A stretch of DNA of 64,000 nt from Paraspadella gotoi (Eukaryota; Animalia; Chaetognatha). The notes beneath the pieces were generated by a model. It searched no databases. It was not told where the DNA came from and saw only the letters and a program-made list of their open reading frames with translations. The stretch lies in contig JBJCIZ010000239.1 of NCBI GenBank assembly GCA_051294375.1, positions 2,741,476 through 2,805,475 of the forward strand. The letters run 5' to 3'. Position numbers and translations under genes: made by a program. Positions 1 through 64,000 of this stretch are shown here, piece by piece (position 1 is the stretch's first letter; every line of letters begins with the position of its first letter).

Positions 1-464
1 TTACATTTGATTTCTTTCAATATCTTTTAAAAAATGTTCTTTTTATACTTTTCATAATCAATCATTTGTTAAAATTATGAATTGGTGTGTGGCTTAAAAA
101 TTAATTTTTAGTATGTACAAATTATATATACACTTTTTGTAAAAAATAGCTTCAAAAGTCTCTGTATATTTTCATAGGTGATGCACTTTGTCTTTTACCA
201 TTGCTTTAAACAATGTATGTTAAAAACAAAACTTGACTTCACATTCCATTTTATAATAGTATTCTCGAGCGCGAGATAGTCAAGGGAGGACCAAGATCTA
301 GTCGCAAGATCTCTAAGTCTACGGGAATGTACTTTTTTCTTTTATCATAATATAATATGATATTACAATTATTATTGATAATATTTCCCTCGTATCACAA
401 TTGGAATAAATCAGCTTAAATTAATTTGTATTTTTCATATTAATGATAATATATATAAATTATA

Positions 465-1385
465 ATGCCGAAAATAAAGACGCACGCGGATTCCCCGCCA
501 GCGGCGGCGGAGTCTCCCCCTCTTCCGGAATGTTTCCCGGAAATGCTTTCGGCTCCGGATTTGCGCGCGGCGTTGCTCCGATTCGGCGCTTCCGTCGATC
601 CCGGCGCGACGCACGAAGAGCTCCTTCGGCTTCACTACGAAATTCTCAACCCGAAACCTCAGCGGACAAAAACGCGGTCAAACAGAAGGGGACAGAAAAT
701 TCAACTCCGTCAAATTCGATCGGAGAAAAGAAAACGAAAATTGGAGACGGAAAAAGACTCTTTTTCGAAATCGAACAAATTCTCGCGAGCAGAATCCGTC
801 AACAACTCCGTCAACGCCCCTAACATTGCGGGTCCATTCGGTGACCGACTCGAACCTCCGCCGGGTCTCCGCGGAAACTCGGTCAAGTCGGTCCAGTCTT
901 TCTCCCTCGACTCTTTGGCCCACATTAAGATCAACGAGGGTCCTTCGAAAAAGCCCAAGGTTTTCGAAAGAATAACCGAGAGCTCCTCCTCGGTATCTTC
1001 GTCAGACTCTAAGACTCCTTCCCACCCAATTACCTCACCCGCGGTCGAGTGTAAATTTTGGGACATGTTCGGTTCAATTACCAACGGAATTCCCACGCTC
1101 CTTTGCGACAATCACAACAAAGTTGAGGCTCGAAAGTCATCCTCTCCGGAGAGACTTCGCTTAGCACCGAAAAGAGTTCTCAAACTAAATAGAAAAACAG
1201 TGCTTCCTTCGTCGGACTCGCCCGTCGTCGCCGCCAACGCCGCCAAAGTTTCCGTCGTATCGACGAAACGGTCCTTACACCGTGACGTGGACAGAGCTAT
1301 CTCCTCGGATTCTGGGTCGGACATGGACACCTCCGAGCCAGGGCCTCGAGAAACGAGGAAGATTACCAAAATTACTTGGCCGTAG
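465..1385 (+). CDS. C2orf49: Ashwin family protein (tRNA-splicing ligase complex subunit), single exon, 306 aa
   Basis: N-terminal PEMLS...L...PKPQR...NRRG, internal DRLEPPP and C-terminal KITKITWP match recalled Ashwin motifs (HPELLS, PLPQR..NRWG, DRLKPPP, KIQHVTWP). Confidence 0.8.
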   Translation: MPKIKTHADSPPAAAESPPLPECFPEMLSAPDLRAALLRFGASVDPGATHEELLRLHYEILNPKPQRTKTRSNRRGQKIQLRQIRSEKRKRKLETEKDSFSKSNKFSRAESVNNSVNAPNIAGPFGDRLEPPPGLRGNSVKSVQSFSLDSLAHIKINEGPSKKPKVFERITESSSSVSSSDSKTPSHPITSPAVECKFWDMFGSITNGIPTLLCDNHNKVEARKSSSPERLRLAPKRVLKLNRKTVLPSSDSPVVAANAAKVSVVSTKRSLHRDVDRAISSDSGSDMDTSEPGPRETRKITKITWP

Positions 1386-1950
1386 CGATTTAGAAACGTC
1401 GCGTTAATTCTCGCGACGTCTCGTTCCCGGGTTATACAGATCCAGCCCAAAGCACGTCTCTTTTTCTTTACCTTCCTTCCGATTGGAACCGTGATGGCAA
1501 AGTCGAGACTAAAAGTTAATGCCCAGATTTGGTCGAGAGCGATTGGGACCGAGAACCTTAGAAAAAAAAAAGAGAAATTGTCACGTGAAGAACTTTATTA
1601 TACGAGGAAAATCGGAGTTGAGTTTTTGATTATTTTTCTTCTTGAATTCAGAGTAATTTTTGGCTGATCTCATCGGCCTTGATCATCGGCTGTTGAAAAA
1701 AAAAAAAGTTTTATTTTGTTTACGAGATCAAAAATGCGACCAAATAAAGATTCTTTCACCGAGTTGACATCATTGACATTTGTTTTGTTTTCTTACTCGC
1801 TTTACTAACACGCGTTATCTCATCTCATACAGAGTACAAACGTTCCTCCAAACGGTTAACCGTGTTTTTGACAATGTTATTCCCGAAATGTGATTTCTCT
1901 TAAACAATTCCCGCCATCGGAGGGAGATATCCCGAATTCGAGGGATCGGA

Positions 1951-4169
1951 ATGTCTCCGGAAATCGCGATGGTCCTCTCCAAGTTCCGTCGATGGGTTCA
2001 GCGTTACGTCAACCCTCCAGTCTATCGTTTCTTTCATCCTCTGCCTTCTCGAGAGGTCTTTCACAAAAATCCTATTTTAGGAAAACTAAAATTCCTGTCC
2101 TTGTCAAATTATTCGCCCGCAGAACTGGCAATGTCTTGTAACGAAGTCGAAGGCTTCTTTTAATTCGCCGATTCTGCTGGCGAGGGGGATTCCCCCGTTC
2201 TGAATCTAAACGACTTTTCTTCCTTCCCCCCTCCCCCCAACCCGCAGCTCTCCATTTCCCGCGTCTACTTGATTTTCGCTTTGATGGTATTCCTCTTCAA
2301 CGAATACCTCTGTTTCTGGTGGGCTTTTTTGCAATGGCCAAACCTGGCGTCGATCATGCGCGCCCCCGACGCCGACCACCTCAGGGTTCTTTTCGTCGCC
2401 GACCCGCAAATCGTCGGGATGGAAAACGAAAATCACTTTTTCGGACCCGTCACCAGGCACGATATCCCTCCCCTGTTGATGTGTTGCTTGTTTTTGCTTT
2501 TTTTGCATATCAATCTAATTTGCATATTGTCGTGTTTTGATCAAGCATTGTTCGATTTTTGCTCTTTTCTTCTTTTATTCAATATTTATTTACATTTGAC
2601 CTTAATTTGAAACGTAAATATCAATATTTATCAATCTTTCGTAAATGACCAAGACTTAATCCTATTAAATGTAACAAATTTCGAAACTTAACTTACTGAC
2701 CGTTCCAATTTTTACAGATGGGATTCCGACAAGTACCTCCTCAAATCGTATTCGTTGGCGATGGGCTACGTTCGTCCAGACGCCGTGATTTTCCTCGGTG
2801 ATCTCATAGACGAAGGCAGCATCGCCACCGACGCCGACTTCCGACACTACGTCAAAAGGTTCCACAGACTCTTTCCCATCCCGTCCAACGTGAAAGTGGC
2901 TTACCTTCCTGGCGACAACGACATCGGCGGCGAGGGAAGGGATCAGTATAGGTTAGTGGGGACTGGGGAGGGGAATAAGAGGTGGTTTTTAGTCGCGGCG
3001 AGACTAAAGTTAAATAACTTAAATCTTTTTAATCGTACGTTTTCGGTAATCCAATGAAAAAGAGGCCGCAAAGCCTTTGAGCCTCTCCTTTACCAACGGA
3101 GAAACAAAAATTTAAAAGTTGATAGTTTCGTAAAACATTAAATTCTAATGAATTTAAAGAGCGCCGGGACTGATTATGTAATGGCTTTAAAAGCCTCCTC
3201 GTTTACTTTCCATTCTCGTTCACGCAGTCTCGAAAAGCAGAAACGTTTCGAATCACACTTCGGTGAATTCACGGGAATTCCGTTCACCGTCAAGTTCGTC
3301 GACTTCGTCCCAATTCGATTCAACTACCTCGAGGCTTTCGACGTGACGGGGAACGAGCCTCTCGCCGAACAACTCGCCTCGCCAATCAGAATCGTCCTCA
3401 ATCACTTCACAATGCTCAGATGCAAAGGTTGGTGATAGGGGGGCGTGAACCTTTGGTTTGAAGTCATTTCTTTTTTTTACTTTATTTTAACAATTGTTTT
3501 TATATTGTTTTACGGATTAGTTTCTTAAATTTTTTTAATGTTTCTATTTTAATGACGTTAGTGTCTTTTGTTTTTATTGTATTTTTCAGTTCACAGTTAA
3601 GTTTTTATTCTTTTACAGCTCTTTTTTTTTTTTCAAATCGTTACTGCTTTTTTGTTTTTGATATTAATAAAAATAAAAAGAGATTAGTTTATTGCCATCA
3701 TCTTCCCTCTTTGATTCTTCCCCTTTTATCATTTTCCCCATCTACAGCGAGTCGCCATCTCCTCAAGCGCGCCCCTTTGCACGTGATGAATCTATTCCGC
3801 TCCTCGTTGGCCTTCACCGGCGACATCCACAAGGCGCGCCACGACTCCGCCCTCGTCGCCGAACAGATCGAGTCGTGTCAATCGACGCCGCTCGGCGCCG
3901 CACGGAACCTCACCTCCTTCCGCCTCGCCCCCGACACGTGGCACGAAATCGTCACGCCCACCTGCAGTTATCGGATGGGCGTGTCTCACATGGGCTTCAC
4001 CGTGGCCACGATCGGCAGGGACGGTCAGGTCGACGTGGCCTTTCTCTGGCTGCCAGGGAGATTCGGTTATCTCTTCCTCTATTTGTTTCTCCTCATTTTC
4101 GCCGTCGTCCAGTTTATCTATTTCCGATGCGGAATGGGAAAGGAAAGACTCAAGCCCATGACTCCTTAA
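1951..4169 (+). CDS. Metallophosphoesterase 1-like (MPPE1/PGAP5/Cdc1 family) membrane protein, multi-exon; start codon uncertain
   Basis: N-terminal TM with NEY, motifs VADPQ, FLGDL, PGDNDIG, PTCSYRMG and a C-terminal TM. Exons about 2248-2456, 2718-2951, 3228-3427, 3748-4169. First exon inferred from ORF 1951-2163. Confidence 0.8.
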
Positions 4170-4607
4170 ACGATCCACGATGTTTTTTTAAGCATGCGCG
4201 TGTTTTTGGCCTGACGGGTTGGGTCTTTCTTTTCCCAGCTTGGTCGGGCGTTAAGTCATGCTTGTTTAGCAATCCAGTTTTTGTTTTGTTCATTGTTTTA
4301 GTTATTCTTATACACTTGACGTAATACAATTTTACTTTTGATTGTAATCGGCGGTCCAAAAAACACATTAACGAAATATTGAGTAAGTTATTCGTATTTA
4401 CTCAAATAGCTCAATAAACACGAAGACGTAAATAAACAGACGTAAAATCGTGTAGTGCTTTAAGACATATCAAGCATACTTTATTGCGCTTTATATAATG
4501 ATTTTTCCAAAGGCGAATCAGTTTACTTTCCTACATGTGCTTTTTTTTTTTTTTTAAATTATTCCTCAAGTTTTATGCAATAGAAGACGAATATACTTTG
4601 GCCCAAA

Positions 4608-5564
4608 ATGTCGCATCTACCTAATGCCTCTCCATCTCCCAATACTCTCCCGCCACAACCCCGTGCAACTGTTCCCCCTTGGCAATTCGTCGAACCCGGT
4701 CGCATTCCGAACGCCAACGTCAACTCTGCCCCTCCGATTCCACCACGAGGCTCTTCTTACAATCACTCTTCTCTTTTCTCCCCCTTCGCCTCTTACGGCT
4801 CCGTCGGTTCCCCCTTCTCTCCGTTCTCTCCCTACGGCGCCCCATTCTATGGCGGCGCCGGCGTGGGGCGCTCATTGATGAACGACGGCGCCTTCGCCTT
4901 TTTCGCCAACGAAAACGCGCGACCCGCTTTCGAAAAGGCGGAGGCGGTGGTGATGGCCGTTCGTTCGGTCTCGCTCATGGTGGAATCCACCTACCAAGCC
5001 GTTCGTTCCACCTTCTTGGCGGTGGTGGGCGTCGCTGACCACTTTTCAAACCTCAAGAATCATCTCGGTTCGATATTGTCCAGCTTGACTCTGTTACGGT
5101 TTTTTAAATGGATTTTGGATAGAGTGTTGACCTTTCTCGGCATCGAGCCTACAGGGTCTAGAAGCGCCATCGATTGGTCCGAAGCCTTCAAACGAGAGAC
5201 AATAGAGACTGTTTCGTCTAAGCACGTGGCGGTTTGGCCACTTTTGGCTTTTTTTGGAGTTGCCTTGGGAGCGCCCTGGATTCTTAGGCATCTGCTGCAG
5301 TCGACGCCTGCATCAACGGACGATGGTTCTTGGTCGAAAGGCGCAGGAGAACGTTACATCGCCAGAGCAGAGCACGGATTCCGCGCCGGCGCTGCGGATG
5401 AACTTTCATTCGATCAGGGAGACATTTTGATGGTGGCACCCAAGCATCTACAACCCTCTAACTCGAAAGGCTGGTTGTTGGCTTCGAAAGAAGGCGTCGG
5501 TAAAGGGCTCGTTCCCGTTAATCACATTCAGATATTGATGAAGAGAGAAAGCGAGTGTCGTTAA
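4608..5564 (+). CDS. PEX13: Peroxisomal membrane protein PEX13, single exon, 318 aa
   Basis: PPW and PPIPPR N-terminus, Y/G-rich region, AFEKAEAVVMAVRSVSLMVESTY...VVGVADHF Peroxin-13 domain, WPL...GAPW TM, C-terminal SH3 (ELSF...GWL...GLVP). Confidence 0.95.
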   Translation: MSHLPNASPSPNTLPPQPRATVPPWQFVEPGRIPNANVNSAPPIPPRGSSYNHSSLFSPFASYGSVGSPFSPFSPYGAPFYGGAGVGRSLMNDGAFAFFANENARPAFEKAEAVVMAVRSVSLMVESTYQAVRSTFLAVVGVADHFSNLKNHLGSILSSLTLLRFFKWILDRVLTFLGIEPTGSRSAIDWSEAFKRETIETVSSKHVAVWPLLAFFGVALGAPWILRHLLQSTPASTDDGSWSKGAGERYIARAEHGFRAGAADELSFDQGDILMVAPKHLQPSNSKGWLLASKEGVGKGLVPVNHIQILMKRESECR

Positions 5565-5783
5565 TGATGGGTAGAGTGTAATAGAATTTATTTTATTCTT
5601 CGTAATAATAATTATTTTGTAATATTGCAATTTTAATGTCTTGTTACATATGACGCAGTTTAAGCGGGCATTAGTTTTTTCCATGCCTGTAAAATTTAAA
5701 AAGCTTTTGGTTTCCAAATATTTGTGACCCCCCCCCCGTTAGGAATGTGATTTTGAATGGTCGCTAACAACTTAATATAAACC

Positions 5784-8700
5784 ATGGCTTTGGCCATTTC
5801 CATGGCCAACAGGGCCATGCGAGGCTTCGTTTCTTGCACGGCCATCGACGGCCGCCGATGCGTCCACGCTAAGGAGTCATCATCATCGGAGACACCTCTC
5901 CCTCGCGAGGCTCGCGTGGTCATCACCGGCGCTGGAGTGGTCGGATGCTCGGTCGCCTACCACTTGGCGGAACGTGGATGGAAGCAAATCCTCTTGCTCG
6001 ATCAGGGCCAAGTCAGCTGCGGCACCACTCACCACAGCGTAGGTCTGCTTGGCATTTTGAGATCCACTGTGACCGAAGGCAGAATCGCCCGCAAGAGCAT
6101 CGACCTTTACAAACGGCTCGACGAACTGGGCTACCACTGCGGCATCAAGAATTGCGGCAGCCTCCACTTGGCCTCGACCAACGACCGAATGATCGTTTTG
6201 CGGCGCAACGCGGCCATGGCCAAAACCCAAGGCGTCGACTGTCGAGTTTTAGCTCCCAAGGACATCGCCGACGTCCACCCGATGTTCAAAGAAGGTTTCG
6301 TCAACCTTTCCGACATCAAGGGCGGCGTTTGGTCGCCCGGTGATCACGTGGGAACGGCGCCCGACATCTGCAGTGCCCTCGCACGGGCCGCTCGGGACAA
6401 GGGCGTAACCCTGATCGAAAACTGTCAGGTTCAGCGAGTGAACACTCGCGTCGTCCGTAACGACCTCTCGCGCGTCTCCAGCGTCGAGACGTCAAAGGGC
6501 AACGTCAACTGCGAGTTTTTCGTCAATTGCGCAGGAATTTGGTCGCGCGAGTTGGGGAAGAAGTCGACTCCCAAAGTCAAAGTTCCTCTCCAGGCCTGCG
6601 AGCATTATTACCTGGTCACCAAACCGATCCCCGGGATCGAACCCATGATGCCCATAATCCGCGACCCCGACGGATTTCACTACGCTCGAGAATGGAGCGG
6701 GGGGCTCATGATCGGAGGCTTCGAACCCGTGGGCAAGCCGGTCTTTACCGAGCGAATTCCCGACGACTTTCAGTTCCAACTTTTGCCAAACGATTGGGAT
6801 CACTTCCAAATCATTCTCGAAAAGATTCTCCACCGGCTGCCGTGCGTGGCCGAAGCGGAAGTCAAGCAGCTCGTCAACGGACCGGAAAGCTTCACGCCGG
6901 ACACCAAGTGGATTTTGGGAGAGACGCCGGAGATACAAAACTATTTCGTCGCAACGGGAATGCACTCACTCGGAATCACTGGTAATAAAAGCCGAAAGGG
7001 ATTCGCTTGAGTAAAGTTATTCTTTCACGTGAATTTTCAATTTGGCAGCCGCCGGCGGAGTAGGTTCTATTCTCGCCGAGTGGATCATCGACGGGGAGCC
7101 CGAACACGACTTGTGGTCCTTCGACGTTCGAAGATTCGTGGGTCTTCACAACAACCGGATGTTCTTGTGCGACCGCGTGAAGGAGACGTTGGGGCTCTCG
7201 TACTCCATTCGTTACCCGGATCTCCAGTTTGAATCTAGTCGAGAACTGTTGAGGACCTCTCCTTTGTACAGTCGTCTGGAGGTCGAAGGTTTGTGGGCGA
7301 TGGGCGTTGAGTTAGAGATAAGTAGTTTACCTTTTATTTGTTTGTTTATTTGTTTATTTGTTTGTTTGTTTATCAGGCGCCAGATTCGGCGAGGTTTGGG
7401 GCTTCGAGAGGGCGCTCTTTTTCGATCGATCACAAATCGAAGAAGATTACGACGTGATGGCGCCGCCGCCTAAACCCACTTTCGGAATGCCCCATTGGTT
7501 TGACATGGTGAAAGAGGAGTACAGGACTTGCAGACAAAGTACGAATTTTTGATTTGTAAAGAAATAGTGTGTTTCTAAAATTTGTTTGACAAGCTTAGCT
7601 GGAGCCGATTTTTTTTTTATTAATGTAGGTGTGTCGCTGATTGACATGTCCTCTTTCACAAAAGTAGAACTGAAATCGACAGGAAGAGAAGTCGTAGACT
7701 TTCTTCAGGTCAGAGAACTTTTTTTTTTTTACTTATTTTCGCCGCGAATAAATTCAATTTTAGAATCAATCCCTGCAGTATATGTGTTCGAACAACGTGG
7801 ACGCTCCGGTTGGCACAGTCATCCACACTGGAATGCAGAATCACCGCGGCGGTTTCGAGAACGATTGCAGCGTTGTCCGTTTGGGGGAAAACCACTACTT
7901 TATCATCGCTCCTACCACGCTGCAGACGAGGATGATTGCCTGGTTAAACAGGCACAAGCCGGCCGATGGCTCCGTCGTTATTTCAGACGTAAGATTTTTT
8001 TTTATTGCTATGTCAATGGGAAAATTTAAAAAAAAAAAATAGTTATCATTATTATGAAAAGGTCAGTTTTTTTTAGATAAACTCTCCATGTCGGAGTAAT
8101 ATTTAATCATTTAAAATGTTTAAATAATTCTTAAGACAAAAAAAAATAAAATGAAAGTCTCAATAAAACGATTGAGGCGATTAAAAGACATGACTTCAAT
8201 ACACAAATAAGATTGCGAAACTTATCGTCACGACTTTTGTTACCCATCAGGTGACCTCCATGTACTCGGCCATCAACGTCATCGGACCCAAGTCGCAGGA
8301 AATGTTGCAGGAACTCACTGAGACTCGATTGGACCGAAAAAACTTTGGGTCCATGACGTGTAAAGAAATCAACGTCGCCTACGCGTCGGGAATAAAAGCT
8401 CTCAGACTCACTCACACCGGAGAAGATGGATGGGTAAGTTTAAATTTGACCACGTTAAATTAAATTACGATAGATTGTATTACTATTTTATGAGAGATTT
8501 AAATTTTTTTTTTTAGGTCCTTTACATTCCTTCCGAATTTTCCCTCCACGTTTACGACCGCCTCACTACTCACGGTCAGAATTACGGAGTTCGCAACGCC
8601 GGCTACTACGCCTTACGCTCTCTCAGGATCGAAAAGTTTTTCCTCTACTGGGGACAAGATTTGGATTCGAGGTACGATCAACAAGCTCGATCCTTCTTCC

Positions 8701-9203
8701 GTTCTTTTCAACACAAAATGATCCCTTGCCTCCGCAGAATGACGCCTTTTGAATGCGGACGCGAACACCGCGTCCAATTCGAGAAGGAGTTCATCGGCAA
8801 AGAGGCTCTCCTTCAGCAAAAGCAAAACGGCGTCAAGATCAAGTTCCTTCAGCTCGTTCTCAGGGACCACGACAAATTCTTAGACCCGTGGCCTTTCCGC
8901 GGAGAACCCATTTTCCGTAACGGGACCTACGCGGGAGTCGTCACCTCCGGCGCCTTTGGGTTCGGACTCGACAAACACGTCCTCATGGGTTACGTTCGAG
9001 ACATCGATCCGAAAACGGGCGAGTACAGACTCATGAAGGACAACAGCTTCGTCAATGCGAAGGACACAAAGTGGGAAGTAGATATAGCGGGAAAGAAGTT
9101 TTCCGCCAAGGCCTCGACTTATCCGCATCCCTTGCCACCGATCAATCCTCCTCATATGTACACGCCCACTTTGACTTCGGAAGCACGGACTTCCACCAGT
9201 TAA
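5784..9203 (+). CDS. PDPR: Pyruvate dehydrogenase phosphatase regulatory subunit-like (GcvT family FAD protein, mitochondrial), multi-exon
   Basis: Mitochondrial-type leader, GAGVVG FAD motif, GTTHHSVG, GPESFTPD, GLHNNRMFL, IDMSSFTK, HTGMQNHRGGFEND, THTGEDG, SLRIEKF, TPFECG; GT-AG introns restore the frame. Confidence 0.9.
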
Positions 9204-9805
9204 ACTTTGCTCGCTTTTGGTATCACTGTCGGGAAGAGAATTTTCGCCCCCCTCACATCGCTGGTTTACGAACAACACCGTAGTTAGTAGTAACTCGGGA
9301 ATTTAAGGTTTTCTACATAACTTTTGTTTTTTGAATCGCGGAAAAGACCGTTAGTTCTCAGGAAAGTAACATATACAACAATTTCAGTGAAAAATCATGA
9401 TTGTTGGCGCATAGTCGTTTAGAGTTATAGGCATAGATTCAGAATATAACAGACCAAATCTGTCTTTCACTTCTGAGATCAAAGACAGTCCTTAATTGTC
9501 CGCTTTGGTTTCTCACCTGTTTAAACCGATGAACGGTCTCAATTACAAGTTATGTACTATTTGTTCACGTTATGTTTTTTTTTTTAAATCTTTTTTTATT
9601 AAATTCAAATCGGATCTGCTTTTCTACTTTGTACAATCATGATCTCTTGAAGCGCTTTTTTGCGCCGCATGATAAGTTTAAAGCGTCGCGGATTTTTTTT
9701 TCCATTTGGATTCGCTTGTTTGCTAATTTTTTTTCAATTCCAGATGCGTTTTTTTAGTACAACTTGATATTTAAAATTTTTCCCAACAAAAAAAATCTTA
9801 GAGCG

Positions 9806-11312
9806 ATGGCAGAATCTTCGGATGACGAGAATGTTAACGAGGAATGGGTTTTTTACAAAGACCGACCCGAATGGGCCGACGTGACCCCAGTGCCTCAGGA
9901 CGACGGCCCTAATCCGGTCGTCGCGATCGCCTACTCCGATAGGTCTTTTAAAATGTCTATGTATGCCTTCTTTTTTTTTCCTTATCGTATTTAATTAATT
10001 CTCGTGATTTCCCAGATTTCGTGACGTCTTCGATCATTTTCGCGCCATTTTGCGATCGAGCGAAAAGAGCGAACGGAGTTTGTCCTTGACCACCGACGCC
10101 ATCGATCTCAATCCGGGGAACTACACCGTTTGGCACTACAGGAGGCTTATTTTAAAGGTAAATTCTAATTTTGTCTAAATTTTATCGTCGTTCATTATGT
10201 ATGATTGTATATATTTTCTTTTGACGAGGCTTTGGAAAAGGATTTGTACGACGAATTGACTTTCAACCGGGAGATAATCGAGGAGCATCCTAAAAATTAT
10301 CAAGTACGAAAGCTCTTTTTTTTTTTTTTTTTTACACTTTAAACATTTTAAAAATCATCATTTAAACTGTCTTATCGAAGTATTGACATTTTATACCAAA
10401 GTATTTCACACTTACGAATCAAGGTTTGGAATCACCGCCGCATTTTGGTGGAATGGTTACAAGACCCTCAATACGAGTTGCGTTTGGTGGAGATAGTCTT
10501 AGCCCGTGACTCCAAGAATTATCACGCCTGGCAACACCGTCAATGGGTGCTCAAGACCTTCGGCGTGAGTTTGACGTGGATTTACTTCTTTTCCCATTAT
10601 GTATGAATTTTTCAATGAATATCTTGATCAACTTTTTAGCTTTGGGAAAAAGAACTGAACTTCGTTGACCGACTGATCAAAGAAGACGTGAGAAACAACT
10701 CCGCTTGGAATCAGCGTCACTTCGTCATTGTCAACACCACTCGATACACCCCGGAAGTTGTGGCATCGGAGATTAACTACGCAAAGGAGGCCATCTTGAA
10801 GGCTGTGCATAATGAGAGCCCCTGGAACTACATCAGAGCTATCCTTCTGCAGGAAGTGGACGATTCAATGTTTCGATATCCAGGTTAACAGCTGAGCGAT
10901 CGAATATTTAACTTTAACGAACGACAATTGTAAGATATATATATATATATATTATATAAGATATATACAATCAGTTACGAACGAACTGTCGATATATCGA
11001 CAACGCGAGTTGTTCATTTGTTTTGCAGGGATACAAGAGTTCGTCGCGGATCTTCTCGATCGAGAAAAGAATCTGGACGGCCCCTTGAAATCCTCTTATC
11101 TCCACGGATTCCTCGTAGATCTTCTCGAGAACGAACTCGCCAATACGGACTGGAGCGATTCTCGGGAGGAAGAGAAGTCGGCCTTGTTGGATCGGGCCTC
11201 TCGAGAGTGCGCACTGTTGGCGGAGAGCGTTGATCCCGTCCGAGCCAACTACTGGAGATACGTGGAGAGATCTCTCAAAAACAAGCACGGCGTCACTTCC
11301 GAATCCGCCTAG
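9806..11312 (+). CDS. FNTA: Protein farnesyltransferase/geranylgeranyltransferase type-1 alpha subunit, multi-exon
   Basis: [87 protein letters not shown]. Confidence 0.96.
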
Positions 11313-11533
11313 TCCCTTTTTTTTTTATTTTCCGGCTTTTTTTTTTTTTAATTATTAATATTATTCGTTTTAAATTCAATTTCAATCGTTCTTCTTTTCG
11401 CCTTTTTATTTTTAACTACTTTTTTTTTCAGGGGATATTTTGACATGAAGATTTGCATGTAACAAAACTCATGATCGAGATATTTTCCCTTGAGTCGTCG
11501 ACGTCGTCCTGACCCCTCGCTTCCGCCGTTTCC

Positions 11534-12174
11534 ATGGAGACTCGTCTCCCCTACTTCACGGAAGGCGAGGTCATACGCGGCTTCGGTCGTGGGAGCAAAG
11601 AATTGGGCATCCCGACGGCCAACTTCCCCGATGACGTCGTGAATCAACTTCCCGACGAGATCACCACCGGGATATTTTTTGGGTGGGCCAAGCTCGAGGA
11701 CGAACCCGTCCGGGGGATGGTAGTTAGTATAGGTGCGTCTGGATTTGTTTCTTTCTTCCTTTATGAAACCTTTAACCTTTAACATTGATGTTTGTCTTCC
11801 CCATATTTCCAACCCGTTGTAACATTTAACAATCATTTATAAAGCCTTAAACATTGTTACATCGTCAAGATGTTGAATCCATAGTCTCCTCCAATCAAAT
11901 TTCCGCCCCCCCCCCAAAAGGCTGGAATCCTTTCTACAACAACACGAAGCGAACGATCGAAACTCACATCCTCCACGAGTACGACGAAGACTTTTACGGG
12001 TCCCGACTCAAAATCGCCATCGCGGGATTCATCCGCCCGGAAAAAAACTTTTCTTCTGTCGACGACCTCGTCGCCGAAATTCGCCACGACATCCGAGTCG
12101 CCGGGGAGAAGCTCCGCCTTTCGGAACACGAGGCGCTCAAGGCCGCGAAATTCTTTGTCGCCAACAAAACTTGA
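11534..12174 (+). CDS. RFK: Riboflavin kinase, 2 exons
   Basis: GEVIRGFGRGSKELGIPTAN, MVVSIG|WNPFYNN, ETHILH..DFYG, IRPEKNF; intron about 11733-11920. Confidence 0.96.
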
Positions 12175-12561
12175 TAAAGAGGCGCGGGGGGGGGGGATTG
12201 AGGATGGGGCAGTCGGGGAGAATCGTTGAGTCGAGGGCTATGATCGATGAGCTTGGATCGTTTTAAATTTTTCTTACGGGGTCGTCAGTCACCTCGGTCG
12301 TTCGTTTTGTTAAGTTGTCTTTAAACTTTAAATCTATTGAACATTATTCGCGTTGATTGACGATGTATGTTCACTGGAGAAAAAGAAATGATGGTAAAGG
12401 ACTTTTGCCGGCCTTAAATTCCTCCAATCCTATTTTTAGAAGGCCCACTGGCGTTTCTCGTTGATCTTCGTTAGTACAATTTTTATATAATGATTTTCAA
12501 TTATGATTATATTTTTTCAGATGCGAAAGTAAAAAAATCGTGTCCCAGGGAGGAATGAACA

Positions 12562-14732
12562 ATGGAGGAGATTGTGTTCAGCGCCCCGGGAAAAGTGATA
12601 TTGCACGGGGAGCATGCCGTGGTTCACGGCAAGACCGCCCTCGCCGCCGCCCTCAATCTGAGAACCTTTGTACGACTCGTCGTGAAATCTGGTGAAGGCG
12701 TGAATGACGGGGACGGTGGTGAGGGAACGGGAGGCCCGGCGCCCGAGCTTCGCGTCAATCTCACAGATTTGGGTTTTACCTGCGGCTGGAGAATCGAGGA
12801 GCTCGAGAGGTCAGATATTTGTTTCACAGGTTATATCTTTCTCCTGTCCCAGTCAAAAAGTTATTCGGTTCTTTTTTTTTATTTCAGTGTACAAAAACCC
12901 TTATTTAAATTAGAAATTTAATTATCTTATCAGAGAGAATGAGAGAGAGAGAGAGAGAAAAGAAAAAACAAGAAAGAAATATTTCAACAAACAACAGATA
13001 TCGAATTACAATTTGAAACGATCTGGATAATGTTCTCCGTTAAAAAAAAAAAAAAAAACGCTCGTTCTTTCCCGCAGCCTCCTCCCTGCCTACAAAGTGG
13101 ATCGTAGACGGCCGACTAAGACTCCGAAGAAGAAGCAGAAAGACTCTGGTTTCGTCCCTCAAGAAGATGGGAACTTCAACTTTGCCAACGACCCTTCGAG
13201 CAACACACTCGCCTCCTTAGTCGATCTCATTTCCAAAAAAAGTAAAACCATTTTTTTTTTCTTTGAAAAGAAATTGGGTGAGATTTTTTTACAAGTTCTT
13301 TCGCGTTTTGACTATTTTAAGCGAGTGAACTGACGTCCAAGTCTGCGGTGGAAAGGGCCTTGCTCCCTTTACTCCATCTCTACCTCGGCATTTGCGGAAC
13401 GCACGCCCGTTACCGGTCTCAACGACTGACCGCCGGAAAAATTATCGTGGCCTCCAACGTGCCTGTCGGGGCTGGACTGGGCTCTTCGGCATCGTTTTGC
13501 ACGACCCTCGCCGCGACCTTCTTGAAGTGAGATCAGAAAAAGTAAAGCTATTAAGTATTAAGTTATTTTTAAGTTGTTAACTCTTAAAAAATCTTACTTT
13601 TAAACGTTCCAATATAATTAACGTTAGTAATAAAATTATCTCAGATACTGTGGCGTGACGGAAAAGAAAACCGTAAATAGTTGGGCTTTCGTGGGCGAAA
13701 AACTCATCCACGGTTCGCCGAGCGGAATCGACAACTCGGTGGCCACATTCGGTAAACTCATCCTTTTTCGCGACGGACGAATCACGACCCTCGACTTCGC
13801 CCCGAGTTTCAACGTCCTGCTCATCGACACTAAAGTCCCCAGATCCACTAAGGTTATTTTACTTTTCAGTTTCGTTTTTTTGTCTTGGCCTCTGGCCAGT
13901 GGCCACAAGCGCTGCTTCACTTCCCTCCCCGACATCAGGATCTGGTGGCCTCGGTTCGAAAACGTCTCTCGGCGACGCCATCGATCATCAATCCCATCTT
14001 CGACAGCATCGATGGCATCTCCCGCTCCAGCGAGCAGCTCCTTCGGGATTTGAGCAAAACGCAAGACGCGGAGACTCGGAGCGAGATCCACGAGAAAATG
14101 GGTCATCTTTTCGACACGAATCATTTTCTTCTCAATGCCTTGGGGGTCGGGCACGAAGCCTTGGACGAGGCTCGCTCCATCGCGAAAACTATAGGTGAAG
14201 AAAGGACACTTTTTATTTTTATTATTTTGTTTTTAAAACTAATTTTATTATGTTTTTAAGGGCTTTAAAATTGCATAGTTTTAAAAAAACAAAATGTTTA
14301 TCTTTTTAAATTATTCATTAAATTTATGGACAGAGACCAAAAAAAAGCGTCTAATTGCATCGCTTCTATTCGTGTTTAAAAAAAATATCCGACTCCCCCC
14401 CCCCATCTTTCCAAGGATGCCTTCCAACAAAACTAACCGGCGCGGGCGGCGGCGGCTGCGCCATCTCTCTCGTCTTCGAGGGCGCCGACGAAATTGTGAT
14501 CGACGCGGTCGTGGAGTCCTTAGAGCGGCGAAACTTTGCCTGTTGGCGGACGTCGGTCGGCGACGAAGGAGTCGTTAATCACTCAGATATCATCGACGAA
14601 CCCAGCGTCTTACTTCGTTCAATCATGAAAAACGCCTACGATTTTCCGCCCAAACTCTTTGCCGACGACGACGACGACGACGACGATAATCCCCACCACG
14701 ACGATATTCCCGCGCGCAACGGACACGTCTGA
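12562..14732 (+). CDS. MVK: Mevalonate kinase (GHMP family), multi-exon
   Basis: SAPGKVILHGEHAVVHGK, PVGAGLGSSAS, EKLIHGSPSGIDN, NHFLLNALGVGH, KLTGAGGGGC. Confidence 0.96.
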
Positions 14733-15212
14733 GTCTCTTGGCGGATCTCTTTGTTCGACTGACAAATTTTTTTTACCCTTTCTTTTTAGGTCATAATTTT
14801 TTTTATTTTTGACTGATATTGTTGTTAATTTATTTGGGTACTTTTTTTTTTTAACTGAACTGTGTTACAGGATGAAAAATAAGGTCATGACCCCGAACAA
14901 ATTGAAATTGATAATCAAAAAGTCCGAAACATGTTGGTTTCCTGAAAAAAAATAAGGGTAAGTAATTTTGAACCCCTACATTTTATAAATTTTTGACAAC
15001 TGCACAGGACTACCTATTTTTGATAGCTAATTCAAAGTCAGATTTTAAAACATTTAAAAGTAACAATTGATAAAAAAAATCCAAATAATAATAATAATAA
15101 TAATAATAATACAAGAAGGGGTTCTCAATTACTCATCTCGTCACAAGCAAAAAAAAAAAAGCTCCACCAGTAAAAAACCCGCTACTCCGTGAGTAGGGAA
15201 AGAATAAGAAAC

Positions 15213-18200
15213 ATGGCGGACGTGCGAACCGTCTCCTCCAACGGGAAGAGGGCCTTCGCTTCTCGCATTAACAAGCGGGGTCACGTAGCCGCGCGGCGAG
15301 AAGCCGCCTCGATGCATCTTCCCGATCATCATCCGGGATTCGGTCCAAGTTCCCCCGCCGGTCTCCTGCAGGTTCGCGACGAGAGAGAGCGAGTCGCCAG
15401 ATGAGAATCATGGGTCTAAAAACGTCCCCCACTCGTAACTAATTCTGCCCCCCCCCTCGCTGCGTCCACAGGGCATCAACCCGGCCCTCTACGGCGCTGG
15501 ACCGTCGGCGATGAGCCAGCCTTGCGTGATGGACGTGGTGGAGCCTCTCGACTTTGAGGAATACATGACGGCGCAGCAGACCATTCTCGATTGCGACCCC
15601 ATGAAGCAACTTCTCGAGTTTCCCGTCGACGACATCCTCGTCTCGCAGTTGCCGCCCAAGTGTCCCACCGTCAGCCCGATCCTCCCGGAAGAAGGGTGAG
15701 AGACTTCGTTAAAATAAATGGATTTCTTGTTCACATATTAGGCTTAATATTTTCCTTTCTAGGGCCGAATTGGATCCCCACGTTCGCGATTGCCTCAGAA
15801 CCTACACTTCAGATTATACGGTGGTGACTCGTCGATACCAAGCGCACTCGTCCGCGGTTTGCGTGCGGGATCATCAAATGGAAAGGAACCGGGTCATCCT
15901 CGAAACTCCTTTGCAGGTTTGGGTCGGTGCGGTCTAATTTGCAGGGTTTGTGAAAAGGCCTTTTCAAAATGGGCCTAATCGAATCAAATTTTAATGTTTT
16001 CTACTTAGGAATTCGCCGTTGACCTCGAATCTCCCGAAGACGTCGCCCGCCTGGAAAGTTCTACGGATCCAGATCCTCCTTCCTCGGGCCGACCTTCCAC
16101 CGGGTCAGTAGCCTCCAACGCCTCCACCCTCGTCCCGGATTCCGACGCCGCCGACTCCATTGACTCGTCCTTCACTCCGCGCGGGTCGTGGGCCTCCTCC
16201 ATCTTCGATCTGAAGACGACGGAGGCAGACCCGATCCTCGATCACGTCCTGGACAGATCGGTCTCGGGAGAAAAGCGGGATCAACTCAACGAGAACGAAA
16301 GGAGCGAGGAGAGACATCAAAGCATCTTTACTCTCTATCCCATGCAACGGGTATTTTTTTTTTTTTGTTTATGTTTTTTTTTTGTTTAAAAACAGAGAGA
16401 GAGAGAAGAGAGGAGGACGAGAGAGAGAGAGAGAGCGCGAGAATAGATCACGCGTTTTGATTTTTCCTTATCCAAACGAAAAGGATGACGAAATGGTTGA
16501 ACGGCGTCTTCCCGCTGATCCGCCTTCCACAGCCTCCGAGGGAACGACACTCCGCATCTTTCTCCAGTGCCTCCAACTCAAGCTCGGTTCGGCCGAGTTG
16601 CACGGCGAGCTCGAACCCATCTTCGCCTCGCTGGCGCTTTATGACGTTCATGCACGGAAAAAGGTTTGTGGTCTTAGCTTGAGTTTAAAGCAAGCTTTGA
16701 GACATGTAGTGGCCAATTCTTATTTCTTCAGGTTTCGGAAAACTTTTACTTCGATCTAAACAGCGATAACATTACCAAGATGCTGTCCAACCACATTCCC
16801 CACGTTTCTAAATCGTCGAATAGCAAGTACGTTTCTCGTTTTACAATTTTTCGCAAGTTTCTTGTTGATTCCCTTTTTTTTCCTCATCTCGGTCAGGTCG
16901 GCAATTTTGGAGTTGAGTTCCACCAACTCGGATCTCTGCCTGGTTCTCCGGCTGGAGAAAGTCCTGCAACAAGGCGACATCTCCGAGGTGCTCAAGCCTT
17001 ACACGGAGGACGACAAGAACCGAGAAAAAGTCAGGACCAATGCCGCTTCTTTCTGCGACCGGCTCGGCTGCTACAGAATGCCCATCGCATGGACGGGGAT
17101 CTACATTATGCAGTAAGATTTGTGGTGGGATTTCTGCTGTTTCGAAATTCACGTTTTTCACTTATTTTTTAAAATTTTTTTGTAGATACATCACTGGAGG
17201 CGGAACTTCGAGTCTAGAGAGCGAATCTCGTCGCGGCGGCGGAGACCACTCCTTCGACGATCAACCCCGAACCGGAAGTTTGGAACGCGGACTCTCTTCC
17301 TCCGCCTACAACTCTTTTAGACGCCGCGCGGGTCAAGCGGCCGGAACCGACACCGCCTCCGTCAGCAGTTTCCCCACCGACCCATTCGTGAGAGGATCTT
17401 TGGATCGAAAGTCTGGTGTGTTAACGCGTTTCACAACATTCCTCAATATAATTTAACAAATTCCCCCTTTTTTTGTTTAAAGGTCATTCCGAACGCGGAG
17501 GTCGTGCCAACTCCATGTGGGGAGGGTCCTCCCTGGGCCAAGACGCCGGGGATCTCAACCTGACGCAAGGAGCCTTTTCCCCGAGCGCCTTCGAAGACTT
17601 CCAACCGGTCAAGCTCACCGTCAATTCGTTCTTCAAACAAGAAAACGACCGAATGAACGACGACGACCTTTATCGCGCCCTCGCCGACCTCAAGCGGCCC
17701 AATGCGAGCTTGAAGCGGTTTAAGAGCATTCCCGGCACCTTCAGCCTGGAAATCTCCCCCGCGCCGGAGAACTATCCCGGTTCCCTCTCCCCCGAACTTT
17801 ACCCGATAGTCGTCCCCTCGCCCGTTCCGGAAACCTCGATTCCCACCAAGTGCCTCATGGAGTTTCCCGCGCATCCAGTATTTTCACTTCACAGCCATTA
17901 CAGGAATCTCCTCTACGTTTATCCCCTTAATCTTAACTTCGCCAACCGCGGGGGTCAGGCGCGCAACATCGCCATTAAAGGTCTTTTTATAATTGATGAA
18001 ATAATTATTTAACCTTAAATTTAGTGAGTTCTTAAATCTTATTTGCATATTGCACCATTTTGAATCATTTAACAAAAAAACGATGAGGAGGTTTCGTGCG
18101 TTTTACTTAAAAAAGGTAGTCATAACTCCGCTTTTTAACATTTTAATCCATTTGAAAACAAAAGTGTTGGTAAAATTTTACATTCCTCGCTCACTATGTT

Positions 18201-21200
18201 ATATACGAGTAGAAAAATAACCGACTGGTTACTAACCAGTGGTTAGGTTTCAAGCAGCGCCACTCAAATTAAGCCAATGTGGTATTAATGAGTTGTCGTT
18301 TTCTCTTCACTTTCACCCAACCCTTCCAGTGCAATTCATGGCGGGCGAAGATGATTCCTTCGCGATGCCCGTCATCTTCGGGAAGTCCTCGTCACCCGAG
18401 TTCCTCCAAGAGGCCTACACTTCCGTCACTTGGCACAACCGGAACCCGGATTTTTACGACGAGATCAAGATCCGACTGCCGGCGAAACTCGGTGATCAGC
18501 ACCACATCAAATTTACCTTTTACCACATCTCCTGCCAGAAAAAGGCGGACCAGGTTCGACTTAACCTTAAACCATTTATTGTTTATTTATTATAAAATGT
18601 TTAAATCTTAATCCTCAGCCGTCGTCGGTGGAAACCCCGATCGGTTGGACGTGGGTGCCGATGCTGACGAATAATCGGCTCACGACCGGAGAGTTGCACC
18701 TTCCCGTGACGCTGGAGAAACCGCCTGCCAACTATCACGTCCTCTCGCCGGAAGTGGAGTTGCCCGGCATCAAGTGGATCGACAACCACAAACCCCTCTT
18801 CAAATTGAGAATCAACGCCATGTCTTCCATTCACACGCAGGTTGGCGTTGTGGCCAAAAGTAAAAAACCAACAGCATTTTGGTGAAACTTGTTGTATTGC
18901 GATTTTACATTTTTCAGGATAAATCTCTGGACCATTTCCTTTTCCTTTCTGGTTGCGCGGAATCCGCCCGCCTTCCCCGCCACATCAACGACTGCGATAT
19001 GGAAGCGGAAATGAAAAAGTCGATCGTTCAACTCACGGGCGCCGGACCCGAACCGCTCGTCCACTTTCTCCCGCTCATCTTCGACAAGCTTCTGCTCTTG
19101 CTGGTCCGCCCTCCCTGCATCAACGGGCAGACGTTGATGCTTCAGACGGCCATTTTCGAGACGCTCGGCCGCCTCGTCCGCAAGTTGAAGGATCTGAAAG
19201 AAATAAAGGAATCGACGGACGCTCACGGACGCTGCTCCGTCATCACCTCGTACCTGCAGTACCGCGTGACGCTTCCGCGGGTGGAGACGCCGCCTTGCGC
19301 CAACGAAACGGCGATGACGACCTCGACGTCCATGACACCCATCGCCACCTTCACCGGCGTCTCCACCGGCGGCGGGTTCATACGACCCACTTCGCGTCCC
19401 TCCGTCACTTCCGCGATCGGCGAGACGCCTTCCGCTCATTTGTTCGGCAGGTCGAACAGCAATCCGGACATCATGCCGCCAACGTCGTCGTCGTCGCCTC
19501 CGGCTGGTATGATCACTTGAATACAATTTCACGGAAATATGAATATCAGTACAACTAGGTTTCCTTGTTATCTCCTTTCAGACGGTCCCACCCATAGTTC
19601 CGGATTCGACCGCCAGGGCAGCCTTCGCACCAGTCACGACCAGGTGACCATGACGACCAGAAAGAGCGTTCATGAGGAATTGGTGTTGCAATGGATCGTT
19701 GCCAGCGGCAGTAGCAAGGAGATGGCCTTGTCTCAAGCCAACTTTTTCTTCGAGCTCATGATCAAAAGCATGTCGTGCTATCTTCATCAAACAAATCGTC
19801 TCAACAGTCCTCAGCGGCAGGGGAGATTTCCTCAGCATTTTATGGATGATTTGAAGGTGAAGATCTTAATGACATTCTGTGATGGCCTAGCTTTTTTTTT
19901 ACTCATTTCACTTCCATTTTCTTTTCTTCGTCATAGAGTTTGATCGAGAACATGACCCGAGAAATCATGTATCGTCGCCATCATTGGGACGAGCATAAAG
20001 ACATCAATTCGGTGGAGCAAATGAACCACGCTTTGGCCTTTTTCATTTACGATCTTTTTTCCCTCGTGGATCGCGGATTCGTTTTTCGGCTCATCTCCAA
20101 ATATTGCGAGCAGATTTCTCTCAAGATATCTTCAGTGACTGAAAGAGAGATGGTGGCTTTTTTTTCTTTGAGGTGAGTCGTCGAGTTATTTTCCGATTGA
20201 TTAACTTTTTAATCGGCATTATTATCGATCCTTATCCGCAGATTGGACTTTCTCCGGATCGTTTGTAGCCACGAGCATTTCGTGGCTTTGAACTTGCCGT
20301 TTTTGATCGTGTCTAATCCCTCTGGCAAAGACAACAACAGTCCGACACCAAGCATCAACAGTTCTATATCCAACACTTCTTCTTTGACTTCCACTGGTAA
20401 AATACCCGATTCAAAATAGTGTATAAGAAAAAAAATTTTAATTTCATTGCCGCATTTTTTTAAAGGTACTATGGTGGAAAAAGGCCTTATGACGGAATTA
20501 TCTTACGATTTTTGTCAACAACACTTTCTCATTGGCCTCATACTGTCCGATTTGGATTCGGTACTTGGAATCAACAATCCCTTTTTACATTCCAAAGTAA
20601 CAGGATAAAAATATCGACTGCTTTACTTTTTTCTTTCACTAATCACTTAACAATTCTTTCCTTTTAGGCTGTCAATTTAATTCGCGGTCTCTTAACGTCA
20701 CACGACATGGACCCACGATATGCGTCTCCGGAATGTCGCGCAAGAGTCGCTGCCCTTTATCTTCCGCTTTTGGGAATCGTCATGGACGCTTTGCCTCAGC
20801 TGTTCGACCCTAATGCCGGTCAGTTTTTTTTTTCTTTCTATTCGTGAATAAAGTATTGCAGAAATATTTTTTTTTGTGGTTCGTTTTCAGACGATGTTAA
20901 TTCCGGAAGTGGCAGCAACGAAAGTAGCAGCGGCGGCGGCAGCGGCAGCCTTTACCGTCGCTCTTCGATTCACGAGAAAGGCACCGTCCGCATCAAAGCG
21001 ATGCCTCATCTCCTCGTCGGTTCCGGAGGCGACAATTTTGGCGAACCAATGAGCGGCGGTCTCGTTCGGGGTCAGCGTCCTCACTCCATGGACGCTGGGA
21101 CTCTGTTGAGCTCGAGCACCGAGGACGCCCTGGCTGAGGTTTCTCACTCTAGTCAACTCTACGGCGAACCGGGCGTCTCCGTTTCTTTGGATCCTTTTCA

Positions 21201-23299
21201 ACTTCAACCCCGACCGCAACCGTTGAACCAAGAAACGACTCGCCATCTAATGGCCTCCTTCCTTTGGGTCACGAAGAACAACGATCAAAACATTCTCCGC
21301 GTTTGGTGGAGCGAATTGCCGATCTCTCGGCTCAACCAGATGCTCGACGTTCTTTATCTCTGCCTCTCCAACTTCGAGTACAAAGGAAGCAAATTGATCG
21401 AGCGACGCTCGACGCTCGCCATGCGACGCTCCGTCGACATGCGTCACCGCCTCGAACTCGCGCTGCAGGGTGCCGGAAGCGCCAGGATGGAGCTCCTACG
21501 ACGCCGCGGAGCCGGATCGGGCTCCCCCGGCGCCGCCGCCGAGTCGGGCAACCGATTCGACAAGGACATGTGGTTTCAGTCCATCGACGCGGCGACCGAG
21601 AAAATGAGAACCCACGTTGTTCACGACTCTCACATCGAGGGAAATCTCACGACGGAGATCAACCTCATCGTCCTCGACACGTTGGAACACGTGATCCACG
21701 TGGCGCAGGTCATCGAGACGCACCAATCGCTCCTCTCCGCCGTCATGCGCATCATCCTCCACGCGCTGGCCATCAACCAAAGCACGCGCGCGCTGACCAG
21801 CTACTTCGCGACGCAACGGGCCCTCGTCTCCAAGTTTCCTCAGTTGCTGTTCGAGGAAGAGACCGATCAGTGCGCGGATTTGTGCCTGAGGCTTTTGGCT
21901 CATTGCGCCTCTCGAATCGCCGTCGTTCGAGCCAACGCCACGGCCTCTCTCTATTTGCTCATGAGACAAAATTTCGAGATCGGAAATAATTTCGCCCGAG
22001 TCAAGATGCAAGTGACGATGTCGTTGTCGTCGCTCGTCGGTCAGGATCAAAGATTCTCCGAGGCTTTTTTGAGGAGATCCTTGAAGACGATCTTGAGCTA
22101 CGCCGAGTCGGACGAGGAGTTGCACGACTCGACGTTTCCGGAACAAGTCAGAGACATGGCCTTCAATCTTCACATGATCCTTTCCGACACGGTCAAGATG
22201 AAAGAGTTTCAGGAAGATCCCGAGATGCTGCTGGACCTGATGTACCGCATCGCCAAGGGTTACCAGACTTCTCCCGATCTCCGCCTCACTTGGCTCCAGA
22301 ACATGGCGCAAAAGCACAACGAGCGCGGAAACCATGCCGAAGCTGCCATGTGCCTCGTCCACAGCGCCGCTCTGGTCGCAGAGTACCTCAACATGCTCGA
22401 GGATCAACCTTACCTTCCGGTCGGCTGCGTCGGATTTGAAGGCGTCTCTCCCAACGTCCTGGAGGAATCAGCCATCTCCGACGACGTCGTTTCCCCGGAC
22501 GAGGAGGGCATTTGCACGGGCAAGTTTTTCTCCACGTCGGGCATGGTCGGGCTCCTAGAAGCCGCCGCTAGCCATCTCTCTCAAGCCCACATGTGCGAAG
22601 TGGTCAACGAGGTCTACAAGATTCTCATTCCCATTCACGAAGCGAACCGCGACTACAAGAAGCTACAGCACGTGCACAACAAAGTGGCGATGGCCTTTGG
22701 CGAGATCGTGAAAAACGCGGGGAAGCGTTTCTTCGGTTCCTACTTTCGCGTCGGCTTTTACGGCGCCAACTTTAAAGATCTCGACGGCGAAGAGTTCGTC
22801 TACAAAGAGCCCGTATTCACCAAACTCGGCGACATCTCCAACCGGCTCGAGTCCTTCTACTCGGACCGATTCGGCGCCGACAACGTCGTCATCATCAAGG
22901 ACTCCCGCGTCCCGGAGAGGGAGGCTCTCGATCCCGAGAAAAACTACATCCAAGTCACTTACGTCGAACCTCACTTCGACGAATACGAGCGCAAGGATCG
23001 AGTGACCGAGTTCGAAAAAAACTATCGACTTCGCCGATTCGTCTACTCCACGCCCTTCACCGAAGGAGGGAAGCATCACGGAGAACTCGGGGAAAACTTT
23101 ATCCGCAAAACGATTCTGACGGTCGCCAACAGTTTTCCTTACGTCAAGACTCGGATCAACGTTGTCGAGAAAGAGTCAAACGAGTTGACGCCAATTGAGG
23201 TGGCGCTGGAGGACATTCAGAAGAAGATCTCTCAGCTGGTGAATGAGATCAACAGGGATCCTTGCGATACGAGGATGCTGCAGCTGGTCTTGCAGGTCG

Positions 23300-23355
<56 letters not shown>

Positions 23356-23893
23356 ACTTGATCGTATTATTTTCTTTCAAGGGTTGCATCGGAACTACTG
23401 TTAATCAAGGCCCCATGGAGATCGCCATGGTGTTCTTGTCTCCTGTCTCACGGGGCGATATTCCATCCACGATGCATCACACTCGTCTTCGTCTCGCCTT
23501 CAAAGAATTCTCTCGACGATGCAAGGAGGCGCTGCATAAGAACAAACAACTCACTGGTCAGAACCAAAGAGAGTTTCACAACGAGATGAACCGAAACTAC
23601 AAGTAATATTATTTTTATTTTATTGTTCCATTTTTGTTCGTTTTATTTTTATTTTTCGTCCGCTTTAAATATCGTCTTTTGTTTTCTGCAGCAAATTCGT
23701 GGAGAGACTAACTCCTCTGATCGCCAAAGAGGGCGCGCCGCTGGACGGGACGCTTCGTCGCAGTCCGAGGAAGCGTCACCTGCCGGCCATGGTTCATGCG
23801 CCGCTGCCGCAAGTGGCGTCTCTACCGGCGAACAATCAAGCTCCGACGTTTAGACAGAGTTCGCTCGTCATATCCGAACATCAAGATGTTTAA
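15213..23893 (+). CDS. DOCK7: Dedicator of cytokinesis DOCK-C subfamily GEF (DOCK6/7/8-like), many exons
   Basis: [33 protein letters not shown]2/DHR-1 ([30 protein letters not shown]), DHR-2 ([41 protein letters not shown]). Confidence 0.93.
23305..23352. repeat. (GA)n microsatellite in a DOCK intron
   Basis: Directly visible; similar tracts at about 16393-16436 and 49823-49855. Confidence 0.9.
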
Positions 23894-25397
23894 GATTTGA
23901 TTAGTCATATTTTGCTCAACGTGTGCCAAAGTCAAACTAAATCCAATGGATTGCTTCATCTATGGCTTTAGTTTTTTTTTTATCAATAACTAAGCCTCTT
24001 GCTATTTTTATTAGCCTAATTTATCTTTCTTTTCTGTCGTCATTGATAAATAAGCTATATCTAACCGTCGGCGAACGTTTTTGAAAAAAAAGACTAAATA
24101 TTATTTTATGAACATGTACCGAGCCATAGGACAGCTTTTGCTATCACCTCGATTTGTAGCTTTTACCAGATTTATTTCAAATTTTTTAGAACTTTTATAA
24201 TCTCATACTATTTATGTTGTATGATCGATTAAAGTGCCTGACTCGTCACTGATTTTTTTTTATTTTTTTAATAAACTTTATACAAATTTAAAGATAGCTT
24301 TCGTGATAGAGTAGATGTTGAAAAATTTTTAAATAGCTGCTATTAAGGTTTAGTGTGTAGTAATATCATCGACGCTGACTACAAAAACAACAACAAAAAC
24401 TACAACAAGACAAACGGCCAGATTCTCACGCGCAATCACAATCGATCCAACGCATTGAAGAAGAAGAAGAAGAAGAAGAAGAAGAAGAAGAAGAGTCGAG
24501 AAGCGTCGAGAAGAAGCACTAGTAGGAGGAGGATGAGGAGCTTGCTCCAGGATGAGGAGAGAGGAGCGAGTGAATTTAAAGGTGAAGGAAGAGAAACGAG
24601 ACATTCGACTTGTTCGATGTTGACAACATGTTGACCCTTATGGCTAAGTAGACAAAAAAGTTTGTAAGAATTTCGTCTTCTCTGAATCTTCTCTGAATCT
24701 TCTCTGAAATCTTTATAATTTAAGCAATCAAAAGATTTCATACCTTTCGCTAATGCATGTAATACATATTGTATTATGAGAAAGTGAAAAAAAATGACGG
24801 AATTCTTGAAAGGATGAAGGTTTAAGAAAGTGATAAGACTTGAAATAAGTGGATAATTAGTTTAAAAGTATGGAAAGTGTGGTAAATCACAACGCTCTCT
24901 ATTCCCGATATCTGAAGATTTTCTTTTTCCCCTGGACGATCTCAGCTTTTTGTTTTGAATTTAACACATCGACTGAAGGTGTCGCTGCGACACCCTATTT
25001 CGCATAATATCCACATAAATATGCGTACATGACAAGTCAGTTCCCGTTCAAAGTCCCTCGAATGAATCTTTACTCTTCATTATAAATCAAAGATGTTTTA
25101 ACAACTATCCCTCGGCCTCTCTCGCCGATTTGTCAAGCTCATAAATTGCAACAAGCTGTTTCCTAAATAAGTCCTTTCTTCCTCACCAGCTGTTCGCTCT
25201 TGGATCTTAGTCTGCATCTCTATTCACGCTTCGCCATCTTATTATCTGGAAAGGTCACCTTCTTGGTTGCAACTGAAGGAGACATATGTTGCTCCATTTT
25301 CTCTCATTTCCATCTCGTTCATTCCTTCAAACTCCCCGACATTTTTTTTTTCGGCCATTTTTTTTTATTCCCCACTTGGATATAATTCAATGTGGCG

Positions 25398-26590
25398 ATG
25401 ACGAATCTGAAATCCCAAAGGCCTCGTCTCCCTCTGCCCTCCTCCACTCTCCCCTGGCCTTTTCCCGATACGTCGCCCTTTGGCTTCAAACAAAATCTGA
25501 CGTCTCTGCTGCGTCGCGCGGGGACCAGAGTTATCATGACAACCGTCGCCGTCATCGGAGGCTTTTGGGTCAGACGTCTCAATCGTTGTGAGATTCACAA
25601 TCGGGAACCTTGGCTCAAACTGGTAAGTGTTAAGATACTTAAATATTAAGTTCAAGAAAAGTTATGCGGCGCAGACACTGCGGTTTCACCACCGACTAAA
25701 TACAAACGAACCCCGATGGCTTAGCTGGCTAAAGAGAACCATCCCAACCGAGTCGGCTTAAATTCCGGCGGCCTCCCGCTTAGTTGGCGGTACAGAGCCA
25801 GTGGTAGTAGGCGACCATTCAGGGTCCGAACCCCTTAACGCAATTCGGTGAGATGCCCCGGGCCCTGGGCATCAGAAGTGATCCTCGCCGATGCTAAAGC
25901 TGCTACTTCCAGGTGGAATATCGCGACGACCGTCCACTCCTCAGCATCTCCAATCACTCCTCTTGTCTCGATGACGTCTTCATCCACGGCCTTTTGCCTT
26001 TCCGCGTCAAGTGCCGCCCTCGTCTCATGCGCTGGACCCTCGCCGCCGACGATATTTGCTTCCGCCGCCCGTCGCACGCGCTCTTCTTCTCTATGGGTCA
26101 AACGGCGCCCGTCGTCAGGGGCAACGGCGTTTACCAGAAGAGTGTAGACGCGATGATCGACGTATTGGACTCCAACGGCTACGTCCACGTTTACCCCGAA
26201 GGAGGGATCAACATGACCCACGAATGGACCCGTCTTAAATGGGGCGTGGCCAGAATGATCTCGGACTCCCGCGTCCCGCCAATCCTCGTCCCCGTCTGGC
26301 ACGTGGGCTTCGAGGACATCCTTCCCAACTATCCGCCCTACGTGCCCAGAGTCGGCAAACGCACGACCGTCCTCTTCGGAGCGCCCATCGATACGGAGTG
26401 CTGGATGGAGGAGATCCGGCGGATGGGCGAGGAGCAGAGGCGCTTCGAGGATTCTCTCTTTACTCGAGATGAAAAGATTAAAATTATGAAAATGTATTCG
26501 TTGGATTCTTTGAGTTGCGCCGAGCATTCGAGGAAACGAATCTGTGATTTCGTGGAGGAAAAACTCAAGGAATTAAAAATGGAAGCTTAA
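25398..26590 (+). CDS. TAZ: Tafazzin (cardiolipin transacylase), 2 coding exons (25398-25622, 25913-26590)
   Basis: SNHSSCLDD (HX4D), MRWTLAADDICF, PVVRGNGVYQ, HVYPEG, RLKWGVAR, PPYVPR. Confidence 0.95.
25661..25890 (+). other. Structured GC-rich intronic element, copy 1 (tafazzin intron); possible SINE or ncRNA
   Basis: Shares CGGTTT..ACTA...ACAAAC and the GTGA-GATGCCY-N8-GGGCATC-A hairpin with 41810-42095; contains an A-box-like TGGCTTAGCTGG. Confidence 0.45.
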
Positions 26591-26908
26591 ATTTACACGA
26601 CGGACGATCGTCTTGAAGTTCGTTTAGTCCGTGGATCTTCTCTTCGTTGTTTTCGCGTTCACTGCCGATTCATTATATTAGATATTTATTATTTATTTGA
26701 TATTTAATTATCCATCGATCGTATATCCTGTTGCATGTTGAATCTCATTCGTTTTTTTTTTTTTCTACAAGTTTTTTACATTTTATATATATCTAAAAGA
26801 TGAAACATAACCGCGCTACTGCGAGGTCGTCCAACGCGGCCCGAAACTTATTCATTCCTAGTCGATGTTGATTGCGAATTCAATCTCAAAAAGACTGAAG
26901 TGGATAAA

Positions 26909-30444
<3,536 letters not shown>

Positions 30445-31487
30445 GCCTCTCGTTAGAAACATTTTCAGTTAACTTTTTGTCCAAATTATGGCGGAGAAAT
30501 TGTAAAGCTAAATTACTCTCAAATGACGCGGTTGACGCGCATAGGCGTAGCTATAGATTTTATTTTAAGTAGAACTTATATTTAATCGCTAAGACTTAAA
30601 AGTAGGACCGCAAAACATATTTCGTCTCCTTTGTTGTCATTGTTTTTTTTTTAGAAAAAAAGCATCCAATTCTGTTTTTATCATGAGTAGAAATTTTCCA
30701 GTAGCTTGATTTAATGACCCAGTGGTTGATTCCAGTCCGGCCTTGTTTTTAATTTTATTTTTTGTCGCGGCAACGAAAACTTTAAAACACGAGCAATGTT
30801 GTAAGTAGCTTTCGAAATTACCTATCGTACTTAAGACATTGTACCATCTTCAAATCTTTCATTACTGAATAAAACAACGACGCTAAGACAGGGATAGTTA
30901 AAATGTATTATTGAGTTAGCCTTTCGTTTCATTACTAGTACTTCCCCGATCTGTTATATTTTATAAAATTATTACCTACATGAAACTGCAATCTTCAGAT
31001 ATGGATTTTGTATATCCAGAGACAAATTTTTCTGCTTTTAAATCGAAATTCACATTTCATTATTTTTCCCCCCTCTAAATAAACATTTTTTTAATTTGCT
31101 ATTTTAACAGCTGCGAGTTAATACAATACGGTCACTTCCCCCCGTCATTCAAGCAAATTAAAAAATCGTTAAATATTAATTTTTGTGATATATATTCAGT
31201 ACAATCTTAGCTATATTTGTTACATAAGCGTCCATTAAGATGTTGATCTCACGAGGTTGTTTATTTTTATTTAAATAAAGTAAAGACAAAAAATTAGAAT
31301 TCTACCTACGACCTACGTATGGTCTATCGCTCGATAGGTTGAGTGGAATAAGATCTATTAAATAAGTGAGAAAGCTTTTGGCATTTGGCTCATAAAAGCC
31401 AAATAAAGCTTATAAGATGGTGAAAAAGCTTTCTAAACAGACAGGCCTTCGACTACGGGATGCCCTTTGTTTTCTGACGAATTGGCC

Positions 31488-31545
31488 TTGCTCCGTCAAA
31501 GCTGTCATCTTTCTCACCTTCTGGCAAGGTGAGAGAACTTTTTGC
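31488..31545 (+). repeat. Exact 58-bp duplicate of TMEM184B 28443-28500 (exon end plus donor site)
   Basis: TTGCTCCGTCAAAGCTGTCATCTTTCTCACCTTCTGGCAAGGTGAGAGAACTTTTTGC occurs at both positions. Confidence 0.95.
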
Positions 31546-31632
31546 GCTCTTTGGCGGACGTCGATTGGTTTGCCACATTCAAGTTCTTTTTTCTGTTCTG
31601 CCACCGAAACATAAATAGCGGAAATATTAATG

Positions 31633-32265
31633 AATATGGCCAATAAGGCGTAGTGAAAGTTACGTACGAAAATTCTAAAGGTCAATTATGAACAACATAC
31701 CATCAGTGAACATTAATTTGTAAAAAAAATTAATTTTATATTTTTTAATTTTCGCAGTAGGCTATATTTATATATAGTACTATCCTTATAAAATCGAAAA
31801 ATTTCAAAATAGGCTTTTCCTAATTTTTATTGCAGATTTGAATTCCACGTCAAAAGTTGATAAAAGAAAATATAAATTATTTTTAAAAATTCTTTCATTA
31901 AGTGGGTTAAAAATTAAAAAAACTATATTTAATATATAAAAAGTTAATTTTCATCTTAAAATATAGTTTTTTCTAATTTTTTACCCACTTAATGAAGGAA
32001 TTTTTTAAAAAGAGTTATATTTCTTTTTATCAACTTTTTATGACGAATCCAAATTTGCAAAAAAATCTTAGAAAAAACTGTTTTGAAATTTTAACATTTA
32101 TTGGATTAGTACTAGTATAAATATGGCCTACTGCGTAAATTGTAAAATTTATTATAAATTTTTTTATACATAAATGTTCATTAGTATAATGTTGTTCGTT
32201 CCTCACTTTTAGAATTTTAATTAAAGTTAAATTTAGAAATTTTACTACCCCTTAATGGCCAAATA
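31633..32265. mobile_element. AT-rich foldback/MITE-like element; imperfect inverted arms of about 300 bp
   Basis: 31894-31930 pairs with 31959-31996; CGCAGTAGGCTATATTTA pairs with TAAATATGGCCTACTGCG; GAACAACAT with ATGTTGTTC; termini TGGCCAATAAGGCGTAGT with ACTACCCCTTAATGGCCA. Confidence 0.75.
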
Positions 32266-32959
32266 TAAGCTTTTTGCCTCTTCTATGATTTTCAACTCGA
32301 CAAAATGGGCGTTTTGATCCATTTCATTAACTAAATAGATCCGGACTCATTAAAAATGAAATCTTTTCTCTGGGGGGGAAGAAAACCAGTTTTTTTGACG
32401 AAGTGATATTTTTATTTATTATTTATTAAGAGGAATATTGTGATAAACGTTGACTAGACAAATCAAGGTAACAATGCAAAAATTCAAGTTCCATACATTC
32501 TATTTTTTTTATCACAATTTGTGTTCTGATTGATCGTGCCTTTTTGTAAAAATAGTAATCTGTAAAATGATAGCTTCGTCCGGTTTGAACGAAAATAGGT
32601 TGCCACAATGAAACGTTTGCGAATTTCATGCACGTGCGACAAATAAAAACTGCAACAGACTCATGCAAATATTATAACGTAGAGACGAAAAGGGTCAAAA
32701 ACTAAACTAAATTATTGTCAGAGGTGGATGAGATTAGCTCAAAACGAACATTGATTCTGAAAGTATTCCACGGTTCGGAATATGAAAATGGCCCATAATC
32801 TTGTAAACAGAACTTAAATGAATGAAAAAGAGAATTTTTTGCCAGTAACAAAAATAGGTTTCAAACAGGTTTTTAGATTAAACAAAATTTTATAAATAAT
32901 TCGTTTAATTTACCAATGATACGACATAAGAACGTAAATTAAGAGTATTGGTGAACCAA

Positions 32960-35900
32960 CTACTGCCGATATGTCTTGCGATCTCGATTAAAAACTGTGT
33001 CGTAGGCCGATGTCTTCCCACATTTCCACATGGCGGTCAATAGATTTGTGAAGCCCGTGTCTCGCGGCTTTTCGAGACCTCGAAGCCCGCGTTGTTTCAT
33101 GACTGGCCAAAGGGAAAGGAAAAGTTTCATCAAATTGCCCAAAAAGGCGCCAGACTCGATTTTTAGTTGCGCCGCGAGTACTCGCGAGTCACTTGTTTGT
33201 CGGTATTTCTCTCCGTCCCACTTATGTTAAAAATGCTCAGAACTCGCCTCGTTGCACATTTGTTAAGACAGGAAAAAACCTCAAATCTACGCGATTGCTA
33301 GCGCCGCCTTCAAGAAATCCTAAAACTATAAAGAATAAAAGACGGAATTCCGATGCAATTGTCATAGATACACTGGCTCAGTAAGTCACTGTGGCGCAAC
33401 ACATTGGATAAACCTATCTAAAAATCGATCTAAAAATGAAAAATTCTTTCCCAAAATCAATTAGACTATGCAATGTGAAACTGTCGTATCTGAACTGAGA
33501 TCTCATTTCCAACCGCCTCGCCTCACCCGAGATGAACTCCTTGTGCGAGAGGTGTCCGTCTTGATCCTCGTCGAAGAGAACGAAAATGACGTCGATGACG
33601 TGGTCGGACGCGGTGACGCCGGCCACGGTGCGCGCCACGTGTTTGAACGTCGGCTTGTCGATCGGGGCTCCCGCCATGTGGTAAAACGTGAGAGCGACGT
33701 CGACTTCTTGGATGTTGTTGAGAAAAGAAAAGAAGTCGACGAAGTCTTGGAAGGTGATGCCCGGTGATGTCACTGAGAGGAAAAGAGTGTGTTTTGTGAA
33801 ACAAAATTCATGATCGGAGACAATTACACTCTTTTAAATAAATTACAATTACATCCGGGAGATTTTTTTGTCTCTATAACGTCGGACGTTGCTTCTCCCT
33901 CCTCGATGTCTTCCACCGCCTGACCAAAGGCCCGCTTGACGCGCCGCTTCATTCGTATCACCTTTTTGTCGGAAAAGCCGGCGTAGGTCAGGAGACAGTC
34001 TGCGAAATCGATCTGATGAGAAAGAGAAAAATTATTTTTAATGTCACGATGTATCTAGAAAACATGACTGACCACAGAACCGACCTCCTTAAGCGTTCCG
34101 TCCGGGTTGAGATTGTAGCGATGAAACTCGAGCGCAAGAATCTCCTGCTGCAGTTGCTTTTGAAACTGAATGAACTTTTCCGCCGTCAACTTGACGTCGC
34201 GATTTGTTCCAAAGAAATAGGACGTCAGCGCGGGTTGAATGCCCTTGGCCACGTTTCCTTGCCGTTGTGGAATTCATAATCGCATCATTTGAGATTTTAT
34301 TTTAATATTAGGATAAACGGTTCACTTACCCGTGTTGGAATGATCGCGATGACGCTTCCCGACTTTAGTTCTGTTCCTCAGGATGTTTTGCACTTTCTCA
34401 AACTCGGCCAAGTCGACATTGCCGTCTCCGTCAAAGTCGAACATCTTGAAGGCCATCTCGAAATGACGCGGGGGCGTCGACAGCATCGTCAAGAGAAACA
34501 AGTAGTCTGCAGGGGGTCGGGATGTAATTTGACATAACGGAATAGTGCGGGACGAAGGGCTTTGATGCTTACCTGAAAAAGTAATGAGCCCGTTTTCTGC
34601 CAATTTGTAGAAGATGGAGTCTTTGGGTAAGTTGGAAGAGACTTTGTACTTTTTGGGGTCGATCCGCTGGAATTGATCGAGGCCGAGACCTTCTGGTTGT
34701 TTGCTTCCGGGAGTCAATGACCGGACGAAATCTTCCGGTGTCATAAATACCTTAGTAGTTAAACAAATCACAAGGTTAACACTTTTGGCTATTGCAATCA
34801 CTTCCGATCATAAACATTGTCAACTATTGAGCAGTGGCTTCGAAAAATGATTTGCTCTCTGTAAATTACAAAGTGGGAATAAAATTTTTAAAATTAGAGA
34901 AATTGAAAATATCAGTGTTTACGACCGGAAGTACAAATCAAAGAGGTTTTTTGTAGGGAAGTTTTTGTTTCTGTTGCACCAAAGGAAAATTTATTCCAAT
35001 TCAAAATAAAATAAAACAAATCGTCTGGTGCTTAAGAAATGGCTCACTACAAAATGTTTTCTTCATCTCATGCGAGGCTATCTAACAACAAGTGACAATG
35101 AATAAATAACTTAAAAATCAATTACGTCTGGTCTCTTATAAAGGGGAAATCAGGAACAGCAATTTTTTTTGTTTTGCACGAAAAACAGGCCAATGAGATG
35201 AGCATAAAAAGATTTTTATACTGTTTAAATTTGATAAGGAAACATTTACGATGGCAGCAGACGTTAAAAATGTCAATTATTATAATCGGACTTAGATCGT
35301 ATTGTACTCAAAGTTTCCTTCGAGTTTTCAATAAAAAATAAACAATTGCTTTCAAGTTAGAATATACGTTTGTATGCGTTTTACCCACCCGAAAAGTGCT
35401 CAGATGTTTCTATAATAATTTTAAAATGGAAGGGGTAACAAGTCATAGTTTAATAATATAATAATTTAATTCACGTAGGAAAGCAGAAACCAAATTCTAA
35501 GTAATCGTTAATATTGCTCAATAGTCCGTGCTCACTTCATTTATTCATTAATTGATATATTTCCTAAATCGACTGATTAATATTAGTGTTGACGTTAACA
35601 TTGACAGAGCAATATTCACTCAAATAAAAAACGTTTATACCTAAAAAAAAAATGAGACGAGGACTAACAATTTTTTTTTTCGTCGATGCAATTCAAGGTG
35701 AGAGGGAAGAAAAAGTGGATGGACTTTGACGAGTGTTTTGGTCGAACTTAAAAAGCTGCATCTAACGGACTTGTGCTTTCTAACTGATAATTATTTTACC
35801 TGAGACTTATGCTTAAACTCCCTTCGCTAAAAATTGTAAATTGAATCCAGACGAATATGAATTTTGGTTTAAATCTATTGACCGCGCAAACGGCGCCCCA

Positions 35901-36987
35901 CTCTGCGTTCCTCACCTCGTGGCCGGGCTCGGTCTCCGTCTTGGCTTGAAGCGTCGCAAAGTAGCGAAAGATTTTGTCGGGGGTTGAATAAGCGCGGATT
36001 CGGTTCTCGTATTCGATGATGCGACGATCTCGAAAGCCCACCTTGAGAAATCGAGAAAGGAAAACAAAACTAATATTAAAATCCAAAATGAAAATAGACA
36101 CATTTAGATTTAATACTGCAAAATGTAAATGATATTGAGAAATTCAATCTCATTTAAGATTATATTAAATAATCATCTCTTAAAAAAGCAAGATTGAAAA
36201 AAAAATGGGAAAGTTATGAAATGGGTCAATTTCGATGGCGGATGTAAATCGAGACTCAACTCTTTTCTTTTTGTTCGACTCGTCGACGTCTTTCTCGACG
36301 CATTCTTCGAGTTTGAGGTCGTCAGGGGAAACCTAAAATCGAGGGGTAGGAGGCGGGAAAAGTTAGTTAAAAGAACCAGAGAAGATATATGTGTAAAAAA
36401 ACAAATTAAAAAACAAGCAGGGCTCGTTGGGCTCAAACTAAAAGCGGACTTCACAGGAAGCAGTCAAGCACCAACCTTCGATTCGTCACCCGCATTGACG
36501 GCAACTGCGGCGGGAGTTGGCGCGGTTCGTTCGCTCGATTTGATGTCGTCGGTGTCGACAACCGTCTCCGACGAAGAAGTGCCACAGTCGGCAGCGCGAA
36601 CGATGGAGAAGGGAAGAGAAAACGTTGGGAGTATGGATGGATTATGACGACGGTAATGAAGGAAAAAGGCGCCGCTTCCGAACAAGAAGAGACCTACGGA
36701 AAAAAGGAACGTTATGCGAATTTATTCCAAAATTACATCGGAATAAGTCGGATTAATCGGTTAATCAAAACACCCGCACCCAGAAGCGCGTCTTTGAAAG
36801 GTGATTTAGTCGAATTGAATCGGTAATGAGAGCGATGAAACCGGCGGTAAAGATCCAAATTCCCACGAGAATAAGCGAAGACAAAGGGAGAGGCACCCGT
36901 CGCCCCCAGCACTCTCGTCTCTGACCAGCAAATGCGGGTCAAAGGGGAGGAGTGGGAGAGGACGGGACGAAGGGTCGACAGACTCAT
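32960..36987 (-). CDS. MICU1: Mitochondrial calcium uptake protein 1 (EF-hand), multi-exon
   Basis: [99 protein letters not shown]. Confidence 0.96.
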
Positions 36988-37839
36988 AGTTAATACAAAT
37001 CAATGTTAATATTAGTCGAGAGGGAAAAACGTAAAGTTATTGAGTTAATAGCCAATCATTCTTTAGCCCACGACCGGTCGGCGAGTTTTTTTCTCGAAGC
37101 TTTTTAACGAGCATCGCCTTGCCTGGAAAATGTAAACAATGGTAGAAATACGTTGGGATCATGAAAAGCCCCAGTGGCTACGCCGATGAAAGGTGAATCG
37201 CTGTTTCTTTTTTTTATGCGCGCTTTTCCTTTTCCTGAGTCGCCGACTCGGCGCAAAACATCATCGCTTAGATTTTCAATTGCATTTAATTTAACTTTCT
37301 TTTGCCAACTACTGGTAATAAGATCAATTTATTGTTAGGGAAATTATTTGACTTAACATTACTTTTGATCTTACATGACTAAACTGTTATATAACTAACT
37401 CGTCTAGATTTGTAAAAGTAATGCCCTGAATATCGAGAGCTGAATGATCATCTCTAGCCAAAACAAATTGGAGACAAGTTTCAAGGAAACTGGTAGGCTG
37501 GTAGTCTGGTTTAATCAGTAAAAAATCGGGATGATTTCAGCTTTTTTTTCCAAACAGCTGAAAAAAAAAAACATAAATCGAAACGGAAAAGAAGTGAAGG
37601 AACGTCTTTGTTTTTAGATTACTTTCAATCGGGTGTTTTATGGGATATTTTTGAACGAAAGTAATTTAAAATTAAATCTCAATTGAATCTCGGAAGCAGC
37701 CTTCACCCTCCCCACTACGCAGTTCCTCGACTTCTTTTTCCGCTTCGATCGCAGTCTTCGAAGGGAAATTCTCGCGACGGCGGCGGCGACGGCGGCGGCG
37801 ACGACGACGACACCCGCGTGGGCGAGAAAAGGGTCGGGA

Positions 37840-39094
37840 TCATCGGAGAAACACGTCGGTGTTTCTGAAGGAGGACTTGTCGTTGAGTGAATCTCGGTGA
37901 CACTTGTATTCCATGACGGTGTCGCGCGGAAGGTTGAGCACGCGGGTCAGAGTATCTCGAATACGCGCGCGAGTCTGTTGATCCCCAGAGTTTTGATTCC
38001 AAATGGACACGATGTCCTCCTAAAGGGCGGAGTCGGGTTTATCAGATAAAAAAATCTCTGCTAATTCTCGAATCTTGCGATGACGAACCTGATATCGAAT
38101 CGAGACGACGGCGCCGCAGATCTCCTCCCCGACCATGAACTGCTCGCCCAGCATGGCCAGGATCATGTTCTCCCAGCACCGCGACGCAAGGCCTGGAGAC
38201 AAGGGAATCATATTTTCACTCCCTGAAGCAAATTATAACAGCCAACTGCGACGAACCTTTCCGGAGACGCACGATCCACTTTCCTCCCATCTTGTTCTTC
38301 TCATCCTCCCACATGGGTTTGATGCTTTCCTTGAAAAGATGTAGGTCGCAGTGGCCCGTCAAGTCGTTCGGTCGCACCATGAAGCTGTACAAGTGCCAGA
38401 ATTGTTCCACCGAAGCGAAGGAACCAACGTAACGAATGCTCTTTTATTTAAGAAGAAATTGAGGGTTTTTGAAGCCAGAAATACAAACCAGAAAATTTCG
38501 GGAAGCCAAGACTCACCTGCTCGTAGTTCATGGGCGAAGCTTGTCGTCCCGGCGAGCGCTTGGAGAACCAAAAGGAGAAGGCGTACTGGAGTCGGTGTTC
38601 GCCGGGACCGGGTTGAGTCTCGCCCAGTTTGGGTGGTGGACGATAATTTTGAGGAAGAGAAGGAGATCCTTCGACTGGGAAGGAAGGGGTCACAGTCTTC
38701 TCAGTTGCCAAGAGGGAAGCGGTAGGATTTAAGAGCTTACCCGTTTCTGCGTTGTGAAGGGGGAGGCTGGATTGCTCCGGGGTGCGACCGCCCCGTGGGA
38801 CCAATCCACCACCTCCGCCTGGAGAAGGCGCGGCCGCGACGGGGGCCGATGCCCGCGGGGGAGAGGAATCTTTGGTCGAGGCAACGAGCGGGGGAGCTAG
38901 GGGCGGCGGTGGGACAAAAAAAAGTTAACGTTTCTCTGTTGATAAAAAAAAACCAGGGAATGGCAAGAAGACCACTCACAGTTTCTTTGATTGGGTTTCG
39001 ATTCTTTAACCTCGTTGTCCGAGTTGGAACCGCTGCCTCCGCTGCCTCCGCTGCCGTCTTCCAACTTTAACGCGTTGAATTTGTTAGAATTCAT
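37840..39094 (-). CDS. EIF4E2: Cap-binding protein eIF4E type 2 (4EHP), multi-exon
   Basis: MNSNKFNALK, GEHRLQYAFSFW, SVEQFW, IKPMWED..NKMGGKW, GLASRCWEN..LAMLGEQF, EDIVSIWN; ends DKSSFRNTDVFLR* at 37840. Confidence 0.95.
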
Positions 39095-39480
39095 TTTCTT
39101 AAACTTTTTTTAGTATCTTTTCCCTACTTCTCTTTTTTTTATGAAACTGTTAGTTACGATTCGAGCTTACGTCTAAGCCTAAAACAAAAATGATATGAAT
39201 CCGGTGCATCCTTTATTTTCAATCGCGAAGGCACAGTCTGTCTCTCCAAAAGAAAATTTATTTCCAGTTTTTTGATGACGAAAATGAGAAAGCATGAAAG
39301 TCAAGAAAGGACAAGGGCTTTTTATGAGTTTTTATCACATTCGTTCTTCATTAAAATATTCCAGTTGCAGTTTCCCCAACTAAACTATTAAATTCATACG
39401 TCGGTCGATCCAGTAGAATCCACGTCTAAGATAATAACGTCACCCGTTTCACCAAATTTTAATTTCTAAGAATTGGCCTC

Positions 39481-42400
39481 TCAAAAGTCGTCCCAGTTCG
39501 CGATGTCCTCCGTATCCCAGCCGCCCCCTTCTTCGACGTCCAGCGTTAAAACGGCCAAACTCAAATGTTTCGGCGCCGCCTCGAATTCCGCAGTCTTGGC
39601 GGCGTTAAGATCCGGCGCCATGTCCGCGAAAAAGTCTATCTCGTCTCGCTTCTCGTCTCTGGCGACGACGTTGATGGCCTTCACGTCGAACTCGGATCCG
39701 AGCGTCGCCGGCGGCGCCGAATGTCGCTTGGACGAAGGCGTCGGATCCGACGGGCGTTCGGCAGGAGAGATCGGCGCCGCCGAAGGTTTTAATTTCATGG
39801 GCGGAATGGAATCTTGAAAAGGGACGGTGTCGTGAGGGATTTCGTTCGAGTCAATTGTCCCGTCCCGATCGGAGTCATCGCGAGATTCGTCTTCCCAGGC
39901 GAATCCCCATTCGTCGTCCCTGTCCTCCGCGACTCCGGACTCTGTCGAGGAAGCCGACGGCGCTCCGTCGCCGCGAGACGAAGACGCCGTTTCCTCTGCC
40001 CAGTCTGACCAGGAAGTTGGCCGCTCCGCAGTCACGGGATGAACGACTCCCGACTTTTCCCGCCCAGTTCGATCGTCGCTCGAATCCTCGACTCGAAATT
40101 CGGGATTTTTTTCCCCAGATTCCGCGTCGAATTTCTCCTCGGCCTCCTCCTCCTCTTCCTCCTCCTCTCTCTCCGGAGTCGATTCATTCTCGTCCTCCAC
40201 GATTCTCTCCATGGATCCCCTAAATATCTTCTCCCTCTCTTTTCCCGCTTCCGGCCCTAGTCTACCCTTCCCGGTATTTTCCGCCACGAGTTTTCTCTGT
40301 CGTCTCCGATCTTCCAACTTTCGCCTCCGCTGCTCCGCCTTCTCTTGATTGAGTCGACGCTTTTCCTCCGCCGAAGATTTTCTCCTCGGGTCGAGGAAGT
40401 GCGGCGTCGTGAGTTTCGGTTCCACCGCCGCCGGGCGCCCGTTTCCGGTCACCCTCTCTTCGTGGACGACGTCTGGACGATACTGGACCGAAGTCCTCTC
40501 GGACTCTTGAATGACCTCGGTGTCGGCGTGCCTTGCGGGCAAGTTGTAACCCCGCGGGGAACCGCGGGAGAATATCCTGCCACGGGGTTTTTCCCCAGGG
40601 TGACCGATAACCGCGTCGCCGCCGAGGATAGGAACCAGGAGGGAAAGGCCACGCAAACTGGCTGCCACGATCTCATCGCTGCAATCCTGCGAGAGAGAAT
40701 CATTGAACGTGACGAATGAGTTTTTTATTTTTAGCAATATGAGTAATAAAGAAGCACCTGCAGACCGAGCAGCATTGCGGGCAAGAAGCTCTCCTCCAGC
40801 ATCTCCTTGGGAACTAGGTGCAGGAATTTGGGTAGAAACCGAAGGATGGAGAGAAAAATGTCGTGGTCTCGGACGAGAACAATTTTGCTCAAGTGCGGAA
40901 CGACCGTCTCGGCGAAGAGATCTTCGGAAAGTAAGCCGGGCAATGAGACGGAGGAGATGGAGGAATGAGTGGGTGAGGTCGAGGGTGAGGATTCGCGGGA
41001 GGACTGACCCGAGGCCGAAGATTCTAAAGAGTGGGAAAGCACATTTTAACTTCGTAACGAAATAATTCATCGGTAATATTACTAAATACTACTAAATAGT
41101 AAATAATACCCCTTTCCATCTTTGGGGTGAGAAGATGAGGAAGGAAATGAAGTTGAGCGGAAGGTTCGACCAAAACGAATCTCCGCAACAGAGGGCGAAC
41201 GAGGCGGAAGGCGATCAGTGAGGGAGACAACGACGTCAAACGAGAGTAAAGGGTGCGAAAAAAGGCCTAGGAGGAAATTCCTAATGACAACTTCTTTTTT
41301 TGGGATTAAATTAATTGGACAATTAAATTAATAAAATTCCCCCAACCTCCTTTTCGTCGGCGCTCTTTAGCGGAAGAGTCTCTAGAAAGCGGAGGACGTC
41401 GCAATAGTTGTTGTTGCGGAAAAAGACGTGTCGATGAAACGAAGAGAGTTTGGGTCGCTTCTTCGGATCCGCGTGCAGCAACTGATTCGAGACGACCTCC
41501 TGGTTGGAGCAACAACGGGGGTCACTGAAGCTGAAGATGGGGTGGGAACGTCGAAAAAACGAACCATGAAGTCTTCTAATCCGCTGGGTGTCGGGTGAGC
41601 GTCGCATTCGTCACGGACGTAACTTAGGAGGGACATCAACAGCTGGCCGAAGGCGAAAGCGTCCCGCGCCTGGCCCGCCCAAGATTCCACAGCGCCGCCA
41701 ACGGGACCTTTCTGCTTCTCTTCCGGCGCCAAGGTTGAAGCGTCGCGTCCAGCGCGGCTGGCGCGGAGCCACTCCCACGTTGCGTCGGCTGAAGCGAATG
41801 GAGAGAAGAGTTAACGCTATCACCGGTTTAAGTCCCACTAGAAACAAACCTCGAGGGAAGAAACCTAACGCCCGATCCTAAGTTTCGGAATGCAAACTGA
41901 CTCAAAGGTTGGGGAAAGTCTCAAGGTTTGGCTCTTTTTCTAAGCCACCTAAATTCGCTTCCCGTATAGCTTGGTCAAACTCAGCTCGTCCCATTGGCTT
42001 GGTTAAGTGCGATGGTGTCGCCTGAGCGCCAGCAGCCGTGAGATGCCTCACTCCCCGGGCATCACACATGTCTCCCCGTTGCCATAACGGCGTCATTTCT
42101 ATTCTATATCAAACGTTACTAATATTTTTCTAGTGGTCTCACCGTATGTCTTTAAATGATCCAAAGCTCCAAGTTTCCAGGACCCGTTTTCGTCGGCGAC
42201 GAACACAGAGGTCATCGTGATGTTGTTATGACAAACCTCGACTCGCTCGTGAAGGAAAATCACGGCCTCCAAAATCGAAAACGCGCCTATGGGATCAGAT
42301 ATGATAATATCATAACTTCATTATCACATTCGTCAACCCATCTTTCTCTACCGGCGACGATCTCGTCCGGCGTCATGGAGTCGATCTGCGCCACGAGCGG

Positions 42401-42733
42401 TTGGACGGGTTCAGTCACGTGAACGATCCTTCCATCGGCCGCAGTGAAGACCCCGTGAAACTTGACGAGGGAGGGGTGACGCAAAACCTTGGCGTGCTTC
42501 ACGGCCGACGGCATGAAGTCTCCCGTCGATGAAGAGAGTCTTCCATCGTCCGGTTGGGCATGGACGAAGAGCGAGACGGGCTTCCGCGTCGACGCATCCT
42601 CGCCGCGATGAAGTTTCCACGGGGGTTGAAAAGACGCGGCGGTGGAGGAGTCGACCGAGTGGAGAGGCTTCAGCGACACCGACTCGCCTATGGTGACGTC
42701 GGTGGTGAGGAGAGAGCTCGACTCGGCGCCCAT
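39481..42733 (-). CDS. SCYL3: SCY1-like pseudokinase 3 (PACE-1), multi-exon
   Basis: N-myristoylation-type MGAESS, LRHPSLVKF, VTEPVQPL, FLHE...HNN, WKLG, RDAFAFG, HEAT-like region, acidic C-terminus GWDTEDIANWDDF. Confidence 0.9.
41810..42095 (+). other. Structured GC-rich intronic element, copy 2 (antisense in a SCYL3 intron)
   Basis: CGGTTT 41824, ACTA 41837, ACAAAC 41844; hairpin GATGCCT(42042-42048)-N8-GGGCATC(42057-42063). Confidence 0.45.
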
Positions 42734-42853
42734 TCCCTGATCGGCTAAAGCGCCGCCCGATCGGCCAAACGACTACTTCATGTAAAAACGTCAAGAATTT
42801 TCTTTCTTTTCCCCCCCTTTTTCTTCTAATTAACACGAGAAACGAAATCAAGA

Positions 42854-43178
42854 TTACTTTTTCTCTTCCAACGGAACGAAATCCGGAGTCTGCTCTTTTG
42901 TTTTTAAGTAAACTCTGCGTCGGTCCCAGTAATTGGCCCAAGTCTTTGAGCAAGAATTTTCGAAGACTTTTCTCAAGGCCGCGCATTCATCTTCCGAATT
43001 GTTGTCCAGGCAAAACCACAACTCGTCTTTCGCCCCAACGCATTTTTCTCTGAAATTCGTGAACAGAAATTCGCCTATCAGCTTCTAAAGTAAACCGATA
43101 ATGATAATGTTCAGAATTAATTTTCAGTTAATTAAATAGATAAACCCACCGTTTGGACTTAAACGACTCCTCGGACAT
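42854..43178 (-). CDS. COA6: COA6-like copy b (twin-Cys, 74 aa); exons 43178-43150 and 43049-42854; absent from the ORF track
   Basis: Spliced translation MSEESFKSKR|EKCVGAKDELWFCLDNNSEDECAALRKVFENSCSKTWANYWDRRRVYLKTKEQTPDFVPLEEKK; CX9C...CX10C; GT-AG intron at the same position as copy a. Confidence 0.85.
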
Positions 43179-43337
43179 GATTCACTAAAATAAATGAACA
43201 TTTTCATAGTTCACTTATTATATTTTCACCAATCGAGCAACACCAGGAAAATGTAATCACAGAAGATTCGAGCAACTACTGCTCTACTCATGACGAACGA
43301 TAAAAAACAATAAATAAAACGCAGAAACTAATGTTCA

Positions 43338-44739
43338 TTAAAGCTCCACTTTGGCCGGAATGTCCGGAATATCAAAGTATTTATGTTCCACGAAATTCTC
43401 GTAAACTTTAACGATTCTGACACCGGGTTTTCCGGCCCAGACTCGACCAATAGCTGAGGTGACCACAATCTCCATCTTCCCTGCGAAGGCCGTCCCTCCG
43501 GCGTTTTGGTGGAAGTGACCGCAAAAGACCCGACGGACTCCGGCATCGTAGAGCTTCTTGAGCAGAGAGCGTCGCGCCTCCAGGCCGAGATTGTACCAAG
43601 CCTCTTCCTCGTCCTCGGAAGATTTGAAGGGCGGAATGTGAAGGAAGACGACGATTTGCTTGGGAGAGGCGACGCCGCCAGCAGTCAGAACTCCATCGAG
43701 CCAAGCGTCCTGCGCCGCAGCGAGTTCTGTCCGAAGAAAGGGAAAACTTGTTTTTAAAAGTTCGTTATAAATACACGATGCGCTAATTTTAACACTATTT
43801 TTTTGGCGAGCAAACGCCGCGGTCTTCTGAAAAAAAAAAAAATAATTATAACTCGCCTCGAACGTCCACCGGATTTTTGTAATACTGGGAATTGAGGACG
43901 ACGAACTTGGTTCCTCCAGCCCAAAAGACGAAGTAGTCATCGCCGAAGGCTCCTCGATAGGTGGCGATGGTGGCGTTGGTGGGCCGGTTGCCGATGTCGT
44001 GGTTACCGCAAACGCAAATGGCGGGGATATCCGGGTGAAGACGCTGGAGCACCGTCTTAAAATCGCGCGACTGTCGGTGGAAACGGTCTGGGTATCGACC
44101 AGGGTAAGCGTTGACTAGATCTCCGCAGATAATAAAGAATTTGGGTTTGGGTCGCATTGCATTCAAGTGGGTCACGACCGCGTCGAGTCGGCGAAGCTCC
44201 TCCTCCCAGGCTGTAACGGGGGAAAGAGGGATAACGGGAATAACGGATCGACTTTTGGCGCGTTTCTACCGGAGACTCACATGGATTGGCGACGTTATTC
44301 ATCTCATCGATGAGTCCCAACTGTGAATCGGCGCCGTGAACAAAAAAGAAGGGCTCGGTCCAGTTTCCCTCCTCCGCAACGGTTAGTCCTGGGATGGAGC
44401 GGTTGCTCGCCTTCCACCTCAAGGGGACGTCGTTGTCGTCGTTCCTACGTTGAGTTCGATGAGCGAGACGTTGAGATTCATCCTCGGTTGAGATTTCGCT
44501 ACCCCTTTTCAATCGCGATTCGTAGTCATTGAATTCGATTGACTATTGACGCTAACTCACTCTCTCACTTACCCATTGTATAAGAGAAGCAGTAAGATTC
44601 CAGCGACGACGAGGATCCCGATCAAAGCCGCAAGGACGAGCCGAGCGAACCTCGGCACCCGCCGGTTGGAGCCCGGCCGGACGGTCTTGGCGATGAGACT
44701 TGGCTCCGACGAGTCTTCGAAATCTCGCAAACGTCTCAT
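43338..44739 (-). CDS. CPPED1: Calcineurin-like phosphoesterase CPPED1 with a predicted N-terminal TM extension, multi-exon
   Basis: PFFFVHGADSQLG, ICGDLVN, VCGNHDIG, FGDDYF, VLNSQ, FLHIP, FCGHFHQNAGG, VTSAIG, PGVRIV. Exon 1 44739-44573 inferred. Confidence 0.9.
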
Positions 44740-44940
44740 TTCAAAAATTTATTTCTGAGTTTCTATTTTAATAGTTATTTTTTTTCTATGACTTCCTCCT
44801 TTGTTGAAAACTAATCGCGAGATATAAACGAGATTCGAATTCTACAACTAATCAAATCTTTCCATTTGTTTTTCTCGGCGACCCGCATCCATTCCCGCCC
44901 GCGTCGGTATCAGAAGCCGACAATGTCGGACCGACAGTCG

Positions 44941-45270
44941 TCACGTTTTCGAGAAGGAAGAATCTTTGTCTGAAAAGGTGAATTCTGTCCCGGCTTTAAA
45001 CTTCATGAACTCCCTCTGTCGGTCAAAGTGGCGGACCCAAGTTTTTTTGCAGGATTCTTCGAAAGTTCGTCTTTGTTTTTGGCAGTCTTCGTCCGTCCCG
45101 TGATCCGTTAAGCAAGACCAGTAGGCATCCTTCGCCACCCAACACGCTTCCCTGGATTAATAAAATCGACGAAGACGCAACCTCCCTCTGCTTGCTTCAA
45201 TTTTATATGAAGTCAAAGAGGCTCACCTTTGAGCTTTAGTCGGTGGCAACGCCGACGGGGAATTTTCCAT
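44941..45270 (-). CDS. COA6: Cytochrome c oxidase assembly factor 6 copy a; exons 45270-45227 and 45151-44941
   Basis: MENSPSALPPTKAQR|EACWVAKDAYWSCL...CQKQRRTFEESCKKTWVRHFDRQR; CX9C...CX10C. Confidence 0.92.
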
Positions 45271-46723
45271 CGTCAAATTTACACACGATTTTCCTCATTG
45301 ATAATAGGTTTAGTTTTAAATTCTCTCATCCAATTATCAAACTCATTTTTTTTAATATCTGGTAAAAAAAGAATAAATACATTAATGCCAGATAATTGGG
45401 GAACTTTACTAAATGAAGCTTTTTGTTTTGTAAGATAAAACCATAATCATGATGTTACACAAAACTTACAAAATATACAGAAACAAAGCTATAACTTAAA
45501 AAAATCATGTTTGTAACGTTTGTACAAAGACATTAAAAATTCAATTAGTTCCCAACAGCCAATATATTAACTATAACAAAAGAAATCTTAACCTACTCTA
45601 GTGCTTACTCTAAACCCAAGCTCAGAGTCAGTTGATCAAATAGTAATAGCCAAACGTGATATACATATTTAATAAAACGAAAAATAAATACGTTTAGCTT
45701 AAATTTTATATCTTTACAAATGATGCCTGATAACAAATTCAAACATTAATTATGATTTCTTACCCTACTAGGAACTAGTTAAATCAAGATTTATTTTTCG
45801 CAGCACTTCATTTCTTTAATTATTGCTTCTGTTCATTACTTAACTAATTAGAGCAAATTTCGTCTGCAAAAAAAAAATTACTAATCGTTATCTTAGGTCT
45901 CAACCAACTCTTTGAAATCACAGGTCATGAAAAATGTATATTTCATGATAATTAACCCACACACCCCCGAACAATTTTTAACAAACAATATCGGAACTGC
46001 ACGCGATAATTTAGCTAATCAGATAAGACATGATAATTCTTATAATATTTTAAGTCCTCTTTTTACTAAAAAAAATTCTTAAAAAAACTGATGAATAAAT
46101 ATTTTTTTAAATATTTTAAGAAAAAAAATTTAAGAAAAAAGCTCAATACAATGTCTAACTTAATATTTTAGGATATTTTAAATAATAACCAGACCAAATA
46201 ATGAGAGGAGACCGATAGGCCTTCAAAGCGAATCTTTAATTCTGAATGGAATTATGATTCTTATCGAACCCCCCCCCCCGGTGTCTCGCCTTTTGGAGAG
46301 ACAAAAGGCTAATGTGGGGGGGGTTTCGTATAAAGAATTATAGAGTCCGGTCAGCAGTTAGCAGATCCGACTAAAAAAAGAAAACGATTGTCGTGAGAAT
46401 TTAACTAGTAAGTAATTAAAGATCGTAGTATACGGAGTATGACGATGAATGATTTTAATAATGAATGACGTGACAGCTTAGGTTCGGTTCTCAAATTATA
46501 CTGGGATGACATAATCAATATGAACGTGGCCGGGGTGCGGAACATTAAATGATTTACTTTGTTATTGATCGATAGAGCAAAAGAAAAAGCCGCTGACTTA
46601 ATTGGGCTTCTATGTACAAACAGGGTGCCAAAGGCCGAGGAACGACGGGGTGATTGGGGTTCCTTGGGGGGGGGGTGAGGGATATGAGGCTGTGTGACGG
46701 GGGTGAATATAAGGAAAATACTC

Positions 46724-49700
46724 TTAAGAACTATATTTGCTCATTTTGTTTTGAGGTTGATCTGAGAAGCTGCTTGAAGTCGAGTCCGATGAGCTGTCAA
46801 CGACGAAAAAAACCGTATTCATTATTCATACGACACGAAATGAAGAAGAAGAGAAAAAGTGAAGCCAAAGGCTGACGACGTTTCACCTCTGATGTCGACG
46901 GCCGGGGGAAGGTCTTTCCATCAGCGACGAGGAATAGGAATGAGATCGTTGGAGGATGTCCCGCGAACGAGGGCTCTGCCCCAACATCGATTATTATTTC
47001 TCTATAATAACTTTTTATTTATCGATATAAATTGTGACTAAATCCTCCCGAGACAAATTTTTTGACGAATCCTAACCTCTTTTCGATCGGTGGAATTTCT
47101 GTTGTCGTGATTTCGAAGGTTGACTTCACTACCACTGGAGCTGGCGGTGCTAGTATTGCTGCTACTACTCTGAGGCCCCGAGTCCACTGATAAAAAATTA
47201 AGACAAGTTGATTGCTATGAAAAAATAATGAACTATATTCTTTTAAAAAAAAAAGATTAATCTATCATTATTATATTTTAATCCAAGTAAAATATAAAAT
47301 GCAAAAATTTGTTAATAAGCTAACGATTCAGTTTTCTCATCAGTAGACCCAAAAGTTAGTAAATACAGACATCGAGTTTCATAAAAAATCGTTTGCACAC
47401 TGAATCAGACGTAATATAAATAATTTTCGTATAAAAATGATTTTAAGTTTATATGCATCGAACAAGACGATCCCCGAGTATCGAATACGTCATTCGATAT
47501 CTTTTTAATGTTAAAGGACCGGTCAGTCCCCGGTCAAAGCCAAGAACAAAAGTACTAGGCGAACCTCGGGCTGGATATTCCGCGAATTTTTCATATAAAA
47601 GATGCACTCTTTTTCTCCTGTGGAAAATTCTGACGATGACGTTTAGTTGTCTTCTTTAATAACATATGTATTATTAATATCTTTTTCTATGTTCTTATTA
47701 ATAATTTATAATGCTTAATAATTTTTAAGTTTTTAGTAGCTGCATGTTGGTGATTTTTAATAGTTTTTGTTTTTTAAGTGAAACAGTTTTAGAAATTAAA
47801 TCGTATTTGTTTGCCGTTTTGCTGTACTGAAATCAGTCTGAACATACTTTATAAAGGCTCAGAAATTAATATAAAATATGATTCTTATATAGTCAAATGA
47901 TACTAATAACACATAAATTATAATAATACTTTAATATAGAGATGAAATTTTTCCTTACTCAAGACAATATTTATACGAAAAACATAAATGCTTGTTAAAC
48001 GGATATGATTATGATTACAATTTTTACCCCTTCTTCTTATAACTATTATTATATTATAAGAAGTCATTTTCCTATGTACTATAGTGTTTCATTTTTAGTA
48101 TACTATTATTAGGGCTTATAATTAAGGATGAATGAGGGTAATTTGAGATCTCGCGTAGTCAATTACTTTTTTTCAATTACTAAAAATATCTATTCGTCGG
48201 TATTTGTTTTCTTATTTTTAGTCATTGTGATTGATTTTAGTTTCATTTTGTTGTTGATTTTAGATGACGACAAGATTGTCCATAATAACTTATGGTCTTT
48301 AAGTGACCGTTAAACAATAACCGACATGAAGTGCATTTTAGGCATAAATAAATAGACAATTTTTGAGACTATAACTTTGTTACCTTCATCAGTTGTTGTT
48401 AAACAATTAAAATGTTATCATATGATCAGTATTTGTTTTACATCTCATAATTTGTTCTCTACTCTTTTCAATTTGGTCCTGGATCTTGAAGAATTAAACA
48501 AAGCAACGTCTCATACTACTTTTATTTACAGACAATAGGTTTCGATTAATTTTATAATTAATGATTTGATTTAAAAAACTTATAAACAAAAGCATTCTTT
48601 AAAATCTGGAAGTTAAGTTTTCCCTCTCAAAGTTCTCTGTTTTCTTTTATAAATGAAAGTAGTTTTTTGATTTATGATCAGAAAATTTAAACAAATTAAT
48701 AGAGACAGTTATTTATACCATATCAAAAAAATGAGTCCCGGTTCATGTTGCTCAAACATAAAAAGGATCCAATCGTCCAATCTATGTATTTGCTATTCAA
48801 TTTAGTAATATTTATTAGATCGTATTTAATTTTCTTCCTGATCATTCAAACATAATATACTTAAATCATTGATTATGATATTGAATGGATCCTTTTCACT
48901 TATCTATATGTATATACGGTGGTAGTCAGGATTGTGCCCACGTATTATTGGCCCATAAAATTGCGCCCCTAGGATTGCACCCATGTAGCATTGGCCCACA
49001 TACAATTGCACCCATAGTATTCCGCCCACGTATTCCACGTATTCCCACGCTATTCCTACGTCGGGTACAATCCTAATTGAACCTAGTTGACTAAAAATTA
49101 CTTTAAAAAATATAGAAAAATATTCATTAATAATTTTAAATATTTCTTTGCAGTATTTTTAAATAATTTTTTTATTAATTATTATTATTAAATTATATTA
49201 ATTTTAATATTAGTATTATTATTTTTTTTAAATTTTACTTTTATTAGTTATTTTAATCTTTGTTATCAAGTTTTTCCATATTTACCTATTTATTAAAGCA
49301 CGTATAATAGTAACTTAAACGAATGAATTATACAATTTATAATACTAATTTATATTATATTATATGTAATAAGGAACTTAAACAAGCAAAATATTAATAT
49401 TTTATTTTATGCAAAAATCTCTTCGAATTCCTCATTTTGGTAGAAAAGAAGCATTCAAGATCTCATTTAATTGCTATTTTGTCTTATTTATATTAGTTAT
49501 AAATACTATAAATTATTTATATTTATAAAATATATATTCTAAAAACTATAATATTCAATTATTTATATATATACAATAATAAAACGTTTAAAATTACGCG
49601 AATAAGAGCGTCATCGTTATCGTGACAAATTCGATCGTAGTGAGCTAATTTGCATAATTTAGGAGCCAGATAAAAATCGACCGGGATCTCTCATGTTGAG

Positions 49701-49820
49701 AATTTCAAATCGAATAAAAGTGTTTTAAATTAAAGTATATATATGTGTGATCACTTGTGTGAACGTTTTTGAAAATCTGAATCCATCTTGATACACTATC
49801 TCATCCGCATTTTGCAAAGG

Positions 49821-49857
<37 letters not shown>

Positions 49858-52800
49858 CTATAAAACAAAAAAGGAAGAGAGAGAAACTTGAGAAAAGCAA
49901 GGCGACCAAGAAGAGAAACCAAATGAAGAAGAGAAACGAAAAGGCCAGGCTCGCGTGCTCGGGCCTACACAATCCCCGATTCTCGTCAGATTCGAAAAAA
50001 ACTTGAAATCGAATTGCGCAATACGCGAGGGGCGGAGAGGTATAAAAAGGAGAGGACTCCTCCCTGACTCAGTCCTTCCCGACGGCAGCCACTCGTTTTT
50101 TTGACTTTTTCCTCTTTCTCCGCGAAAATGGGGCTGAGGTCGAATCGGTGGCATTGGTCGCTTCGAAAGAAACACTCATAACCGCTTACTTCGTCTCTAG
50201 GCCGACTTTCAAGTCGGCCTGATTCTTTTTTCTTTTTTTTTTTGGGCCTCAAACCATTTTTCTTTTTTTTCGCGGCGGACGTGTCCCTCAGCGGCTGCGC
50301 CATCGCTCAATTTCGAGCGCCAAGCAGTTGGGATTCCACGTGGGCGTCGCCCGAACTCTTAAAAAAAAGCGGGCGTCGCTCGGACACGACCGGACGCGGT
50401 CGTGACGGCCCGCCGCACCCCCCCCCCCCCCCCCCCCGAGGCCCCCCGGAGGCACCGCTTCGTCGACGGCTGGGCGGGATAAGATCCGCCCCGATCATTC
50501 AGTGTCGTCACGAAGTCGACGGTGTCGCCGGGGGTCAAACAAAAATTACACGTCGCTTCAATACATTGTGAAAACGAATTACTCGACTTCATCTCTCCAA
50601 TCCGCTCACCGTTGCTGTGATGTCGTTCTCTGGGACGAGGTCGGAAAGCATTGGTCAGTTTTTTTACCCTTTCTGAATCCGGACCCCATTTGGAGAAACC
50701 CGCGTCGTTCTAAACCGAGAGAACAAATTTGTAGCTTTTTTTCTTTTATCTCTTTTTTTTTTTGACAGATAAACTCGAGGTGGATTTGATACCTGGAGCC
50801 AAATGACGACAGTTCCGTGGGCGAAGCACCTTTGGTTTAATTCGTCATCGGGAACTACATGTTGATAGCCATGTCTGGGATAGGACAAGGTTCTATGATG
50901 TTATCAGCGTTGACAATTCATTACGTTTGATTAAATAAATAAAATTGTTGCGACCATTTCTTTATAATGATTTTTTTTTGGATTCGTAATTGAGTGAGCT
51001 TGACATAAGGTTCGACCGAGCAACAGAATCTGCACCAACCTGTATTCGTGTTCGTTCTTGGGTATAACTATTTGCTTTTGCTTGAACCGCGAGTTTTCCA
51101 GTTTGACGAGGGCATCCGGGGTGGGTTCCCTCCACTCGGGGATGAAGATGATGACGGAGAGGGGATCGTCGGATTCGGAGAGGACGTTCTCCAAGTGATC
51201 GACCATCGCGGACATCAACTCCTCGCTGAAGGGGGGATTGGCTGGGGAAGCCAGAAAAAAAAGGGGGGAGTGTTGAATCTACAACAACACCCAAAACCCC
51301 CCCAGGAAATATTTACCTTCGAAGGATCCGGACAGCGGGTGAAAGTCGAAGAGATTTCCGCGAGAGCCGAAGCAAGAGTCGGTGTCGCCGAATTTGGAGC
51401 AGAACTGCTTGAAGAAGCAGTTGAGCGGCGAAGCGAAGAGTTCAAACGTGACGCCAAAGGTTTCGTGCAACGCCTCGAACACCGTCACCGGCAGGGCCAC
51501 TTGCTGCGCGGCGCCGTCGGATCCGAAAAATGTTTGATACCTAAAAAGGGTGGTGAACGGAGGGACGGTTTGTCTTTTTTTGTTGTTGTTATTGTTGTTA
51601 ATATTAAAACGAAACGCGTTACCGCTTCAAGAGGGAAAAGACGCGAGCGAGATAAAAGTCGAATCTCGGATCGTCTTTGCAGTTGACGCGGTAGAGATCT
51701 TCTAATTTGTGAAAATAGTGCGTAAGGATACTGACGGTTTCGCCCTTGTATCGGAGACAAGTCTTGTTTCCCTCTTGAAAAAGTTCGGGGACGGGGAGGC
51801 GCGGAGTGGGCGTGGCCAATTGCAGCGGGTAACACATGACGCGTCGTTCGTGGGGACAAGCGTCGGGATCCGGAGCCGATACCTTGATGTTGTGATCCCT
51901 GTTGGAATTAAAAAGAAGAATCATTTACATATTCGGGTCTTCGTCCAAAATGGAACAATCAACTGAACCAACCGAATTCTTTTTCTTATTCTATTCTTAT
52001 TCTTATTCTATTCTTATTCTATTCTTATTCTTATTCTATTCTTATTCTATTCTTATTCTATTCTTATTCTATTCTTATTCTATTCTCGCCTGAGTAACGC
52101 GACGTGTTTGTCCCGAATCTTTTTCGCGAATTCGACGGAATGATGGTAGACTTTACTGCAAATACCTTCGACAGAAGGTTTCGCCGCTTTTTGAATGTGA
52201 GGCTGACACTAGGGGGAAAATTTATTGAGTTATCCAAGTTATCCAAATTAGCGGAAAATAACTATGTGCTACCAACTATGAGCTACCAACTATGTGCTAC
52301 CAACCTCGCGAGTCAAGTGTGTGAGGCGATTAATGTAGTCGTCGTAATTTGCAGATTGTTGGTTTCGCAACCAATTCATGACGTCGTCGACGTGCCACTT
52401 GATCAACTTGCGACTCTCTTTCGGAATGTCCCTGATTTGCGAAGAATAGTTGGGAATGATTCGCCCAAAACTTTACAACACTTCGCTTTCACCAGAATTA
52501 CCTCGAATCCGCCATCTTCTTGGCGGCGTCGGCGTATTGACTGAGAAACTGCCTGGCGTCGTTCCGGTTCCTCGCGCGCCCGAGTTTCACGGGAATGTTG
52601 CCCATGATCTCCTTGAACATGGAGGGAGAGACTTCGCCGGGGCAGTCGGAAGGAAACAGGGGGTCCCCACCCTTGTCGCACACAGTTCGTTCGAGCAGCC
52701 ATCTGGTGAAGCTTTCCCGCGGAGGTTCCACGCCTTATGGGGAGTGGGGGTGGGGAAGGATCGTTCAAGGGTTTCGTCCGTGGAGACACGAAAGTACGGA

Positions 52801-54402
52801 AGCCAGAGTCCCTCACCTTCGCGCGAATGGCAGAGTTCCCGGTAGCTCAGTCTGAGCTTCTGCATCATAGAGTGGCGTTCCCGCTCGATGTCGGGGTGAG
52901 GTGGGAGCAGCGTCGACACCAACGGCCGCTCGTACATGATCACGTTCGAGTGAATGTCCACGTTGTAAAAGGTGGGTCCTGTAATGAGGCGAAATAAATT
53001 TAAAAAAAAAAAAAGAACCATGACGTCTGATCGTCCGCGATATGAGAACGAAGAATACCTTTGTACGTTCTTTTAATGGTGGGCGGCTTGTGAGGCGTCC
53101 CGCCTAAATCAAGCGAATCCGTGGACTTTCTCTTCTCACCCACGTGAATGCTGTCTGACGAGCCGGAGGACGGAGTTGGTGAGGAAATGCCTGGGAATAA
53201 GGAAATTAAATCAATTCAAAAAGAGCCATCAAAAAATAGGATCAACTTACCATTTCATATCAATTATATTATTAATGTACTTTCAAAAATATCGCCCATC
53301 AGAATCACCTTAGCTTTTGCATAAATTTTGTTGGTCATTTGGTTTAATTTTAAATACTTAATTTAAAATAATAAATAAAATTAAAAATTATCGATTAAAT
53401 ATAAATAGTAAACTTATAAATGTATATTAATTAATAATTTTCAAATTATAATATTAGTTATTTACCCAAAAATTAAAAAAAATGATTTGAAATTATATAG
53501 TGTCACGATTTTTACGAGAATAAAAATTGTCCAAACCATCGTAGTGGGGAATTATCAAGCCGCTCTCACCCAAGGGATCTCGCAAAGGATCTGGCGACAT
53601 GTCGAGACTCGCCGGGCTGGGCATGACGCCCTTGGCGGCCGACGGCAACGTGGGCGCCTCCCATCGAGACTCGTTATTGTACTTGTTGAAGAAGTAGTGG
53701 CGGTTCTCGCGTTTGCTAAAAAACTTGCGCCAACCGGCGCGCAGCAACTCCGCGGGGAGATCATGGACGGTGTCCGGGGAGGAGAGGGGAGACTAAATAG
53801 GAGAACAAGGGGTCGGTGTTATTTCCGTTTATTGTTTAAAAAAAGAATTCTTAAAGACAAAGGACAAGGGTCGGTGGTATTTTTGTTTCTTTGTTTAAAA
53901 AAAGAATCCTTAAAGACAAAGGACAAGGGTCGGTGGTATTTCTGTTTCTTTGTTTAAAAAAAAGAATCCTTAAAGACAAAGGACAAGGGTCGGTGGTATT
54001 TCTGTTTCTTTGTTTAAAAAAAGAATCCTTAAAGACAAAGGACAAGGGTCGGTGATATTTCTGTTTCTTTGTATCAAAAAAGAATCCTTAAAGACAAAGG
54101 ACAAGGGTCGGTAGTATTTCTGTTTCTTTGTTTAAAAAAAGGATCCTTAAAGACAAAGGACACGTTCCGAAGTCCAAACTTACCTGCGGCGATGGCACCG
54201 GTTGAGGCGAGAGCGGCGATGGCGTGCCGGGCGAAGGCAGAGACTGGAAAGGGTCGCGCGGCGACGACGACGTGGACGAGACGGAGAAACTTCGCGCCGC
54301 CTGTCGACCGGACTCAGATTCGTTGGATCCCCCCGTCGGAGCCGCGACGACGCTCAGAGCAGGTGGAGCCCCGCCCGGGCAAGATTGGTTCTGCCCGTCC
54401 AT
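46724..54402 (-). CDS. PCIF1: mRNA cap-adjacent m6Am methyltransferase (CAPAM), multi-exon
   Basis: WW domain ([23 protein letters not shown]), [23 protein letters not shown]|ANPPF catalytic motif, FIPEW, WLQ|NDAGFSKW. Three small Ser-rich 3' exons (47186-47077, 46975-46887, 46793-46724) fit in phase. Confidence 0.92.
48918..49083. mobile_element. Small MITE-like element with imperfect TIRs and internal ATTG..CCC subrepeats, in a PCIF1 intron
   Basis: Left end AGGATTGTGCCCACGTA versus reverse complement of the right end AGGATTGTACCCGACGTA; repeated ATTGNRCCC-like units about 15 nt apart. Confidence 0.55.
50013..50075 (+). promoter_or_regulatory. Candidate Pol II core promoter antisense to PCIF1
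   Basis: ATTGCGCAAT (50013-50022), GGGGCGGAG (50029-50037), TATAAAAA (50041), TCAGT initiator with A at 50071, exactly 30 nt after the TATA. Confidence 0.5.
51983..52086. repeat. (ATTCT/ATTCTT)n microsatellite in a PCIF1 GC-AG intron
   Basis: Directly visible tandem TTATTC/CTATT units. Confidence 0.9.
53805..54162. repeat. 59-60-bp minisatellite, about 6 copies, filling PCIF1 intron 1
   Basis: AAAGACAAAGGACA recurs at 53853, 53912, 53972, 54031, 54090 and 54149. Confidence 0.95.
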
Positions 54403-55151
54403 CGCCAAGGCCCAAAGCAAATTTTTTTTTCTTCTTCTTTTTTTTTCAATTAAAAGCGAAATTGAGGCGGGCCGAGTTCAGCTTGGAAAGGTAGGACCTT
54501 TCTTAAAGTTAATTGGGCCGATTCGGCGACTGATATCGATTCCATCAAAATATTCGGCCACTAACGGCAAACTAGTAAAAAAAAAAAGAAGTTTTCCGTA
54601 TGAAGCTCAGAGAAAGCGAATCGAAAAGCGGACAACAGACACCTGATAACAACCATAAATACCATAATAAAAAGATTGATTCAGAATTGCGATTAAAAAC
54701 AATGCGAGTTCGCGAAAAAAAAGTTCGCCTTCACTGTTTCGTTGCCATCTTCACGTTAACATACACAACGTGAAACGGGACAGGATATGATAGACTAGTA
54801 CAAGTTAAATGACGAATATTGTTTTTATCGTACGTATATTAAAATGAGTAAAACTATCTACGTTTTTCTTTCTACCTAATTTTTTTTCTTTCATCCGAGT
54901 CCGAAATGACAAATAATTTAGATTCTTTTATGAAAAGTTTTGAGATATAAAACTAATAAAACAACAAAAACGGGTAAAAAAAAAAAAAAACCAGATTGCA
55001 ACATATTACTCAAAAGCTCTTTTTCCATTTGGTAAAAAAAAAAAAGGAGAAAAATATCGGTGTAGACGAACACAAATAAATAAGACACGATTTGGAATGT
55101 GCTAACGATAAAATTCTTAAACTACTATAAAATGTCAAAATGAGATATATA

Positions 55152-56587
55152 CTATCTTTGAGTTTGAGAAACCGAGGAGGCAGCAGCACCCGGGGCGACG
55201 GCCGTCTCGGCGATCGAACTCCCCGCCATCAGCCGACACCGCTCTTCTCTGATTTTGAGCCTCTCTTTGGCGAGGCACAGTGCCTCCTCGGCGACCTGTA
55301 ATCGAGAATGGCGACTCAAATTTCCCACAGGATAATGATTAAAGTTGAAGAGATCAAAAAAGCAAGAACCCACTTTTTTCTTTTCCGCCGACAACGCGTC
55401 GCGTTCTCGCTGCAGAACGAGTTCCCCATTGGAGTCTTTGGTAGAAGATTTGAGCCTTTCCACCATCTGCGCTTGACGCTCAATCACGCCTTCGTAGTAA
55501 CGGATTTTCTCCATCAACGCCTTCGTCGAATCGGAGACATCGTTGCCCTTCGAAGGCGGAGGCTTCTCTCGGTCTTCGAGAGTCTCGTCATCATCAGCGC
55601 GGGAGTCTCTCTCCTTCCTACGACTGCAAATCCGCTCTGCCCTCTCGAGTCGCTCATCAAAGTCGGCGAAGTTAAGGAGTTCGAGCGGAAGGCGAAGTCT
55701 TGGGTCGTCGTCGATGTCGCCGTCCGAGTATTCGCCCTCGAGTCTGGAGATTCTTCCCGAGTGTCCGTCCTTGGTGGACGGTTGGAAACTGAGCGAGGAT
55801 TCGGGAGTCAAGGAATCGAAGAGATCGTCGAGTCGGCTTCGCTGCAGAAGGAGGCTTCGACGGAGATGAGAATTCTCAGCCAGGAGTTGCTTCTGTCTCT
55901 CCCCGTAATTCGTCACGACGACGGAGTACATCATCTCTTCCTCCTTAGTGAGCGTGGACGCCAAGTTGGACCAGGTACTTAATTATTTAATTATATTCAT
56001 GAATAAAAGTAACGAATTAAAAATGTTAGTTAACATCTTTACCTTCTTCTACCCCCGGGCTTCCGTAACGACTGCGAACAATCCATTTTTGCTGATGAAA
56101 AATTTTCGGCCGACTTGTCCATTTGTTGGATGTGCTCCTTGAGTCTTTCCAACTCTCGTTCGTTTTTCCGACTTTCGTGAAGAAAGAGCTTCTCCTTATA
56201 TTGCGCGGCCTGAGCCATTTTTTTCCTTTCCTCAACCTCTCGATTAAGCGTCTTTTGCAAAGAGGCCATCTTCTCTTCCAATCGTCTCTCCTTTTCCTCC
56301 CGTTCCGCGAGGGACCGTTTCAGGACGACGCATTTTTCGCGCGAAAGTCGGAGGCTCTTGGCCGTTTGCTCCTTGTCGCCGACCAAGACTCGTTTTTCCG
56401 TCTCCAGATCGTTGATGGCGGAAACGTTTTTCCTTTGAAGGTCGACCAAGCGAAAGGCAATGTCTAAGAGTCGGCGACGCAAATCTTCGCTGTTGGCAGG
56501 GATGGCGGGGATGCCCAGAATTTCCAACTCACCGTTTAAAAGCGCCAACGCCTCGTCGACGTTAAATGCGAAAGGGAAGGAAGCCAT
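55152..56587 (-). CDS. SSX2IP: Afadin- and alpha-actinin-binding protein (SSX2IP/ADIP/Msd1 family), coiled-coil
   Basis: LNGELEILG, HESRKNERELERLKE and EEEMMYSVVVTNYGERQKQLLAENSHLR resemble recalled SSX2IP segments. Confidence 0.8.
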
Positions 56588-56931
56588 GTCGATTGTCAAG
56601 CATATTACGAGCATTTAACGAATCTTTAAAAACAAAGAATGAACAATTGCGTACATTATTGAGAAACACATTAGTGAATTAAAACTAGGACTTCATTCAC
56701 AGTACGACCCTTGACAAAGGAATGAGAGGTTTCCATTAAGGATCATAATCGTATTTTCTTTTTAAAAACTAAAGAGTTTGAGGGTTGAGAGAACAGTGGA
56801 GCGAAAAATGGAGTGAAAGGAATGAAGAGTGATGAACGACGTGGTGAACGAGGATCTTGCTCAGCCCCATAGAGTGTGGTGTTGGACATAAACTGGTTGG
56901 AGGACGTTCCCTTAACAATTCCTCTTCAGCG

Positions 56932-57084
56932 TCAGTTCCCTTTTCGCACGTCGTCTATCCATTTGTTTATTTCGTCCAAAAGCTTCGATGGGTCATCAAC
57001 CCGCGGCAACTTATAAGTTTGATCGCAATAGACTCCCGCATAAAATCCCACGCACCCAATGAGCAACTTGCCAAGGAGGCCCAT
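56932..57084 (-). CDS. STMP1: Short transmembrane mitochondrial protein 1-like (DUF4535) microprotein, 50 aa; below the ORF-track cutoff
   Basis: MGLLGKLLIGCVGFYAGVYCDQTYKLPRVDDPSKLLDEINKWIDDVRKGN: a G-rich TM followed by GxY..QxY.xP, as in STMP1. Confidence 0.8.
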   Translation of the reverse strand: MGLLGKLLIGCVGFYAGVYCDQTYKLPRVDDPSKLLDEINKWIDDVRKGN

Positions 57085-57429
57085 TCTCGCTCGTGGTTTA
57101 CAAAAACAGAATCGTTTGATAAAAATCTAATTTACGTGAAATAAAATTAAATGAAAAGAAGTGAGAAAAGAGAAATATCGCTAGTATAACAACCATCTTT
57201 AAATACAAATACTGGGTTTGTTAATAGCGAGTCTCGTTGGTTCGTGAAGAACGACACCGAATGATTCTTCACATCGAGCCAAGCATAATCAAGTAAATCA
57301 CGGCCAGCCTCGCAAGGTCACCCAGTTTCTTCGGAGAGGAGGTGCTTCGCCATAAGCAACGGCAGCAATGACCCCGGCCTGGAGCAGGTTCCCGTCTTGA
57401 GATCATTCGTATAAAAATCTCTTTCAGTT

Positions 57430-58972
57430 TCAATTCAGTTTCCTTTTCTTATTCATAATAATATTCGACATAGCGGGGGCGTTGTAAGCAGCGCGCAAAT
57501 CGGGTTTCGGCCCCGTAATCGGCCCTTCCGTTACTGACGACCCGGGCTTGACCGAAGCGCCCTCTTTCACTTTATTTCGAAAGTGACGAAAGCTGGGCAT
57601 GAGTTCCGGGTCGCAGGGAAGCGGGGCTTCGTTGAAGTAGATCGACTGGAGGCATTCGACGGCCGTGGCGCGCTTTCCCGGGTGATAGAGGAACATAAAA
57701 TTTAAAAGTCGAAGTCCGGAGGCGGAGAGCCAAGTAAAGGAGTGTTTCAAATTATTGTAGGATTGGTGCTTGAGCGAGAAGTTCTCGAGGACGGGAAATT
57801 CTTTCATTTCTGGCCAGATTCGCTCGTTGGGCGTCCCGAGAAGATCGATGATCAGTTCGATTTGCTGAAGGATAGTTTATTTTGAAGTCAAATTAACTAC
57901 TTATCAAAGCAGAATGAGTGAAGAATCCAGATAAACCTGAATCTCGTTCCTTCCGGGCAGCAGAGGCTTGTGCAACAGCAACTCGGCGAGGATGCAGCCG
58001 GCCGCCCACATATCCACGGCCGTCGTCTGCCTCTTCGATCCCAACAGAATTTCAGGGGCGCGATACCAAAGTGTAACCACACGAGGAGTCAGCGAACCTT
58101 TCTCCGGTTGACCCACGACCCTGGCCAACCCGAAGTCGGCGACTTTGACGCAGCCCTGATCCGTCATCAAAAGGTTTGAGACTTTGAGATCGCGATGAAT
58201 GATGTAGCGAGCGTGGAGGTATTGGAGTCCGCGAAGAACTTGGAGCATGATGCACTTGACTTGGGCTTCGGTGAAGGGAGTCGACATGTTGTCTAGGAGG
58301 GAGGCGATGTCCTGTTCGCAATACCTGAGGATATATTTTGTCACATTTTAAGTTTTATTGAGCTGATGACGATACGTACGCACGTACTACGCACGCTCTC
58401 TCTCTCTCTTTTCTCACGTCATGACTAAAAAGATGCTGTCCATACTCTTCCCGACAACGACCTCTCGCAATTCCACAATGTTCTCGTGTCGCAGGTTGAT
58501 GAGAAGAGAAATTTCGCGGAGAGTGGAGATCGGCAGCCCGTCCTTCTCTCGCTCCATTCGAACTCGTTTCAAAGCGACGATCTACGAGCAAAGTGAGATG
58601 ATATAGAGACAGAGACGAAAACCAATAGAAAGAAAGAGATCCGACGCTAAGACCTCGTTGGTTTTCATATCCCTGGCTCGATAGACGATTCCGTAGGTGC
58701 CCTCGCCGACTCGGTTGAGCTTCTCGAAGTCGGAGACGGCGCGGCACGAGCCGTTGCGGTGGCGCTCGGGAATTTCGAATGGCTCCCCGCTGGTGATGGA
58801 CATAAGAACGAAGTTCGGCGGGGATCGTACTTGTGGTGAGGAAATTTGAATAAAAAACTTATAAGGGGAAACGAGACGAAGCCGTTAATTCTTTACCTCC
58901 TTGTTCTTTATCTTTATCTTTATCTTCCTGTGGTTTCTCGTTTCCGCTGTGACTTTTATCCCGCGAGTCCAT
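57430..58972 (-). CDS. CDK10: Cyclin-dependent kinase 10, multi-exon
   Basis: [78 protein letters not shown]. Confidence 0.95.
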
Positions 58973-61043
58973 CTTTAAATAAGCGTCGCTGGTGGCCGTA
59001 TGAAAAAAATATATATTAACTTAGTTTAATGGATATATCGGGAGAATGATTGAAAGCAAGACGACTATAAGAGAATCCCTAAAAAAATACTGTGAGCTTA
59101 TTTTTTTATCAAAATAAAATTGAGTTACCCGAATCGAAAAACGAAAAATTATTAAATGTGTAACAAAAAAAAATACTCACCCGTGATTTGTTGTGAGAAT
59201 ATTCGATTTCAAATTTTTTTTTATCTGAAATTTCACGTTTTACATAAATTAACGAGCTTTTTTTCTTAGGGAAAAGAAGACAAGTTCCACATAATATTAA
59301 CGTTGAAACGTGAGTTGTAGGCGAAAACTGACACCTTTTTTTGTAAGATAATAAATATTAAATACAGAAAAAAAAAGCTTTTTTTAAAACCGATATAATA
59401 CCAAATATGCTCGTTTATCTCAGCTAAAAACATACAGGGTAAAGAATAAGTACCACCTCATCAGTTTTCAGTATTAAGTACAATGAAGTGAAAGGAAAGC
59501 ACAAGTTAATTATCACAATGGGATTCCAATTTCGTGATCTAACACCGTACAATTAGACTAACAAACTGAACTATACGGAACAAGACTGATAAAATGTGTG
59601 AACCTACCCAGGCGGATTATTACTTTTAAGGTAACCCATTACAATAAAACCCTGTGATCTATAATTAGCAAAACAAATCGTTTGTTGTTATGTGAAAGCT
59701 TTTTTGTCGACTTTATTGCTGGAAGAGAGTTTGTAAAAAATTGATTCAAATGGGAATAAAGGAATGCATATTTTCAGTTTAGTTAATTGGTCACTTATTC
59801 TTTAGATTCAGGAACGTATATTGTATAAATGTACTGATATTATGAAAATATAACTTTGATAAATTAGTGTATCTCTGGGAATATCTACAATACAAAAATA
59901 ATTGAAAAAGATGAATATTAAATAGTAAAAAATCTGTAGATGGCTAGTATATCATTTTATTAACAGGACAAAAAACTTTTAACATTTAATTCAAAATAAT
60001 TTTCATTGCCAATCAACGTAATAAAAAGATTAAGATCTAAAAAAAATATTAACTAAAAAATTAATTAATGCCAGAATGTCGAAATGCCGTTTCAAGCATT
60101 TATGAAACGATGCTTGTATTCCAAAAGAAATTCTAAAATTCTGCGTGACACACACTTCACACTAAATTTTAAACAATACTTATTCCTCAAATTAATTAAA
60201 TTAAAATGATTAGGTAATAATTCAATGCTTGGAATTTGTGGATAATGGGATGGGTAGCCAAATAAGAGCAAGATTCAGAGGCTAAAAGAGAAAATGTAAG
60301 GAGAGAAAGAGTAATGGTTTAGATTTAGGGAGATGTCATCAAAAACATTTAAGATAGAGAAAGAAGAAAGCGGGAGAAAAAGCGAGAGACTAAGTAAGAC
60401 TCAAAGGTGGAGGAAAGAATAAAGAAGAGAGAAATGCTTAGTGAATGATTGAGCTAAGCCTAAGGTAGTTGGAATAAAACTGTTTTCATCTTAATAAAAA
60501 AAAAGTGATTGCATGTCGTAATGGAAATTTAACGCAAGTACATTGAATATTTCATCTCGGTAAAGTTTTTTGGAAAGTTTTACGTATCTCAAAGTGGTAG
60601 CGTACTGCTTTTGTAAATACTTTTTTTATGTCTAGCTTAAAATATTTGCTAACAAAGTGACTAGAAAAACGGATGTCATTGGCTAACACACACGGTCATT
60701 AGTCACTACAAATAGCTATGTCACTGACGTTTGAAAAAATGCAGTAACAAAGCCAGGAGTCGGGGAGTTTAGTCGGAGAGCACAGTACTTTCTTCAATAT
60801 AAAAAAAAACGAAATAAAAAACAATTCGTTTAACAAAAAATATGTAAAGCGCTTAAGTATAAAAATGAGATTAAACTAAGCAAAACAACGCAGAAATAAT
60901 TTAAAAAAAATAAAACTGTATGAGATCGTATGAATTGAGTATAATTTTTGTCATAAAGCCGTCCATGAGGCATCGCTTATCTCAACGCTATTTTTTTATT
61001 TTTTTTCCTTAAAGACTAGTTCCGAAAATTCGTGTCCGATAGA

Positions 61044-61967
61044 TCAGCATTGACAATTCCCGCCGACCGGATTGGGTATGTTGCCAAGACCGGGAATGGC
61101 GCCGTCCGGAGCTCCGGGATCGACGGTGCCCCCGGTTCCGGTCCTGCCGGGGCCGCCGGCGCCCAGCTTGTGGGTTTGGTTTTGCCCCGAGGCTCTGGCG
61201 GCCGCGGTGGGGTCGGAGTCGAGGCTCTCGGACATCTTGTCGCAGATGATGTCGACGAGGCGCTCGAAGACGGCCTTGACGTTGATGTTTTCCTTGGCGG
61301 AAGTTTCGAAGAACTCGAGTCCCATTTGGTCGGCGAGCTGCTTGCCGCGTTCGGCCGATACGACGCGGATCTCGTCCATGTCGCACTTGTTCCCCACGAG
61401 GATCACTTGGGCGTTCTCCCACGAGTACATCTTGATCTGGGTGCACCAATCCTGAACGGCGTTGAAAGACTCTTCGTTCGTTACGTCGTACATCAGGATA
61501 AAACCCATTGCTCCGCGATAGTAGGCCGTCGTGATGGTGCGGTATCGCTCCTGACCCGCCGTGTCCCAGATCTGAGTCAAGCGAAAAAAAAGAGATTTGA
61601 GTGTTTGATCGATTGAATACGCGTATTCTGCCCATTCTCAGAAAGCCTAGACGATAAACCCGTAGGAAGAGTGAGTGGAGCAATCACAAAACTGAACCTC
61701 GTCTCTCCATCATTAATTTTTATAATTACATCAAATCAAATATGCAACCTGTAGTTTGACGCGCTTGTCCCCTCGGAAAACCGTCTTGACTTTGAAGTCG
61801 ATCCCGACGGTGGAGACGAAGGCCGAGGTGAAGGAGTCATCGGCGTAGCGGAAGAGGAACGAGGTTTTCCCGACCGACGAGTTGCCGATGATCAAGAGTT
61901 TGAACATGTAGTCGAAGTTTTGATCGGCGCCCCCTTCCTTCTGCCATCGTTGGTCCGACATGCTCAT
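61044..61967 (-). CDS. RAB3: Ras-related protein Rab-3, 2 coding exons
   Basis: [58 protein letters not shown]-terminal CQC. Confidence 0.97.
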
Positions 61968-62187
61968 TTTTAAGGGTTTATTAAGTTTTAAATTGTTTTT
62001 AAATAAGTTTGTTTAGATACTTATTTATTCAACCTTTTTCTTGTCCTCTAATCTTATAAAGATACCAAAAATATGATCAAAAGATTGTATAAAAATCATA
62101 GCTAATAAATCAACAAATTAACTTAATAACCGCACTGAATCACAAAGTTGGTGAAATCAATGAGGGAATTCACAACAGGCATTTCTC

Positions 62188-63010
62188 TCAAGCAACGTGA
62201 AACTCGAATTCTACTAATTTCCCAAGGCCGGCGCGAACCACGTCGCCCGGACTGACGGGTCCGACGCCAGCAGGGGTGCCCGTCAAGACTAGATCACCCT
62301 CCTGGAGGGTAAAGTACTGGGAGATAAAGTTGATAAGCGTCGGGATGTCAAAGATCATGTCGCGAGTTGATCCTCGTTGACGATCTTTCCCGTTGACGGA
62401 GCACCAAAGCTCCACGTCGTGAGGATCGCCAAGTTTATCCTGTTACGCGAAAAACAATCCAGGGTTAAGACTTGTTATGCAAGATAGTTTTATAAGAGGA
62501 TCAATGATGAAGATGGAATACCGCTGCAATCATGTCGGAGATGGGACAACTGGTATCGAAACCTTTGGCCAAGCACCAAGGATGGCCCTTGGTCTTGGCC
62601 TCTTGTTGAAAGTCTCTGGCCGTCATGTCCAAGGCCAAAGCGTATCCAGCGACGTAACCGCATCGGAAGACTTTGTCCTTCGGAATGTCCGCTCCTTCCT
62701 TCCCGATCACGACCCCTGAACGAAATAGAAGGAAATTTCTTTTAAAACAGAAAACGGGAACGGAGTCGTCAAAGTTTTGGTTTTCCGTACCCAGTTCAAC
62801 TTCATGATGAAGATCCTTGCAGCCTTTCGGAATTCGAATTTTCTGACCTTCCACGATGTAGGAGGAAGTTGGCTTTAGAAACAACATGGGTTTAGAAGGC
62901 ACGGCAGCCCCCAACTCTTTGGCGTGATCGGCAAAGTTCCTTCCTACCGCCACGATTTTTTTACCATTTTGAACGAACCACGGGAGTTTTCGTGGCGCCT
63001 GTGACGTCAT
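62188..63010 (-). CDS. FAHD1: Fumarylacetoacetate hydrolase domain protein 1 (acylpyruvase), multi-exon
   Basis: KIVAVGRNF, FLKPTSSY, HHEVELG, ALDMTARD, PWCLAKGFDTSCP, GDLVLTGTP. Confidence 0.96.
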
Positions 63011-64000
63011 GGCGTCTTATTCTAATTTCCATGTGTACTGGGAAGTAAAAATGTAAAGTATGGTGTAGAAAGTGATTTTAAGATGTTGAAAATAGAAAAG
63101 CAATCCGCTTAAAGATGGATACTAGTATCGCCTAGCTTAAATTTTGCACTGATCATCTGTGTAAGGGGTATAGTACTTATTGTTTTTAATAAAAGTAAAT
63201 GATAGTCTATTTATAGACTTAAGTTCTTATCCCCCGTCCCTGGCCCTGAGTACTTTTTAAACTAAATAAATAAATAAATTAGTCTAAAAAAAAAAAGTAG
63301 TATTTCCTTTCTTTATTTTGAAAACAATATTAAAAACTTAAAAGTATGAAAAGCTTCATCATACATCCACATTCCACCACTAATGTAAACGCCCAGATAC
63401 GACATACTTTTTGAAAATAAAAAAATATATGAACCAAAACTAGTAGAATAAAACGGTAAAATTAGTAATCGAAGATAGATGAGCATGCTCAACAAATAAA
63501 AATAAATGAGCCAATGAATCAGAATCGTTGCTCGATTTATAGTGTTATTTTTAGGTCAATTTCAAACGCCCTCCCTTAACAAGCAGGCGCTGCAAAATAA
63601 GTGAGTGTTCCTGAATTGAGCAGCTCATATTTTATCGGAGAACAAGAAATCGACGTTTTGAATTAATCATCGTACAAAGAGACTAAGTTTAACTTGAGTT
63701 CAAGTTCTGCGTTAACACTGTCTCAAAGAGTGACGAATGAAGAAAGTATTGAATAGTCAAAAAATGCCACAAGAATGAAAATTCGGAAAGAAAAAAAACA
63801 ATATGCATATCTTCTGATATACATAAACATTATATATATTTTCATATACTACCGGTTAAAAAAATGTAGTATTCGAGGTCGAAAACAAAAAAAAAATACG
63901 TAAAAGAGAAATGGACTAGATAATTAAGATGGTGCAATAAAAAGTAAAAAAGAATCACTGGTTTCTCCAAGCCCCGAGGCCTTTTCCCCCTTTGCCGATT

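What the first reader, a model, noticed from the sequence alone, without database searches (positions are those of the whole stretch)
465..63010. Two head-to-tail gene arrays (10 genes on +, 12 on -): candidate giant operons / polycistronic transcription in an animal
Seen: 22 unrelated housekeeping genes with one strand switch in 21 adjacencies. Random orientation gives P(<=1 switch)=22/2^21, about 1e-5. Stop-to-next-ATG gaps are tiny: 120 nt (COA6b-SCYL3), 159 (CPPED1-COA6b), 201 (COA6a-CPPED1), 219 (PEX13-PDPR), 220 (FAHD1-RAB3), 221 (FNTA-RFK). Known: spliced-leader trans-splicing resolves operons in nematodes, tunicates, flatworms and chaetognaths, usually with few genes per operon. Inference: these may be unusually long operons, or strand-coherent chains of operons, ending at a convergent zone near 31-33 kb.
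Basis: partly seen in the sequence, partly recalled or inferred. Interest (0 to 1): 0.82.

Follow-up and report, generated by a model that had tools for sequence, protein, structure and literature searches.

The report
Chained arrow-worm housekeeping operons
Twenty-two mostly housekeeping genes lie head to tail in two converging runs in what is likely an arrow-worm genome, and RNA carries an arrow-worm-type spliced-leader tail and bridges three of the genes, so the runs are likely chains of several ordinary operons, a mechanism already described in this phylum, rather than two giant ones.

Summary
The layout is real: 22 clean gene models, 10 on +, 12 on -, one switch, and the six quoted gaps are exact. 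They are the six smallest of 20 gaps (median 386 nt; three exceed 1.4 kb). RNA contigs on bases 1-12,900 support operon-type processing. One 4,959-nt contig equals PDPR+FNTA+RFK with 13 introns removed and both spacers kept. A 9-nt non-genomic end at the acceptor before MVK equals the shared 3' end of 25 of 26 published chaetognath spliced leaders. The organism is therefore likely a chaetognath, where trans-spliced operons are published (18% of genes, longest nine genes). The 1e-5 figure assumes independent genes; merging gaps under 900 nt gives five blocks (8, 2 | 2, 4, 6) and P=0.31. Best reading: a chain of ordinary operons, one possibly as long as the published record. Single 30-kb transcription units are not excluded but unsupported: 14 of 20 spacers have no RNA test. 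The scan noted a similar nine-gene run elsewhere in this genome. New member of a known kind.

The parts
465..1385 (+). Ashwin-like gene (306 aa, 1 exon)
   Evidence: model; ESM Atlas score 0.92 to Ashwin clusters; no Pfam or PDB hit
1831..1833 (+). AG acceptor; RNA contig 2 starts exactly at base 1833 (candidate trans-splice site of MPPE1)
   Evidence: table 8; best-scoring of 29 AG sites in the spacer
1951..4169 (+). MPPE1-like metallophosphoesterase (389 aa, 5 exons)
   Evidence: 4 RNA joints; weak Metallophos hit E=0.0016; name recalled
4608..5564 (+). PEX13 (318 aa, 1 exon)
   Evidence: PF04088; homologues
5784..9203 (+). PDPR-like flavoprotein (897 aa, 8 exons)
   Evidence: PF01266; RNA joints
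9204..9805 (+). PDPR-FNTA spacer (602 nt), kept unspliced in one spliced RNA contig
   Evidence: record 4 piece 8736-9940; arithmetic
9806..11312 (+). FNTA (340 aa, 6 exons)
   Evidence: PF01239; RNA joints
11313..11533 (+). FNTA-RFK spacer (221 nt), kept in the same contig
   Evidence: contig length 4,959 = 5801-12157 minus 13 introns
11534..12174 (+). Riboflavin kinase RFK (150 aa, 2 exons)
   Evidence: PF01687; RNA joint
12519..12521 (+). Trans-splice acceptor of MVK: a 9-nt non-genomic leader tail joins at 12521, 41 nt before the ATG
   Evidence: table 7; matches chaetognath SL ends in PMC2481426 Table 3; no copy upstream on +
12562..14732 (+). Mevalonate kinase MVK (465 aa, 6 exons)
   Evidence: GHMP kinase hits; model
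15213..23893 (+). DOCK7-like (2,302 aa, 20 exons)
   Evidence: 63-64% to vertebrate DOCK7 over one exon; model
23894..25397 (.). Long spacer, 1,504 nt: candidate block boundary
25398..26590 (+). Tafazzin (300 aa, 2 exons)
   Evidence: PF01553; homologues
26909..30444 (+). TMEM184-like (494 aa, 14 exons)
   Evidence: PF03619; model
30445..32959 (.). Convergent zone, 2,515 nt
32960..36987 (-). MICU1-like (568 aa, 10 exons)
   Evidence: EF-hand hits; model; name recalled
37840..39094 (-). eIF4E2-like (298 aa, 6 exons)
   Evidence: PF01652
39481..42733 (-). SCYL3-like (843 aa, 7 exons)
   Evidence: clean model; no Pfam hit in two exons tested; name recalled
42854..43178 (-). COA6b (87 aa, 2 exons)
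   Evidence: PF02297
43338..44739 (-). CPPED1-like (377 aa, 4 exons)
   Evidence: PF00149
44941..45270 (-). COA6a (84 aa, 2 exons)
   Evidence: PF02297; paralogue of COA6b
45271..46723 (.). Long spacer, 1,453 nt: candidate block boundary
46724..54402 (-). PCIF1 (788 aa, 15 exons; the modelled 3.4-kb intron and last three exons have no RNA test)
   Evidence: PF12237, WW; model
55152..56614 (-). SSX2IP/ADIP-like (439 aa, 3 exons)
   Evidence: PF11559
56932..57084 (-). STMP1-like micro-protein (50 aa)
   Evidence: PF15054 below cut-off, E=7e-6
57430..58972 (-). CDK10-like kinase (412 aa, 5 exons)
   Evidence: PF00069; name recalled
58973..61043 (.). Long spacer, 2,071 nt: candidate block boundary
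61044..61967 (-). RAB3-like (248 aa, 2 exons, ends in CQC)
   Evidence: PF00071; model
62188..63010 (-). FAHD1 (221 aa, 3 exons)
   Evidence: PF01557

Best explanation
The two same-strand runs are likely chains of several spliced-leader operons in what is likely an arrow-worm (chaetognath) genome: each tight block would be transcribed from one upstream promoter and cut into single-gene mRNAs by 3'-end cleavage and leader trans-splicing. Shown: gene layout, gap sizes, a leader-type tail at the MVK acceptor, and continuous intron-free RNA cover across PDPR-FNTA-RFK. Inferred: the phylum; that the bridging RNA comes from polycistronic precursors; and that the three spacers over 1.4 kb hold new promoters, which would give blocks of at least 8 (Ashwin-DOCK7, possibly continuing left of the window), 2, 2, 4 and 6 genes.
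For: Leader tail: a 9-nt loose end at 12521, directly after a U-rich AG, equals the last 9 nt of 25 of the 26 chaetognath SL forms in PMC2481426 Table 3. Those forms differ at the tenth base, which is where an assembly graph would branch if several leaders were used (inference). A text search for that 9-mer with 'spliced leader' gave 2 papers: the chaetognath paper and a kinetoplastid tagging paper that I did not read. Bridging: record 4 is 4,959 nt, exactly 5801-12157 minus 13 introns; depth bins are reproduced with zero cover on introns up to 320 nt and full cover on the 602- and 221-nt spacers, which argues against DNA contamination. Record 2 starts exactly at the best of 29 AG sites before MPPE1. 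Protein hits fit a divergent spiralian: best named hits were a rotifer for PEX13 (37%) and molluscs and a nemertean for tafazzin (40-48%). Precedent: about half of P. gotoi genes are trans-spliced, 18% are in operons rich in metabolic genes, and the longest has nine genes (PMC12460157). Merging gaps up to 900 nt leaves five units and P=0.31.
Against: The leader evidence is one contig end of 9 nt in one run. Of the six spacers with RNA data, 2 are bridged, 1 is abutted (records meet at 1833) and 3 are not bridged in the pieces shown (53 pieces were not shown). An assembled contig is not a single molecule. The PEX13 contig has a 37-nt loose 5' end whose 30 displayed letters are not a known leader. 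Strong acceptor-like sites are not enriched before ATGs (7 of 22 windows of 120 nt against 18 of 66 spacer controls, Fisher P=0.44). No promoter word marks the long spacers after correction (best P=3e-4 among 2,049 hexamers). The 900-nt cut-off was chosen after seeing the data; at 250 nt P is still 5e-4 and at 500 nt 0.035. No protein hit was named as a chaetognath.
Confidence: 0.7

Rival explanations
1. Each run is one transcription unit of about 30 kb (10 and 12 or more genes), like a trypanosome directional gene cluster, ending in the convergent zone.
For: Only one switch in 21 adjacencies; even with the published P. gotoi operon rate P is 1.2e-4 per starting gene. No gap exceeds 2.1 kb. 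RNA record 1 runs 1,338 nt beyond the left edge of the window. An unchecked scan note reports 14 co-oriented housekeeping genes elsewhere in this genome.
Against: That rate still predicts about 1-3 such runs among 21,072 start positions (assuming P. gotoi figures apply). Three spacers of 1.45-2.07 kb are far above published intercistronic cut-offs (250 bp P. gotoi, 500 bp Oikopleura). None of these three spacers has RNA data.
Confidence: 0.12
2. The genes are mostly separately promoted, trans-spliced single genes in a compact region; overlapping 3' UTRs and outrons let the assembler join neighbours.
For: In P. gotoi most trans-spliced genes are not in operons. 14 of 20 gaps exceed 250 nt stop-to-ATG. 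Contigs break at 3 of 6 tested spacers. Compact animal genomes without operons exist (Dimorphilus, PMC7854359 passages).
Against: It does not explain the strand bias. Gaps of 120-221 nt must hold a 3' UTR, a poly(A) site, a promoter and an outron. One contig crosses two consecutive spacers with all introns removed.
Confidence: 0.15
3. The pattern is a chance run or an artefact of missed opposite-strand genes.
For: The window was picked from many; one candidate antisense non-coding unit exists in a PCIF1 intron.
Against: All 22 models are clean; no opposite-strand protein gene was found; leader tail and bridging contig are independent of orientation.
Confidence: 0.03

Closest known systems
Chaetognath SL-resolved operons: Paraspadella gotoi (PMC12460157) and Spadella cephaloptera RPS14-PCNA (PMC2481426)
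   Same: Same leader 3' end, head-to-tail housekeeping genes, short gaps; the 2008 paper already notes other closely clustered same-orientation genes on its BAC.
   Different: Different genes; the candidate 8-gene block is near the published maximum of nine; neighbouring blocks share a strand. Whether these genes are in the published operon table could not be checked (file too large).
Oikopleura dioica and Ciona operons (PMC11067885, PMC7986045)
   Same: Functionally loose housekeeping operons resolved by a leader; a nine-gene operon in Oikopleura, up to six or seven genes in Ciona.
   Different: Tunicate intercistronic distances are about 1-60 nt between transcript ends; here stop-to-ATG gaps are 120-850 nt within blocks (a different measure).
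C. elegans SL2 operons (PMC2776167 passages)
   Same: Unrelated housekeeping genes under one promoter, cut by trans-splicing.
   Different: Chaetognaths have no operon-specific leader.
Kinetoplastid directional gene clusters (recalled)
   Same: Long same-strand runs that meet at a convergent strand switch.
   Different: Those hold tens to hundreds of nearly intron-free genes with no internal promoters; here 10-12 intron-rich genes with three gaps large enough for promoters.

Membership tests
Chaetognath SL-resolved operon | Two or more same-strand genes separated by under 250 bp | tested here: met
   6 of 20 stop-to-ATG gaps are 221 nt or less, including a four-gene run COA6a-CPPED1-COA6b-SCYL3; the published rule is applied between gene models, so other gaps may also qualify
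Chaetognath SL-resolved operon | A chaetognath spliced leader on at least one gene | tested here: met
   9-nt leader tail at the MVK acceptor, one contig in one run; 1 of 7 genes in the region laid
Chaetognath SL-resolved operon | Polycistronic precursor spanning neighbouring genes | tested here: inconclusive
   one assembled contig bridges 2 of 6 tested spacers; not a single molecule
Chaetognath SL-resolved operon | One promoter per block and none inside | not testable with these tools
   no CAGE, ATAC or raw reads; hexamer scan negative
Chaetognath SL-resolved operon | Host is a chaetognath | tested here: inconclusive
   leader tail fits; named protein hits are other spiralians and vertebrates at 37-64%; none named as chaetognath
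Giant single operon / kinetoplastid-type directional cluster | All spacers of a run within intercistronic range | tested here: not met
   three spacers of 1,453-2,071 nt against published cut-offs of 250-500 bp
Giant single operon / kinetoplastid-type directional cluster | Read-through of the whole run with no internal start sites | not testable with these tools
   RNA laid only on 1-12,900

The most novel reading that the evidence does not exclude
Each run is a single 30-kb Pol II transcription unit of 10 or more and 12 intron-rich genes, ending in a convergent strand-switch zone: a trypanosome-like directional gene cluster in an animal, longer than any chaetognath operon I found in print (nine genes). 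A milder form, that the left block of at least 8 genes continues past the window edge and equals or beats nine, is more likely (about 0.35).
Probability: 0.12. Interest if true: 0.7.

Novelty: new member of a known kind. Interest (0 to 1): 0.3.

Why it matters
As most likely read, it adds a well-mapped, gene-dense example to a published phenomenon and suggests that the 250-bp rule may undercount operon length in arrow worms, since a 602-nt stop-to-start spacer is bridged by spliced RNA. It offers three defined spacers where start-site mapping would decide between chained and giant operons. If the giant reading held, it would show that an animal can run dozens of kilobases of intron-rich housekeeping genes from one promoter, which bears on why trans-splicing evolves.

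Tried and rejected
No whole genome is held, so genome-wide strand statistics were not possible. Only one run holds the DNA; two runs of other organisms gave only short matches. Sequence-only test for trans-splice acceptors before ATGs: no enrichment at 60, 120 or 200 nt against four controls; the lowest of 12 rank tests was P=0.02 (antisense control), not significant after correction. Promoter word search: TACTAG/ACTAGT looked enriched against introns, and 10 of 11 ACTAGT copies lie in spacers, but it failed a family-wise test. No leader-RNA gene, Rfam family or tRNA in the window; E-value scans of three GC-rich intron elements gave only chance bacterial hits or none. Synteny in relatives: 10 metagenome loci for PDPR were distant (35-47%) and held none of the other 21 genes. 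Exact look-up of three window proteins found none. The uncovered stretches 4531-4587 and 5737-5800 lie at or next to homopolymer runs and are not taken as evidence. An automatic exon-chain search skipped exons and was replaced by hand-placed boundaries checked for frame; its donor weights were generic values from recall. Literature: searches for 'longest operon' with 'same strand', 'up to nine genes' and 'adjacent operons' with 'same orientation' returned nothing; the listing for 'strand switch' showed no title on animal directional clusters. Two chaetognath preprints have no mention of operons or trans-splicing in the main text (their supplements were not seen).
Full report
Observation. I read the whole window and built exon chains by hand. 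All 22 genes translate cleanly from ATG to stop through 103 GT/GC..AG introns; coding sequence is 50% of the span. Nineteen of 22 have a Pfam hit at E 0.001 or better in at least one exon; MPPE1 has a weak hit, gene 1 resembles Ashwin in the ESM Atlas, and SCYL3 had no hit in the two exons tested. Precise orthologue names beyond the Pfam family are recalled, except DOCK7, PEX13 and tafazzin. Ten genes are on + and twelve on -, converging across 2,515 nt. The six quoted gaps are exact, but the median of all 20 is 386 nt and three are 1,453, 1,504 and 2,071 nt. No opposite-strand protein gene turned up.

RNA evidence. One public run, X1, holds 69% of the sampled words of 4,500-14,400. Its contigs were laid on 1-12,900. 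They show 15 joints: 14 GT..AG and one that fits a GC..AG intron, so the run is spliced RNA. Record 4 (4,959 nt) crosses the PDPR stop and FNTA start in one piece (8736-9940). Its length equals 5801-12157 minus the 13 modelled introns, so it also crosses FNTA-RFK. Depth predicted from four spliced records lies within 4 units of the observed value in 26 of 30 bins; the other four hold homopolymer matches or records downstream of RFK that I did not model. Introns of up to 320 nt are thus uncovered while spacers are covered, which argues against genomic DNA. Of six spacers in the region, two are bridged, one is abutted at 1833 and three are not bridged in the pieces shown (53 pieces and 4 of 17 loose ends were not shown). 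The other 14 spacers have no RNA test.

Leader. Among six loose ends shown for X1, one of 9 nt lies before 12521, right after a U-rich AG and 41 nt before the MVK ATG. It has no copy upstream on the + strand. It equals the last 9 nt of 25 of 26 chaetognath leader forms in Table 3 of PMC2481426 (passages), which differ at the tenth base. I first recognised the motif from recall and confirmed it by text search. A hand estimate of a chance match to this 9-mer in AT-rich sequence is about 2e-5 per loose end, before allowing for other phyla's leaders. Record 2 begins exactly at the best of 29 AG sites before MPPE1, as expected at a trans-splice branch (inference). Against this, the PEX13 contig has a 37-nt 5' end that does not look like a leader, and no leader was seen at FNTA or RFK; assemblers remove short tips, so absence there is weak.

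Organism. Proteins are metazoan and distant from all named hits: DOCK7 61-64%, PEX13 37% to a rotifer, tafazzin 40-48% to molluscs and a nemertean. With the leader tail this points to a chaetognath; the species was not determined. Two unchecked scan notes on other pieces of the genome reached the same phylum.

Statistics. The 1e-5 figure is right for independent genes. With the P. gotoi rate of operon adjacencies it becomes 0.6-1.2e-4 per starting gene, or about 1-3 runs per 21,072 genes. Merging gaps gives P=5e-4 at 250 nt, 0.035 at 500 nt, 0.11 at 650 nt and 0.31 at 900 nt, where the blocks are 8, 2 | 2, 4, 6. The bridged 602-nt spacer justifies a cut of at least 600 nt in this stop-to-ATG measure. 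The strand bias is thus mostly explained by operons of ordinary size, though the cut-off is post hoc.

Negative tests. Acceptor-like sites are not enriched before ATGs (7 of 22 against 18 of 66 spacer windows). No promoter hexamer passes correction. No related locus with conserved order was found among 10 metagenome loci.

Mechanism. Most likely (0.7), Pol II starts upstream of each block and transcribes several genes; introns are removed in cis, each upstream mRNA is cleaved and polyadenylated, and the next gene receives a capped leader at an AG shortly before its ATG. This follows the published chaetognath and nematode mechanism; here only the layout, one leader tail and RNA continuity over three genes are shown. 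Rivals: single 30-kb units (0.12), separately promoted trans-spliced genes (0.15), artefact (0.03).

Prior knowledge. PMC12460157 (abstract, passages, section 10): 10,197 of 21,072 genes trans-spliced, 18% in operons, 250-bp rule, longest nine genes. Its operon table could not be read and may already list these genes; the three readable supplements add nothing on strand bias. PMC2481426 (passages and section 13) reports the first chaetognath operon and other co-oriented clusters. PMC7986045, PMC11067885, PMC2776167 and PMC7854359 were seen as passages only. Two chaetognath preprints were term-searched only. I found no paper on 10-12-gene single units or co-oriented operon chains in animals in four searches, which is weak evidence.

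Verdict. Real feature, known mechanism, known phylum: new member of a known kind, interest 0.3. The open point is whether the three long spacers hold promoters.

Noticed in passing
window 50,030-50,560 (+), inside the modelled 3.4-kb PCIF1 intron: A GC-box-like word, a TATA box at 50,041 and an initiator-like word near 50,068 precede a GC-rich 490-nt stretch that folds well on + (z -3.5 and -3.4) but not on - (z 0.0). No Rfam family, no clear telomerase template. Candidate antisense non-coding RNA gene or solo LTR. The TATA-Inr pattern alone is not rare (5 matches against 1.9 expected).
   Followed up: partly
window 31,488-31,545: Exact 58-nt copy of a TMEM184 exon-intron junction (28,443-28,500) in the convergent zone.
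   Followed up: no
window 31,669-32,218: Nested long inverted repeats (arms of 132, 64 and 50 nt, 75-84% complementary), MITE- or foldback-like, in the convergent zone.
   Followed up: no
window 29,416-29,742 (+): 108-codon frame with coding-like composition inside a TMEM184 intron; likely an alternative or terminal exon; no Pfam hit.
   Followed up: partly
window 25,650-25,900 and 41,830-42,110: GC-rich intron elements in TAZ and SCYL3 that share a short hairpin; no fold excess (z about 0) and no credible Rfam match.
   Followed up: partly
window 4,588: The PEX13 RNA contig has a 37-nt 5' end absent from the window and unlike known leaders: chimera or exon from elsewhere.
   Followed up: partly
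window 12,521 and 9,744: At the MVK acceptor and at the predicted FNTA acceptor an ATG follows the AG at once and opens a very short upstream frame.
   Followed up: no
window 53,802-54,162: Tandem repeat of about 59 nt, six copies, in PCIF1 intron 1.
   Followed up: no
window 37,840-39,094 and 46,724-54,402: Two cap-related genes (eIF4E2-like and the cap methylase PCIF1) lie in the same run of a trans-splicing animal; no link tested.
   Followed up: no
window 1-464: RNA record 1 covers this stretch and 1,338 nt beyond the left edge without a splice, so the + run may continue outside the window.
   Followed up: no
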